Origin: Candidatus Marinacidobacterales bacterium
GTDB taxonomy: Bacteria > Acidobacteriota > Vicinamibacteria > Marinacidobacterales > DATDRI01
Direction: 5' to 3'
DNA length: 64,000 nt
NCBI GenBank assembly: GCA_965219415.1
Contig: CBDCNP010000002.1
Coordinates: 3,200,001 to 3,264,000 of the forward strand
Below the pieces are notes generated by a model, which did not search any database, had not been told where the DNA came from, and was given only the letters and a program-made list of their open reading frames with translations. Below, piece after piece: positions 1 through 64,000 of this stretch. Position numbers and translations under genes: made by a program. Position 1 is the stretch's first letter. Every line of letters begins with the position of its first letter.

Positions 1-672
1 CGTAACGGTCGATGATCTGCGCATAGCTACGGGAGCCGATCTCCTCCTCGCCTTCCGCGGCGATCATCAGGTTGACCGGGAGATTGCCCTCCGCGGCGAT
101 AATGGATTCCACCGCGTTTAGGAAAGCGCGCTCCGGTCCCTTTTGGTTCGCTGCGCCGCGAGCCATGATCGCCGTACCGAGCTCCCCCATCTCGATGAGC
201 TCGCCGGCAAAAGGAGCGACCCGCCATTCATCGGCCACCGCGGGGACGACGTCGTACATCATGTAGACGGCGATAGTTCTCTTTGCCCCGGCGTCGTAAT
301 AGCCCCACACACCGGGATGCCCGGTAGTCGGCACCAGCTCGGCTTCCTTGAATCCCAGCCCGCGGAAATCATCGCGGACCATCGTCGCCATCTCTTCGAT
401 CCCATTGCCCTGTGCACTGTCCGAGGGTTGGCGTAACCAGCGGCGGATGTGCTCCAGATGAGCTTCTCGATGCTCGTCGATGTATACTGATAAACCGCAG
501 GGTGGTTGCCTTCGTACGCCGAAATTTCCGCGGCGTCGAAGGCTTCTTCCGTCGTCATCTCGAATTTGGAACGTTTCGACTGCGGCCCAGGACCGAACCT
601 ACTGCCGAGGCTCCCCAAGGCGGCCGCGGGTACCCCTAACAAACTGGCCTGCATGAAGTCCCGGCGCTTCAT
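1..672 (-). pseudogene. Tat-exported M20 family peptidase/dipeptidase, N-terminal part; frameshift near 485; runs off window
   Basis: Tat signal MKRRDFMQ. After the shift it reads EHIRRWLRQPS...GHPGVWG...YMMYDVVP..EWRVAPF...ARGAANQKG...EGEEEIGS (M20 motifs). ATGA overlap with the hydantoinase B stop. Confidence 0.8.
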
Positions 673-2420
673 GGTGCAGGCCTCAGCTTTCCCCTCTCCT
701 CTTCCGTCCGCTTTGCATCGAGTTTCCCCGTCGTCGCGTCGATGACCGCTCCGTAGTCTTTGAGGGCGGCCTCGGGCGATATGTAACCCCGCGCGACGTC
801 CTGCTCCACGAGCGCCGGATCACGCTCCAACGGTTCGCCGTTGCCACCGCCCCCGCCGGTCTTCATGCGTATCCGAGCTCCGGGTTTGAGTTTCAGTCCC
901 ACCGTCTTGAGCAAAACTTCTTCGGGAGCTCCCTCTTCGGTCGCGACGAAACACTCGTTGGTACGGCCCGGTTTCCCGCCGAACAATCCCCACGGGGGAC
1001 ATTGGTTTCTTTCAAAGAAGATGTTGACCTCGGCTTCCTGGTCGAGGACGCGATGCACTCGTTCATACCCCAGCCCACCGCGAAATTTCCCCGGTCCCGC
1101 CGAATCCTGCCGTAGGCCGAAGCTCTCCACCACCAGCGGTGACTTAGCCTCCAGGACCTCGACCGGTACGTTCCGCGTGTCGCCGTTCATGAGGGACGTA
1201 ACGACACTCTCTCCGTCTTCGAAGGAACGTCCACCCCATCCCCCTTGGATCCCTTCGATGTGGATGAATTTCTTGCCGGTTCTTTCGTCCTTGCCGTAAG
1301 CGATGATGGAGGAAACGGCACCGTAGTGGCCGGCGGGGACTCGATCGGGAATGGCTCCGGATAGCGCTTTGTACGTCAGATCCACGAGGACCACGAGCGG
1401 CATCGCGTAAGCCGCTACCGGCGCGGGCTCGATCGCACTCACCATGGTTCCCGGTGGAATAATCGTCTTGATGGGCCGGAAGTTTCCTTCGTTGACCAAG
1501 AGAAAAGGCGTGGTGAGTGAAACCGACGCCACCCGAGCGACTGACACCGCACACGGCGCCCCGCAGTTGATGGGACCCTTGACCATCGGGGGCATCTCGG
1601 AGAAATCGAATGTCATTTCATCCCCCGAGACACCGACTTTGATCTTTATGGGCACGTTCTTGTCGAGGTCGATGCCGTCGTTGTCGAGATAGGCGCTCGC
1701 CTCATAGTCGCCGTCGGGTATTTTCTCGATCTCTGCCCGCGCGATCCGCTCGTTGTGATCCATGAGCCGCTCAACGTAGGAGAAAGTTTCCTCCACGCCC
1801 AGCTTGGACAAGATCTCCGAGAAGCGTTTTTCTCCGGTCCGGCAAGCCGCCACCAAGGCAAAGAGGTCTCCCAGGACGATGTCGGTAAATCGTGTGTTGG
1901 TGCGGAAGAAGGAGATAATGTCCTGGTTCACTTCGCCCGCCTTGAAGAGCTTGAGAGACTTGAACCGGATGCCTTCCTGGTGCACGTCGGTGGTGTCGAA
2001 GAACCAGCCTCCTCCTGGGGCCTTCCCCCCGAGGTCGATGAGGTGCCCTCGTCCGGCCGCGAAGGCGACCAGCTTTCCCTCGAAGAAGATGGGGGAGCAA
2101 ACGCTCATGTCACCGAGATGCGTACCGGTGGTGTAGGGGTCGTTGGTGATGAGTAGGTCACCGGGCTCGATTCCGTCTAGGCCGTACGTCTTGATGCCGT
2201 CGGTGATGGAAGCCCCCAGGTTGCCGAGGAAAATGGGAAGCCCTGAAGCCTGAGCGAGCGTCCGACCTTCGGCGTCGAACAGCCCAACCGCGAAGTCCAG
2301 GACCTCGTAGATCAGTGTGCTGTGCGAGGTCCGGATGAGGTTGAGCTTCATCTCCTCGGCGGCCGCGTTCAGGCTCGAACGGAGGATCTCTTGAGTGATC
2401 GGGTCTGGTTTCTTCGCCAT
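669..2420 (-). CDS. hyuB: Hydantoinase B / 5-oxoprolinase subunit B family
   Basis: 583 aa; TNDPYTTGTHLGD, QEG, PVEVLE, DSAGPGKFRGGLG, TGGGGGNGEP motifs. Confidence 0.92.
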   Translation of the reverse strand: MAKKPDPITQEILRSSLNAAAEEMKLNLIRTSHSTLIYEVLDFAVGLFDAEGRTLAQASGLPIFLGNLGASITDGIKTYGLDGIEPGDLLITNDPYTTGTHLGDMSVCSPIFFEGKLVAFAAGRGHLIDLGGKAPGGGWFFDTTDVHQEGIRFKSLKLFKAGEVNQDIISFFRTNTRFTDIVLGDLFALVAACRTGEKRFSEILSKLGVEETFSYVERLMDHNERIARAEIEKIPDGDYEASAYLDNDGIDLDKNVPIKIKVGVSGDEMTFDFSEMPPMVKGPINCGAPCAVSVARVASVSLTTPFLLVNEGNFRPIKTIIPPGTMVSAIEPAPVAAYAMPLVVLVDLTYKALSGAIPDRVPAGHYGAVSSIIAYGKDERTGKKFIHIEGIQGGWGGRSFEDGESVVTSLMNGDTRNVPVEVLEAKSPLVVESFGLRQDSAGPGKFRGGLGYERVHRVLDQEAEVNIFFERNQCPPWGLFGGKPGRTNECFVATEEGAPEEVLLKTVGLKLKPGARIRMKTGGGGGNGEPLERDPALVEQDVARGYISPEAALKDYGAVIDATTGKLDAKRTEEERGKLRPAP

Positions 2421-2422
2421 CT

Positions 2423-4477
2423 CTAGGCTCCTATCTCGATCACGATATGACCGTGCTCGGTGATCGTGGCCTGGTCGCCTTCATGAAGCACGGTGGTCGA
2501 AGCATACTCTTCTACGATGGCCGGCCCGGTGAGCCGATTTCCGGCGCGTAGTTCCGAACGGACGTAGATCGGACACTCGAGCCAGTGAGCGCCCTCTTCC
2601 AGAAGAACCTTCCGGGTTCCGGCCATCGCCTCCTGATTCACGGTTTTCTTCCCAGCTTCCAACTTCGGGAATTGTGGGCGTTCGACCTTGCCGACCACGG
2701 TGACGCGGAGGTTCACGATCTGCGCCGGGGAGTTCGGCTCTGAAACCCCGTAGTGCGCCTGGTGGAGCTTGTCGAAGCTTTCTTTGATTTGAGGCTTAAG
2801 GTCCTCGCGAAACGTCTCTGCGGAAATTGGAACCGAGACGCTATGTTCTTGACCCACATATCTCATGTCCATGAATCGAAGCACGGAGACCGATTCGTCG
2901 GACATGCACTCGGCAGTCAAATGTTTTTTCCCTTCGGCCTCCATGGAGGCGAAGACGCGTTCGACTTTAGACGGTTCCGCCACCGCGAAATCCACCGCGA
3001 GCGTTCGGACATAGTCGTGCTTCAGGTCCGTGAGGAGCATGGCGAATGCGGAGAAGTTTCCTGGATAAAGAGGAACGATGACCTTGGGGATCTCGAGCTC
3101 CCGCGCCAGCGACGTGGCGTGGACCGGGCCGGCGCCCCCGAAGGCGATCAGGACGAAATCCCTGGGGTCGTGTCCCCGCTCGACGGTGACCGCCCTCAAC
3201 CCATGAAGCATGTTGGTGTTCACGATCTTGAGGATGCCGAGCGCCATTTCCGACGCAGTGAAATCAAACCGGGTTGCGACCTCCGAGATAGCCTTTTCTG
3301 CCGCCTCGAGGTCGAGCGGCATCTCTCCTCCAAGAAAGTTCTTCGGGTTGAGCCGGCCGGTGAGGAGATTCGCATCGGTTACCGTGGGTTCGCGACCACC
3401 CCATCCATAGCAGGCGGGTCCGGGATCGGAGCCCGCACTTCGGGGACCTACCATCAGAGCTCCCGCGTCATCGATCCAAGCGAGGCTTCCACCGCCCGCT
3501 CCCACTTCCACCAGATCGGTCACCGGCATGACGATGGGATGGCCCTTCTTGCCGCCCACTCGGTATTGGTTGGTGACTTGAGCCCGGCCGTCCTCGACGA
3601 GGCAAGCCTTGGCGGTGGTGCCTCCCATATCGAAGGAAATCACGTTGCTGTGGCCGAGAAGCTCGCCGATACCGATCGCTCCAACGACCCCTCCAGCGGG
3701 ACCGGACTCCATCAGCGTCACCGGTTTCTGGGTCGCAAGCTCTGGGCTCATGACACCACCGTTCGACTGCATGATCAGCAAAGAGCCTCGAAAGTCTTTC
3801 TTTCGAATCTCTCCTTCAAGATCTCGAACGTACTTCGTCACCCGGGGCGCGACGTACGCGTTGACACAGGTCGTGCTCGTTCGTTCGTACTCCCGGTACT
3901 CTCTCAACACTTCATGCGAGAGCGTGACCGGCATGTCGGGGCAAATCTTCCGAGCGATCTCCCCCAGCTTCTTCTCGTGTTCAGGGTTCACGTAGGAGTT
4001 GATGAGGCATACCGCCAGGGAAGCGACTCCCTGCCGTTTGAGCTCTTCCATGACCGACGCTGCCTCACCCAGATCGAGCGGCTCGAGGATGTCACCCGAG
4101 GAGCGGATTCGTTCGGTCACCTCGAACCGTAGCTCCCGCGGAACGAGCGGTTTGGGTTTGTTATAGAGGCAGTCGTACATATCCAGCCGATTCGCCCGGC
4201 CGATCTCGTAGACGTCACGGAAACCCTTGGTCGTGAGCAGAGCGGTCCTGGCTCCCTTGAGCTCGAGGAGGGTATTGATGGCGATGGTGGTACCGTGAAT
4301 CAGGTACTGTGTGTCGGAGAGATCATGCTCGACCTTCTCGACGCACTCGCGTATCGCCCTTTCGGGTGCGTCCGGTGTGCTCGAGACTTTGGTCAGCGTG
4401 AGCCGGCCGGTGCCTTCTTCTAGGGCGACGAAATCGGTGAAGGTGCCTCCGATATCGGTCGCCACTCGGTCCCGCAT
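2423..4477 (-). CDS. hyuA: Hydantoinase A / 5-oxoprolinase subunit A family
   Basis: 684 aa; DIGGTFTD, HGTT, REYERTSTT, ESGPAGG, DMGGTT, GAGGGS, FGGAGP motifs. Confidence 0.93.
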   Translation of the reverse strand: MRDRVATDIGGTFTDFVALEEGTGRLTLTKVSSTPDAPERAIRECVEKVEHDLSDTQYLIHGTTIAINTLLELKGARTALLTTKGFRDVYEIGRANRLDMYDCLYNKPKPLVPRELRFEVTERIRSSGDILEPLDLGEAASVMEELKRQGVASLAVCLINSYVNPEHEKKLGEIARKICPDMPVTLSHEVLREYREYERTSTTCVNAYVAPRVTKYVRDLEGEIRKKDFRGSLLIMQSNGGVMSPELATQKPVTLMESGPAGGVVGAIGIGELLGHSNVISFDMGGTTAKACLVEDGRAQVTNQYRVGGKKGHPIVMPVTDLVEVGAGGGSLAWIDDAGALMVGPRSAGSDPGPACYGWGGREPTVTDANLLTGRLNPKNFLGGEMPLDLEAAEKAISEVATRFDFTASEMALGILKIVNTNMLHGLRAVTVERGHDPRDFVLIAFGGAGPVHATSLARELEIPKVIVPLYPGNFSAFAMLLTDLKHDYVRTLAVDFAVAEPSKVERVFASMEAEGKKHLTAECMSDESVSVLRFMDMRYVGQEHSVSVPISAETFREDLKPQIKESFDKLHQAHYGVSEPNSPAQIVNLRVTVVGKVERPQFPKLEAGKKTVNQEAMAGTRKVLLEEGAHWLECPIYVRSELRAGNRLTGPAIVEEYASTTVLHEGDQATITEHGHIVIEIGA

Positions 4478-4483
4478 GGGTTG

Positions 4484-7131
4484 CTAAGTCTCGTCGTCGA
4501 GGGTGAGGAGCCAGATGTCGGCTTCCGAAGTTTCCATCGTGAAGTAGATGGTTCGGCCATCAGGAGTCGGTACAGGTACGCGTAGCTGGTTGGGCTTTAC
4601 CGAGAGCACTTCCTGCTGTTCCCCGGTTTGGCTGTCGATGAGAACGATTTCCTGTCGCGTGCGAAACAGGAGCTTATTTGTGTCGCCGACCCACTTAGGG
4701 CCGTTCCCGACATCACTCAGCTTCTTATACCGCTGCGACTCGAAGTCGTAAACGGCCACGCCGTCAAGCCTCCCCGAGGTTACAAGGTTGCCCGCCAAGC
4801 GACGGCCGTCCCTCGACCAGTCCCAAGGAAAAAACCCATCAGACTCATCGTCCAAAGGGGGCAACGCTTCCGGCTTCTGTTCAAGAAAGCTCGTGTCCAG
4901 TCGAAAGATGTGAGGCACAGACTGCGGGAAGAGTGTATAAGCCATCAATGATTCATCCGGCGACCACACTGGGACGTCCGCGTCATCGGTGGTATCGGTG
5001 AGCTCGCGGAGCCCGCTGCCGTCGGGGCGGACGGTCCAGATCTCATAGGTACCCGTGCGATCCGAATAGAACGCGATCCACTGACCATCGGGTGACCAGC
5101 GAGCGCCGCGGTCCCTAGCCAGGTCGTCCGTGAGCTGTCGACGCTCGCTTCCATCGGACCGCATCACGAAGAGGCCCTGTTGTTTGCTTCCCGTGCGCCC
5201 GGTGAGCCACTCGCCGTCGGGGGACGTATCGGTCACGAAGAAGCGATTAGATCCCCGCGTTACCGGGGCAGGGCTGCCCAGTGTTTCGCCGGTCGTAGGA
5301 TCGAAATCCACCTTGTGGATATTCGAAGCCACCGTCTGAGCCACGTAGGCTACTTTGCGGCCATCTCCGGACAGGCTCAGGTGTAGAGCTTCGGCGGCCA
5401 CACCGCTCGTGACCGGTTCCGGGTTGCCGAGAGCTTCGCCGGATTCCTCGCTGATGGCGACGCGCCATAAGTTTTGACTGCCCCCACGGTCACTCGAGAA
5501 GTAGAGGTATTTACCGTCCGGTGACCATACCGGGTTCCAGTCGAAGTAACCATCTTCGGTCACACGAACGGGCTCACCACCGTCTGCAGGTATCGTCCAG
5601 ATCTCGGCGCCTTCGAAGAGCGACCAGAAGGCGATGCGGTGACCGCGCGGAGACCAATGAGGCTAGCAGCATCGTCATCCGTGAGAAGCTTTTTTTCGCC
5701 GCTTGCAGTGTCGATGATCCAGAGCTCACTCGGAGTCCGATTGCGAGTGGTCAACGTCATGCCGGTCGCGCAGACGATCCGCTTTCCATCCGGCGCCCAA
5801 GCGGGGTTGTACCCGAAGTCGGCCGCTCGCTTCACCGATTCTCCGGTGCGTCCCATCACGAAAAGCCCACCACCGTCTCGCTCGGAGCGGAACAGGATCT
5901 GCTCCCCGTCCGGGGAGAAGGCGGGCTGTGTGTCGTCGGCCTCAACGCCCTCGGTGAGGTTGATGGCCCTCTCGCCGCCTACGCTCTGCAGATAGATGTC
6001 CCAATTCCCCGAGGTATCGCTGGCGTACACTACCCAGTTTCCGTCCGGCGAGAGGGTTGAAACAATTCTCGGGCGAGGTTCGTCGTGAGCTGGCTGAACC
6101 TGCCCGTAATACTTCTGTCCTTCTCGGACTGTCGATGCGGGATCGCCGGGTCTCAGGAAATACCCCACTAGAGCAGCCGCAATCGCCACCGCACCGACCG
6201 CGGCCCAGACGGTCCAGCTCTTTCGAGACGGGGCAGAGGCCTGCCCGGCCTTGAGCAGCACTCCTGAGTCAAGCTCCTGCTTGAGCTCGTCGAGCTCGTT
6301 CCTCAGATCTTTCGCCGATTGATAGCGGCGGTCGGGATCCTTTACCAGCGCGCGCTTCACGATCCGTGTGAGCTCCGGAGGGCAAGCAGGATTGAGCGTT
6401 CTCACCGACGTGGGAGTGTCGCGAAGAATCGCGGAGAGAAACGAGCCCGGCCCATCGCCTTTGAAGGGGCGCTCGCCGGCGAGCATTTCATAGAAGATGA
6501 TGCCGAGGGAGAAGATGTCCGTACGGTGATCGAGCTTCTTGCCTTCGGCTTGCTCGGGCGACATGCACGCCGCGGTTCCCACGATGCGACCCGCCTCGGT
6601 CATGGCTGCCGTAGGAAGCGCACTGTTGGAGGCGTCGCCCGCCTCCGGGCGCAGCTTGGCGAGGCCGAAGTCCAGGATCTTGAGCTGCCCCTCGTCGCTC
6701 ACCATGATGTTGTCGGGCTTCAGATCTCGATGGGTGATGCCGTGCCCGTGCGCGGAGCTCACCGCGTCCGCGACCGGGACCGGGACCGCGATCTCGAAGA
6801 ACCGCTTCAACCCCAGACCCTTCGACTCAATCAGGTCGGTGAGGGTTTTCCCGCGGACGAGCTCCATGGTGATGAAGTGGACGCCCTCCGATTCTTCGAT
6901 GGAGTGGATGGTGACGATGTTGGGGTGATTGAGCGCTGCGACCGCCTTCGCCTCGCGCTCGAACCGCTCTCGGCGCTGTGCGTTGCCCGCCATCTCCTCC
7001 GGCAACACTTTGATGGCGATCTCCCGGCCGAGCTTCGGATCCCGGGCCCGGTAAACTTCACCCATTCCACCCGCACCGAGTGCGGACAGGATCTCGTAGG
7101 AGCCCAGCTTCGTGCCGGGAGTCAAAGACAT
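4484..7131 (-). pseudogene. Ser/Thr protein kinase with TM helix and TolB/PD40 beta-propeller (kinase 1), frameshifted
   Basis: GAGGMGEVY, HRDLKPDN, DFGLAK, SPEQ, then repeated P.WSPDG units. Frameshift near 5660; apparent compensating shifts at about 6055-6115; 6-bp duplication (PVPV) near 6775. Confidence 0.88.
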
Positions 7132-7151
7132 GGCTGGCCTTTTCTAGAGGC

Positions 7152-7182
7152 AAAATAGCCCGCCACGAAGCGAAAAGTCAAA
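7152..7182 (-). promoter_or_regulatory. Putative sigma70-type promoter of kinase 1 (TTGACT-18 nt-TATTTT)
   Basis: 30/31 nt identical to 11115-11145 upstream of kinase 2. Confidence 0.55.
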
Positions 7183-7207
7183 ACGTTACGTGGCACGCAG
7201 ACTGCCG

Positions 7208-7621
7208 CTACGGCAGGAGGCGGAAAGCGTCGGAGTGTTTTGGCCGAATCGTACCAAAGTGCCGATGGTCGAGCGTGATGATGATATCGGTCTTGAAGCG
7301 TTCGGCCAGCGCGACGACCGAAGCGTCGGTTCCTCCCAGTCTCAATTTCTCGTAACGTTTTACAAGGTCGGCTACGCGTGACCACTCGGCGGGCATTGGC
7401 GCCTCCACGTCGAAGTTTTCGAGCCCGCGGAGAAAGGTCGCCTCCGCCCTCGCGCCCTCCCGTCGTCCTAATAGGTAAGTCACTTCGGCAACACACAACG
7501 CAGGGATGACCAGTTGGTATCGGGGAGACCGTAGTGCCGCGAGACAGGGCCGGTGTTGGGGGTCGGCGGTGTTTGCAGAGGCGATGAGCGGACCGCTATC
7601 CACGATCGCGATCGATATCAT
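7208..7621 (-). CDS. vapC: PIN-domain toxin (VapC-like)
   Basis: IVDSGPL..., AEVTY, GGTDASVVALAE, ITLD.RHF acidic PIN motifs; overlaps the upstream antitoxin. Confidence 0.85.
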   Translation of the reverse strand: MISIAIVDSGPLIASANTADPQHRPCLAALRSPRYQLVIPALCVAEVTYLLGRREGARAEATFLRGLENFDVEAPMPAEWSRVADLVKRYEKLRLGGTDASVVALAERFKTDIIITLDHRHFGTIRPKHSDAFRLLP

Positions 7622-7847
7622 CGCTCCATTCTCGTTCCAGCTCTTCGTCGATGTCCTTGCCGTGAACGAAACTGGGGTCGTTCACGATACCCGCCCACGG
7701 GATCTGGCGGGGTTGTTCCTCCGAGCCGACAAACGCCTGAGACAGGAGTTGGCGGATGACTTCAGAAACCGAGGCACGCTGGCGTTGAGCCTCGCGCTCG
7801 ACGAGCTCTGCAAGCTCATCCGAAAGTGTAATAGTGGTGCGCTTCAT
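7596..7847 (-). CDS. vapB: CopG/ribbon-helix-helix antitoxin
   Basis: MKRTTITLSDELAELVEREAQRQRASVSEVIRQLL RHH pattern; precedes the PIN gene. Confidence 0.85.
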   Translation of the reverse strand: MKRTTITLSDELAELVEREAQRQRASVSEVIRQLLSQAFVGSEEQPRQIPWAGIVNDPSFVHGKDIDEELEREWSDDIDRDRG

Positions 7848-8001
7848 ATACGCATACTAGCATAACAAGTCCAATCGTTCAAGCTCCAAGTAAGGCTTGG
7901 GAGAAGAGACGAAGCATCGGAGCGCAAGCCGCCCGCTAAATGCCAATTTTTCTTACGGTAATCGATTGGAACTCGTCAGAATATATGTGGTATATTTGAA
8001 C

Positions 8002-8226
8002 ATGCCGCAGCTACATCTGTATGTGCCAAGGGAGGTTGCAGCAGAATTGAAGCGTCGAGCCAAGGCCAAAGGGAAGACGGTCTCAGGTTTTCTAGGGGAG
8101 CTTGTTCAACGGGAGATCTCCGGCGCTTGGCCTGAAGGATTCTTTACGGACGTGGTCGGGGGTTGGGCCGGTGAGCCCTTGACGCGACCAGATGATTTGA
8201 AGCTCGAGGAAAGAGATGAGCTTTAG
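8002..8226 (+). CDS. vapB: RHH-type antitoxin
   Basis: MPQLHLYVPREVAAELKRRAKAKGKTVSGFL...WPEGFF..VVGGW; abuts the PIN gene. ATG 8002 preferred over the ORF-track start 7897. Confidence 0.8.
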   Translation: MPQLHLYVPREVAAELKRRAKAKGKTVSGFLGELVQREISGAWPEGFFTDVVGGWAGEPLTRPDDLKLEERDEL

Positions 8227-8652
8227 ATGTACTTGCTCGATACCAACGCCTGTATCCGAGTCCTCAACGACAGTTCTCACCCTCTGGTGAGCCGACTGCG
8301 TCAACATCATCCTGCTGAAATACGCCTCTGCTCGGTGGTGAAAGGGGAGCTGGTTTATGGGGCCCGACGGAGCTCCCGTCCAGCCGAGAACCTCCGTCTC
8401 CTGAGCCGGTTCTTCGCTCCGTTCATTTCCTTACCCTTCGAAGATCGATGCGCCGACCACTACGGTGAAATTCGCCACGACCTTCAACGGGCGGGAACGC
8501 TCATAGGCCCTAACGATCTCATAGGCCCTAACGATCTTCTGATCGCTGCCACCGCGATCGGCCACGACGCCACGTTGATAACGCACAACACGCGGGAGTT
8601 TTCCCGTGTCGTGGGACTCGCCTTGGAGGATTGGGAGGAGCCGAGTAGCTAG
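8227..8652 (+). CDS. vapC: VapC PIN-domain toxin (in-frame 18-bp duplication IGPNDL x2)
   Basis: MYLLDTNACI, GELVYGA, IGPNDLLIAATA, LITHNTREF motifs. Confidence 0.9.
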   Translation: MYLLDTNACIRVLNDSSHPLVSRLRQHHPAEIRLCSVVKGELVYGARRSSRPAENLRLLSRFFAPFISLPFEDRCADHYGEIRHDLQRAGTLIGPNDLIGPNDLLIAATAIGHDATLITHNTREFSRVVGLALEDWEEPSS

Positions 8653-8718
8653 GGCTGGGCGACGTTGGACGTGTTACTTATCTTCACAAATCCCGAATTG
8701 GCAAACGTTTTCCAAGAT

Positions 8719-8789
8719 TATGTTAAATTCACCGTTTCGAATGTACCCACTTAACTCGGTCTGGAACGAGTAACCAAAAGTAACAACTG
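8719..8789. repeat. Non-coding 71-bp element, copy A
   Basis: Ungapped 56/71 match to 11165-11235; last 21 nt identical (agtaaccaaaagtaacaactg). Confidence 0.85.
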
Positions 8790-8852
8790 ATAGATCTGGG
8801 GCAGAGCTTCCGGGACTAAACCCGCGGGAGGGTGTTATCCTAGTGAAAACCC

Positions 8853-9751
8853 GTGTTTTCCAAATTACTGAGGGACCAGTCCGGCAGGATGGTCGAGCCT
8901 CAATTATTTGTCGCGATCATGGGCATTGCAGCCGCGATCATCGTTCCCCAACTGTTGGCGCGAGGGGAAGCGCGAGATCAGGATCTCTCGGCACAATGTA
9001 TCAAGAACCTCTTTCTCATCAAGGAAGGGGCTGACCCCTCGGCTCTTGCTTGCCCGATCTCGGAGCTGGCTTACACGCCCGAGACCCGCGATGGGGTCCG
9101 AGTCCTATCCTGCGCGGATCCGGGGAACCATCTGCGTTTCGACCTAAGCCTCGTCGAGCGCGGCGAGTCATGGGAATTGCACTCCGGGCTCCCCGAGCAC
9201 CCCCACCGCCCGGTGGGGTTGTCGAAATAGAGGGGGCTCGTACCTTCTTCGAATATCGGCCGGAAGAGGTCACCATCGTAAACTCACCACCGCCGCCGCT
9301 GGAGCGTTACCTTTTCACCCCCCTCATCGTCGTAGTCCTCTTCTTTGTGTTCCTGATGCCCGCCAAATGGATTGGGTCCGCCCTTTTATCAGATTTTTCA
9401 GAAAACACACTTGGCCAATCGCTCGTCTTGTTTGTAATCTTTCTGCTACTCCTAGCACCCGGTACCATCCTTATCGCGTGGACGATCCACGGCGCCATCC
9501 ACCGCGACGAGATCGTCCTCTCCCGCGAAGATAAATCTTTGAGCATTCAAGTCTACGATCTGGGCAGGGCTTTCAGAGAAGCCGAGCCCATTCCGTCGGT
9601 GCGCGGAGTGTTTCCGGTTTTCGGAGACGACCGCTACCGCGTCGTTGCCATTTACGAAGACCAGGGGCAGATGCGACACCGGACGCTCTTCAAGTCGTCT
9701 GGATCCGGCTGGGAGGTCTCTTCCCTATTGAATCAACTCTTTGCCCTTTAA
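8853..9751 (+). pseudogene. Membrane protein with degenerate prepilin-like N-terminus; frameshift near 9205
   Basis: RDQSG|RMVEPQLFVAIMGIAAAIIVP...AQCIKNL N-terminus; the second frame carries two TM helices. Confidence 0.5.
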
Positions 9752-11041
9752 GTCTCGTCGTCGAGGGTGAGGAGCCAGATGTCGGCTTCGGTAGTCTCTA
9801 TCGTGAAGTAGATTGTTTGGCCGTCGGGAGTGATGCTGCAGTCCAGAACACGATGTGGTTTTACCGAAAGCAGCTCCCGGCGATCCTTGGTCCGGCTATC
9901 GATGAGCTCGATCGTCGTCGCGGTCCACGCCAGCCATGAATCCGTATCGGCAACCCAGTCGAAGGGTCTTCCATCGTCGCTCAGCCTTTCGTAGCGTTGA
10001 GACTCGAAGTCATAGGTGACGACACCGCGGCCAAACTTGCCAGCAAGGACGCGATCCCCGGCCAAGCGACGACCGTCCCCCGACCAGCTTCTGACGAAGA
10101 GCCTCTCGTTGCTGTCATCCAGAGGTGGTAAGGGTTGCGGTTCCTGCTCGCTCCAGTCCGTGTCGACGCGGAAAACGTAAGGCTGTACCTCTGGAAAGAG
10201 TGTGTAAGCCATGAGTGATCCATCGCGCGACCACACCGGTAGGTTCGCGTCTCCACTCGTTTGGGTCAGCTGTCGCATTCCACTGCCGTCGGGATGGATG
10301 GTCCAGATCTGCCCCGCCTCGGTCTTGGTCACTGTAGGGGCGTCACTCCCCACCACTTTCCTACGTCCTTGTCCCAGGATGGCGAGGCCGAAGTCGAGGA
10401 TTTTGAGCTGGCCTTTGTCGCTCACCATGAGATTGTCGGGTTTTAGGTCGCGGTGGGTGATGCCTTGCTCGTGGGCGGAGCTCACCGCGTCGGCCAGGGG
10501 AATCGCAATCTCGAAGAACTGCTTCAAGGGAAGGCCCTTGTGCGCAATCAACTCGGATAGATTCCGGCCCCGGACGAGCTGCATGGTGATGAAGGGCGTA
10601 CCCTGGTCTTCCTCGATCGAGTGAACGGTCACGATGTTGGGATGATCGAGGGCGGCGAGCGCCTTGGCCTCACGCTCGAACCTTCCAAACCGCTCGTGAT
10701 TCTCGGTCAGTTCGTCCGGGCTTGATAGCGATCTCCCGGTCGAGCTTCGTGTCTCGCGCGCGGTAGACCTCGCCCATGCCTCCCGCACCGAGGAGGTCGA
10801 CGAGTTGGTAGTGGCCGAGCTCGGTTCCGGGGGCTAGGCTCATACGATTCGCCGCGGGCGGATGCCCAAGGAAGCTATTTGCCTCGGCCGCGTCATGATT
10901 TTTGAGAAGTTCTTCGACCTGCTCTCTTAACGCATCCTCTCCCGAGCAGGCTTGGTCCAAGAAACCGGGCCGCCTCTCAGGAGGGAGACTGAGCGCCGTC
11001 TCAAATAGCTCTGCGATGCGATCCCAAGAGTCCGGCATCAA
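9748..11041 (-). pseudogene. Ser/Thr kinase-PD40 protein (kinase 2), frameshifted and internally deleted
   Basis: GAGGMGEVY, shift near 10720, HRDLKPDN, DFGLA, then TEAGQI fused directly to WTIHPDGSG. The 3' 41 nt (9749-9789) are identical to kinase 1 (4485-4525). Confidence 0.85.
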
Positions 11042-11114
11042 GTGACTTGCATCTTGATCCCTGACAATGAGGGAGCTGTCTTACGCGTTATGAAACTCAC
11101 CGTACCCTTGGTGA

Positions 11115-11145
11115 AAAATAGCCCGGCACGAAGCGAAAAGTCAAA
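11115..11145 (-). promoter_or_regulatory. Putative sigma70-type promoter of kinase 2
   Basis: 30/31 nt identical to 7152-7182. Confidence 0.55.
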
Positions 11146-11164
11146 GCGCAGTGCGGAGGCAAAC

Positions 11165-11235
11165 TACGGTAGATTCGCTGTTTCGAATCTGCCCAGATTA
11201 CTGGGGCCGGACCCAGTAACCAAAAGTAACAACTG
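11165..11235. repeat. Non-coding 71-bp element, copy B
   Basis: See copy A; contains inverted repeat tactggg-N6-cccagta. Confidence 0.85.
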
Positions 11236-11243
11236 TTTCCCGC

Positions 11244-12074
11244 CTACTTCTTACTTCTCGGATTCAGCGCGTCGTTCAATCCATCCCCAATCAGATTAAT
11301 TGCCAGCACCGTCATCAATACCGCCAACCCCGGAAACGTCGCGATCCACCAGCCGCTTCGCAGATAAGCCTGAGCATTCCGGAGCATGTAACCCCAGCTC
11401 ATGACGTTGGGATCCCCGAGGCCGACGAAGCTGAGCGAAGCCTCAGCGAGTATCGCGTAGCCAACTTGAAGCGTCGCTACCGCCACAACCGGCGGGATGG
11501 CGTTAGGGAGAATCTCCTTGAACGCGAGACGAAGATTCCCGGCGCCTCCGAGACGGGCGGCGTCGACGAACTCCATCTCCTTCCACGTGAAAAACTCTGC
11601 ACGTAGGAGGCGCGCGATCGCCGGCCAGGCGAGAAGCCCAATCACAAGGATCAGGTTCTGGATCTCGGCACCGACGAAGGCGACTACCAAGACCGCGAGA
11701 AAAAACGGCGGGATGGTCATGAAGATATCGGTCACTCTCATGATGAGGCCGTCGACTCTGCCGCCGTAGAATCCAGCGATGGCGCCGAGGAAAACTCCTA
11801 TCGCCACCGACGTCAGAGCGGCGAAGAGTCCCACCGCGATCGACGTCCGGGCTCCGTAGAGAGTCCCGCTCATCACGTCCCGCCCCATGTTGTCGGTACC
11901 CATGAGGTGTGAACCCTCGGGGGCGAGAAAGGGCTCGCCCCCGAGCTCGAACGGCTCGAACGGTGCCAATACTGGCGCCAGAAGCGCGGCAACGATCAGC
12001 AGGATGCCGATCGACAAGCCCGCCACCGCAGGGCGATTCGATTTGAACTCACGCCAAAGAGACGTCTCGATCAT
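11244..12074 (-). CDS. Peptide/nickel ABC transporter permease (DppC-like)
   Basis: HLMGTDNMGRD, EFVDAARLGGA EAA loop, AEASLSFVGLG. True start MIETSLW overlaps the dppB-like stop (ATGA). Confidence 0.92.
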   Translation of the reverse strand: MIETSLWREFKSNRPAVAGLSIGILLIVAALLAPVLAPFEPFELGGEPFLAPEGSHLMGTDNMGRDVMSGTLYGARTSIAVGLFAALTSVAIGVFLGAIAGFYGGRVDGLIMRVTDIFMTIPPFFLAVLVVAFVGAEIQNLILVIGLLAWPAIARLLRAEFFTWKEMEFVDAARLGGAGNLRLAFKEILPNAIPPVVAVATLQVGYAILAEASLSFVGLGDPNVMSWGYMLRNAQAYLRSGWWIATFPGLAVLMTVLAINLIGDGLNDALNPRSKK

Positions 12075-13045
12075 GGTGACGTGATCCTCGGGTCCAACCG
12101 GAAGTAGAGCAGGTCGGTGATGAGGTTGGTGACGATGACGGTCAGCGAGACGACGAGGAAGATTCCGCTCAGGAGCGCGTAGTCCCGCGACAGAACCGCA
12201 CCCAACATCAAGCTTCCGATTCCCGGCCATGCAAAGACGATCTCGATGAGGGCCGACGCCGCGAACATGAAACCGATCTGGTGGCCGAAGAGCGTGACGA
12301 TCGGAATCAGGGCGTTGCGGAGCCCATGACGCATCAGGAGCGTTCCCTCGGCAACCCCCTTGGATCGCGCCGCGGTGATGAAATCCATAGAGAGCACGTC
12401 GATCATGCTGGAGCGGGTGAGCCTCGAAAAAAGGGCCATCTGGTGAAAACCCAGAGTGAGCGCGGGGAGTAGGAGGTGGCTCAGCAAATCCCAGAGATAC
12501 GCGAATCCGGTTGAGTCGGAGCCGATGGTGGTCATGCCCGACAGCGGAACGCCGCTTCCGGAAAAGACCAGGATCAGGATCATCCCAGTCCAGAACATGG
12601 GCTGCGAATAGCCCACCAGCGAGATGATCGAGATCGCATTGTCCCACCGGGAACGGGCCTTCTTGGCCGCGACAACCCCAAGGGTGATCCCGGCACCCGC
12701 GGCAAGCAGAAGCGCCGTGAATGTCAGGAGCAGCGTATTGGGCAGCCGGTCCAAAACGACGTCTAGAACCGGTTCTTGAAAGAACGTCGAAAACCCGAGA
12801 TCGCCGACCAGGAGCTTCTGCATATAGATGATGTATTGGGTGTGGAGCGGCTGGTCGAGGCCGAACTCGGTCCGTATATCCTGGTAGTACTCCTCGGTGA
12901 TCGAGGCCCCTCCGATGAAGTAGACCGGATCGCCGGGCGCGAGGCGGCAAAGGAGAAAAACCAGCGTCAGGATGACGAGGGTGACCGGAATGATCTGCAG
13001 CAACCGCGCGGCCACGTAGCGGCCGAGTTTCGATCGAACCGACAA
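12071..13045 (-). CDS. Peptide/nickel ABC transporter permease (DppB-like)
   Basis: PGDP, FGLDQPL..QY, DFITAARSKG, RHGLRNALIP, DPRI. Confidence 0.92.
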   Translation of the reverse strand: MSVRSKLGRYVAARLLQIIPVTLVILTLVFLLCRLAPGDPVYFIGGASITEEYYQDIRTEFGLDQPLHTQYIIYMQKLLVGDLGFSTFFQEPVLDVVLDRLPNTLLLTFTALLLAAGAGITLGVVAAKKARSRWDNAISIISLVGYSQPMFWTGMILILVFSGSGVPLSGMTTIGSDSTGFAYLWDLLSHLLLPALTLGFHQMALFSRLTRSSMIDVLSMDFITAARSKGVAEGTLLMRHGLRNALIPIVTLFGHQIGFMFAASALIEIVFAWPGIGSLMLGAVLSRDYALLSGIFLVVSLTVIVTNLITDLLYFRLDPRITSP

Positions 13046-13079
13046 GGCCCGAGCATCTTACCAAAATCTGTGGAATGCT

Positions 13080-14669
13080 ATGGTCGCTATGGTCACGCGG
13101 ATGACGCAGCTAGCTCTCGTCGCGTTGCTGGTGCCTTCGGGGATGTCGGCGCAGACACCTGAGCGAGGCGGCGTGCTCAACGTGGCTCTGAGTAGCCCCA
13201 TTCAGTCTCTGACCGCCGCCACGACCCATCATCCGGATCTGATCGCCGCCGGTCCCCTGTACGATGCGCTTTTGACGTACGACCGAGACCTCGAACCCAA
13301 GCCCTGGCTCGCCAAGTCCTGGACGATCTCGGAAGACGGCCGCCGGTACACTTTCGAGCTGGAGCGGAACGTGACCTGGCACGATGGAAGAACATTTACC
13401 TCGGCCGACGTGAAGTTCACCATCGAGGAGATCCTTCGCAAGTACCATCCTTCGGGGGCCGTCTTGTGGGCCAACGTTGACACCATCGAGACTCCGGATC
13501 CCAGTACCGTCGTTTTCAACCTCGCTCGACCGTCGGCGGTCTTCATCAAGATTCTCGGACCCTACCACGCCAAGATCATGCCCAAACATATCTACGAGGG
13601 TAAGAGTTTTCTGAGGAATCCCGCCAACCGTCGACCAGTCGGAACCGGCCCCTTCAAGTTCCGTGAGCATCGCCGCGGAAGTTACCTCATCGTCGAGAAA
13701 AATCCCGACTACTGGAAGAAGGGTCTACCTTACCTAGACCGCATCGTCAGCAAGGTGGTCCCCAACGCCGCGGCCCGCATCGCGGCCCTCGAGAACGGTG
13801 AGGTCGATCTTATCCCCATTTACACGCCGGTCCACGAGATCCCGCGCGTCGAGAAGAATCCGAAGTTCGCGGTAACCGCGGGGGGTTACGAGGGCGGCGC
13901 CGGGGTTTGCATGCTCAAACTCAATTTGCGGCGAAAACCCTTGAGTGATCTAAGAGTGCGGCAGGCTTTGAGCTACGCCCTCGACAAGGACAGGATCCAC
14001 AAGCTCGCCGGTTATGGCTACGGACGTCGCACCGACGGTTTTATGCCCCGGGGCGTTGGCGATTGGTATAGCGAGGACCAGCCGACCTACGCGCACGACG
14101 TCGAAAAAGCCAATCAGCTATTGGACCAAGCGGGTTTTCCAAAGGGTGCTGGACGCGTGCGATTCAAGCTCCAGACCGAGCTCCCCGCCGGCCATCTCAC
14201 CCACATCCGAAACTGCGAGGTTGCGAAGGAGCAGCTGAAGAAGGTCGGCATCGACATGGTCCTCAACCTGCGCGACGTGGGGAGTCACCTCGACATCGTT
14301 TACGACAAATGGGATTTCGACATTGCTGTGGCCGGCCACGGAATCCAGTTCGATCCGGCCCTCGGAGGTGCTCGCTACTTGACTACCGAGCAGGCCGGCA
14401 AGGTCCCGTTCACCAACGGCGGGGGTTACAGCAGCCCGCGCGTCGACGAGCTATTTGCAAAGGTCAGGATCGAGACCGATCCCGACATTCGCCGAGAGAT
14501 GTTCTACGAGATCCAGAAGATTCTCGCCGAGGATATTCCGGTGATTTGGCTCTACGATTTTCCGAACCCCACGGCGTTTAACCGTGATCTCATCGGTATT
14601 CCCATGGGCCCCTCGAGCTGGGGCGAAAACTACGCTGCGGTCGGATGGAGAGGGGGCTCGCGCAAGTAG
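13080..14669 (+). CDS. Peptide/nickel ABC transporter substrate-binding protein (family 5)
   Basis: PWLAKSWTISEDG..YTFEL...WHDG..FTSADVKFT, PVGTGPF, NPDYW; signal peptide. Confidence 0.92.
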   Translation: MVAMVTRMTQLALVALLVPSGMSAQTPERGGVLNVALSSPIQSLTAATTHHPDLIAAGPLYDALLTYDRDLEPKPWLAKSWTISEDGRRYTFELERNVTWHDGRTFTSADVKFTIEEILRKYHPSGAVLWANVDTIETPDPSTVVFNLARPSAVFIKILGPYHAKIMPKHIYEGKSFLRNPANRRPVGTGPFKFREHRRGSYLIVEKNPDYWKKGLPYLDRIVSKVVPNAAARIAALENGEVDLIPIYTPVHEIPRVEKNPKFAVTAGGYEGGAGVCMLKLNLRRKPLSDLRVRQALSYALDKDRIHKLAGYGYGRRTDGFMPRGVGDWYSEDQPTYAHDVEKANQLLDQAGFPKGAGRVRFKLQTELPAGHLTHIRNCEVAKEQLKKVGIDMVLNLRDVGSHLDIVYDKWDFDIAVAGHGIQFDPALGGARYLTTEQAGKVPFTNGGGYSSPRVDELFAKVRIETDPDIRREMFYEIQKILAEDIPVIWLYDFPNPTAFNRDLIGIPMGPSSWGENYAAVGWRGGSRK

Positions 14670-14682
14670 CGCTTTGCGCTAG

Positions 14683-15321
14683 CTACTCGAGGGGAGCCCG
14701 AATCTCGCGGATGGCGAGCTTTGCTTCTCCCGCCATATCGCCGGCCCACTGATCTTCCATCTTCTCCTCGAGAACGGGGATGAAGACGGACCCTGCCGCC
14801 CCCTCCGCTCGCATCCCTGAGATGACACCCATCTCCAACGAGTAGACCACGAACCGCATGGCGGTTTCCTCGGTGGCCGCAAACGCCGCCGCCTGGATCT
14901 CCTCACGGGTGGCGTTCTCGAAACCGCCGAAGATGAAATCCTTGATCGCAAACTTGTCGTAGTCGGTGAGGATGGTTTGCCCGGACACGAGATTCTTCAC
15001 CTCGAGGTTGGCGTGTACGACTCCGGGATCGTAATCTCCATCGTTCGTTTCCCGCGTTATCTCTCTCTCGAAGCTCAAATCGATCTCGACAACGGGCTTG
15101 GCCCCCTCTTTGGCCGGGGAGAGGTAGTCCAGATAGGCTCCCCACAGGTTCGAGCCGTTGATGAACTGTGCGATCTTTTCTCGGTGCTCATACGGTGCGG
15201 CGACTCTGCAGCGCGGGTCGAGCTTCTTGCTCGTGCAAGACAAGGCGGGGAGAAGCCCTATGGCGAGAACCACTAGAAGCGAGAGGAACCTTACTCGGTT
15301 CGAGCCGATCGGGGTGGACAT
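14683..15321 (-). CDS. Hypothetical lipoprotein
   Basis: ATG with upstream GGAGG; hydrophobic signal ending LSC (lipobox-like). Confidence 0.55.
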   Translation of the reverse strand: MSTPIGSNRVRFLSLLVVLAIGLLPALSCTSKKLDPRCRVAAPYEHREKIAQFINGSNLWGAYLDYLSPAKEGAKPVVEIDLSFEREITRETNDGDYDPGVVHANLEVKNLVSGQTILTDYDKFAIKDFIFGGFENATREEIQAAAFAATEETAMRFVVYSLEMGVISGMRAEGAAGSVFIPVLEEKMEDQWAGDMAGEAKLAIREIRAPLE

Positions 15322-15425
15322 CGGCAACCTCCTTGTTTGTCGTCGAGCGGAAATGGCTCGGCGGACCGCCAAACGAATCGGTGTGAGATTGGAATCGGGA
15401 TTTCTTGTAAACAGTCTAACACGGG

Positions 15426-16904
15426 TTAGGCGAAGTAAGCCAGGTAGAAGCCCAAGACGCCGAATACGGTCAACGCGACGCCCGAAACGACGAGGCCGGT
15501 CACGAGAAAAGGACCCATCCGGAGGCCTTTTGGCAGGTGCAGCCGATCGCTCCCGAGCATCGCGAAGCACCACATCCCACAAGTGAACGTCGCGGAAATG
15601 ATGGCCGCGGGCGTGACCACGGCGACGGGATCTAGGTTCCACCACAAAAGGATCAAGCCGACGACGCCGCAGACCGCGCAAGTCCACCGTCGGAAAACGC
15701 CGAGCGGCACCGTCTTCCACCTCGGGATAGCAGCAGTGAGACACTCGCAAACCGAACGGGAATAGAGCTCGTACCCTCCGTACATCGTCCCGAAGAACGC
15801 GAAGAAGATCCCGGTCTTGTAAAGGAATCCGAGAAGCCATTGGACGCCCGGGTGTTGGCTGTCTCTGACTAGGAACGCCTCCTGTTCGGTTATGAGCGCA
15901 CTCGCTTCGGGGACGATCTGATTCGGATGGAGAATTGCCGCGCCCAGCGTCGCGAAGAACAGGGTGAACGTAATGATCGCTGCGAACGAAATGCCAACAT
16001 CGATCAGGGGTGCTCGCAACCAGGATCGCCCGCGAGCCAAGTTATCGGGAGACTCGTCGACTCCATCCCGGAGTCGATCGTGCCGGCCGACGGAGCGAGC
16101 CAGCAATCCCCAGCCTTTCTCGCGCAATGTACCGAGATAGCCGAAGTAGTCCACCGTACCACCACCGATAACGCCGAGGTAGACGATGACCTCGACCCAG
16201 GGGTCCCGAGCGGCCAGCGTCGAGGTTTCCATGATCCAAGGCTCGTATTGAGGAATTCTTGGTAGGAAGATGCCCTGAACCAGGGCTATCAGGTCCGGGC
16301 TCGATGCGACGACGGCGACGAACATCGAGAACAAGAGAAGTCCGACGACGAAGGTCTGGACTCTTTCCAAGAACCCGTATGTCTGATTCAGAGTGAGGCC
16401 GATGGCGACGAGGATATAGAGCGTTCCCCAGATACGTGCGAACGTGTCGAATCGCACCTGCGACTCGAGCGCGGCCCCGTCAGCCGACTCGGAAGTCACG
16501 ACGATCCCGACGATCGAGTTCGTGAAATCGCCTAGTATCCTCGGTAACCCTCCGCCCAGGAAGAGTGGCATGCAAACCAAAGTGAGGACGGTCATGACCG
16601 GAACGAACCAACCTCGCAGCCCCGGAAGCTGAGCCCAGCTCTCGAGGGGGTGCCTCCCGGTCAACGTAATGAAACGAGCACCGCTATAGACCTGGACGAA
16701 CTTGATCGCGGCGCCGAGGACGAAGCACCACATCAGCGTGTATCCGAAGATAGCGCCGCCACGAGACGCGAAGATCGTCTCACCGTTACCGATCGTCACC
16801 GACGCGATGATGGCACCGGGACCGAAAATCTTCAGTGTCCCCAGGAAAGAGCGATCACGAAGCTCGGCGGAAAGGCCGGGGTATTTGGCGGGAGGGCCCG
16901 ACAT
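15426..16904 (-). CDS. Nramp-like family transporter
   Basis: GPGAIIASVTIGNGETI..SRGGAIFGY.LMW N-terminal motif; about 11 TM segments. Confidence 0.75.
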   Translation of the reverse strand: MSGPPAKYPGLSAELRDRSFLGTLKIFGPGAIIASVTIGNGETIFASRGGAIFGYTLMWCFVLGAAIKFVQVYSGARFITLTGRHPLESWAQLPGLRGWFVPVMTVLTLVCMPLFLGGGLPRILGDFTNSIVGIVVTSESADGAALESQVRFDTFARIWGTLYILVAIGLTLNQTYGFLERVQTFVVGLLLFSMFVAVVASSPDLIALVQGIFLPRIPQYEPWIMETSTLAARDPWVEVIVYLGVIGGGTVDYFGYLGTLREKGWGLLARSVGRHDRLRDGVDESPDNLARGRSWLRAPLIDVGISFAAIITFTLFFATLGAAILHPNQIVPEASALITEQEAFLVRDSQHPGVQWLLGFLYKTGIFFAFFGTMYGGYELYSRSVCECLTAAIPRWKTVPLGVFRRWTCAVCGVVGLILLWWNLDPVAVVTPAAIISATFTCGMWCFAMLGSDRLHLPKGLRMGPFLVTGLVVSGVALTVFGVLGFYLAYFA

Positions 16905-16921
16905 GTGGTGGGCGGAGCGAT

Positions 16922-18181
16922 TCAGGCCCCGTGGAACCCGCAGGCGTTGAGCACCGTGAGCGCATAAACCTTGGTTTGTTTCACGAGCTCATCGATCGTA
17001 AGAAATTCGTTCGGTTTGTGCACTCTCGAAATGGAGCCCGATCCGTACGTCACACCAGGAATCCCGCGGGTCAGAAAGGCCTCGAGCTCTCCGGTACCTC
17101 CGATGGGAGAAAAACGGGCTTCGATGCCGATCGATTCCGCCGCGCCCCGGATCGCGGTTACGATGGGCTCGTCTTCACTAACTTCTATCGGCTGTCTCTC
17201 GCTCAAGACGTCGACGCTCCCGACACGGAAGTCCGGATCGTTCTCTTTGATGTCTTCGATGATTCTCTCGAGCTCGTCCATGAACCTCTGGGTGGAGTAG
17301 GGCGCCGAAACGCGAATCCCCAAGCCCACCTTGCAGGTTTTCGGTATGTCTCCGAACCGTTCCGCAACGCCCTCGATGGCGCAAACGTTCAAGCTCTCTC
17401 GCCCCTGCACGGGACCTTCCTTGAGCTCGACTCGCTCCAAAGCGTCGATGAACTTTAACGCCTTTCTGATGGCGTTGAGATCTTGCCGATTGGCGACGTG
17501 ACCGACTTCGCCCACGATCTCGAGCTCGATGAGAAGCCTTCCGTTGAATGAGCCACAAATGCGCTCGAGTCCGGAGGCTTCCCCGTTGATGACCACATCG
17601 GGCAGGGGATAGCCCGCCTCTTCGAGGCCTTGCTCCACCAGGAACGTCATTCCGGGCCACTTGAGATGCTCGAGGCGCCCTTCGTCGTCCACCGAGGCAA
17701 CGAGCATCAAGCTGCCCTTCAGCCCGATCCCCAGCTCTCGGATCGCCTTGGCCACGAAGACCTGCGCCGCCAGTGCGCACTTGGCGTCACATGTGCCTCT
17801 CCCCAAGACTTTATCATCTTTGATTTCGGCGCCGAAGGGGTCGAACCGCCACTCGTCGGGGTCCCCCACACCGACGACATCCATGTGAGTGCCGATCATC
17901 AGGATGGGTTTCTTTTCGCTTCCTTCTATGAGTGCCACGACGTTGGGTCGCGGATGCTCCAAACCCACCTGTTCGACCCTTTCCTTCGGGGCGGAAATCA
18001 GATCGGCGTGCACTCCGACGGCGCCGAATTCCTGCCTCATCCTCTGAGCGATCGTCGCGTACTCGCCGCGAGGGAAAACACTGGGAATGCGGACGAGCTC
18101 TCGGAAGAGACTTAACAACTCGTCTCGATGATGGTCCACGAACTCGACGACTCTTTTCCGCGTCGCGCCTTCTCCAGACAT
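16922..18181 (-). CDS. M20 (ArgE/DapE-like) metallo-hydrolase, paralog a
   Basis: [30 protein letters not shown]. Confidence 0.85.
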   Translation of the reverse strand: MSGEGATRKRVVEFVDHHRDELLSLFRELVRIPSVFPRGEYATIAQRMRQEFGAVGVHADLISAPKERVEQVGLEHPRPNVVALIEGSEKKPILMIGTHMDVVGVGDPDEWRFDPFGAEIKDDKVLGRGTCDAKCALAAQVFVAKAIRELGIGLKGSLMLVASVDDEGRLEHLKWPGMTFLVEQGLEEAGYPLPDVVINGEASGLERICGSFNGRLLIELEIVGEVGHVANRQDLNAIRKALKFIDALERVELKEGPVQGRESLNVCAIEGVAERFGDIPKTCKVGLGIRVSAPYSTQRFMDELERIIEDIKENDPDFRVGSVDVLSERQPIEVSEDEPIVTAIRGAAESIGIEARFSPIGGTGELEAFLTRGIPGVTYGSGSISRVHKPNEFLTIDELVKQTKVYALTVLNACGFHGA

Positions 18182-18311
18182 CAGTGGGCTCACTGAGAGT
18201 CCTCGCATCTTATCAGAACGACTGCGCGGCCGGTAAAACTTGCTTCGAGAACTTCTCTAGAGTACTTTGCCTGCGACAGAAACTTCTTCCGCACTGGCGA
18301 GTTGTCGAAGA

Positions 18312-19635
18312 ATGATGCGACTAGTTTCTTGGCTTGCACTCTTTTCCGTGTTCGGGACGGCCACCGTGGTATCGGGCGAGGACTGGCCTGAGTTTCGCGG
18401 AAAGGGTCGGCGGGGAGTTTGGAACGAGGACGGTATCCTCGAGAGTTTCCCAGACGAAGGGCTCGAAGTGATCTGGAGGACTCCTATCGGAAGCGGCTAT
18501 GCAGGGCCGGCGGTTGCCGATGGACGGATCTTAGTGTCGGACTTCAAGCGCGTCGAACGCTTTCGTGGGTTCGAGCGGATTCTCTGCCTCGACGAGCAGA
18601 GCGGCGAGATCTTGTGGGAAACGGAGTGGGAGACCGACTACACCGGACTCCACGAGATCTTTGCCATTGGACCGCGCGCCACTCCGACCGTGGACGGAAA
18701 CCGCGTTTACGTGTTGGAAGCCATGGGCAAGCTAGTTGTCCTGGACGTGGTGTCGGGCCACATCCTCTGGCAAAAGGATTTCGTAAAAGACTACGGCGCC
18801 TCGATTCCGTTCTGGGGTATGGCGGGCGCACCGCTCGTCGACGGAGAAAGGGTCATCTGCGTGGTGGCGGGGGAGCCCGATGCCAAGGTGGTGGCCTTCG
18901 ACAAACAAAGCGGCAAGGAGATCTGGCGGGCTCTCTCATCGGACTGGGAGCCTGGCTACAGTCAGCCAATCATCGTCGAGATCGCCGGCGAGCGTCAGCT
19001 CATCATCTGGCATTCGCAAGCCATCAGCTCCCTCGACCCGGAGACGGGCGCGATCTATTGGGAGGAGCCGTTCGACGTGAAGATGGGAATGGCTGTCTCG
19101 ACACCCGTGGCGAAGGGCCGGTATCTCTTCGTCTCTTCGTTTTTCGATGGTGCGCGGATGTTGAGGATCAACGACGGCAATACAGGTGTAAGCTTACTTT
19201 GGAAAAGCACCGGCGAGAGCGAGATCAAGACGACCCGCATTCACACCGTTATCAACACCGCGGTCATTCAGGATGGCTATCTTTACGGAATCGATGCCTA
19301 CGGACAGCTCCGCTGCCTCGATGCGAGAACCGGCGAGCGTCTCTGGGAGAGTCTTGCCGTGACGAAGGAGAAAGCGCGCCACGCCGCCGCACACTTCGTC
19401 CGCAACGGGGATCGATACTTCATCAACAACGACCGGGGGCGAGCTCATCATCGCCCGATTTCGGCCGGAAGGCTATGAAGAGGTAAGTCGCACCGAGCTC
19501 ATCAAGCCCACCTCGGCCACCACCGCCCGCCGAGAGCTTGGAGCCGTGGCCTGGGCCCACCCGGCGTACGCCAACCGACACATCTTTGCTCGTAACGACG
19601 AGGAGATCCTAAAGGCTTCCCTGGCCAAGGAGTAG
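18312..19635 (+). pseudogene. Secreted PQQ-like/BamB-like beta-propeller protein; +1 G in G5 near 19437
   Basis: EDWPEFRG, GSGYAGPAV, GPRATPTV; after the shift GELIIA...WAHPAYANRHIFARNDEEI. Confidence 0.8.
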
Positions 19636-19717
19636 CCGCAACGTAGTGTCGTGTCTTGCGGGGCTCCGCTGGAGTCTGCTATCGTCGATTCATCTGAATC
19701 GAAAAGGAGCCCTCAAA

Positions 19718-20732
19718 TTGGCTGCCAACGACGACAAAGCCATAGCGGCGGAGTATCGAGAGAAGAAACCCCTCTATGAGCGACTGTGCCGAGAGGTGGT
19801 CGTCAACCTCGAGGAGCTGGTCAAAGAGAGCGGAATCGCTTTGGAGGTGCCCCTCGAGTCGCGGGTCAAGTCGCTCAATTCGGTTCTAACCAAAGCGAAG
19901 CGTATGGGGCCGGCACTGTCGAGTCTCACCGACATGCACGATCTTGCGGGAGTGCGCCTGGTGGTCATGTTCAAACGGGATGCCGAACGCGTTTGTGAGC
20001 TCATCGGGGAAACCTTCGACGTGATCAAAAGAAGAGAACACCGAGGACCGCCTTTCCGCGGACCAATTCGGGTACGGGTCGATTCACATCGAAGTAAAGC
20101 CACACGAGACATGGTTGTTTCTACCGACCTGGAAGAACCTGGGGAACATGCCCACCGAGATCCAGATCCGAACCGCGACGCAACACATCTGGGCCGGAGC
20201 GTCCCACCTGTTGCAGTACAAATGGAAGAAGCATGTTCCGGTGCCGGTGCGCCGCGCCATCAACCGGGTCGCCGCGCTTCTCGAGCTGGTCGATCTGGAG
20301 TTCGAGCGCGTCCTGATGCGACGGGAGGAGTATCGGACTCATCTCACGGAAATCGGGCTGGATGAGCCCCTCAACACCGAGCTCCTACGTGGCATCTTCG
20401 AACGGTTTCTGCCCGCTGAGAACGCGGACGATGAAGAGCCTTTGGCGGAGCTCGTCGACCAGCTGAGTGCTTTCGGAGTCACAAAGGAACGCGACCTCGT
20501 CGGGCTACTCGAAAAGCACCAAGAAGCGATGAATAGGGCGGAGGCCCTGGCGGTTAAGGACATCAAGCGGAACGGGAGCAAATCGGAGTACCGGTTCGAC
20601 CCCGAGCGGCTCGCGCGGAGTGTCTTCTTGACTCATGTCGGACTCGTACAAGAGGCCCTTTCGAGGGAATTGGGAGCCAAGTTCGACGATTACATACGAT
20701 CGGGCGGGGGTGCTCTAACGAGTGGCGCCTAG
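19718..20732 (+). pseudogene. RelA/SpoT SYNTH-domain protein (small alarmone synthetase-like); +1 frameshift near 20030
   Basis: SRVKSLNSVLTK, DLAGVRLVV; after the shift FGYGSIH, EIQIRT..QHIWA..SH.LQYK. Confidence 0.85.
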
Positions 20733-20741
20733 GCCGTTTCG

Positions 20742-21389
20742 CTATTTTACCAATCCCGGGAATTTCTCTATGACGCCGTTCGAAATGAGCTCGACGGCTA
20801 ACGCCGCCAGGATGAGCCCCATGAGGCGGGTGGCCACGTTCATTCCGGTCTGAGATAGCACCGCCGCGATGCGCTCGGCGGAGCGCAATACCAGGAAGAT
20901 CGAAACCGAGACCAAGAAGGCGGCCCATATCGCGGTGGCATCCTCGACACGGCTCTGGGTTCTTGCGGCGGCGAGGATCATCAAGCTGATCGCCCCCGGG
21001 CCCGCCGGGAGCGGGATGGCGAGCGGGACAATGGCGACGCTATCGCTTGCTCCTGATCGCTGCGCTTCTTCTTCCTCTAGCTCGGTCTGTTTCGATTCGA
21101 CGCGACGAGCTTGAAGCATCGACCAAGCCATCCCGAAAATGAGGATCCCGCCGGCGATTCTGAGAGATGCGATGCTGACCGAAAGGAACCGGAACAGCGT
21201 TTCACCGACCACGTACGCAATGGTGAGCGTGAGAAAGACACCCATCGAAGTACGAAGGGGAATCCGTTTGCGTTCCGCCGGCTTCTGGTGGCGCGTGAGG
21301 CTGATGAAGACCGGAACGGTAAAGAACGGGTTCGCGATCGCGAAGAGCGAGACCAGGAAGATGAGAAAGTCGTCCACGTACTCCATCAT
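20742..21389 (-). CDS. marC: MarC family membrane protein
   Basis: LFAIANP, RIAGGIL, AIVPLAIPL.AGPGAI, TRLMGLILAALAVE. Confidence 0.9.
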   Translation of the reverse strand: MMEYVDDFLIFLVSLFAIANPFFTVPVFISLTRHQKPAERKRIPLRTSMGVFLTLTIAYVVGETLFRFLSVSIASLRIAGGILIFGMAWSMLQARRVESKQTELEEEEAQRSGASDSVAIVPLAIPLPAGPGAISLMILAAARTQSRVEDATAIWAAFLVSVSIFLVLRSAERIAAVLSQTGMNVATRLMGLILAALAVELISNGVIEKFPGLVK

Positions 21390-21401
21390 GTTGAAGACTC
21401 C

Positions 21402-21947
21402 TCAGTTAACACCAATTCTCCGTCGCGCATTGGCTGCGGCTTCATCGAAGGCGTGGTCTAGTGCGGCGTTGATCCCACGACACCCGGCCACCACCCGAGT
21501 CGCGAACTCTACGTACTCCGCTTGCCTCTCCCGAGACCATCCAGCCGGTGGGCCCTTCGCAATGTCGCGGACGTTGCATGTCTTGTCCGCGATCTCCAGT
21601 TGTTTGGCGGCGTCGGACATCGTCGGCGCCGACGTCACCTGAAGTTCCTTTCGAGCGGACTTGGGGAGCGACTTGTCGTCGGTCACCTCCTCCACCAAAC
21701 CTCGCACTTCCGACCCGAATCGCTCTTCCAGCTCTTCGAAAGTGGTCTCAGTGTCTTCAATGGTGTCGTGCAATAGTGCCGCGGCAAGAAGGGTGTGATC
21801 GGTCATACCCGCTTCGGATGCCAGGACATTGGCGACGCCGAGCGGGTGATTGATGTACGGGGATGCTTCCTTGTCCTTTCGACGCTGATCCCGGTGCTTC
21901 CTTGCCGCGAACGAGGCTGCTTCGAGTACGGTGGCCAGATTCACCAT
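21402..21947 (-). CDS. HD-domain small alarmone hydrolase, Mesh1-like
   Basis: KHRDQRRK...PYINHP, AALLHDTIEDT, EVTDDKSLPK, ADK..N.RDI. Confidence 0.88.
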   Translation of the reverse strand: MVNLATVLEAASFAARKHRDQRRKDKEASPYINHPLGVANVLASEAGMTDHTLLAAALLHDTIEDTETTFEELEERFGSEVRGLVEEVTDDKSLPKSARKELQVTSAPTMSDAAKQLEIADKTCNVRDIAKGPPAGWSRERQAEYVEFATRVVAGCRGINAALDHAFDEAAANARRRIGVN

Positions 21948-21953
21948 GTCACT

Positions 21954-22949
21954 CTAACGCAACAGCAGCGGCAGTACACTACTCTCGAACGGCGAAATGA
22001 CCGCCGTCCAGACCACAAACACGGCAAGGATGCTGAAGAGCGCGACTCGCGCCAGCTTCTGCCGCGGGCTACTCTCGACCCGGGCAAGCTCCAGCAGACG
22101 ATCCCATGGAATCCAAAACGCATAAGTCAGAAAAAATGTGCGGAAGGTGGCCCTCATGGTGACCGCGAATCCTACCTGCATGAAGAAGAGGCACGGGAGG
22201 ATCACGATCCGGGCACGACGGCTGAAGAGCGTGAGCGGGGAGAGAAGCTCGAGAGCCAGGGCGCCAATGGACAGCACCTGACCGAGGAATACATGGCCGG
22301 CCAGCCAGTGAGAAAGAGGGCCCAAATCGATGACCTGCACGGTGAGGGCGAGGTTATCCGACAGAAACCACTCGGGCCCGCCCAGGCGAAGCTTCGCAAT
22401 GCCACCGGCGAAGAAGACGGACACGAACACCAACTGCATCAATCGCACCGGCCAGGCGTAGGTCCCGCGCGCCACTTCTTTAGAGACGTAGTCGGTGCGG
22501 CTTCGCAGTCGTCTCACCAGCCTGTCGAGCGAGAAAGCGTCTCCACAGCGGGACATCGCGAAAATACCGAACATGATGAAGAAGTGCCCTTCCGCTGGCT
22601 CGACGAAACCGAAAGATTGACGCATTCCGAAAAGATAGAGTCCGCTGAGAAAAGTGACGGCGAAGGCGGCCCGCGAGAAGAGGCCGATGAACCCAAGGGT
22701 CAAGGCAACAAAGAAAATGCGCTGGAGCGACTGAACGAACGGGGTCGACGGTATGTCGATTCCGAGCGCATGTATGAGCGGAACCGGCAACCAGAATGCG
22801 TCGGAGACTTGGAGCCAATGCGAGAAATCCCAGGACAGGTGAGACCAGAGGAACAGACCCGACACCAGCGCCCGTGTGAGCCCCAGGTTCTCGGGCCCCC
22901 ACGGTTGGAACCAGAGCTGGTTCCAGACTCTACGGATCCTCGTTGACAT
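21954..22949 (-). CDS. HTTM-like (vitamin K-dependent carboxylase/SdpB-related) membrane protein, copy 2
   Basis: LG..R, CGDAFSLD, WPVRLMQ...VFFAGGIAKL..GG.EW, LELL; multiple TM helices. Confidence 0.65.
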   Translation of the reverse strand: MSTRIRRVWNQLWFQPWGPENLGLTRALVSGLFLWSHLSWDFSHWLQVSDAFWLPVPLIHALGIDIPSTPFVQSLQRIFFVALTLGFIGLFSRAAFAVTFLSGLYLFGMRQSFGFVEPAEGHFFIMFGIFAMSRCGDAFSLDRLVRRLRSRTDYVSKEVARGTYAWPVRLMQLVFVSVFFAGGIAKLRLGGPEWFLSDNLALTVQVIDLGPLSHWLAGHVFLGQVLSIGALALELLSPLTLFSRRARIVILPCLFFMQVGFAVTMRATFRTFFLTYAFWIPWDRLLELARVESSPRQKLARVALFSILAVFVVWTAVISPFESSVLPLLLR

Positions 22950-23514
22950 TGTCATTGGGTACGACCTCGAAAATGAGCTCGCGGTGGGGGAGTGAGGGTG
23001 CACGGGTCATCGCGTCGGTCAAGGAGAGGGTGGCAGGATCCGAGAAATCCCGCTTCATAAGGTAGAGCCTCATCCCAACCAGAGAGGGTTCGTCGGCCAT
23101 TCGGTTCTGGTTGTATCGATCCTTGATGTTGAGCAAGGCTTTGCGTACCAAGAGCTCGTTGGCTTTGGCTCTCGCCCTCAGATCGGCGACACCGGGCTTC
23201 GCCGGCCCTCCCGCAAACATGGATCCCGACCGTCGATTCCCCAGCATCTTGTTGAACGCCATCATCATCGAGACTGGGTACTGGGGTGTCACGTGCCTTG
23301 ACTCCACGACGTGCTCTTTGCCATCGCCGTCAACACCGACTGGGAACAGAGCGAGGTGTGCCGCCACGTCCCCCCTCGACCAGTAGGTGGACCAAGAGCT
23401 CACCGTATGAGCAAACATCGGATAGTTGTTGAAGGGCCAGGGCTTCGCGTCGAGACCGATTGCAGTGAGGATGCTCGCTAGAACGATCAGGATGGTCGCG
23501 TTCGCCTGCCACAT
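22930..23514 (-). CDS. Membrane-anchored partner protein (WPFNNYPMF motif), copy 2
   Basis: N-terminal hydrophobic helix; clear paralog of 24535-25110. Confidence 0.7.
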   Translation of the reverse strand: MWQANATILIVLASILTAIGLDAKPWPFNNYPMFAHTVSSWSTYWSRGDVAAHLALFPVGVDGDGKEHVVESRHVTPQYPVSMMMAFNKMLGNRRSGSMFAGGPAKPGVADLRARAKANELLVRKALLNIKDRYNQNRMADEPSLVGMRLYLMKRDFSDPATLSLTDAMTRAPSLPHRELIFEVVPNDNVNEDP

Positions 23515-23542
23515 GACTCGTTTATACCTTATCCGACGAGGA

Positions 23543-24538
23543 TCAACGCAACACCCAGGGAAGAACCGCCGTCCAGCCCACGAACGTGGCTAACAGGAGG
23601 GCGAGTACAAGCCGGGCCAGCGTCCTACGCCTCGGCCGCCCGCCGCGAGCCATGTCGAGGAGGCGATCCCAGGGAATCCAAAACGCGTAGGTCAGAAAAA
23701 ACGTCTGAAAGAGTGCGCGCATCGTCACCGCGAAGCCTATCTGGAGTAGCAACAAGCACGGAACGATCACGATGCTGGCACGCCGACTGAAAAAAGCGAC
23801 GACGGAGAGTAGCTCGAGCGTCACCGCCCCTGCGCCGAGGATTTGGCCGATGAGTACTTTCCCGGCGATCCAGTGTGAGAGCGGCCCCAGGTCGATGACC
23901 TGAACGGTGAGTGCGAGGTTGTCCGAGAAGATCCAGTCGAGGCCGCCCAGACGCATTTTCCCGACGCCACTCGCGAAGAACACCGATACGAAGAGAAATT
24001 GCATGAGACGCACCGGCCAGGAGTAGCTTCCCCGCTGCACCTCCTCGGCAACGTGGTTGGGTCCGCCTCGCATCCGCCGGATCAAGCTATCGATGGAAAA
24101 CGCGTCCCCGCACCGCGACATGGCAAAGATGCCGAACATGATGATGAAGTGTCCTTCCGCGGGAGCGATGGAGCCGAACGATTGGCGCACGCCGAAGACA
24201 TAGAGCCAAGTGAAGCACGAGATCGCGAAGGCGGTTCGCGTAAACAAGCCGACAAATCCGAGTGTCAGCGAGACGAGGAAAATGCGCTGCAGGAGCCTAA
24301 TGGCGGAAGCCGAGGGGATGTCGAGCCCGAGCGCGCGAAAGAGAGGGATCGGTATCCAGAACGCGTCGGAAACTTCCGTCCAAACGGAGAGATCCCACGA
24401 TAGATGAGACCAGAGAAAGAGGCCCGACACCAGCATTCTAGAGAGGCCCAGATTTTCGGGCCCCCAGGGCTGGAACCAGAGGTTGTTCCAGACCCTGGTC
24501 AACGAGCTCAGACGCCGGGTGAGGGCTCGACTCATCAT
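23543..24538 (-). CDS. HTTM-like membrane protein, copy 1
   Basis: Paralog of 21954-22949 (shared WFQPWGPENLGL, PAEGHF, SDNLALTVQVIDLGPLSHW). Confidence 0.65.
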   Translation of the reverse strand: MMSRALTRRLSSLTRVWNNLWFQPWGPENLGLSRMLVSGLFLWSHLSWDLSVWTEVSDAFWIPIPLFRALGLDIPSASAIRLLQRIFLVSLTLGFVGLFTRTAFAISCFTWLYVFGVRQSFGSIAPAEGHFIIMFGIFAMSRCGDAFSIDSLIRRMRGGPNHVAEEVQRGSYSWPVRLMQFLFVSVFFASGVGKMRLGGLDWIFSDNLALTVQVIDLGPLSHWIAGKVLIGQILGAGAVTLELLSVVAFFSRRASIVIVPCLLLLQIGFAVTMRALFQTFFLTYAFWIPWDRLLDMARGGRPRRRTLARLVLALLLATFVGWTAVLPWVLR

Positions 24539-25110
24539 CGAGATGGATCCGGCATGACCTCGAAGATCAGTACACGGTGGGGAAGTGTTGGCCCGCGCTC
24601 CACCGCATCACTCAAGGAGAGCGTTTCGGGGTTCGAGTAGTCGCGCTTCATGAGATAGAGCCTCATCCCGATCATGGGAGGCTCCTCTGGCGGGCGACGC
24701 CGGTTGTAGCGTTCCTTCAGGTCGAGGAGGGCCTTGCGTAGGATGGCCTCCCGCTCGGTGGCCCTTGCCCTGAGGTCGGCCACGCCGGGCTCCGCCGGCG
24801 AGCCTGGAAAGATAGATCCTTGCCAATTCCCCAACATCTTGTTGAAAGCCATCATGGTCCCGACCGTGTGGTGGGGTGACAGATGCCGCGGTTCTAAGGC
24901 GTGCTCTCGCTGAGGTTCTTCGCCGTCGACCCCGAGTGGGATCAGGGCAAGATGGGCGGCGACATCCCCTCGCGCCCAGTAGACGGGCCACGACCGGACG
25001 GTGTGAGCAAACATGGGATAGTTGTTGAAGGGCCACGGCTTCGTGTCGAGGCCGATGGCGGTGAGGACGCCGGCGAGGACGAACAGGATGGTCGTGTTCG
25101 CGCGCCACAT
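24535..25110 (-). CDS. Membrane-anchored partner protein (WPFNNYPMF motif), copy 1
   Basis: MWRANTTIL...; ATGA overlap with the downstream HTTM-like gene. Confidence 0.7.
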   Translation of the reverse strand: MWRANTTILFVLAGVLTAIGLDTKPWPFNNYPMFAHTVRSWPVYWARGDVAAHLALIPLGVDGEEPQREHALEPRHLSPHHTVGTMMAFNKMLGNWQGSIFPGSPAEPGVADLRARATEREAILRKALLDLKERYNRRRPPEEPPMIGMRLYLMKRDYSNPETLSLSDAVERGPTLPHRVLIFEVMPDPSR

Positions 25111-25238
25111 GCCTGAGAAGCTCTTGTTCCCTTTTTCCCTCTCCCCTCTGGGGAGAAGGCCAGGCGTCAACTAGATGTCGAGCTCATGATGGACGCCAAA
25201 ACAGCGTGTAGCTATCAATCAACGTAGCCAGTGAGGGG

Positions 25239-26498
25239 TCAGGATAGTTCAAAGCCACATACATTCAGTGCGGCAATAGCGTAGATCTTCGTCTGATTCA
25301 CTAGCTCTTCGATCGTCAGGTACTCGTTCGCCCGGTGGACCCGAGAAATATGGCCCGGCCCATAGGTGACGCCGGGAATGCCTCGCGCCAGGAACGGCTG
25401 AAGCTCGCCTGATCCGACAATCGAGCCATACGCGGCGTCGATGCCCACCGCCTTTGCGGCGTCTTCGATGGACGTTACCAAGGGACCGTCCTCTTCGATC
25501 TCGAAGGTCTGCCGTTCGCTGAAAACCGTTACATTGCCGATCTTGAAGTCCGGATCCGACTTCTGCAGCTCCTCGATGATCCGGTCTATCTCACCGCGGA
25601 TTCTTTCCGTCGAGTACGGAGCCACCACCCGAATTTCTAGACCCACCTTGCATGAATTCGGTATGTCTCCGAAGCGTTTGGCTACACCCTCCACCGCAAC
25701 GACATTGAGGCTTTCTCTTCCCTGCCGCGGTCCCTCCTTGAGCTCGACTCCTTTTAAGGCTTCGATGAACTTTGTCGCTTTGTCGATAGCGTTGACGCCG
25801 TAGGGAGTGGCCGCGTGGGCGGTCTCACCGACGATCTCGAGCTCGAGGATGAGCCTGCCTTTGAAAGAGCCACAGATATTTTCCAACCCTGATGCTTCGC
25901 CGTTGATGATCATGTCCGGTAGGGGATAACCGGCGTCCTCGAGACCCTGCTCCGCCAGGAACGTCATGCCGGGCCACTTGAGGTGATCAAATCGCCCTTC
26001 ATCGTCGACCGAAGATATCAGCATGAGACTGCCCTTGAGTTGGACCCCCAGGTCTCGAAGCGCTTTGGCGGTGAACACCTGGGCCACCATGGCTGCCTTG
26101 GCGTCGCAGGTTCCTCGTCCCCAAACTCTCCCACCGTCAACCGTGCCCCCGAAGGGGTCGAATTGCCAGTCGTCGGGATCGTCGATATCGACGACGTCCA
26201 TGTGGGTGCCCAACATCAAGACAGGGCCGTTGTTCGCGCCGTCGATCATACCCACGACGTTGGGTCGAGGATACTCGAGCCCTACCTGTTCGACCTTTTC
26301 CTTGGGGGCACAGATGAAATCGGTCCGGACCCCGGCGGCCTCTAGCTCTTCCTTCATCCGTTCCGAGAGGGCTTCGTACTCGCCCGGGGGGAAAACGCTG
26401 GGTAGGCGCACCAGTTCGCAGAATAGGGACACCAACGCGTCCTGGTGCTCGTCGACGTAGCCGATGATCCTCTTGGCAGCGGCGCCATTTTCGTGCAT
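25239..26498 (-). CDS. M20 (ArgE/DapE-like) metallo-hydrolase, paralog b
   Basis: [32 protein letters not shown]; same length (420 codons) as paralog a. Confidence 0.87.
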
Positions 26499-26624
26499 AC
26501 CGTATACCCCTCTGGAATCGCCCATTCTATCAGAAAGTGCCCGGCGGTGGTGGTTTTCGTGCAATATTCAGATTTCTAGGATGGCTCGGGGAGTCAGTAT
26601 TGTTGTCCCGCCGAGGCCGCGGCT

Positions 26625-26887
26625 CGCAGTCCATGTACTGGGCCATCGTGACGATGACCACCGTGGGCTACGGAGACATCGCGCCGCAAACGGTCTTGGG
26701 AAAGACACTCGCCACCGTTATCATGATCCTCGGCTACGGGATCATCGCCGTACCCACGGGAATCGTCAGCGTCGAGATGCACGCGGCTTCGAAGCCGACC
26801 GTCAGCACGCAGGCCTGCCCGAGCTGTTCCAGCGAGGGACACGATGCGGGCGCCAAGTTTTGCAAGGACTGCGGCGCGCGTTTGTAG
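26625..26887 (+). pseudogene. C-terminal fragment of a K+ channel/ion transporter with Cys4 zinc ribbon
   Basis: [14 protein letters not shown] selectivity filter, CPSC...FCKDCG; N-terminal TM helices absent. Confidence 0.85.
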
Positions 26888-26901
26888 ACGGCTCCCCTGC
26901 G

Positions 26902-28085
26902 TCAGCCATCACTATCATTCGGCCCCCTGCGACGACGGTTCACCATCTCGGCGCTCTCTCCATCGCGACAAATCGTCCGTTCTACGACGGACTTGCGGGT
27001 TGGGTTGTCATAGTCAAAGGGACGTCGGTCCAGGAATTTTGCTAGCGAGTAAAGCCAGGAGCTCGAGCGGTATCTTGGTGAGGATGGGACTCAACGGCTC
27101 CGGCACGCCGGTCGGATACTCCCAAACGCTGGTGGCCTCGACGCAAAGGTCTGTCTTTTCTGGGACAACCAGGGCCAAGGAGCCTTTGAGGTCGCGGACC
27201 GCCTGAGCCGTGGGGCCAAGCCGGTCCTGCAGGATGCCCTCTGCCCCAATCAATACGGGTATGGAGCTCCGGGCCGGTGAGGAAGTATTGCTCATGGGCC
27301 CACTCTTCCAGTTCCTGGGTGACCCCGAGAACGAGGCCCGCTTCCAATAACTTGGCGACGCCGAAGTGCGCGGTGGCCCAATTGGGTCCGCCGCCGACGA
27401 GTACGAGAGGTTGCGGGGCGTTCAAGGTCTCCACGTACTCCATCACTTTGTCCTGATTGTGTTCGGCCACCTGTCGGACCTTGCCCAAGGCATCGGAAAG
27501 TGACCGACGTGTGGTCTGCGCCTCCTCGGCGGCAAGCGTCCCTTTGCTGAGACCGAGTGATAGGGCGAGTTGATAAAGTGTCACGATGTTCGCCAGAAAG
27601 TAGACGGTCTGGGGCACCGGTCCTGGCTCCCGTACTCTGATTCCCATGTCGGTCACGTGCTCCGCGACCGAATAGATCTTGCTCTTGGGCGTGCCGGTAA
27701 TGCCGAGGGTGAGGGCACCTTGTTCCTTTGCGCGAAAGAGACAGTCCAAGGTTCTTTCCACTTGCCCCGACACCGATATGCCGATGACGAGACTTCCCTC
27801 GGGCAGGCGGTCGGCTAGATACCGAAACTCCAGGGATTCGATCGCCTCCGCCCAGAGTCCGATCCACTCTTGAAAGGCCAGCCGGGCGGCCATGCCGGTG
27901 TAATACGAATCACCGCAACCGACAAAAAAAACTCGTCGCGCATCGGTAAGGGGACTTTTTGCTCCAAGATCGGTTATTTGCTTTTCGATGACCGGCAGCT
28001 CGGCGGCTACTTTTTCACCTTGATGGTGAATGTCTTCGAGCATCATGGAGTGGATCTGATGTTTCATGGCCCCGTTGTCTCCCAT
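26902..28085 (-). pseudogene. SIS-domain sugar-phosphate isomerase/deglycase (GlmS C-terminal/FrlB-like), two frameshifts
   Basis: FVGCGDSYY, ISVSG, VGGGPN.ATA..G..K, ELEEWAHEQY; shifts near 27255 and 27035. Confidence 0.8.
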
Positions 28086-28090
28086 ATTCT

Positions 28091-28984
28091 CTATAGATCG
28101 ACGATGCGTTCGCGCACTTCCTTCGCGCGCGCGTCGACGGCTGCCTCCGGAGTCCCGAGCGCGTGGAGGCCGCCGAGGTTTTCGACCACGAACGAAGCCG
28201 CGACGGTCCTGCTGACCGCGGCGTTCTTCGGATCGCGGGTGCGTGCATAGTTCCCGCAGAAAGCACCGCAATAGGCATCTCCCGCACCCGTCATGTCGAC
28301 GGACTCCGTTTGGTAGATGGGGACGCGCCAAGCGGTCTCGGTCTCGCGGCTCCAGACCAACGATCCCTCGTCGCCCATCTTGATCGCAACCACCTCGGGG
28401 CCAAAGTCGCCGAGGCGGCGACAGGTTTCCAGGGAGGGCTCGACGTCCCACCGGCTGGGGAGAAAAGCGGTCACACTCGCCAGCACTCTTTCGAGCCGTT
28501 CGCGGCCGGCCCGGTCAAGAGGGACATGAGGTGCGTCGACGCTAACCGTCATCACTCTCGAGGCAAACTCTTCTACCAGCGCTTGCTGGCTCGACACCGG
28601 GATGCTTGCAATGTGAAGCGCCTCGGCCTCGAAGTAGTGAGGCGGGATGTGCTTGGGCCGAGGGTCCATCTGTTCGTTGGTACCGGAGTCCAGCCAGTTG
28701 ACCAACTGGCGCTGATTCGCACCCTCGTGGAGCGCCCACACGTGCAGGGACGGCGTGTCGACACGGGGGCAACCGTCTAGCATGAATCCGGCGGCGGCGA
28801 GCGCATCCAGATTCTCTTGTGGATAGTCTTTACCCACCAGTGCCAGCAGCGCTGGCTTCGCACCTGCCAAGAGCGTTCCGACGCCCGCATAGAGCACGTT
28901 GCCGCCGGGTGCTTTGCGGACCACTCGGTCGTCGAGCAGCACCGTGTCGTCCAACGTGAATCCTCCCGCTATGACTTGCAGCAT
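28091..28984 (-). CDS. PfkB family carbohydrate kinase
   Basis: PGGNVLYA, VG.DY, IKMG.EGS, VDMTGAGDAYCG. Confidence 0.88.
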   Translation of the reverse strand: MLQVIAGGFTLDDTVLLDDRVVRKAPGGNVLYAGVGTLLAGAKPALLALVGKDYPQENLDALAAAGFMLDGCPRVDTPSLHVWALHEGANQRQLVNWLDSGTNEQMDPRPKHIPPHYFEAEALHIASIPVSSQQALVEEFASRVMTVSVDAPHVPLDRAGRERLERVLASVTAFLPSRWDVEPSLETCRRLGDFGPEVVAIKMGDEGSLVWSRETETAWRVPIYQTESVDMTGAGDAYCGAFCGNYARTRDPKNAAVSRTVAASFVVENLGGLHALGTPEAAVDARAKEVRERIVDL

Positions 28985-28994
28985 GTCGCTCCTA

Positions 28995-29789
28995 TTAATT
29001 CGCGGCGATGACGCCGTAGCCCAGGCTTCGTGTAATGATGGCCGACACGAGAAGGATCGCCATGACGACAAGCGCCAGCCGGTCGCCTGTTGAATAAGTG
29101 AGCTCGCGCAGAGACGTTCGATGCGGCCGCGCGTCGAATCCTCGCACCTCCACCGATAAGGCCAACTGATGAGCCACTCGGATCGACTCGATGATCACGG
29201 GTGCCATGATAGCGGCATAGCTCTTGAGTCGTTTCATGAGGGCACCCTTTTCGAGCTCGAGGCCGCGCGCCCTCTGCGCTTCTAGAATCGTTTGTCCGAC
29301 GCCAATCATGGTGGGTAGGAACCGGAATGCGGTCGCGAAGGCGAAGCTCGCCTTGTAAGGCAACCCCAGCCGGTTGAGACCCAGGACGAGGTCGCGCTGC
29401 GTTGTGCAATACATGAGCGTCGTCGATGCCAGGATCATAACCAAGATGCGACAGGCCATGGCCACGCCGAAACCGATCCCCAAATCGGTCACTTGAAACG
29501 GACCCAGTTGGAAGAGCGGCTCGCCGTGCTTGAAGAACAGTGGCCACATGACTACTGAGATCGCGGCAAGGGCGGCGAGCCCTTGCATCAGTTTTAGGAT
29601 TCGGTGGGGGGGAATGCCGCCCGCCAGGCCCAAGAACACGACAAGTACAAGAACGGGACCGAGGATGAAAGGGGAACTGAAGAGCACGCTGAGGGCGAAA
29701 GTCACCAGCACCCCGATGACCTTGGTCCGTGGATCGGCCAGGTAAAGGAAGGAGTCACCGGGTTGGTACAACCGAAAGGAACTAGCCAC
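28995..29789 (-). CDS. ecfT: ECF transporter transmembrane T component
   Basis: DPRTK, RFLP, EAQRARG, VEVRGF (two XRX motifs). Confidence 0.9.
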   Translation of the reverse strand: MASSFRLYQPGDSFLYLADPRTKVIGVLVTFALSVLFSSPFILGPVLVLVVFLGLAGGIPPHRILKLMQGLAALAAISVVMWPLFFKHGEPLFQLGPFQVTDLGIGFGVAMACRILVMILASTTLMYCTTQRDLVLGLNRLGLPYKASFAFATAFRFLPTMIGVGQTILEAQRARGLELEKGALMKRLKSYAAIMAPVIIESIRVAHQLALSVEVRGFDARPHRTSLRELTYSTGDRLALVVMAILLVSAIITRSLGYGVIAAN

Positions 29790-30639
29790 GGCCCTGCCTG
29801 CGGTTCACAAGTTTCACCCAAGCCGAGGCCGTTTCTTCGATGGTGAGGCTCCCGGGATCCATGCCTAAAGGTGCCAGCGCTTGAGCGAGGCGGGTGATCT
29901 GGGGTGGCCGGAGAAAAGTGCGCGCCAGTACATCGGGCTGTGCGAAGACGTCTCGGGGCGGTCCGTCTAGCAAGATTCTTCCCTTGCAAAGGACCACGAC
30001 ACGGGAGGCATAGTCGGCGACGAGTCTCATGTCGTGTGTGATCATCACCAAGGTGTGTCCCTGTTCGTTCAGGCGGCGCATGAGCTCCATCATCCCGACC
30101 CCGCCTCGCCAGTCGAGGCCGGTGGTGGGCTCGTCGACGACGAGGAGCTCGGGCTCGATCGCCAAAATAGAGGCGACCGCCAATTTCTGTCGCTCACCTT
30201 TCGACAGTGAGAAGGGGTATTCGTCCAGCGAACGATCGAGGCCCACGGTCTGCATGATGTCTTGCAGGCGACCGGAATGGTCGCTGCCGGTGCGGTCGAC
30301 GTTCCGCAGACCAAACTCGAGCTCCTCACCGACCGTGGCGGAGAAGATTTGATGATCTGGATTCTGATAGCAATAACCGACATGGACCGCCAGCTCGGCG
30401 ACCGATTGCTGGCGCGTGTCCAGTCCCTTCACCAGGACGCAGCCCGAACCGGGTTTATGAATGCCGTTGAAATGCTTCGCCAAGGTCGTCTTTCCGGCAC
30501 CGTTTTGGCCGATCAAGGCGACGAACTCGCCGGGGTAGACGGCGAGGTTGATCTGTTCGAGCACCGGGACGGAGTCATACCCGAACAACAAGTCTCTGAC
30601 GACGACCAGCGGATCGCCCGTGTTAGGCACGTGCTCCAT
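29782..30639 (-). CDS. ecfA: ECF transporter ATPase
   Basis: GQNGAGKT, QNPDHQIF, LSKGERQ, DEPTTGLD, ITHD. Confidence 0.92.
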   Translation of the reverse strand: MEHVPNTGDPLVVVRDLLFGYDSVPVLEQINLAVYPGEFVALIGQNGAGKTTLAKHFNGIHKPGSGCVLVKGLDTRQQSVAELAVHVGYCYQNPDHQIFSATVGEELEFGLRNVDRTGSDHSGRLQDIMQTVGLDRSLDEYPFSLSKGERQKLAVASILAIEPELLVVDEPTTGLDWRGGVGMMELMRRLNEQGHTLVMITHDMRLVADYASRVVVLCKGRILLDGPPRDVFAQPDVLARTFLRPPQITRLAQALAPLGMDPGSLTIEETASAWVKLVNRRQGRG

Positions 30640-31515
30640 TACCTCGCCGGATTCGGCGCCAAACTATCTATGGCCTCCGCCTCGGTAAGTAGCGTTCTCT
30701 TCTCTTGACCGATACGCTCGGCCAGCAAGAAGCCGAGCGTGGTCACTTCCGGTGGACGTATGCCGATGGCCTCCAACTCAGCCGTGCGCGAGAAGACGTC
30801 TCTGGGGCTGCCATCCATCACCAGCCGGCCCCGCTCTAAGACCAGGAGTCGATCGGAATACTTGACCAGTTCCTCTACCTCGTGTTCGATCATGACCACG
30901 GTGACGTCGTCGGTGTCACGCTTGAGCGTCTCGACGATACGAAAGATATCCTGTTTGCCTACCGGATCGAGCTCCGAGGTGGGCTCGTCCAGGATGAGGA
31001 GCCGGGGCTTAAGCGCCAGGGCGGCACCGAGCGCTACTCGCTGCTTCTCACCTCCGGACAGAGCTTGGGGGGAAAGCGTGGCGATATGGCTCCAGATTGA
31101 GGAGCTCGAGGACCTGTCCGATCCGTTGCTCGATCTCCGTCGCCGGCAGGCAAATGTTCTCGAGAGCAAAGGCCAGCTCCTCCTCCACCGACAGTCCCAC
31201 GATCTGGCTTTCCGGATCTTGAAACGTGATCGCGACCAAGGCACTGCCTTCCTCGCCGTAGAGCAGGCGAGACATCGACTCTTCACGAGTGTCCTTGCCG
31301 GCAATCTGTACCCGGCCGTCGAGCGTTCCGCCCAGCGTCTGCGGAACGAGTCCCGTCAAGGCCAAGGCGAGGGTGGTCTTTCCGGCTCCGGCGGGCCCAA
31401 TCAGTCCGACAAACTCCCCCTGCTGGATGGAAAAACTGATGGAATCAAGCACTCGGCGACCGGTATTGGGGTAACTGTAGGAGAGGTCTTCGACCAGCAG
31501 TATGGGGCTAGGCAT
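30639..31515 (-). pseudogene. ecfA: Second ECF ATPase; +1 in G6/C6 run near 31070
   Basis: GPAGAGKT, FQDPESQ; after the shift LSGGEKQR, DEPTSELDP. Confidence 0.85.
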
Positions 31516-32236
31516 TCCTGGCTCGGTCGGTCTGGCGATCTTCCCAGTACATGTTCCACTTCTTGACGTAAGGGAACAAGGCTTTGGTCAGGATATAGCC
31601 CAGGGTCAAGACCGTGAGAGTGCAGTTCAACATGATGTGACCGAAGTTGACGGTCCAAGCGGCCGCGGTTGGCACGATGTGCCACAAATCGAGCCACCAC
31701 GAGATATAGAACCCGATGACCAGGGCTCCGAGGATAGTCCCGACCGCGTAGCGGACGGCATCACCAATGCTGTTGAGATCCGCATGGGCGGCGGTCTTGA
31801 CGAACCGGTAGATGATATAGGCATTGAGGAAGTTGCCGATGAACCCAGCCACCGAGCCCAGTGTCAGATAGCCGCCGAACAGATCCGCGATGAGGTTTCC
31901 CAGGGCGCATCCGAGAGCGCCGGGAACGCCGAACAGGATACCGAAGACCGCGACGAAGGCCTGGGCAGGGCGGAGATAAGCGAAGCCGGGCAAGAAGACA
32001 ATGCCGGCGGTGGCCACCAGTCCGGCGCCGAAGATGGCCGCGGTGATGGAAACCTGCATCACCGCCATGGCGTCCCACCTGAGACCAGTGCGGTGAATAC
32101 CGGGAGGTAATACTCTAATCTCGTAGCCGCTCAGCTCGGCAATGAAAAGCACCGTACCTACTACGAATACACCTGCCCCGACAGCGAACATGGTCTCGAA
32201 GCCAAGGCTGTCGAGGATCGTCTTCACCAACGGCAA
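31508..32236 (-). CDS. ECF transporter substrate-specific S component (QueT-like)
   Basis: LRPA...FGILFG.PGALG...GNLIADLF; about 7 TM helices; operon position. Confidence 0.7.
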   Translation of the reverse strand: MPLVKTILDSLGFETMFAVGAGVFVVGTVLFIAELSGYEIRVLPPGIHRTGLRWDAMAVMQVSITAAIFGAGLVATAGIVFLPGFAYLRPAQAFVAVFGILFGVPGALGCALGNLIADLFGGYLTLGSVAGFIGNFLNAYIIYRFVKTAAHADLNSIGDAVRYAVGTILGALVIGFYISWWLDLWHIVPTAAAWTVNFGHIMLNCTLTVLTLGYILTKALFPYVKKWNMYWEDRQTDRARNA

Positions 32237-32254
32237 TGCGAGTTTCTCCTTTCG

Positions 32255-33055
32255 TCACGCTCTATCAAGGGCTCGAACGACTTCGACGAGCGCCGCTACT
32301 TTCCGGGCGTCGACTCGCGCACCCGTCTTGAGGCTCGCCCCCACGAGGGCACCGTCCGCCGCGCTGAGAAGCTCCTTTGCATTCTCGCGCCGTAGGCCGC
32401 TGCCCACCAAGATAGGACAATCTCCGGCTCCTCGCTTGGCTTCTTCCACTGTGATTACTGCCGAAGGATCCCCGGTCGCTGTTCCGGTGACACCGATGGC
32501 GTCGGCGTGGTGCTCGGCGGCGAGTCGTGCGGATTCAATCAAGGAACGCTCCACCATCATCCGAGCGAACTTTACTTGGATCTCGGCGAGAATCAACACA
32601 TCGTCGGCACCTATGGACTTCCGATAGGCCATCAGGCCTTCCGGATCGATCTTCATCTGACCGACGAACTCCGGGCGCTCCATGGGGTCCACGAAGAAGT
32701 CCGTCCGCATGAAGGCGGCTCCGGTGGCGTGGGCAATACCGAGCGAGGTTTTCGGATCGTTCAGGAGAATCTCCACGCCCACCACCGATTTCTTGGAGGC
32801 CACTACCAACTCCAGGGTCACCCGCGTCATGGCAGCAATGGTTTCCGGGTTGGCCTGGGCTCGGAAGGGGCGATCGCTGAAGTTTTCGACCAGCACACCA
32901 TCGACCCCCCCTTGCTCGAAGGCCGATAGATCACCGAGCGCTTTTTCGATGACTCGGTCGATTCCCGGCGATTCTGGATAGCCCGGCAGCGCGGGGAGGT
33001 GAATCACGCCGATGATGGGTTTGGGTTGGGGGAAAAGATCTCTGAAGGCGCTCAC
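32255..33055 (-). CDS. btpA: BtpA/SgcQ family TIM-barrel protein
   Basis: KPIIGVIHLPALPG.P, GVDGVLVENF.D.P, VTG.ATG, LVGSG, ADGALVG.SLK. Confidence 0.88.
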   Translation of the reverse strand: MSAFRDLFPQPKPIIGVIHLPALPGYPESPGIDRVIEKALGDLSAFEQGGVDGVLVENFSDRPFRAQANPETIAAMTRVTLELVVASKKSVVGVEILLNDPKTSLGIAHATGAAFMRTDFFVDPMERPEFVGQMKIDPEGLMAYRKSIGADDVLILAEIQVKFARMMVERSLIESARLAAEHHADAIGVTGTATGDPSAVITVEEAKRGAGDCPILVGSGLRRENAKELLSAADGALVGASLKTGARVDARKVAALVEVVRALDRA

Positions 33056-33236
33056 TCTTCTGGTCGCGCAGTTTCACACCTTCACGACACGCCGGGCAAG
33101 TGGATTCCGTCCAAGGTGCACGGTCAGGATAAGCCGACCCGGAAGTGATTGATTAAGGGATTTTGTTTGTCGCCCTAGTCGGAGTATGTTAGCGAGCACT
33201 AGATCGGTGACTTGTGAGCGAAGAGGGAGGCCGGAG

Positions 33237-34316
33237 ATGGGAAGTTCTGATTGGTCACGACGCGGGTTCTTGAAGGCGGCGGGCATCGTTGGTGCATCTA
33301 GCGGGTTGGCCCGGCTAGCGAGCGGAGAGTCACGCGCTCGAGTGAGTCAGGGCGGACGTCAGAAGATCATCCTCGACGTCGATACCGGTACCGACGACGC
33401 GGTGGCCCTCATGTTTGGTGCGCTTCATCCCGATCTCGAGCTCGTTGCGGCCACCACCGTGAATGGGAACGTGCCCGTCGAGTACTGCACCGAAAATTCT
33501 CTCCGCGTCTTCGACTACATCGGCGTGGACGTTCCAGTCTATGAAGGCATGGCGACGCCCATCTTTCGTCCAGACTTTCCGGTGCCTCGCAAAGAGCGGA
33601 CCAGCAGCATGACGAGCGGGACCATCCATGGTGGGTACTTGGAGCTTCCGCCTGCGAAGTCGAAACAGCAGGCGATGAACGCCGTCGATTTCCTGATCGA
33701 GACCTACTCGCGGCCCGAGGCCCAGGACATCATTTTGGTCCCGGTTGGACCGCTTTCTAATGTCGCGATGGCGCTCAAACAGTCACCGGGGATCGTGGAG
33801 AACATCCCGGAAATCGTGATCATGGGCGGTGTACATGAGATCGGGAATGTAACCGCATCCGCGGAGTTCAACGTTTGGGCGGATCCGGAGGCCGCCCGGA
33901 TTGTACTCAATAGCGGGATCAAGAAAGTGACGATGGTGCCGCTGGATGCGACTCACCGAGCGCTCGTTTCTCTCGATGACTGCAAGAAACTCCGGGCGCT
34001 AGGCACACCGGCGGGGGAGGCCGCGGCTATCTTTACCGAGCGACGGGTTCGCGGATACCTTGAGTTCCAACCATCGGGCCGACCCGCGGCCCCGGTTCAC
34101 GACGCGCTCGCGGTTGCTTCGATCGTCAATTCCTCGGTGATTTCTACGGTGTACGCACACGTCGACGTCGAGACTCATGGCGAACTGACGGTTGGCAAAA
34201 CGGTCGTCGACACACGGCCGCGAAGCGCCAAAGAACGTAATGCCTACGTGGCGCTCGATGCCGACGAGCCGCTATTCGTCGAGATGTTGCTAGAGACGAT
34301 GGGACGAACGGCGTAG
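33237..34316 (+). CDS. Nucleoside hydrolase (IU-NH family) with Tat signal
   Basis: SRRGFLK Tat motif; DVDTGTDDA, VNGN, GPLSNVA, AEFNVWADPEAA, HDALA. Confidence 0.9.
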   Translation: MGSSDWSRRGFLKAAGIVGASSGLARLASGESRARVSQGGRQKIILDVDTGTDDAVALMFGALHPDLELVAATTVNGNVPVEYCTENSLRVFDYIGVDVPVYEGMATPIFRPDFPVPRKERTSSMTSGTIHGGYLELPPAKSKQQAMNAVDFLIETYSRPEAQDIILVPVGPLSNVAMALKQSPGIVENIPEIVIMGGVHEIGNVTASAEFNVWADPEAARIVLNSGIKKVTMVPLDATHRALVSLDDCKKLRALGTPAGEAAAIFTERRVRGYLEFQPSGRPAAPVHDALAVASIVNSSVISTVYAHVDVETHGELTVGKTVVDTRPRSAKERNAYVALDADEPLFVEMLLETMGRTA

Positions 34317-34696
34317 AGAAGAACTTCCCTAGCTTGCTCTTTCCTTGGGAAACAGGAACGAGCTCACCTGCTCGGAAACAAGGCTACAAAGATCCAGAGC
34401 ATCTTGCATGTGACTTGCGTCGGCCACGTACTCTGGCCAAGCTCCCAGATCTTTTTCCTTGTTCTTATCGTCCACCTCCGCGATATGAATGCGAATTCTG
34501 TACTTTATCGAGAACCTCCGAGTACGAATAGCACTAAGACATCGGGCGCCAATATAGCCACTCGCGAAAGCCTTGGGAAGTGGTGGAATCCCCGCAGCCA
34601 GCCGCCGGCCTGAAGTCGCGGTTGCGCAACGCGTTATAATAGAAGCAGATCGAACCAAAATCCTTAGACCATCACAAACACAAGAGGTGTCTCGAA

Positions 34697-35834
34697 ATGC
34701 CTGGAACCACGCGAAAAAACGGGCGGCGATGGCTCCCCCTGTTGAGATTGTCGGGATTGTCGGGATTGTTGGGCGCCGTCGCCCTGCTCTGTACCGGCTG
34801 CACCCCGACTGAGGATCCGCTGCGGCCGGACCGTCCCCCGGGCGGCTCCTTCGTTCTAGGGCGGCTCCTTCGTTCTAGACGGTGCCGGGCTGGTGCATAG
34901 CGAGTCCCTCGATCGAATGAACCAGACTCTCGCGGCGCTTCTTAGGGAGACCGATATCGAGATCCTCGCGCTATCTATGCCTTCGCTCGAAGGGCACTCG
35001 ATCGGAAACTTCACCGAGGAGCTCTTCGAAGATTGGGAGGTCGGTGAGCGAACGCGGGCGAACCGCGGCGTGCTCCTTGTGGTAGCCGCGTCGGAGGAGC
35101 GAGTACGGCTCGCGGTGAGCTACGACCTCGAGGATATCTTTACCGATACCTTTATCTCCATCATCGAAGACGAGCAGTTGGTGCCCTACTTCGAGAGCAA
35201 CATGATCGGAGAAGGTGTCGAGGCGACGGTTGAGCTTCTGGCCCGGCGCGCTTACGAAAAGATCCGCGGGCACGCCTATGATCCTCTAGAGGCCCGTCCA
35301 GATGTCGGCCGCTATCGTGCCGGCGGCGCGGGCGTGGAGACCGAAGTCGATCTCGAAGGAGGCCCGCCTGAGGCAGCCGAGCCGGTAGACGCATCTCTCC
35401 AAGACTACTTCGGACCGCAGCCGACGCCTGGCGAGGCTTGGGCGCGCTTTCTCGAAGTCAATGGGCGGCTCATCAAGGATACCTCCCTTGGACTCTACGA
35501 CGAGGCCACCCAAGTCCATTTGCGGAAGCGGCCCAACACCGACGCCGGCCAAAAGCATTTGGCCAACCTGTACGACGGCCACTCGCCGATGATCCGGCAG
35601 CAAGGGGATCGCGCGGTGATTCTTTTTCCCGAAGACCCCGATCACTTGCGGGCACCGTGGTTCTTCCATCGCGGAGCCGATGGCTGGCGGCTGGACGGGT
35701 CGGTTCTTCCGAAAGTCATCGTGTACAATCACCGGAATCAGTGGCGTTTCAAGAGCCTTGACCACGTCTACATGTTTGCCTTCGACGACTACGTCTTCGA
35801 TCAGCACGGGTTTGCGACGCCGCCAGGTACGTAA
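34697..35834 (+). pseudogene. TPM-domain lipoprotein frameshifted by a 19-bp tandem duplication
   Basis: Lipobox-like CTGC; FVLD.AGL; LF..W.VG...NRGVLLVVA..ERVRL.VSY.LE; duplicated gggcggctccttcgttcta at 34840-34877. Confidence 0.75.
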
Positions 35835-35908
35835 ACGTCCAACAAAACTCCGCTCCACGACGCCAGGTGATACGATCGCCTCTCTAAGAGTAGAGGGGGG
35901 AGAGCATC

Positions 35909-36910
35909 ATGATTGTCGACTGCGCCGTTTACAAGAATGGGCGCCGGGTGGCGGGCGAGTTCACACCGGAGGAGGCCCTCCGCAAGAGTCGGAGCGACGA
36001 CGCGTTCGTCTGGGTTGGGCTTCACGAGCCGACTCCCGAGGAGTTCGAAGTGGTGAGGAGAGAGTTCGATCTTCACGAGCTCGCGGTGGAAGATGCCATC
36101 AAGGCGCACCAACGGCCGAAGCTCGAAACCTACGACGACTCGGTGCTCCTTGTTTTGAAGCCGGCCCGCTACGTGGACACCGAGGAAGTGGTCGAGCTCG
36201 GTGAGATTCTGATCTTTCTCGGGCCTGGGTTCATCGTCGTCGTCCGACATGTGCAAACGACCGGGCTCCAGGAAGTGCGGCAGTCGATCGAGGCGCGGCC
36301 CGAGCTCCTTGCGCTCGGTCCTAGCGCGGTCCTCCACGCCATCGTGGATCGGGTCGTGGACGATTATGTCCCCGTCTTGGAGGGTCTCGAGCTCGACATC
36401 GATCAGGTGGAGGAAGCCGTTTTTTCGGAGGAGCGGACCAATCCGGTTGAGCGCATCTACTATCTGAAGCGAGAGGTGCTGGGGTTCCGCCGCGCCACCG
36501 CCCCACTCCTCAATCCTCTCAATCTATTGGCGGTTCGTACCCTACCCCAGGTGCATGAGGATGTTCGGGAATATTTCCGGGACGTTTATGATCATTTGTT
36601 GCGTGTCAACGAGCAGGTCGAAGCCTACCGTGATCTCCTCACCAGCATCCTCGAGGCGAACCTTACGCAAGTGAGCGTCCGGCAAAACGAGGACATGAGA
36701 CGGATTTCGGCGTAGGTGGCGATCGCGGTCGTACCAACGATGATTGCCGGGATCTACGGCATGAACTTCAAGAACATGCCGGAGCTCGAGACTCCGTTGG
36801 GCTATCCCTCGGTTTTGGGGTTCATGGTCGCCGCGTGCGGCACGCTCTACTTCTTTTTCAGGAAGGCGGGACTGGCTTTGATTTTTGGATTTGCGAAGAG
36901 TCTTTGGTGA
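35909..36910 (+). pseudogene. corA: CorA Mg2+/Co2+ transporter with in-frame TAG at 36713-36715
   Basis: HELAVEDA...HQRPK, YFRDVYDH, QNEDMRRISA*VAI...GIYGMNF. Confidence 0.9.
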
Positions 36911-38314
36911 TCACGAGCCGCGAACGCGAGGCTCGGTGGAGCGCCGGGTTCCCGCCCAGTAAAGAACCGCCCCCACCAGCAAGAAAGCTAGAAACCCACC
37001 GATAACCTTCGCTTCGAAGAGCCATACGCTGGCGGTGTCTTCCGGTGGTACGAGCGCCATCGCCATAGCGAGCACCGTCGTCATCAGGCCGGCCACTCCG
37101 GTGAGTGTAGCGGCCAAACGGCTCTTGAGAAAGTCGGACTTCTCCGCGTCGTTTCTGCTTCGTATCACGGCGTACGCGGCGAAGACATAAACGTACGGAA
37201 GGAAGTAGACGAGGAGTGTTGTGTCGAGAAGGATGAGATAGGCTTCCTGCACGGTAGCCCCTGCGAAGCTCATAACGACGAACAAGGCGGCGATGATGGC
37301 CTGAAGAATGACTGCGATGTAAGGGGAGCCATACTTCGGATGAACCCGGCCGAAGGAAGCCGGTAGGAAGTGATCGATCCCCGCGACGAACGGCATGCGA
37401 GCCGCTCCGGTAAACCATGCCATCAGTCCACCGATTCCGCCCAATGTAATGAGTAGCGCTAGAAGGCTAGTCGCCCAACCCACTCCCAGCTTGTCAGCAA
37501 CGGCCGCGATCCCTTGGAGGAATCCGGTAATGATATTGATGTCGGTGCGGGGCAGCGCGACTAGAAGCGCGAAGGTCCCGAGAATATAGATTCCTGCAAC
37601 CACGATGCCGGAGAAGACGGTGGCTCGCGGAATCGTCCGTTCGGGATCTTTCACTTCGCCGGCGAGCACCGCCGCCAGCTCGAGACCGGCGAATCCGAAA
37701 CAGATCGCCGCGAAGAACGAGAGCTTGTCGAACGTCAGGATGTCGGCAAAGAAGCTTTCCACCGGCATGGGGTTGGCGGAACCGTAGCGCACCAGCGCAA
37801 GGGCTCCGAAGAGCAGGAGGGCGGCCCCGGTTACCCAGGCGCTGATGCCACCCACGTTGTGCAGCCATCGGCCCGTTTGAAGACCGAAGACATTGGCCAG
37901 GGTGACGGCGAGGATGGCCAGCAAGGAGAACGCCATCACATATGGCTTGCTCTCGCCAAGCTCCTGATAGCCGCTTCCGGCCATGAAGACCGAGATGCCG
38001 GCCAGGTACACGAGCAGGTTCGGGAAGTAAGCCAGATTGTTGGTCCAGTAGCACCAACCTGCCATGAAGCCATGAAATTCTCCAAAGACGCTCCTCGCCC
38101 ACGAGTACACGCCGCCCTCTTCGGGCATCCTTCTCGTGAGCTCTATGACCGCTACGGCTTGAGGCAGGAAGAAAAAAGCGAGCGCCGCGACCCATAAGGT
38201 CATCGAAGTATTGCCGCCGGCCGCGGCGACGGAGATCCACCGGAAGCCGACGATGGCCGCGACGTTGAACAGGACGACGTCCCAGACGCCTAGGGTTTTT
38301 CTGAGCTCCGCCAT
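36911..38314 (-). CDS. APC family amino acid permease
   Basis: PEEGGVYSW, FAGLE, EVKDPERTIPRA, LP..F..VHPKYGSP; about 12 TM helices. Confidence 0.9.
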   Translation of the reverse strand: MAELRKTLGVWDVVLFNVAAIVGFRWISVAAAGGNTSMTLWVAALAFFFLPQAVAVIELTRRMPEEGGVYSWARSVFGEFHGFMAGWCYWTNNLAYFPNLLVYLAGISVFMAGSGYQELGESKPYVMAFSLLAILAVTLANVFGLQTGRWLHNVGGISAWVTGAALLLFGALALVRYGSANPMPVESFFADILTFDKLSFFAAICFGFAGLELAAVLAGEVKDPERTIPRATVFSGIVVAGIYILGTFALLVALPRTDINIITGFLQGIAAVADKLGVGWATSLLALLITLGGIGGLMAWFTGAARMPFVAGIDHFLPASFGRVHPKYGSPYIAVILQAIIAALFVVMSFAGATVQEAYLILLDTTLLVYFLPYVYVFAAYAVIRSRNDAEKSDFLKSRLAATLTGVAGLMTTVLAMAMALVPPEDTASVWLFEAKVIGGFLAFLLVGAVLYWAGTRRSTEPRVRGS

Positions 38315-38596
38315 CTATAGGGGATTACGGGACGTCGCGGACCGGGGGAACGGAACGCGATCGGTTCTAACGCTGCGGTATGCGATAGCCACGTTCTCGC
38401 CGGCGAACATAGCACACCTTGTTGCACCTGGGATCCCCGTCGACCCGCAAGCCACGCTTTGTGTCGACCTTACAAAAAGGCCTATCTTGGCGACGGATGC
38501 GCACGCGTTCGGAAGCTCGGGTCGAGAGCGTTGACGGCCCGGTCGATGGGCCGATCTTATGGGGCCCGTGCAATGGGGGAATCGCCCACGCAGTCG

Positions 38597-38788
38597 TTAT
38601 GGGTCTCCCCAGTATCTCCATGCGAGTGCGCCAATCATGTAGGTCCAATACAGGATGATGGCCAAGACGGTGGCACGCACGATCTCCTGGAGTTTTCCAC
38701 GAAGGTGTTCCTTGCGGCGCGCCGGCATCAGCCAGTAGACGAGGGTCGCGACCACGACCAAGATTAGGACGACGCGGATTCGGAACAT
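38597..38788 (-). CDS. Small two-TM hypothetical protein
   Basis: 63 aa, two hydrophobic helices, directly downstream of the deaminase. Confidence 0.5.
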   Translation of the reverse strand: MFRIRVVLILVVVATLVYWLMPARRKEHLRGKLQEIVRATVLAIILYWTYMIGALAWRYWGDP

Positions 38789-38803
38789 CGAAAAGAACGG
38801 GGA

Positions 38804-39819
<1,016 letters not shown>

Positions 39820-39973
39820 ATGGTCTCTCAACCGAGAAACGGGTGTTTCGCTAGATGATCAGCGGCGGCCGAGCGATTGAGCCGCGGGTACATCAACACC
39901 CTCTCTTTTCTCGAGATCATTATAAGCCGTGGGACCGCGGAAAGGTCTTTGCTCCCGCTGGCGTCGTAGCGAT

Positions 39974-41479
39974 TCAGATGCTCGGTGGTTGAAACCCGCC
40001 CAAGGTGGTCTCGAGATACTTTGCCACGGCGAGCGTGACGTCCTCACGTCCGGGGCGCCCGAGGACCTGGACGCCAATGGGCATCCCCTCGGGAGATGTT
40101 CCACCACGCACCACCGTGCCCGGCCATCCGGTGAGGTTATAGATGAACGTATAGCTAAAGCCGGGGGACGACTCAGCGGTCAAGCCTCCGTGAACGACCG
40201 CCACATCTGAATATACCGGGCATACGATCACGTCGTAGTCTCCGAGAAAGGTGGTCAGGCGGCTCCGGAAGTCGTACCAACGAGTGACCAAGGCATTGAG
40301 CTGGGCGGCCGACAGGGGTGCTACGCCCATGACGCCTTGCAGCGAATGTTCGGTCGTTCCATACATGTTGAGAAGCCTTCGGAAGGCCGCTCCACCGTCC
40401 GCAAAATAGAGGGCGAGGAGATCGTAACCCTGCTCCAGGCCTGGTGGTCGGATTTCGTCGACGGGAATTTGGCCGTCCGAAAGAGCCTGGGCCGCCGACC
40501 GGACCACCTCGATGATCTCGGGGATAGGTGTAGCAATGCCGTTGTCGGTGTGGAACGAGACGCGGAGTTGCTTGAGGTCGACATCCTTGGGATTGCCGAA
40601 CGGCATCTCGATGACGCCTGGATCGATCCAGTCAGGCCCGGCGATGAGGGGAAGAATCAAAGCCAGATCGTCGACGTAGCGGGCCATGGGGCCGACCTGC
40701 TGAAGGGAGTCGAGGATTCCGCCGAAGGGGACGATGTTTCCGGTGCGGGGGACTCGGCCGGTGCTCGGTTTGATCCCGGCCACTCCGGTCCAGCTGGCGG
40801 GAAGGCGAATGCTTCCCCCGTAGTCGCTACCGATGTCGAAGGGGGCGCCCCCCGCGGCCACGATAGCGACGGCTCCACCACTACTTCCTCCACTGCTTCT
40901 CTTGAGGTCGTAGGGATTACTGGTTCTTCCATATGTGGAGGTTGTTGGTCTCGAACCCAAGCGTCAGTTCGGCTGTATTGGTCTTGCCGAGTAAGATCGC
41001 CCCCGCCTCGCGAAGTCGGGCCACGACGGTAGCATCCTTCTTCGGGACGAACTCGGCACGCCCCTTCGTCCCGCCAGTCGAGATAACACCCTCGGTATCG
41101 AAAAAGAATCCTTGATGGTCATGGGAACGCCATGCAGGGGGCCCTTGAGCTCTCCCTTCGCCAGAGCGGCGTCCGCTTCACGAGCTTCCTCGAGGGCTCG
41201 GTCGGCCACGAGCTGCACCACTGCGTTGAGCTTGGGGTTCACCTCCTCGATGCGGGCGAGATGAGTCCTCACGACCTCTTCCGACGATACCCGTTTCGTT
41301 CGGATGGCGTCGGCGAGCGCTCCCGTGGACGAGTACGTGAGCGGGTCCGCAAGTTGCGTTGTCGTCGCCATGGTGGCCGCCGCCGGTGTCGAGCAGCCAG
41401 CGAGAGCAGAATAGGCAACGCCGGCGCCGAGAAGCGACATCATCTCTCGCCGGGAAAGCCCGGTGCTCGATTCTTTCAT
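39974..41479 (-). pseudogene. Amidase signature family enzyme with Tat/lipoprotein signal, two frameshifts
   Basis: SRREMM..LAGC; PLHGVPMTIKD; GGSSGG; GSDYGGSIR. Confidence 0.88.
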
Positions 41480-41570
41480 GACTTGCCTTCGCGCCGTGAG
41501 GATAGTGGCGAGGTGGATGGAACACAACTCTGCTATATTTCTGATGCCAATTACCTCCAGGGAGGAGCCG

Positions 41571-42962
41571 ATGAAGAAGTTTGGAATACTGATAGCGGTT
41601 GCCGCTTTAGCCTTCGTGCCAGCAACGTTCCTTGCCGGTCCCACCGTGTATCCCACCGGTACCACGATCTACAAGCCAGATAAGGCCTGGAGCGGCTATA
41701 CGATTTACCAAACGGAGGCTTCACCGGGAGCGGTCCTCATCGATATGAATGGCAACGTCGTCCGCAACTGGGAGCACATCGTAGGCTTCCCGGTCACTAT
41801 GCTTCCCGGTGGGTACATCATGGGCGGGACCGTCGGGCGCGTAACCGGAAAGTACATTCATCACCTCGGCTCGGACGATGTGGTCCAGGAGGATTGGGAA
41901 GGCAACGTCGTCTGGACGTTCGGCCGGGCGGACGAGATCGAAGTCGAGGGTAAGACAGCGTGGTCGGCGAGGCAGAATCACGATTTCGTTAGGCAAGGAG
42001 CTCCCGTCGGTTACTACGTGCCCGGGATGGCGCCCCTTGTGGATCGGGGGAAGACGCTCATACTCAGCCAGAAAAGCGGCCGCTGGCCCGAGGTCACTCG
42101 GGACTACTTGCCTCGGGCGGCCCGCATCATCGAGGTCACCTGGGAGGGTGAAATCGTCTGGGACTGGATGCCGGCGGAGCACTTCGAGGAGTTCGGACAC
42201 AGCGAAGCGGCCAAGAATACGATCATGCGCGGTTGCAGGAACCAGCATTGCGTATTCTTGAACGCTGCGGCCTACGTCGGCCCGAACAAGTGGTACGACG
42301 CGGGGGACGAGCGGTTTCATCCCGACAACATCATTAGTGACGACCGAGGCACGATCCTCTTCATCATCTCGAAGGAGACCCGCGAGATCGTGTGGAAAGT
42401 CGGCCCCGAATATACGTCGACTCCCGAGCTTCGAGCCCTCGGGCCGATCATCGGCCCTCATAACACACACATAATCCCGAAGGGGCTTCCCGGTGCGGGT
42501 AACATTCTCATCTTCGACAATGGCGGCGCCGCGGGGTTCGGCCTTCCCAACCCTGGTTCGCCGACCGGTGAGTGGAACGCGCTACGGGATTATTCCCGAG
42601 TGCTGGAGATCAATCCGGTCACGCTCGAGATCGTTTGGCAATACACGGCCCGGACCGCAGGGTTCATCCCGGTAGCGGAGGACTCCAAGTTCTTCAGTCA
42701 CTTTGCGAGCGGTGCCCAACGTCTTCCCAACGGAAACACGCTGATCGTGGAGACCGCTTACGGTCGCAGTTTCGAAGTAACACCGGAGAGCGAAATCGTC
42801 TGGGAGTACATCAACCCGTTCAACCGCAATGAAGGCGAGCCCTTCACGAATTACATCTACCGGGCGTATCGACTTCCTTATGATTGGGTGCCGCAGCTAG
42901 AGAGGCCGGTGGAAGAGGCGGTCATCCCGTCTGCAAACGGAGAGTTCCGGGTGAGTCGGTAG
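41571..42962 (+). CDS. Aryl-sulfate sulfotransferase (ASST)-like secreted protein
   Basis: PTVYPTGTTIY.P.KAW.GYT, LIDMNG, RQNHD, GNILIFDNGG, AQRLPNGNTLI, YRAYR. Confidence 0.75.
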   Translation: MKKFGILIAVAALAFVPATFLAGPTVYPTGTTIYKPDKAWSGYTIYQTEASPGAVLIDMNGNVVRNWEHIVGFPVTMLPGGYIMGGTVGRVTGKYIHHLGSDDVVQEDWEGNVVWTFGRADEIEVEGKTAWSARQNHDFVRQGAPVGYYVPGMAPLVDRGKTLILSQKSGRWPEVTRDYLPRAARIIEVTWEGEIVWDWMPAEHFEEFGHSEAAKNTIMRGCRNQHCVFLNAAAYVGPNKWYDAGDERFHPDNIISDDRGTILFIISKETREIVWKVGPEYTSTPELRALGPIIGPHNTHIIPKGLPGAGNILIFDNGGAAGFGLPNPGSPTGEWNALRDYSRVLEINPVTLEIVWQYTARTAGFIPVAEDSKFFSHFASGAQRLPNGNTLIVETAYGRSFEVTPESEIVWEYINPFNRNEGEPFTNYIYRAYRLPYDWVPQLERPVEEAVIPSANGEFRVSR

Positions 42963-42968
42963 GAGACG

Positions 42969-43637
42969 TCAGCGCGATTTCCTTTTCTTCCTCCTTCTTG
43001 TGGGCGGCCTTTCCAAAACGTGCGGATTGTTCAAGGGCTCGTGCGGAATGATGGAGTTCTCATCGACGTCGAAAATGATTCGCGCGCCATCGGGGAGTGG
43101 GTATGACGATCCGGCTTGCCCGCTCGGAACGACGCGTGCCTCTTCGAGCTCTACCGTGATGTGATACCCAAGAACCCAATACTTCAAATCCTCTTGTGAC
43201 TGCGCAAAAAACTCTTCTGCCAGGTCCTGGAGCACCGGGCCCGGCTTCCCTGAGATACCGCTCAGTTGGAGAAAGGCCTGCAGTCTGTCCTCCCGATTCT
43301 CGGCCTTTCTTGCTTCCAGAAAGAGTTTGAGAGCCCGGTCGGTTACCGGGGGGCCGCTCCCGCCGATCTCACCGCCTTGGAAGCTGATGGTCTTGGCCGC
43401 ACCGTCGTAGTTGATGGGGATGATGTCGGAGAGCGGGCGGATCGGTAGCTCGTATCGCTCCTCGGGTGAACCCTCGAAGGCGAGGTGGGTGGCCGCGGCA
43501 AGAAGTCGTCCGAGTGCGACCTCCGTTTCGCCGTCCAGCTCAACGATAACCGGCTTGGGTCGCCATAGATGCACGTCGATCTTGGCGTCCTCGTTCTCGA
43601 GGAAAAGCCCCCCATAGAAATCGAGCGTAATGGCCAT
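42969..43637 (-). CDS. Hypothetical protein
   Basis: 222 aa ORF with GGAGG RBS; no recognised motif. Confidence 0.55.
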   Translation of the reverse strand: MAITLDFYGGLFLENEDAKIDVHLWRPKPVIVELDGETEVALGRLLAAATHLAFEGSPEERYELPIRPLSDIIPINYDGAAKTISFQGGEIGGSGPPVTDRALKLFLEARKAENREDRLQAFLQLSGISGKPGPVLQDLAEEFFAQSQEDLKYWVLGYHITVELEEARVVPSGQAGSSYPLPDGARIIFDVDENSIIPHEPLNNPHVLERPPTRRRKKRKSR

Positions 43638-43947
43638 TGAATTCGCCTCCCTCCATATGGAGGCATATCGCCACGAACTGGCCGGTTGGGGAACCTGTGG
43701 TGGTTGTAGAAGCAAAGGTCGTACCGGTCGTTGAGACTTCGCGGAAAGGGTCTAAGTAGAATAAGGGCAAGTGGTTGTGAACGGAGGATGGCGCGAGAGA
43801 GGAGAGGGGTCCGCGGTCAGGGTGTGGGTAAAGCCCACCGCAGCCACTTCCGTGGCCGGGATATCTTCAGATTGACATGTGAGAGGTGACGGTGGTCTTA
43901 TCTGCCAGCCTCGCCTGAGGGGACGGGGCCCAAAACAGGAGGTGAGA

Positions 43948-44364
43948 ATGAAACGGTTTATCGTGATTGGATTAGTGGCACTCGTCGCCGGGGTTGCCCT
44001 GGTGGCTGCCAGCGGCGACGCGAAGGACGAGCTCATCGCGCTCGACAAGAAGTGGGGCGTGGCGGGGACGACGGCGGATAAGGCAACACTCGAGGCCATC
44101 TATGCAGATGACGTGCTTGCCGTAGACGGAAGCGGCGTCACCGGCAAGGCTGAGGCGGTCGCTGCTCCAGGGGCCGACGATGCGGACGCCAAGTACGAGC
44201 CCACCGACTTTAAGGTGAACATGATTAGCGAAGACGTGGCGGTGATGACCCATGCGGTCGAGGGTGCTACCAGCCTTCACGTCTGGGCCAAACGGGACGG
44301 AAATTGGGTCGTGGTTGGAACTGCTGCCGTACCCACGTCGGATAGCCCCAGCACCGATCGTTAG
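43948..44364 (+). CDS. Secreted NTF2-like/DUF4440 protein
   Basis: Signal peptide; L.ALD..W, IYADD, DVAV, HVWAKRDGNW.VV. Confidence 0.75.
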   Translation: MKRFIVIGLVALVAGVALVAASGDAKDELIALDKKWGVAGTTADKATLEAIYADDVLAVDGSGVTGKAEAVAAPGADDADAKYEPTDFKVNMISEDVAVMTHAVEGATSLHVWAKRDGNWVVVGTAAVPTSDSPSTDR

Positions 44365-44428
44365 TATTTGCTCCGAGGCAGGGACGACAAGCGGTCCCTG
44401 CCTCGATGTGTTTTTTGGGGCAGACGTT

Positions 44429-44815
44429 TCAGAATTCGAGCTCGATGATCGCTCGCTGCTCGTACCGGCCGGAGAACCGCGACAAGAAAAGCGCTAAGCG
44501 CATTTGCCACCCGTATTTGTCGACCATGGCGCGGATGCCACGATCCCGCTCCTCGCCATCCGCGAGGACGCGGGCTTTTGCTTCCACCCATTCGCCCTTC
44601 ACCTTGCCCCGCCCATCGGAAGGGGCCACGCGAGCGAGGCCATTGTTGCGGATGCGCTTCACTTTTCTCGACGTGATGTTGGTGTAGACCACGGCCTTTT
44701 CATCTCTCGCCGCAATCCAGACCGGGGTCTTCACTTCCTGGCCGTTCTTGCGGAAGGTGGCCAGGTTTACGTAACGCTCGCGTTCCGCGTCAATCACATT
44801 CGGTTCCTCTCTCAC
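44429..44815 (-). CDS. PPOX-class (putative F420-dependent) oxidoreductase
   Basis: YVNLATFRKNG..V.TPVW, KVKRIRNN..ARVAPSD.RG, KYGW. Confidence 0.85.
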   Translation of the reverse strand: MREEPNVIDAERERYVNLATFRKNGQEVKTPVWIAARDEKAVVYTNITSRKVKRIRNNGLARVAPSDGRGKVKGEWVEAKARVLADGEERDRGIRAMVDKYGWQMRLALFLSRFSGRYEQRAIIELEF

Positions 44816-44827
44816 TTTGCTCCGGCG

Positions 44828-45322
44828 TCACCCGCCCTCCAGACCCTGCTCGAACTCGTGAGGAGTCTCGCCGGCTCGTCAGCGTTTCACGAAGCGCTTT
44901 TCGCCTTCGGTTGCGAAAAATGCCGCGGCCTCGAGCTCGATCGAGAAGAGTCCGAAATCCATCCCTTCCGGATTCCAGCCGATCTTCTCGTAGAGGGCCT
45001 CGCAATAACGTTTGCGGATCTTGGGATCCTGGATGTCGACGGCACGTCCGTGGGCCTTGAACTCACCATCGGTGGACATGCGGTCGGTGACGGTGGTGTG
45101 GATCGAGCAACGGGGGTCGCGGCGTAGATCGAGGACTTTGAATGACCGCGGCATCATGCCGAGCTGGAGGTCGCCGTCCACGAAGACGAACTCGACGGGG
45201 CTAACGCGCGGCGAGCCGTCCTTGCGGAGGCTGCCTAGGATAAGGACCCCCGTCTTGTCTAGAAGGGTCTCGGCGGATTTAGCGATCTCGGGGGCGGCTT
45301 TCATGAATTCTCCCCATTTCAT
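44828..45322 (-). pseudogene. Pyridoxamine 5'-phosphate oxidase family protein; probable premature TGA at 44879-44881
   Basis: LGSLRKDGSPRVSPVE, K..DLRRDPRCSIH; the frame continues KR*RAGETPHEF. Confidence 0.65.
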
Positions 45323-45335
45323 TCTTCTCTCTCCG

Positions 45336-46157
45336 TTAGGAGTTCTTGATTCCGCTGGCGATGACGAACTCGCCCGGTAGGTCGTAGGTCTTGCCGGTAC
45401 GGAAGGATTCGATAGAGGTCAGGTACTCGGAATGTACATCGTTGCGCGTCGGCTCGTCGAAGCGGGAGTAGGCGAGCGCCATGGGGCCACCTTCGAACGC
45501 GGCTCCGTATACTTCTTCTGGAGAGTCGTAGTGAAGAATGGTGTTGATCCGATCGACGGCGACGTCGGTGAAGCCTGCTTTCTCGAACCTTCTTCGGAGT
45601 GTGTCTTTGGTGCCCAATAGAAAAAAGAGAGGACAAACTTCTGAGGTAACGCGGGCATCGACGATGTGAAACGACTCGGCCCATCCGCACCGGTCTCTTT
45701 GGCCCCAGACCGCGGCGACCGCGCGGCCGCCTGGCCTTAGAACGCGATGCATCTCCTGGATGGCCTTCAGCGTATTCGGAACGTACATCAGTCCGAGGGC
45801 ATTTAGGGCGGTATCGAAGCCGCCGTCTTCGTAGGCGAGCTCCTCGGCGTCCATGCGCTCGAACGCCGTGTTTCCGATACCACGTGCCTCTGCCTCTTCC
45901 CTCGCGGTTTCGACCATCGTCTCCGAGATATCGGTGCCGATGATCTCGCCGTCCGGCCCGATAATCTCGGCGGCGCGGAGTGTGACCATCCCGGTCCCAC
46001 AGGAGTTATCCAGGATTCGCTCTCCGGGCTGGAGCTCGGCCATCTCGAGGAGCCTGTTTTGCGCGGGCTCGAGCTGCTTCTGCCAAAAATCTTCATAGTA
46101 GTTGGCCGCTTTGTCCCAACCGTAGCGCTGGACGCGACGTTGTAGTTTGGGATCCAT
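45336..46157 (-). CDS. Class I SAM-dependent methyltransferase (UbiE-like)
   Basis: ILD..CGTG, DISE.M, MDAEEL, EMHRVLRPGGR. Confidence 0.88.
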   Translation of the reverse strand: MDPKLQRRVQRYGWDKAANYYEDFWQKQLEPAQNRLLEMAELQPGERILDNSCGTGMVTLRAAEIIGPDGEIIGTDISETMVETAREEAEARGIGNTAFERMDAEELAYEDGGFDTALNALGLMYVPNTLKAIQEMHRVLRPGGRAVAAVWGQRDRCGWAESFHIVDARVTSEVCPLFFLLGTKDTLRRRFEKAGFTDVAVDRINTILHYDSPEEVYGAAFEGGPMALAYSRFDEPTRNDVHSEYLTSIESFRTGKTYDLPGEFVIASGIKNS

Positions 46158-46163
46158 TCGGCG

Positions 46164-46676
46164 CTAACCGGTGATCTCGACCTTGCGCTTAAGCTCGAGG
46201 CCCCGGGCCCAGTTGTCGTAATACGGGCTATGTCGGTCGGCGGCATCGAGTACCTTCATAATGTCGGCCTCGGGAGCGGTGCTCTCGAGTCTCACGACAT
46301 AGCGAACCTTGTGGTAGCCCGCGGTTAACTCGTCGTGGCTGCCGAACCGGCCCCGCTCATCGACGTCGGTGTGCACCTCGACTTCGATATTCGACATCGG
46401 GACCTCGTACTTGGACGCCCACAGGACGTAGCCGATCGCCAGACATGCGCCGAAGGCGGCCCGACCCAGGACGCCCGGAGTAGGGCCGGCGTCCTCGCCG
46501 CCACCGGCCTTGGTCATGTCCGCGGTGAGCTTCCATGTGCCTTCCTCGGTCTCACATTTCAGGCCGTCGACGACTCGAGTCTTGGAGACCACGGTCTTCT
46601 GGCCGAGTGACGGTCGTAGGTTGACAGCTTTTGCTTGTCGTTCGAAAGTCGTCTTGATCGTTTTTCGGTCGGCCAA
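46164..46676 (-). CDS. OsmC family protein
   Basis: [24 protein letters not shown]; TTG start with GGAGG. Confidence 0.8.
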
Positions 46677-46768
46677 ATGTCACCTCCGAGCGTCGACGTT
46701 ACACAAGATACCTCGATGGCCGACGGGGCGCCAGTCGTGTTGACAGTTTGCCGCTTGTCGGTCTCTTT

Positions 46769-46864
46769 GCCAGAATGGGCCAGAATGGGCCAGGACGGGC
46801 CAGAAAGGGATGGACTCCGTCCGTTCTTGCAACAAGGCCAACAAGGCCAACAAGGCCAACAAGG
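46769..46864. repeat. Short tandem repeats upstream of the thiolase: 10-bp unit x4 and 9-bp unit x3.9
   Basis: gccag(a/g)a(t/c/a)gg x4 at 46769-46808; caacaaggc x3 plus caacaagg at 46830-46864. Confidence 0.9.
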
Positions 46865-46873
46865 AGAGACACG

Positions 46874-48109
46874 ATGAAAGCCGCCTATATTCTTGATGCC
46901 GTTCGAACTCCACGCGGGAGAGGGAAACCAGGGAAGGGCGCACTTTCGGGGATTCATCCGCAGGAGCTTCTGGCGCAGGCGTTTCAACAGATCGCCGTGC
47001 GAACCGGGATCGAGCCGAGCGATGTAGAAGACGTCGTGGTCGGTTGCGTGTCGCAGGCCGGCGAGCAAGGTGCCAACGTGGCTCGAAACGCGGTGCTCAC
47101 CTCGGGTTGGCCCATCGAGATACCGGCGGTTTCTCTCAATCGCTTTTGCGCATCGGGTCTCCAGGCGGTGAATTTCGCCGCGATGGGTGTCGCGTCCGGC
47201 GCTCAGGATGTCGTCGTGGCGGGCGGTGTGGAGAGCATGTCGCGAGCTCCCATGGGATCGGATGGTGGCGGAGCGGATGGGAACAACCTTCACCTTCGAG
47301 AAAAGCACTTCCAGGTTCCGCAAGGCATCAGCACGGATTTGATCGCATCGCGTGAGGGTTTCAGTCGAGAGGACGTGGATCGGTTCGCTCTCGAATCTCA
47401 GAAGAGGGCGGCGGCGGCGCAGAAGGACGGTCGCTTTAGCAAGAGCCTCTTTCCGGTGAAGGACCCGGTGAGTGGCAAGGTGGTTTTAGAGATCGATGAG
47501 CACCCACGACCCGAGGCCACACTCGAAGGTTTGGCGAGCCTGGACCCGGCCTTCGCCAAGCTGGGGGGCAAACCAGTCGGTCCGAACGGGGAGACCATGG
47601 ACCAGCTCGCCCTCGGCGTTTATCCCGAAGTCAAGAAGATGAACCATGTGCACACGGCAGGCAACTCGAGCGGGATCGTCGATGGCGCGGGTGTCGTCAT
47701 GCTGGCGTCAGAGGATTACGTCAAAGCACACGGACTGAAGCCGCGCGCGAGGGTTCGCGCCATCGCCGCGCAGGGCAGCGAGCCGGTCATCATGTTGACG
47801 GCGCCCGCACCGACGTCCAAGAAAGCGCTCGCCAAAGTGGGGATGAAGTCTTCGGATGTGGATCTGTGGGAAATCAACGAAGCCTTCGCTACCGTGCCGC
47901 TTCAGACTATGAAAGAGCTCGGCATCGATCACGAGCGTGTCAACGTGAACGGGGGCGCCATCGCCTTGGGGCATCCGCTAGGTGGTACCGGCGCGATCTT
48001 ACTTGGCACCGCGCTCGACGAGATCGAGCGGGCCGACCTCTCGACCGCTTTGGTGACGCTGTGTATCGGTGGTGGTCAGGGGGTCGCGACGATTATCGAG
48101 CGGGTGTGA
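46874..48109 (+). CDS. Acetyl-CoA C-acyltransferase (thiolase)
   Basis: [40 protein letters not shown]. Confidence 0.93.
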
Positions 48110-48147
48110 AGCAATGGAATCAAAGGGGGGGCGGAGCCGGCCCGGCG

Positions 48148-50476
48148 TTACTGGACGAGTCTCTGATATCGGCTCCAGGCGTCGTCCTCGAGCGTCGTGC
48201 TAAGAGAGAACTTGTAACTCTTTGGTCTGCCCAGCACCGGGATGTCCTTGTCATGAGTCTCAACGTGGAGACGCCTTGGATCTTCTCTTTCGAGTAGGCG
48301 AATCTTGGTCGAGGTGCCATCGCCACTCGTGTTTGTCTGAATCGTAGCGAATCCCCCAGTCTTCCAGACTGAGCGTGCCGGCGCATTCTCCGATCCGGTG
48401 ATCGTGGGTTGCGGCGAAAGACATGGGCAGGTTTGCCCTCTCCCACCGCTCTTCGTCTAGGTCTAGGAGTAATTCCGATACGCCCGCATAGCCGGGATTT
48501 TTTTGGAGCAACGCTTCCAACTTCGCCTTGCTCACTTCGAGATCTCCCCTCGAAAGTGCCGCCCTGGCCTCATCGAAGAGAGTTCCTTCGCGCGGCTTCT
48601 TTTTGCCGACTGGCTTTCGCTCCACTTTGCCGACTGGCTTCCGCTCCACGCTTGGCTGTGGCGATCCGCTTGCCAGCGACTTCGTTTGTACGAGCGTGTT
48701 GCTTTCCGCGAAGAAAAAGAAAAGGGACAAAGAGGCTCCCAGCAAGCCCACCATTGCCACCGCGCCGATGAGATATCGGACCTGTGTTCTAAGTGTTTGA
48801 AAAGGCGACCACGCAACGTCACGGCGACCCGCCAACGGTCAGGGAGCTAAGGGCCTTTGTAACTTCTTCAGCCTCGGGAAATCTCTTTTTCGGATCCTTG
48901 GCCAGCAGGCGAAGCACGATGAGGGCAAGCTCGGGAGAAACCGCCGGGTTGAGCCGGTCGGGAGACTCCGGCTCTTCGGAAAGAATCGCTTGAGCGACTG
49001 CGGCGAAGGAATCTCCTGCGAACGGCAATCTGCCGGTGAGCATCCGGTAGAGAACGACGCCGAGGGCGAAAAGGTCGGTTCGCTGGTCGATCGGTCCTTT
49101 CGAGAGCTGCTCCGGGGCCATGTAGTCGAGGCTCCCGACAATCTCCTCGGGCTCCGTGAATCCGGAATCAATTACATGTGCGATGCCAAAATCCATGATC
49201 TTCGGGTGCCCATCGCGAGTCACCAATATATTGGCGGTCTTGATGTTCCGATGGACTACTTTCTGCGAGTGCGCGTAGGCCAAAGCGTCGAGAAGCTCGC
49301 CCGCGACTCGTAGGGCTTCTGTTACTTCCAAGCTTTCCGTTTCAAGAAGCTTCTGCAGTGTTTGCCCGGGGACGTATTCCATCACGATGAACGGCGTCTC
49401 TTGGCTTGTGTGTCCCACATCAAAAACCGTGACGATGCCGGGGTGCATGAGTTTTCCGGCGGCCTTGGCCTCGCGGTAGAAGCGTTCTCTGTATTTTTCT
49501 AGCTTAGCGGGGGTTAGCTGTACGGCGGTTCGAATCAACTTGATGGCGACGGTTCTGTCGATTGTCGGGTCTTGCCCCAAGTAAACGGCTCCCATGCCGC
49601 CGCGATCCAGCGTTTCTTGGATTTCGTATCTACCGAGCTTTGCCGGGAAAGACCCCGCTGAAGAACTTTCATGGCTGGGAGGCAATAGGTCTGCCAGAGG
49701 TTCCGTTCCTTGGGTGAGGGTGTGGGTGCTAGACGCTGAGTCGGAGGGGAGGGGTGTTTGTCCTGTCTGATCCGCCTCGAGCACCCCCACCGAAACGAGG
49801 CCGTAGAGACAGCGAAGCGTTTCTTCGTAGCTGAGCGGTGAGGCGGCAGCAATGTCGGCGGCGGTGGAGACTCCGTCCACTCGTGTGCGCGCGATATCGA
49901 GAACCATGCTTTCCTGAGCGGTGAGGCAGCTTTCTTCGTAAGGTAGGGAAGCGGTTGCTGGCCAGTGTAGGCTTGCCTTCTCATCGCGCCAGAGCCTCCG
50001 CACCATCGCGGGATCTTGAATGCGCCGGGTTCCCTCTAAGATGAGCTCGGCCAGGGACAGGTTGATCGCCATGTCCTCATCGACCGAATAATCGTGTTCC
50101 TCGAAACGGTATTCCCCGGAATCCCACGCCAGGAGTGAATAAACGATGGCTTTCATACGCTTCATCGCCACCCGGTGATCTCTTCGGGAAGCGCGAGGCC
50201 CATTTCCACGAGAATCTTGCCAAGGCTTTGCCCGGTTTGCTTCACGACCTGCAAGGCTTTCTCGAGATCGGAGCGCTTGATGTTGTCGACGCGGATCAGG
50301 GATTCGCCCAGCCGTTCCTCCTCGATGTCGGAGCCGGCAAAGCTGATGGCGCCCTCTCGGAAGTAGATTCGTTTGGACACGCCGTCTCTCGAGAGATGGA
50401 GGATTCCGCTCTTGGAGTCGGCGTAGAGACGCCGGAAAACCGTGGGGAGACTGTCCTCGTTCAGGCTTCCGTGCAC
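48148..50476 (-). pseudogene. DUF4388-type N-terminal domain plus Ser/Thr kinase plus TM/C-terminal domain; multiple frameshifts, catalytic D>N
   Basis: GSL...LP.V..KSG.L....K.IYF.EG; LDRGGMG, HRNIK, DFGIA, YMAPEQ; shifts near 50170, 48830, 48305. Confidence 0.82.
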
Positions 50477-50490
50477 AGACGACCTCGGAG

Positions 50491-50750
50491 ATCCTAATCA
50501 TCGGTGAGTTCTTCGGCTCCATCGCATTGATCATCGGTTTCCTGAGCCGCGTCGCCGCCTTGGGCGTCGGTGTCATCATGCTCGGCGCGGTCGTTATGGT
50601 CCATGCCGCGAACGGGTTCTTCATGAATTGGTACGGCAATCAGGAGGGTGAGGGATTCGAGTTCCACATACTCGCGCTCGGGATCGCCATCGCGGTGACG
50701 CTAAAGGGGGGCGGAGCCTTCTCGGTCGATAGAAAACTTTCTAAACTGAC
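50491..50750 (+). pseudogene. DoxX family membrane protein, C-terminal fragment
   Basis: EFFGSIALIIGFLSR.AA, H..NGFFMNW.G...GEGFEFH, GGGAFSVD; no start or N-terminal half. Confidence 0.8.
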
Positions 50751-50760
50751 GACCAGGTTT

Positions 50761-52122
50761 CTAGTAGACGACCAGCTCCAAAATTTCGAGGAGCCGTCTC
50801 ACGCCTTGCTTCACCGACTCGACGGGAACGCGCTCGTCGTTTCCGTGGACCGTATTATCCAGCTCGGCCGGGACGATGGTGGGGTCGAACCCGTAGCTCA
50901 CGATACCGAGGTCGCGGAAGAAGTGGCTATCGGTGAACCCGGTGGAGACCATAGGCACGACGTCGGCCTCGGGGTGGTGCCTCTCGACCACGGTTCGGAT
51001 GGCACGATAGAGCTCGGTGTCGGTGGTGGAGACGGCGGGTGTGAAACCCATGATCTTCTCGATCCGGATCTTGGGGTCGTTGATGATGGATTCGAGAAGC
51101 GCGATGAATTCGTCATGGTTTTGATCGGGCAGTAATCGACAATCGATCTCGGCAGTTGCTTCCGGCGGAACCACGTTGATCTTGTTGCTTCCCTCGAGCC
51201 GGGTGATGGTGCACGTGTTTCGTGTGAGTGCGTGGAGAAAGGGATTATCGAGCTGGAGCTGGAGTAGAAAGTCGGGTTCTTCGATGGCTTGTCCCAGGTT
51301 GGCAAACTGCTGGCGCCGCTCGCCCTCTTTTTTTTCCGCCAGGCCTTCGAAGTAGATCTGAACGGATGGCACGATGCGAGGTTGGAACTCGTAGTCGTCG
51401 ATTCGGGCGAGCGCTCCGAGGAGGCGGCTCACCGATGAGGTGACGTGAGGCGTCGAGCCGTGGCTGGGTGCTCCCGATGCGACGAGGCGCAGCCATAGCG
51501 GGACTTTTTGCGTGACCTCGACACCGAAGACGAGGCTATCGCCATCACGGCTTCCGCCCCCGCCCTCGTTGAGAAGGAGCCCGACGCCTTCGAAGAGCTC
51601 CGGTCGATTCTCGACGAGCCATCCGGCTCCGTAGAACCCTCCGGCCTCTTCGTCCGCGGTGGCCACGAAGAGCACGTCGCGACGCAATGGTTTTCCGGCG
51701 CGATGGAGGGCGAGAAAGGTTTGGAACTGCAACATGCCGGTGCCCTTCATATCGAGAGCGCCCCGGCCGTAGAGCTCGCCGTTTCGGATCTCACCGGAAA
51801 GCGGATCGGTGCTCCAGTAGTCTTGGTCCGCCGGGACGACGTCGGTGTGGTTCAGCAAAACGAGCGTCGGCTCGTCGCCGCCCTTCAATTTTGCCCAGAT
51901 GTTGCCCCGACCGGGAGCGGACTCGGCGGTCTCGTAGGCGATCTCTTCGGCTTCGAGAAGCTTGGCGAAGAACTCCACCGCTCGCGACTCGTTGCCGGGT
52001 GGGTTGATGGTGTCGACGCGCAGGTAGTTCTGGAGCCGTTTTATCGTCTCGTCCTCGAGCGATTGTGAGAACGCTAATGAAGAGGGAAGTAGAAGAGCTA
52101 GAACACAGACGAGTCTTTTCAC
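50761..52122 (-). CDS. Secreted M20/M25/M40 family metallo-hydrolase
   Basis: TINPPGNE, NHTDVVP, GRGALDMKG, ADEEAGG, NEGG, FTDS, HGNDE; TATAAT -10 at 52147-52152. Confidence 0.9.
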   Translation of the reverse strand: MKRLVCVLALLLPSSLAFSQSLEDETIKRLQNYLRVDTINPPGNESRAVEFFAKLLEAEEIAYETAESAPGRGNIWAKLKGGDEPTLVLLNHTDVVPADQDYWSTDPLSGEIRNGELYGRGALDMKGTGMLQFQTFLALHRAGKPLRRDVLFVATADEEAGGFYGAGWLVENRPELFEGVGLLLNEGGGGSRDGDSLVFGVEVTQKVPLWLRLVASGAPSHGSTPHVTSSVSRLLGALARIDDYEFQPRIVPSVQIYFEGLAEKKEGERRQQFANLGQAIEEPDFLLQLQLDNPFLHALTRNTCTITRLEGSNKINVVPPEATAEIDCRLLPDQNHDEFIALLESIINDPKIRIEKIMGFTPAVSTTDTELYRAIRTVVERHHPEADVVPMVSTGFTDSHFFRDLGIVSYGFDPTIVPAELDNTVHGNDERVPVESVKQGVRRLLEILELVVY

Positions 52123-52168
52123 TTCAAGTGCCCTCCAGCGGCCGGTATTATAGTCTATTCGAGAAGGG

Positions 52169-52209
52169 AACTCTGTCCGGGCCGAGGCGCTTAAGACTTT
52201 ACTTGAGGT
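52169..52209. repeat. Non-coding 41-bp element, copy C
   Basis: Ungapped 31/41 match to 57186-57226; core related to 8753-8772 and 11199-11218. Confidence 0.7.
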
Positions 52210-52215
52210 ACCGAA

Positions 52216-53134
52216 TCATTGGGGGTAGTTGATGCGGCGTAGTAGCTCGCCGAATCTTGGGTCCGAGCGCAAGCCGTCAAAGGCTGGATCCACTCCGAGG
52301 AAAGATGCCATACTTGTTCTCTCATCTAGCGCCTTATTGATCCATTCGAACCCTTGATCCGGTTTGCCCAGCTGGGTATAGAGCCGTGCCATATTGTAAG
52401 CTCCACCCCCCATTCCAAATTGAGGCGGTTTCTGAATCAGCTCGCCCAATAAACTTTCTGCTTCGGCTTTCTTGCCCGCCACCGCGAGCCCCCACGCGAG
52501 CTCCGTTTTGTATGTCGCCGTGCCGTCGGAAAGGTCTAGCGCTTCCCGAAACTCGGCGAGGGCGTCTTGGTACTGACCGTCAAGGGCGTAAGCTCGTCCC
52601 AGCATGGCATGCCCGAGAGCGCCGCCCGGATCGAGATCGACAACTTGCCGGGATTGCTGGATCGCACGCTGGTAATCCCGTGCCATCATGTAGATCATTG
52701 CTACGTTGGCCTTCAACGGAAGTACCAACGGATCTAGCTCCTCGGCCCGTCTGATCATCGCGATGGCCATCACCACGTTCGACCTTGATTCAGAGTGCGT
52801 TACATGCTCGACGCCATCGATGGAACCGATGAAGCGATAACCCCCGGCGGGCTACTGTCTCTATGTAGCGGGGCCTCTCGGCGGAATCACCGAGCGCGAC
52901 GCGGAGCTTGCCGATCGCGGTGTTAAGGCCCCTTTCGAAATCCACGAACGTGTCCGCCGGCCAGAGTCTCTCGGCGAGCTCTTGACGACCCACCATTTCG
53001 CCGGGTTGCTCTAACAGGATTTCCAGAATCTGAAAGGGTTTTTCTTGGAGCTTGATCTTGTGGCCTCGCTTGAGAAGCTCGCCGGCGCGCAGATCCACCT
53101 CGAAATCGCCGAATCGGACGGGTCGATTTGCCAC
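52216..53134 (-). pseudogene. wHTH (OmpR/PhoB-type)-TPR regulator copy 1; frameshifted and internally deleted
   Basis: wHTH nearly identical to copies 2 and 3; C5 instead of C4 near 52843; TM and TolB-like segment missing; ends DP.FD.LRSDPRF. Confidence 0.82.
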
Positions 53135-53157
53135 TTACCTCAACTCGTAAAAGGACG

Positions 53158-54996
53158 TCACTCCAAGAGTCCCAGCCGCCGGCCAAGATCCACGTATCGC
53201 GGATCGGAGCGAAGCGGATCTAAGGTGTGATCGACCCTGTACCAGGTTAGAAACGGTGTCTTCTCACGGTAAGCTTGTTCCAGCCACTCGAACGCCTTGT
53301 CTTTGTCGCCCAAACCGGCGTAGATGGCGGCTCGATGGAGGGGTGAAACGTAATCGCCGCGCTCGGACTTCTCCTCGAGCCCCTTCAGAATGGCCAGCGC
53401 CCCTTCTCGTCTCCCTGCGACGCCGTACGCATAAGCCAGCCGCCAACTCATGCCGGAGCCTTCGAAGGCTTTGATGGCTTCGTCGAGGCGACCTCGCACC
53501 AGGTACAGATCCCCGAGGTGCCAGTAAGCGAAGGGGTGATCGGGATAAAGCTCGATGGTTTGCCGCGCTTGTTTCTCGGCACGGTCGAGCTGTCCCACAC
53601 CCAAGTAGCCCCTCGCCATGCCGGCCCTCATCACCGGATTGTTCGGGTCGTTCATCAAGGCGCTCTTCCGGTGCTCCAGACTTTCTTCGTGGCGCTCCAT
53701 CCCGCTCAGGAACCACGCGTAGATGAGGTGCGCCGTGCCGTCATTGGGATCAAGCTCGATGGCTCGTTTGCGGGCCCGCTCCGAACCTTCCCAGTCCAGT
53801 TCGATCACTTTCAGCGCCCCAAGTACTGTTTGCGCCTCGGCGAGGCTGTTGTCGAGCTCGAGAGCTTTTGTGACCGCTGCCTTCAAATCGATCAAGACGT
53901 CTGCTGGCCGAGCATAACCATTGAAGGTGATGAACGCGTAGGCATGTGCGATTCCCGCGTAGGCGGGCGCATAGGAGGGATCGACTCGGGCCGCGCCTTC
54001 GAAGAGCTCTACCGACTTCCAAAGGCTTTTCTCGTCTCGCTGTGCGACAAAGAATCGCCCCCTCCAGTAGAGTTGAAGGGCTTCGATGTTGTCGGTATAA
54101 TTCTTGGTAAGAGCGGCTCTGTCTTCCCGGGTCAGTGTGGAAACGAGTGCAGACGCCACCCGTTCGGCGATCGTGTCCTGCACAACGAAAATGTCCGTGA
54201 AGTCCTCATCGAACGTATCCGCCCACATCGGCGTGCCGTAATCGACCCGAAGGAGTTGGACGGTCACGCGGATCGTATCCTCGTTCCGCTACACGGTTCC
54301 CTCTAGCACCGCGTCCACGTGCAGCTCTCGCGCCACTTCGATCGAGCTGCCTCGTGTTTCAGTGTAGTCTCGCACGGCGCTCGTGGGTCTTACCGTGATG
54401 CGAGAAACATTGCTGAGCTTAGTGATAAGAGCGTCCGCGAGGCCGAGCTCGAGGTAGATATCCTCATCGTCAGGGCTGATGGACTTGAATGGAAGCACCG
54501 CAATGGACTGGGGAACAGCCGCGCTGATATCACGGCCTCGATCGAATTCGTCGAACGGGAGGATGGCTCTCTGCTCCCTGAGCCATAGATAGCCGGCCAA
54601 CGACAAAACGATCGCGCTTGCCAAAAGGGCAATGGTGGAGGATTTAGGGAATGGCCTCGGCGTTGAGCCATCTGCTTGTTGCACGTTGCCGATGAACCGA
54701 TAACCCCGTCGAGCGACCGTCTCGATGTAGCGCGGTTTTTCGGCGGAATCACCGAGCGCCGTGCGAAGCTTTCCGATAGCGGTGTTGAGGCCCCGTTCGA
54801 AATCCACGAACGTATCGTCGGGCCAAAGTCGCTTCGTGACCTCCTCGCGGCTGACCATTTCGCCGGGTTGCTCTAACAAGATTTCTAGAATCTGAAAGGG
54901 TTTTTCCTGCAGCTTGATCTTGTGGCCGCGCTTCAGAAGCTCGCCGGCACGCAGATCCACTTCGAAATCGCCGAATCGGACGGTGCGGTTTGACAC
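53158..54996 (-). pseudogene. wHTH-TM-TolB-like-TPR regulator copy 2 with in-frame TAG at 54289-54291
   Basis: RFGDFEVDL..GEL, YIETV.RRGYRF, SIAVLPF, EGTV*RNEDTIRVTVQL, TPRs. Confidence 0.88.
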
Positions 54997-55001
54997 TTAC
55001 C

Positions 55002-57119
55002 TCAACTCGTGCCCGGATCGGGGCGGGAATGCTTCTCAACGAGCTCCCGGTAGCCGGGATGTTCGCGCAATGAATCCCAGAGTGGATCCAACTCGAGGTG
55101 GGGTACTGACAGGATGGTGCCCGAGGGGATAGAGAGAAGGGTGTCGAGCTCCTCCAATGCGGCCTCGTGATCTCCGAGCATCGTGTAGATGAGCGCCAAG
55201 TTGTGCACGGCTCCCCGCCCGCGAAGGATGTTGACCTCAACTGGAGCTAATTTCACGGCCTCCTGACCTTCTTTCACGGCTTCTTTCGCGCGGCCGAGGC
55301 CGGCATGGGCGATCCCGAGGGCACTGTGAATGCGCGGATCCTTCGGGCGCTCCTCCAGCTCTCTTTCGAGAACCACTACCGCGTCTGCGTAGGCGGAGTC
55401 CGCCCGGCCCGTCTCGCCCAGCAAATCGTAGGTATTAGCGATGAGCAGCGCCTTAGGGTAGAACCAGGTCGCGAGATTAAAGGCTTCCTGGGGGGCGGAG
55501 TTCAATTTGCCTAGGGCTTCCTCGATCCTTCTTTCCATGAGCAGCTGGCGCCACCAGATCACCACCGCCACGTCCTGGCTCTGATCTGGCAGCGATGTGA
55601 GCGCATCCCGAGCTCCTTCTAAGTCACCCTTCGCCCAGCTGTTAATTGCGATATATACGTGTGTGAAGAACTGGCCAGGAGCGATCGTGAGGAGCAACGC
55701 GAGGTAGCGATCGGCCTCGGCGTAACGTCGGAGTTGGCCTAGGTTGACAGCGATGAAAGTAGCCAGAAACTCGTTTCGTGGGTCGAGCTCGTAGGCTTGC
55801 TTGGATTGTTCCAGAGCTTCTTCGAGGTGACCCTGCGCTTGTTTCACCATAGCCATGAGAAGAGCGATGCGCGTTCCGTTGGGTATGCCGTTCGCGGCGA
55901 TGGCCAACTGCTCCAGTGCGCGCGGATAATCTTTCCCCTGGTGATAAATAAGCCCCTGCGCCAGGTGTGCCTCCGCAAGATCGGGCTCGAGATCGAAAGC
56001 TTTCGCTACCGCCTGTTCTGCGAGCTCGAGCCTTTGTGGTGAGGGATCGTGACGGTAGAACCATGTGTGAGCGACCGCTAGCTCGGCATAGGCTTTGGCG
56101 AAGCCGGGATCGAGCTCCACGGCCTTCTCTAGCGACTCGATCGCGAGACTACTCTCCTCCACCTGGGCTACTCCCGGCGACCAAAGATGGCTCAGGCCGC
56201 GGACGTAGGCCTGATAGGCATCTGGATCGGCCGTCGGAGGGCTGTCTAGGGATTTCTGCTCGCTCGCGACTAGGCTGATTCCGAGCTGTTCGATGACGCC
56301 CCTAGCGATGTCCGACTGAACACCGAAGACGTCGTCCGTCACTCCATCGTAAGGCTCCGACCAAATCTGCGTGTCATCGGATATCCGGATGAGCTGGGGC
56401 GTGACGCGCACTTGACCCTCTTGCCATCGGACGGTGCCTTCGAGGATGAAGTCGACGCCAAGCACTTCGCCGATCTGCTTGGTGCCCTTGTCAGAATTCC
56501 TGTACTTGTTAGCACTGTTTCGTGAGATCACGCCGATCGCTCGAACGATCGCCAAGCGGCTTGTGATCTCTTGCGTCATCCCGTCGGCGAAGTAGTGATC
56601 CTCGGGTTGTTCGAGGTTCTCGAAGGGGAGAACGACGATCCTGGGGCGCGTTGACGTTGGGGTCGGCGCAGGGGCGCGCCCGAGGAGTAAGTAGGCCGCC
56701 ATGAGTGCAACGACTGTGGCAGCCACGACAGCAACGAAGGCGGTCTTACGGTTTGAGGATGGTCTCTCTGAGAGACCAGCCGGTGGCTCGATGGAACCGA
56801 TGAACCGATAGCCCCGGCGGGCCACCGTCTCAACGTACCGGGGCTTCTCGGCGGAATCACCGAGTGCGGTGCGGAGCTTTCCGATCGCGGTGTTGAGGCC
56901 CCGCTCGAAATCCACGAACGTGTCCGCCGGCCAGAGTCTCTCGGCGAGCTCGTGACGGCTGACCATGTCGCCGGGTTGCTCTAAGAGGATCTCTAGAATC
57001 TGAAAAGGCTTTTCCTGGAGCTTGATCTTGTGGCCGCGCTTGAGGAGCTCGCCGGCGCGCAGATCCACCTCGAAATCGCCAAATCGAACGGTGTCGGAGG
57101 GCTCGACGGCAGGTCTCAT
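55002..57119 (-). CDS. wHTH-TM-TolB-like-TPR membrane-anchored regulator (CadC/ToxR-like) copy 3, intact
   Basis: 705 aa; wHTH, TM helix, IVVLPFENL, YFADGMT.EI, EGTVRW, TPRs, LDP.WD.LR.HP. Confidence 0.9.
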   Translation of the reverse strand: MRPAVEPSDTVRFGDFEVDLRAGELLKRGHKIKLQEKPFQILEILLEQPGDMVSRHELAERLWPADTFVDFERGLNTAIGKLRTALGDSAEKPRYVETVARRGYRFIGSIEPPAGLSERPSSNRKTAFVAVVAATVVALMAAYLLLGRAPAPTPTSTRPRIVVLPFENLEQPEDHYFADGMTQEITSRLAIVRAIGVISRNSANKYRNSDKGTKQIGEVLGVDFILEGTVRWQEGQVRVTPQLIRISDDTQIWSEPYDGVTDDVFGVQSDIARGVIEQLGISLVASEQKSLDSPPTADPDAYQAYVRGLSHLWSPGVAQVEESSLAIESLEKAVELDPGFAKAYAELAVAHTWFYRHDPSPQRLELAEQAVAKAFDLEPDLAEAHLAQGLIYHQGKDYPRALEQLAIAANGIPNGTRIALLMAMVKQAQGHLEEALEQSKQAYELDPRNEFLATFIAVNLGQLRRYAEADRYLALLLTIAPGQFFTHVYIAINSWAKGDLEGARDALTSLPDQSQDVAVVIWWRQLLMERRIEEALGKLNSAPQEAFNLATWFYPKALLIANTYDLLGETGRADSAYADAVVVLERELEERPKDPRIHSALGIAHAGLGRAKEAVKEGQEAVKLAPVEVNILRGRGAVHNLALIYTMLGDHEAALEELDTLLSIPSGTILSVPHLELDPLWDSLREHPGYRELVEKHSRPDPGTS

Positions 57120-57185
57120 GGCTGGCCGCTGATTACGCCCAATTTACACCCGGAAGTCGTCTGCGTCGAGCTTGCGGCTGGAAGC

Positions 57186-57226
57186 TACTTGGTCTGGACC
57201 GAGTAGCTTAAAATATTACTTGAGGT
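57186..57226. repeat. Non-coding 41-bp element, copy D (overlaps 28-bp palindrome 57182-57209)
   Basis: aagctacttggtc-tg-gaccgagtagctt; 31/41 match to 52169-52209. Confidence 0.75.
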
Positions 57227-57387
57227 TTCATCTCAACTCGCGCTCAACTGTCGGTCTTCCCGAAATTCCAACCCACTTACTTCTAATTACTTAGGCGGTT
57301 ATCCGCAGTTTGCCGACGGATCGCCGGCGGTCCATTTATGCCCGCGCGCCCCTGTCCGACATTGCCTCCAGAGCAAAGGAGGCGGTC

Positions 57388-58044
57388 ATGGACAGGAAAA
57401 ACTGGACGGGACATGAACTTCGGCGACTGGCGATCATTTTGGTACTGGGTCTGGGTGTGTTTTCCCATTCTCGAACCGCTCGAGCGGACGAGGATCTTCA
57501 GCTCAAATTGGTGTGGGTGAATACGGCTACCGAATTCCCCTTGGCATTCGACCTAATGGCCGGGGAGGTCGGTTTCATTTTCGCCGGGATGGAGGTCGAG
57601 GTGGTTTGGAGCGACCGAACCTCCGCCCTTCTCGACCAGGAGGTCCCGACACTACGAGTTGTCCTCACCCCGACCGAACCTTCGACCTGGGGACTGGGAG
57701 AGGAGACGATGGGTGTGGCGCCGCGCGCGGGCGGGTCCGGAGCATCGATCTACATCTTTCTGGGAAGCATTCTGCGAGTGCTGGGATTTGACCTAGAGGG
57801 CGATCAGCGAATGAGCCCAGAGGACCGGCGAGCCATAGCACGCGCAGTGGCTAGGGTCGTAGCCCATGAAGTGATCCACGTTCTCGATCAAGACCCGGGA
57901 CACGATTCGCGAGGCATCATTAGCCCGAAGCTGGACCGTGACTTCTTGGGTCGACCCCAAGTGCAGCTGTGGCCTTCGACTGGACGGGTGGTCCGCGCTG
58001 GGTTGCTTGCTTTATCGCTCAGAAGCCGAGGACGTAATCGATGA
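57388..58044 (+). CDS. Secreted protein with HExxH-type zinc-binding motif
   Basis: AAGGAGG RBS, signal peptide, VAHEVIHVLDQDPGH..GII. Confidence 0.6.
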   Translation: MDRKNWTGHELRRLAIILVLGLGVFSHSRTARADEDLQLKLVWVNTATEFPLAFDLMAGEVGFIFAGMEVEVVWSDRTSALLDQEVPTLRVVLTPTEPSTWGLGEETMGVAPRAGGSGASIYIFLGSILRVLGFDLEGDQRMSPEDRRAIARAVARVVAHEVIHVLDQDPGHDSRGIISPKLDRDFLGRPQVQLWPSTGRVVRAGLLALSLRSRGRNR

Positions 58045-59230
58045 ACAGGCGATTCATGGTGGCGGCTTCGCCGAGCTCGGGCTGGGTTCGGTACCAGGTG
58101 AAGTTCAGAGATTGTCCCGCCGGCATGGCGATACGGAAATCGACTCGGGTACCGTTCAGGTTGGACGCGCGGCGCGTGTCGGACTGGGTGTAAGCATAGA
58201 GGATGGCGTCGGGCTGGGAGTAGTAGTAGGTGAACCGAATGGCGAGATCCCCGAAGTTTCTTCCACCTCCAACCGCGGCGCGAAAGAAAAAGCCGGTATC
58301 GTTATCCTTTCCCGTTCCCTGGGCGCCGGTTCCGATCTCGGTTCCGAGCCGATCCTTGGCGCCGGTGTTCTTGTAATAGAAGAAACGAAGGAACAAGGGC
58401 CAAGTCGCATTGGACTCATTACGCCACTGGGCGAACGCAGTCAAAATGCGAAAATCACTGACTAGTTGTCCCGATTCGTCCAGCAGGTTGGTTACTTTGT
58501 TTCCCCGGAGCTCACCCTCGAGGCTCAAGTCCACAACGAGTTGAGGATCGACGTAGTGATCGTAGCCCACCCCAACGGTAAGCGTGTCGTGCTCGCCGAA
58601 CTCGAATTGAGGTCGAATCTGGGCTCCGAGCAGCCAAGCGGATTGCTCGTCGTTTTGCTGGAGAATGATCTGGTAGACGCTCGCCCCAAGACGCTCTAGG
58701 ACCCCGCCATCCTCACTCTGCAGCGTCACGCGCTGCATGAAACCTTCGGTGGTCACGTCGCTGTCCCATTGCATATCCGAGACGACCCAATACCTACGGT
58801 GCTCGAACTTACCGGCGACGACGGAGAATTTTTCAGACAGTCGGAAGTCGCCATAAACCTCGGCCAGCTTGAAGTCCTTCTTTCCGAGGCCCCCGCCGAA
58901 GTCCTGGTTGTCGGAGACGGGGTTGCTCGGATTCCCACTCCGGAACTCGAATCCGGCGTCGAGGAAATGACTTACGTCGGCTTCGAAGCCGGCCCTCAAT
59001 CGATAGCGAAAAACGTCCTCGAATTCCTCCCGCTTGCTCGCATCATAACGGAAACGCAAATCGGCGTAGAAGTCGATCTTCTCGTACCATTGTTTGGGCG
59101 AATCTTCAGGGGGGGCTTGAGGCTCTTGGGACTGGGCGAAGAGAGAGGTGCCCAAAGTGAGTACGGCGCAGGTGGACAAGAGAACTTTCTTCAAATATCT
59201 CTCGCTTGCTGGATCTGCGGATTTTCTCAA
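58019..59230 (-). CDS. Putative outer-membrane porin
   Basis: Signal peptide, DLRFRY..R.RLR.G, NPVSDNQ, alternating beta strands, terminal Phe. Confidence 0.7.
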   Translation of the reverse strand: MRKSADPASERYLKKVLLSTCAVLTLGTSLFAQSQEPQAPPEDSPKQWYEKIDFYADLRFRYDASKREEFEDVFRYRLRAGFEADVSHFLDAGFEFRSGNPSNPVSDNQDFGGGLGKKDFKLAEVYGDFRLSEKFSVVAGKFEHRRYWVVSDMQWDSDVTTEGFMQRVTLQSEDGGVLERLGASVYQIILQQNDEQSAWLLGAQIRPQFEFGEHDTLTVGVGYDHYVDPQLVVDLSLEGELRGNKVTNLLDESGQLVSDFRILTAFAQWRNESNATWPLFLRFFYYKNTGAKDRLGTEIGTGAQGTGKDNDTGFFFRAAVGGGRNFGDLAIRFTYYYSQPDAILYAYTQSDTRRASNLNGTRVDFRIAMPAGQSLNFTWYRTQPELGEAATMNRLFIDYVLGF

Positions 59231-59303
59231 AGTGATGCTTCAATGTGAAGCCCTTTTTTGAAATCTTGATTCCTGCCTGGAGGGCCACTATGATGCGCTC
59301 CTC

Positions 59304-60840
59304 ATGGGCCGGCACCCCCCTTACATAGGGGTTCTAGCATTCCTCTCAGCGTGTGCCGGAGGTGGCGACACACCATCGACTATTCGCCTGGTAGACATAT
59401 TCGGTGCGGCTACGGTCGAAGGCGGTCCGTCTGCTCGGCCCGCCTCTGCGTCAAGAACCGAATGGACGTTCGATGAGCCGGGCAAGGGTGGCTGGGAAGC
59501 CGGTTCAGGTGTGTCGGGCCTGGTGGTTCGTGATGGGCGGCTGCGCGGAAGGACTACGAAAGACTTCCCGATCATTCATGTCGAGCGTGGATCAGATGTC
59601 GACGAGAACGATGTGTTACATGCGGTCGAAGTTCGGGCGAGGGCCTCGAAAGGCACCAACCTTTCGTTGAACGTAGTCGGGTCCGAAGAGATTGACTTTG
59701 AAGGGCTCATCAACCGAGAGACGGTCATCCCCTGGCCGCTTCGAACGCCCATCGTCGCGGGCGACGATCTCCAGACCTATACCATGACGACCGGAACGGC
59801 CGCCTTTCGGACGTCTTTTCCCTCTTCGGACATCCGCCACATTCTGTTGAGGCCGACCGACGCCTCGGGGGCGGATTTCGAGATCGAATCGGTGCGACTC
59901 ATCTTTCGGAGCGAGCACTTGGCAAGCATTCCATCGGGAGTCAGTTGGCAAGGTTTCGGAGACATCTTTCGCGAAACCATCGTCACCCGCTCGCCGGAGA
60001 GGGCGAAATTCACGATGACGCTTCCGCCGCAACCCACGCTCGATCTCGCGGTGGGCACGGTGGAAGATGGGCCGGTCACCTTCACCGTCGAGGTAAGTCA
60101 AGGTAGCGGTGCGGTCACCGTGCTCGAGCGGACGGTTACGACCCCCGATCGTTGGGAACCGACGCACGTGGATGGAAAAGCTCCGTGAGCTCGGGCTGGA
60201 TGAAAAAACGCTTGTCGTGTTCCTTAGCGATCACGGCGAAGAGTTTTTGGATCACGACGAGCACTTCCACGAAATGGATGTCTACGGCGAGATGATCAAT
60301 GTTCCACTCATTCTGAGATGGCCGGGCGTCGTGCCGGCGGGAATGGTCATCGAGGAAACGGTCCAGAACGTCGACGTCATGCCGACGCTCCTCGAGCTCA
60401 GTGGCATCCCACTCCCGGAGGGAATCCAAGGACGCAGCCTCGTGCCCTTACTGTCTGCACACAGCGGCGTGGCCGGCGTTTCGTCCGATGCCCGTTGGCA
60501 GAATCGGCCGGCCGTCTCGGAGTGGAAGAGGCGCAAAGACCAACTGGAAATCCGCGACGTCGACGCCTTCTCGATCATCCTCGACGGTTGGAAGCTCATC
60601 CACAATGTGGAAAGGTTCGAGGACTACCCCGAGTACGAGCTCTACCATCACGCTAACGATCCTCTAGATCAGAAGGACCTGGCCTCCGAGAACCAAGAGA
60701 TGGTCGAGCATCTGGCGAAGCAACTCGAGCGATGGCACGAATGGGCACTGGCGGCGCGTTTGCCGTCCGACGCCGAAGCGACGGAAGGTTTGCCGGCGGA
60801 AGAGCTGGAGCGCCTCCGAAGCCTGGGCTACGTACAGTAG
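59304..60840 (+). pseudogene. Lipoprotein sulfatase-like protein with large internal deletion near 60170
   Basis: N-terminal domain joins out of frame to TLVVFLSDHGEEF, VPLILR.PG, DVMPTLLEL, ELERLRSLGY; the catalytic N-half of the sulfatase domain is missing. Confidence 0.78.
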
Positions 60841-60862
60841 TTTCGCTTACAATAGGACTCTA

Positions 60863-61519
60863 GTGGGCCCCGTAAGATCCTCTTGGCAGAACCGACTCCC
60901 TTCCTTTTTTGTGCTCGCCCTTGTTTTACTCTTCCCCATCGGTGTGGGGCATGGCGGACAGGCTGATAAGGTCAAACCCGATAAGGGCGTCTTCCTCGTA
61001 GCCAAGCCCAAGGTCGAAGGCCAGTTCAGCCAAAGCGTGGTGCTTCTGCTCATGCACGGGGAAACGGGAACCCTTGGCGTGATCGTCAATCGTTTGACCA
61101 AGGCATCGCTCGATGACGTGCTGCCTGATCTCGAGAGGGGAAGCAAGGAGACGCACCGGGTGTTTTTCGGAGGGCCGGTCGCGTTGAACGGTCTTCTTTT
61201 CGTGTTTCGTTCTACCCGTCCGCCCGAGGGAGCGTCGCATGTCATGGGGGACGTGTATTTCAGCGCCGAGCTCGAGGTTTTTGAGAAAGTGCTGAAGCGA
61301 AAGACGAGCTCGAGCGCGCTTCGTCTTTTCCTGGGCCACTCCGGCTGGGGGCCGGGTCAGCTCAAATGGGAGATTGGTCGGGGCGATTGGGAGCTCGTTC
61401 GCGCCGATACGGAAACGGTTTTCGAGAAGGATCCGAAGATGATTTGGCCCGAATTAATGGGTCCGGTTACGCGGCAGGTGGTGGACGGTCGAGACGTCAG
61501 GGAGTATCGGACACCGTAA
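60863..61519 (+). CDS. YqgE/AlgH (DUF179) family protein
   Basis: F..SVVLL..H...GTLGVIVNR, FFGGPV, FLGHSGWGPGQL..EI..GDW. Confidence 0.88.
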   Translation: MGPVRSSWQNRLPSFFVLALVLLFPIGVGHGGQADKVKPDKGVFLVAKPKVEGQFSQSVVLLLMHGETGTLGVIVNRLTKASLDDVLPDLERGSKETHRVFFGGPVALNGLLFVFRSTRPPEGASHVMGDVYFSAELEVFEKVLKRKTSSSALRLFLGHSGWGPGQLKWEIGRGDWELVRADTETVFEKDPKMIWPELMGPVTRQVVDGRDVREYRTP

Positions 61520-63215
61520 AAGACGTCATCATCCCAGCGTGAAGGTGCTCGGCGATGTGACAGTGAAGCATCCACTCTCCCGGATTCGACATGTCGACCA
61601 GGATGTCCATCGTCGCGCCCACGGGAACGATCGCGGTGTCTTTCCAAACGAGGTTTTGGTTGGGGACGGCATCAATGGAAAGTACGAGGAAGCGCTGCCC
61701 GTGGAGATGAATGGGATGGTTCATGGGGTGGATGGTCTCGGGGTCGTTGAAGATCCGGATCTTGACCACGTCGCCTTCCTTGAACCCCCAGTGAATGTCC
61801 ATGTTCTCTTTGCCGGTGTCGGGATCGCGGAGAATCCAATGCACCTGCTCGGCGCTCGACAACCAGTTCATCATGGGCATGGCGTCGTTCCATTCCATGG
61901 GGGGTGCATAGAGACCGGCCTCGAACTGCATCGCCCGCACGATGGGGAGAGGCAGGTCCTGGATGCGAAGAATCAGCTCCAGCTGGTGGTCCACCTCTTT
62001 GCCAAAGTACTTGCGGTAAGCGTCCACGTCCTCCTGGACATCCTCGTTCTCGCGGAGCGTGAAGAAGCTCTCGTGTAGATCCTCTGCCACCGGCTCGTTC
62101 GAGACGGTGACTCTTCCGAGTACATCGACACGGGGCTTGAACTCACCACGGAACTCGTCGATCGCCTGAATCGAGTTCGTGATATCGAGATCGCCCGGCT
62201 CATCGAAGAGGACCTCGACCACGTAACGTTCCGCGGGAGCGATCACAACGCTATCCACCCAAACCTCGCGCTCGTACTTGCTTACGTCGGAAGCGATGAC
62301 TTTGCTCTTCGCTCCTCCGAAGACGACGTTGAAGGTCCGCGAGTTGGCAACATTGGTTAGGTAGAAGCGAACCACTTCACCCCTTGTTACCGAGAGCTGG
62401 TAGTCGGTGACCCCGTTCACCAGCATCACGTTCCCGAAGCGTCCCATCAGTGCATGAGTGACCGCCCGGTCGCCGTAGGGGATCAAGCCGAGTTCGTCGA
62501 TGAGGATGTCGTCGAGGATCAGAAGTTCTTCTCGATTGACGGGGTTGTAGTAGTCGGCCTCGGGCGGAGCGACCAGCATGTTCCCGTAGAGCCCGAGATC
62601 CTGCTGGACGTCCTCTCGCATATGGGGGTGATACCAGTAGATGCCGGTATCCCGAAAGAAAAGCTCGTAGGTGAAGCTCTCGCCCGGTTTGACAGGCGGT
62701 TGGGTAATGTCGGGAACGCCATCGAAGCGGTTATCGAGGCGCAGGCCGTGCCAATGCACGGTGGTGGGCATCTTGATCTCGTTCTTGAACTCGACGATGA
62801 CCGTGGATCCCTTGGCAGCCTTGATCAGGGGCCCTGGGTACTGGCCGTTATAGCCGTACATGAGGAAGGTCTTGCCGTTGATGGTGCGCCGCACCAGGCT
62901 GGCGCTCATCTCCATTTTTTCTCCATCCTTCATGTCTATGATTTCGGCTGGCTTTGCTTCGGGAAACATGTCGAGGTGGTGCGCGTCCATACCGGGCAGG
63001 AACGGCCCCACGATGGGAACCGCATTCTCCAAACCGGGCATCGGCGGCATAGGGTAGTCGTGAGGAGGCATCCGCCACGCGTTGGGATCGGAGTCGCCGC
63101 CGTGATGCATGTGGCCTTCCTGCTTGGCTTCTTCCTCCGGCGGTTCAAAGGCGGAGGCGACGGGGAGGAGCAATCCCAAGGCGAGGCCCAACACAAGGCA
63201 AGACACTGTCTTCAT
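61497..63215 (-). CDS. Multicopper oxidase (three-domain)
   Basis: HWHG, WYHPH, HPIHLHG, HCHIAEH..AGM copper motifs; signal peptide. Confidence 0.93.
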   Translation of the reverse strand: MKTVSCLVLGLALGLLLPVASAFEPPEEEAKQEGHMHHGGDSDPNAWRMPPHDYPMPPMPGLENAVPIVGPFLPGMDAHHLDMFPEAKPAEIIDMKDGEKMEMSASLVRRTINGKTFLMYGYNGQYPGPLIKAAKGSTVIVEFKNEIKMPTTVHWHGLRLDNRFDGVPDITQPPVKPGESFTYELFFRDTGIYWYHPHMREDVQQDLGLYGNMLVAPPEADYYNPVNREELLILDDILIDELGLIPYGDRAVTHALMGRFGNVMLVNGVTDYQLSVTRGEVVRFYLTNVANSRTFNVVFGGAKSKVIASDVSKYEREVWVDSVVIAPAERYVVEVLFDEPGDLDITNSIQAIDEFRGEFKPRVDVLGRVTVSNEPVAEDLHESFFTLRENEDVQEDVDAYRKYFGKEVDHQLELILRIQDLPLPIVRAMQFEAGLYAPPMEWNDAMPMMNWLSSAEQVHWILRDPDTGKENMDIHWGFKEGDVVKIRIFNDPETIHPMNHPIHLHGQRFLVLSIDAVPNQNLVWKDTAIVPVGATMDILVDMSNPGEWMLHCHIAEHLHAGMMTSFTVSDTP

Positions 63216-63243
63216 AATCTTGGTCTTTGGTGCAGCGGCTTTT

Positions 63244-63819
63244 CTAGAATCCGTATGTGGCGCAGGGCTCCAGCTCGAAAGGACCGTGGCCGGCCAATGT
63301 GTGCATGAGTCCGCTCCGCGACATGCCACGTAAGATGATCGGCCCCTGCCACGTGTCGGTGGCCTCGGTAGAAGGCTCGAGTGTGATGATGACAAGAAAT
63401 TTGTTCCATTCCACTCGACCGGATAGCGAGAAGCTTTCGTCCAAGACACCGAGTCGCTTTATCTGATCGAGCTCTGGTGTCGAGACCCAGGCCGTGTAGA
63501 CGCCTTTCTTTGGCGGCGCGAGGCGCTCGATATGAAGCTCTAGGTCGTAGACGTAGCTTCCCTTCGGCGAGACGGAAATGCCGAAGGGGGAAGCGGCGAA
63601 GTTAACCTGCGCCGTCCCCTTCGCGAGCCCGGTGCCAGCGATTCTCTTCGTGGTCACCAGGGCGATCTCGTAGTACGTGGAGGTCCCGATGAGATCCCGA
63701 GCCACTCCGCTGCAAGGGCTACGAGGAGCGGATTTTTCCGGCGCCGGGCTTGCCGCAGTCAAGAGCACGAGGGAGAGCGCAAGGCCGAGGCCGGTCGGTG
63801 CCCTCCCGGTTCGCCTCAT
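63244..63819 (-). CDS. Secreted hypothetical protein in the multicopper oxidase operon
   Basis: ATGA overlap with the upstream gene; signal peptide; C-terminal MHT.AGHG. Confidence 0.6.
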   Translation of the reverse strand: MRRTGRAPTGLGLALSLVLLTAASPAPEKSAPRSPCSGVARDLIGTSTYYEIALVTTKRIAGTGLAKGTAQVNFAASPFGISVSPKGSYVYDLELHIERLAPPKKGVYTAWVSTPELDQIKRLGVLDESFSLSGRVEWNKFLVIITLEPSTEATDTWQGPIILRGMSRSGLMHTLAGHGPFELEPCATYGF

Positions 63820-64000
63820 TGATCCTTGCCTCCGGTCGGTCCGTCCTCCCAATCCTGCGCGCTCGAAATGTTCGGCACGCCCCAATCCTCGCCGTTCCAG
63901 CCCTGGAAGCCGTCCATGCGGAAGACCCAAAACCCAGTGGTCATGTCGCTGACGACGATCAGGCCATCGGCATTACGGACGTCCACACCGAACGCACCAT
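63816..64000 (-). CDS. C-terminus of a probable LVIVD-type beta-propeller protein (partial)
   Basis: GAFGVDVRNADGLIVVSDMTTGFWVFRMDGFQGW...; enters from the window edge. Confidence 0.45.
   Translation of the reverse strand, partial: GAFGVDVRNADGLIVVSDMTTGFWVFRMDGFQGWNGEDWGVPNISSAQDWEDGPTGGKDQ

Follow-up and report, generated by a model that had tools for sequence, protein, structure and literature searches.

Four palindromes in a Marinacidobacterales genome as probable orphaned recognition sites of a ParB-like/HNH nuclease family

The stretch analysed here (the window, 64 kb of a Candidatus Marinacidobacterales bacterium) holds four copies of a short palindrome, A to D, in two pairs that bracket putative signalling genes. 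What recognizes these palindromes, and did they take part in moving the genes between them? The original prediction proposed either recombination-site-like boundaries or a shared operator or RNA hairpin. Its alignments were reproduced: A (8719-8789) and B (11165-11235) are identical at 56/71 nt and C (52169-52209) and D (57186-57226) at 31/41 nt, both gap-free, with cores starting at 8753, 11199, 52169 and 57186. Watson-Crick pairs occupy 7, 9, 6 and 8 of the ten core pairs in A, B, C and D, and position 5/16 reads C-G, G-C, C-G and T.G, the same covarying pairs as predicted. The copies comprise the following features.

8719..8789, plus strand: copy A, 71-nt block common to B; both copies have the same 17-nt tail (8773-8789 in A)
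8753..8772, no strand: copy A core, 20-bp palindrome, 25.7 bits on the other-genome matrix
8769..8789 (11215-11235 in B), plus strand: 21-nt stretch identical in A and B, where locus L013 goes from A-like to B-like
11165..11235, plus strand: copy B, 71-nt block that also contains a further inverted repeat (11168-11193) not conserved in A
11199..11218, no strand: copy B core, variant G5-C16
52169..52209, plus strand: copy C, decayed core (52169-52188) and C/D-type tail, 14.7 bits, 0.05 expected per window
57182..57226, plus strand: copy D, core 57186-57205 within a 28-nt palindrome (57182-57209), and C/D-type tail

A 37-nt matrix built from C and D ranks A third and B fourth among the ~128,000 window positions, and the matrix from A and B ranks D third and C 16th. 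Using 13 copies from other genomes only, the weight-matrix check suggested with the prediction returned D (28.2 bits), A (25.7), B (23.3) and C (14.7) as the window's four best positions. The best score in 60 Markov-resampled windows was 9.2 +/- 2.5; none reached the score of B, and matches at the score of C occurred at 0.05 per window. These ranks and scores indicate that the resemblance of the four copies exceeds chance. C is the weakest copy and is decayed; there is no fifth copy in the 64-kb window, the next best position (26317, 11.2 bits) lying within a gene. Within both pairs the similarity ends precisely where the tail ends. The A/B tail subtype also occurs in the non-orthologous loci L015 (12/13) and L026 (10/13), and the tail of D is identical at 15/19 positions to the flank of the mini-element L020 (null 1 of 2000). 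The proposed RNA hairpin found no backing in Rfam, with no match at gathering score in the window and eight loci and only E above 5 for 8600-11400, or in folding, where A and C did no better than shuffles; D folds well (z -4.95).

The genes around the copies are as follows.

4484..7131, minus strand: kinase 1, a Ser/Thr kinase with PD40 repeats, frameshifted; missing from L013
7152..7185, minus strand: duplicate of the kinase 2 promoter, upstream of kinase 1, 32/34 nt identical
7596-7847 (RHH) and 7208-7621 (PIN), minus strand: vapBC-type module, within 7208..8652
7897-8226 (RHH) and 8227-8652 (PIN), plus strand: vapBC-type module, of which L013 keeps two remnants beside its single site
8790..11214, no strand: segment between A and B, missing from L013, three ORFs
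8853-9230, plus strand: weakly pilin-like ORF (NCBIfam E 0.1)
9050-9751, plus strand: 233-aa membrane-protein ORF inside the A-B segment
9748-11041, minus strand: kinase 2, internally deleted
11115..11144, minus strand: sigma70-like promoter (consensus match only) located 54 nt from the core of B, upstream of kinase 2
52216..57119, minus strand: three wHTH-TPR paralogues between C and D, one intact and two damaged
55002-57119, minus strand: wHTH-TPR gene 1, intact
53158-54996, minus strand: wHTH-TPR gene 2, split by an in-frame stop
52216-53134, minus strand: wHTH-TPR gene 3, internally deleted

The pilin-like gene and kinase 2 expected between A and B are thus present, but the pilin assignment is weak, the kinase has lost an internal part and the membrane-protein ORF shares the segment. 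Likewise, C and D do bracket three wHTH-TPR genes, but only the first is whole. The two toxin-antitoxin modules separate the kinase 1 promoter from A. As predicted, no recombinase, transposase or integrase domain was detected in 206 of the 207 ORFs of the window, and no HUH transposase was found in it.

The palindrome is not restricted to this locus. A pattern scan, partly circular because the pattern was built from A, B and D, returned 30 loci, 19 of them family loci and 11 others, with an enrichment in Acidobacteriota (15/30). The family has the consensus WACTCGGTCCGGACCGAGTW and a palindrome length of 20-28 nt. Position 5/16, left unconstrained in the pattern, forms a Watson-Crick pair in 18/19 family loci against 2/11 others (p 3.5e-5), and in 14/15 against 6/15 when loci are divided by record title alone (p 0.005); it is paired in 31/31 distinct copies, the three non-Watson-Crick pairs all being T.G as aligned. 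In nine of the 30 loci the matched copy lies within, or at most ~100 nt from, a gene or remnant encoding a ParB/KorB-like domain and an HNH nuclease, and the profile of this nuclease family matches 11/30 loci: 11 of the 19 family loci and 0/11 others. The palindrome may lie upstream of the nuclease gene, in its linker or at its 3' end. Copies flank the gene on both sides as direct repeats in L018 and L023, and L022 has a doublet on the left and a degenerate copy on the right. The reading frame through the internal palindrome differs between L018 and L014/L021; this and the 5/16 pairing point to constraint at the DNA level. Shrunken or gene-less derivatives that keep the palindrome were found at L004, L016, L020, L022:18641 and L029:2930-3260, the last fusing the internal copy to the 3' flank, and junctions at palindromes occur in both L029 and L020. 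Gene-bearing and gene-less versions share one genome (L022 with L020 and L022:18641; likewise L029). No terminal inverted repeats were seen in the elements examined, and no HUH transposase among 72 neighbouring ORFs. The window has no nuclease-family gene, and none was present in the DNA examined at three Marinacidobacterales loci (L013, L015, L026). Compared with eight gene-bearing elements, the window flanks beyond the core have no match of at least 30 nt. Elsewhere family copies adjoin metabolic genes, some lying between convergent genes (L011, L019, where both neighbours have Pfam matches, and L020); with a wHTH domain in 0/19 and a kinase domain in 1/19 family loci, the predicted tie to signalling genes does not extend to the family.

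The nuclease-family protein combines a predicted ParB/KorB-type helix-turn-helix domain, a linker predicted to be disordered, an RHH-like segment and an HNH nuclease, and the family comprises 7,569 clusters at 50% identity (E up to 1e-30). Structure models reached pLDDT 81 and 90. The four best fold matches of the N-terminal domain alone were the ParB-parS structure 6s6h (Z 7.2, rmsd 3.4, 98 aligned), KorB twice (Z 7.0 and 6.4) and Spo0J (Z 6.0), scores that are middling for a helical domain; the four best Foldseek hits were ParB/Noc proteins (E 0.59). The C-terminus matches the GVE2 HNH (Z 6.6, rmsd 3.0, 75 aligned), and Pfam HNH was found in 93/99 members. DUF222 (PF02720) matches 13/99 members weakly (E up to 0.1, best 0.0012) and 21% of one Atlas cluster. 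ParBc matched 0/99 members, the protein beginning at the region that matches the DNA-binding domain, and the scanned neighbouring ORFs included no ParA. PADLOC gave one weak REase_II match in three proteins (E 0.0025, HNH part), and PHROG matches span the HNH part only. An RNA-guided, IscB-like HNH was considered and rejected: all seven leaders fold at z -1.84 to +0.97, and the IscB score was 24.8 against a cut-off of 175, in the HNH part only. A palindrome-compatible peptide occurs in 94/120 homologues, against 19/120 control proteins and 3/120 shuffles.

Site variants of these 120 homologues were deduced from the linker peptides, of which 114 could be parsed. Variant C6 is associated with A/P/S at residue 70 (33/34 against 5/80) and T7-A14 with R104 (27/28 against 2/86), while pair 7/14 is G-C in 86 homologues, T-A in 28 and mismatched in five. 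Similarity within the C6 group is no higher than between groups. The association with residue 70 was repeated in an independent set (17/18 against 6/17, p 3e-4), in which the linker motif was parsable in only 35/150 distant representatives; that with R104 failed to repeat there (3/6 against 7/29, p 0.32). A tree-corrected independent-pairs test was underpowered, with only three and four supported pairs (p 0.5 and 0.125), and none of the pairs for residues 70, 104 and 117 ran in the wrong direction. In real DNA, C6 sites occur both within the gene and outside it in L022 (A70), and T5-A16 is found in L027 (W70) and in the solo copy L011 of the same genome; the exception is L029 (H70), whose internal site is A5-T16. 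The variants of the site thus preserve its symmetry and vary with residues of the ParB-like domain.

Since the palindromes flank, sit within and covary with the nuclease gene in related bacteria, they are probably recognition sites of its product. We therefore favour, with reasonable though not full confidence, the reading that the four copies of the window are such sites in an orphaned or decaying state, their enzyme being a widespread ParB-HTH/HNH protein of a selfish element; the missing partner is most likely a protein of this type encoded outside the window. Judging from the covariation, it is rather likely that a dimer reads the palindrome as duplex DNA, like ParB on parS. How the sites would spread is more conjectural, and we hold the following only tentatively. 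The tethered HNH would nick adjacent to the site, and host repair would then recombine segments bearing sites, copying or dropping the nuclease gene as a unit flanked by direct repeats and leaving solo sites and mini-elements behind. Bystander genes that happen to have a site on each side, for example the kinase block and the wHTH-TPR block, could occasionally be gained or lost.

The orthologous locus L013, with flanks 87% identical, bears on this. Only one site is present there, resembling A on its left side and B on its right, and the A-B segment is missing. The predicted recombination-like boundaries are thus supported for A/B; no empty site was found for C/D. As L013 carries unrelated deletions too (toxin-antitoxin remnants) and the A/B tail subtype is found at unrelated loci, the A-B difference could be a plain inter-repeat deletion or a tandem duplication. 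The palindrome could have been locally passive if kinase, promoter and site were duplicated in tandem, or if L013 lost A-B by slippage between repeats, and likewise for C/D. We regard this as a real if not the leading possibility; it does not conflict with binding as proposed in the favoured explanation, and our confidence in one does not exclude the other. The identities of kinases (68-74%), promoters (32/34) and elements (79%) fit one old duplication. However, similarity in both pairs stops exactly at the tail end, the L013 switch adjoins the palindrome and palindrome junctions recur in L029 and L020.

Working operators are unlikely; on this reading the neighbours are controlled through the sites, either by the ParB-like/HNH protein or by some host regulator (wHTH-TPR, for example), and the nuclease is incidental. 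In favour, each of the four copies lies 5' of a minus-strand gene, whose start is 47, 67, 158 or 1622 nt away; the 54 nt that separate B from a -35 box resemble the 35-45 nt observed upstream of the nuclease gene; and KorB, one of the fold matches, is titled a transcriptional repressor in its PDB entry; self-repression of the nuclease gene via its own sites is plausible. Yet copies also lie between convergent genes and at gene 3' ends, the neighbours have no common function, 1.5 kb separate A from its promoter and gene-less mini-elements occur, and the absence of wHTH domains from the 19 family loci argues against the proposed wHTH-bound operator. A single-stranded hairpin of REP type that an HUH tyrosine transposase moves, with the nuclease gene as frequent landing place, would suit the size and palindromy (at least as the sections of PMC8266576 on REPs give them), the compensatory pairing with its T.G pairs and the folding of D. 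This is improbable: GTAG occurs within 6 nt, on either strand, in 0/34 copies and CGTC in 1/34, a hairpin would have a loop of just 2 nt, A and C fold no better than shuffles, no HUH transposase was found among the 72 neighbouring ORFs or in the window, and the residue 70 coupling would stay unexplained. That the coupling is internal to the protein, the linker peptide folding back on the domain without DNA contact, is very improbable; although only peptides were seen for the 120 homologues, the double changes are exactly those that preserve the DNA palindrome (pair 7/14), non-coding copies share the variants (L022, L023, L011) and the linker is predicted to be disordered. We give least credence to dif-like or attC-like cassette sites of host XerC/D or an integron integrase. 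The 11-mer at 8718-8728, which equals the XerD arm consensus, the toxin-antitoxin modules adjoining A and the empty site would speak for them; but the 11-mer is not conserved in B or L013 and lacks a XerC-type arm, no RYYYAAC...GTTRRRY pair 40-140 nt apart was found at any of the four copies, and no integrase was found in 206 of the 207 ORFs.

If the recognition-site reading holds, a very large nuclease family of unknown function gains not only a candidate DNA target but also an assigned fold and predictions for single residues, and natural site and protein variants would give orthogonal DNA-binding domains, as in ParB/Noc. If DNA is moved, the system would be REPtron-like with a different chemistry, and could help to account for the variable islands of these genomes and for their expanded sets of kinase and wHTH-TPR genes. 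We found no published description of such a mobile element. As a still more tentative proposal, it may form a new class, in which a ParB-type domain fused to HNH recognizes a 20-bp palindrome at both ends of its own gene and within it, spreads by nick-induced recombination, seeds solo sites and mini-elements and moves kinases, wHTH-TPR regulators and toxin-antitoxin modules, with a protein-DNA code across thousands of homologues; it might also explain DUF222-HNH repeats, opening a route to the question of their function.

Several known systems resemble parts of this picture. Like insertion sequences and MITEs, gene-bearing and shrunken gene-less forms share a genome (L022 with L020 and L022:18641; L029), but the ends are direct repeats of the palindrome and no DDE or HUH transposase is present. 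Homing enzymes generally leave their own allele uncut, whereas the site here flanks and sits inside the gene. The likeness to free-standing homing endonucleases lies in the HNH linked to a DNA-binding module, as outlined in part of PMC5714182, and in selfish cut-and-repair spread, the mode suggested here. REPtrons (RAYT/TnpA-REP), in the passages of PMC3733652 and PMC8266576 that describe them, also have a nuclease-type gene flanked by short palindromes that are dispersed without the gene; the length of 20-28 nt lies within the 20-50 nt of REPs. The window has four copies in 64 kb. In contrast to REPtrons, there is no GTAG tag, HNH replaces the HUH-tyrosine enzyme, the ParB-type domain suggests that a duplex is recognized and not a single strand, the gene itself contains a copy and the flanks are direct repeats. 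The REP13E12/DUF222-HNH repeats of mycobacteria are multi-copy DUF222-HNH genes, treated in the relevant portions of PMC13061034 and PMC10589994 as recombination hotspots without defined function and with no mention there of a cognate palindrome; DUF222 is weak in the 13/99 members matched here. ParB-parS, Noc-NBS and KorB-OB differ in that the match is limited to the DNA-binding domain, leaving no room for the N-terminal CTP-binding domain, and in the HNH fusion, the different 20-bp sequence and the lack of ParA among scanned neighbours. They nevertheless provide the best N-terminal fold matches, a palindromic site and few-residue specificity switches. The ParB/Noc specificity residues R173, T179, A184 and G201 lie within 162-207 according to the part of PMC7383237 that covers them, and residues 70 and 98-104 fall within or at the edge of that region, as placed by alignment end points only.

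The palindromic core of 20 bp occurs four times in the window, in copies A to D that are all intergenic, each upstream of minus-strand genes:

8753, start of core A
11199, start of core B
52169, start of core C
57186, start of core D

The coordinates and counts of the original prediction were confirmed on recomputation (56/71 matching positions between A and B, 31/41 between C and D), and leave-out matrices connect the A/B pair with the C/D pair. With a matrix built only from 13 copies in other genomes, D, A, B and C came out as the window's four best sites; the score of B was reached in 0 of 60 resampled windows, and that of C corresponds to 0.05 matches per window. Copy C is decayed, with 6 of 10 core pairs formed, and the four copies carry mixed variants, some with broken symmetry, a pattern to be expected if they are old scars. 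The feature is genuine and broader than was originally supposed. A second short palindrome lies at 8698-8715, 38 nt to the left of core A, and is kept in L013 (~10060-10077), an orthologous locus from Ca. Marinacidobacterales; a similar sequence may lie behind repeated linker insertions in some homologues of the partner protein described below.

Copies A, B and D were condensed into a degenerate pattern of 22 nt, which matched 30 loci in 185,579 species genomes; the source genome does not appear among them. Acidobacteriota lineages account for 15 of the 30 (10 genomes, five of them twice). The family was defined as 19 loci, namely these 15 together with L009, L018 and L023, which carry the partner gene, and L016, an orthologue of L009; the remaining 11 look like chance matches. 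Core positions 5 and 16, left free in the search pattern, form a Watson-Crick pair in 18/19 family loci versus 2/11 others (p 3.5e-5), or in 14/15 versus 6/15 when the loci are divided by record title alone (p 0.005). The pair is unbroken in all 31 distinct copies (22 C-G, 3 G-C, 3 T.G, 2 T-A and 1 A-T), whose covariation score was reached by 0 of 500 shuffles, the shuffle being one that does not control for relatedness. The tails are subtypes of the family and not private to the A/B or C/D pairs: D's tail agrees with L020 at 15 of 19 positions (null 1/2000), and for the A/B tail 12/13 positions agree in L015 and 10/13 in L026 (null 5/2000 for at least 10). Solo copies adjoin metabolic genes, and three sit between convergent genes. 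In L012 (9990-10035) the palindrome is extended and perfect and has inverted tails; L019 (5088-5160) carries a tandem doublet with copies 51 nt apart. A second, abundant dispersed repeat family is present in Marinacidobacterales genomes (L015, 10650-11670 and 18730-19220; L026, 13600-17550).

The palindrome family is associated with a partner gene, the nuclease gene, whose product is predicted to comprise a ParB/KorB-like HTH, a linker, an RHH-like segment and an HNH nuclease. The partner-family profile matched 11 of the 30 loci, every one a family locus, and had no match in the window. The matched copy lies within the partner gene or its remnant, or at most ~100 nt from it, in nine of the 30; copies stand ~170-270 nt before the aligned start, within the linker, or at the 3' end. 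Upstream copies in L018, L023 and a mini-element of L029 stand 35-45 nt ahead of a TTGAC box, and both gene flanks bear copies, as direct repeats, in L018 and L023. Derivatives without the gene retain the palindrome:

L004, three gene fragments within ~260 bp
L016, 53 nt that match the 3' end in L009 perfectly
L020 and L022:18641, left end joined with right end
L029:2930-3260, internal copy fused to the 3' flank

Six loci (L014, L018, L021, L023, L027 and L029) have a TTGAC box ~190 nt upstream of the nuclease gene and an A-run with TATAT right before its start codon, which suggests two promoters and a leaderless message. No RNA structure was found in the spacer upstream of the gene. A Phd-PIN toxin-antitoxin pair lies within the 3' end of the nuclease element of L029 (10480-11800), that end being duplicated, and a toxin-antitoxin module adjoins A too.

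The partner family comprises 7,569 clusters at E values up to 1e-30, and the Atlas clusters nearest to the protein are mostly from Myxococcota and Bdellovibrionota. Among 99 members, 93 have the HNH domain, 13 have a weak DUF222 match and three have weak Pfam matches to the RHH-like middle segment, for which no fold match was listed. Two structures were predicted, with pLDDT of 81 and 90. ParB-parS (6s6h) aligned to the full model with Z 8.9 (rmsd 5.3, 119 aligned) and to the N-terminal domain alone with Z 7.2 (rmsd 3.4, 98 aligned), both middling values for a helical domain; Spo0J and KorB also match the predicted N-terminus, and the C-terminus of the models matches the GVE2 and McrA HNH domains. 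Foldseek agrees with this in ranking but not in E-value, neither model reaching an E below 0.001, and a PDB sequence search with the family profile gave no match. In plasmid and phage searches the nuclease matched through its HNH part only (two plasmids and one phage), and for block B they turned up nothing beyond chance.

A peptide compatible with the palindrome (at most two mismatches) occurs in 94/120 homologues, versus 19/120 control proteins and 3/120 shuffles. As read back from these peptides, the variants are double changes that preserve the symmetry of the DNA: pair 7/14 is G-C in 86, T-A in 28 and mismatched in 5, and pair 6/15 is G-C in 80, C-G in 21, mismatched with those bases in 5, and other or unassigned in 13. 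In the 114 of 120 homologues with a parsable motif, A, P or S at residue 70 accompanies C at core position 6 (C6; 33/34 vs 5/80), R104 accompanies T7-A14 (27/28 vs 2/86) and W70 accompanies A16 (3/6 vs 0/108). Residue 70 is the first of the helix following the turn of the predicted HTH. Placed solely from the ends of the alignments, residues 70 and 98-104 fall within or at the margin of ParB 162-207, the region in which extracts of PMC7383237 place the specificity residues R173, T179, A184 and G201. With the key columns removed, a fast tree requires 10 and 8 changes for the two variants, of which supported branches force 3 and 4, and similarity within the C6 group is no greater than between groups; an independent-pairs test, underpowered with only 3 and 4 supported pairs, gave p 0.5 and 0.125. 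Of 150 more distant representatives, 35 were scorable, and in these the residue-70 link was replicated (17/18 vs 6/17, p 3e-4) and the R104/T7-A14 link was not (3/6 vs 7/29, p 0.32). In real DNA the coupling is followed by L022 (A70 with C6 sites inside and outside the gene), by L027 (W70 with T5-A16, a variant also present in the solo locus L011 of the same genome) and by the H70 genes of L009, L014, L018 and L021 (C5-G16 sites), L029 being the exception.

Around A and B, both kinase genes have a 34-nt promoter-like block in common:

7152-7185, block of kinase 1
11115-11148, block of kinase 2

The block adjoins B, and two vapBC modules lie between the block and A. The final 83 nt of the kinases (4485-4567 and 9749-9831) are 90% identical, the likeness ending at the stop codon, and the hydantoinase start abuts kinase 1 where L013 has a spacer with TATAAT. 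The PIN gene contains a short tandem duplication (~8493-8537), with its reading frame apparently restored. Kinase 2 and wHTH-TPR gene 3 have internal deletions and wHTH-TPR gene 2 is interrupted by a stop; the frameshifts in many window genes are probably long-read error. The three wHTH domains (52216-57119) share 85-90% DNA identity, whereas genes 1 and 2 have ~41% protein identity outside them, and a 17-nt junction in front of gene 2 recurs in front of gene 3, suggesting domain shuffling or gene conversion. Elsewhere, a membrane-protein pair is duplicated (21954-25170, 70% identical, no Pfam match), and two M20 peptidases are paralogous (16922-18208 and 25239-26564).

L013 provides one empty site, for A/B. 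It is ~87% identical to the window over 1-4479 and 11175-15427 and has ~200 bp in place of 6.7 kb. Its single site is A-like through the core (1 difference to A, 5 to B) and B-like after the tail, which places the switch inside the 21 nt over which A and B do not differ. The suggestion that A and B are boundaries is supported to this extent. L013 still has the plus-strand vapBC module as two fragments and consequently lost DNA by deletion, so the A-B difference may be a gain on one side or a loss on the other. Passive duplication or slippage alone is a fair explanation for A-B, if less likely than not, and it does not conflict with binding of the site by the partner protein. That no recombinase is nearby agrees with a domain scan of 206 of the 207 window ORFs of at least 90 aa (all but an open ORF at the window edge), in which neither recombinase nor transposase domains were found.

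The alternative of a shared RNA hairpin is not supported: Rfam had no match at gathering score in the window or in eight loci (8600-11400 gave chance-level matches only) and no terminator was found at any of A-D; tRNA and tmRNA were likewise not found in the window. Upstream of the nuclease gene, the leaders speak against a guide or leader RNA, which was rejected on an alignment identity of 45% and the lack of a folding signal in 7/7 of them. Related loci give no support to an operator for the wHTH protein, whose domain was matched in 0/19 family loci, and, with a kinase domain matched in L029 only, the proposed tie of the sites to signalling genes is not supported either. By eye, neither the SOS-box consensus nor the operator consensus motifs compared with it fitted. 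Xer and attC sites were both tested and rejected; the 11-mer at 8718-8728, equal to the XerD arm consensus, has no partner arm and is not conserved, which leaves the suggested XerC/D binding unsupported. The palindrome most likely marks the target of a selfish element of ParB-HTH/HNH type that is as yet uncharacterised. A dimer of the partner protein would probably bind it as duplex through the ParB-type domain. More tentatively, the HNH domain would nick beside the site and host repair would then recombine site-bearing segments, copying or dropping the gene, leaving solo sites and shifting bystander genes. If such nuclease-driven movement is shown, the category of element would be new.

No description of the palindrome or of the protein-site pair was found in the titles and abstracts searched, a coverage mostly outside subscription journals. 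The comparisons with known systems draw on extracts of PMC10589994, PMC3733652, PMC3592412 and PMC8266576, in addition to those cited individually. The likeness to REPtrons is in how the system would work; GTAG, present in 0/34 copies, a count on which GTAG-REP was also rejected, and the HUH enzyme set REPtrons apart. The partner protein is predicted to have the DNA-binding fold of ParB and KorB, but as modelled it is without the CTP domain. The REP13E12/DUF222-HNH repeats are without defined function according to extracts of one paper (PMC13061034), and the extracts of PMC5714182 make no mention of DUF222; the partner family may be a distant relative of these repeats.
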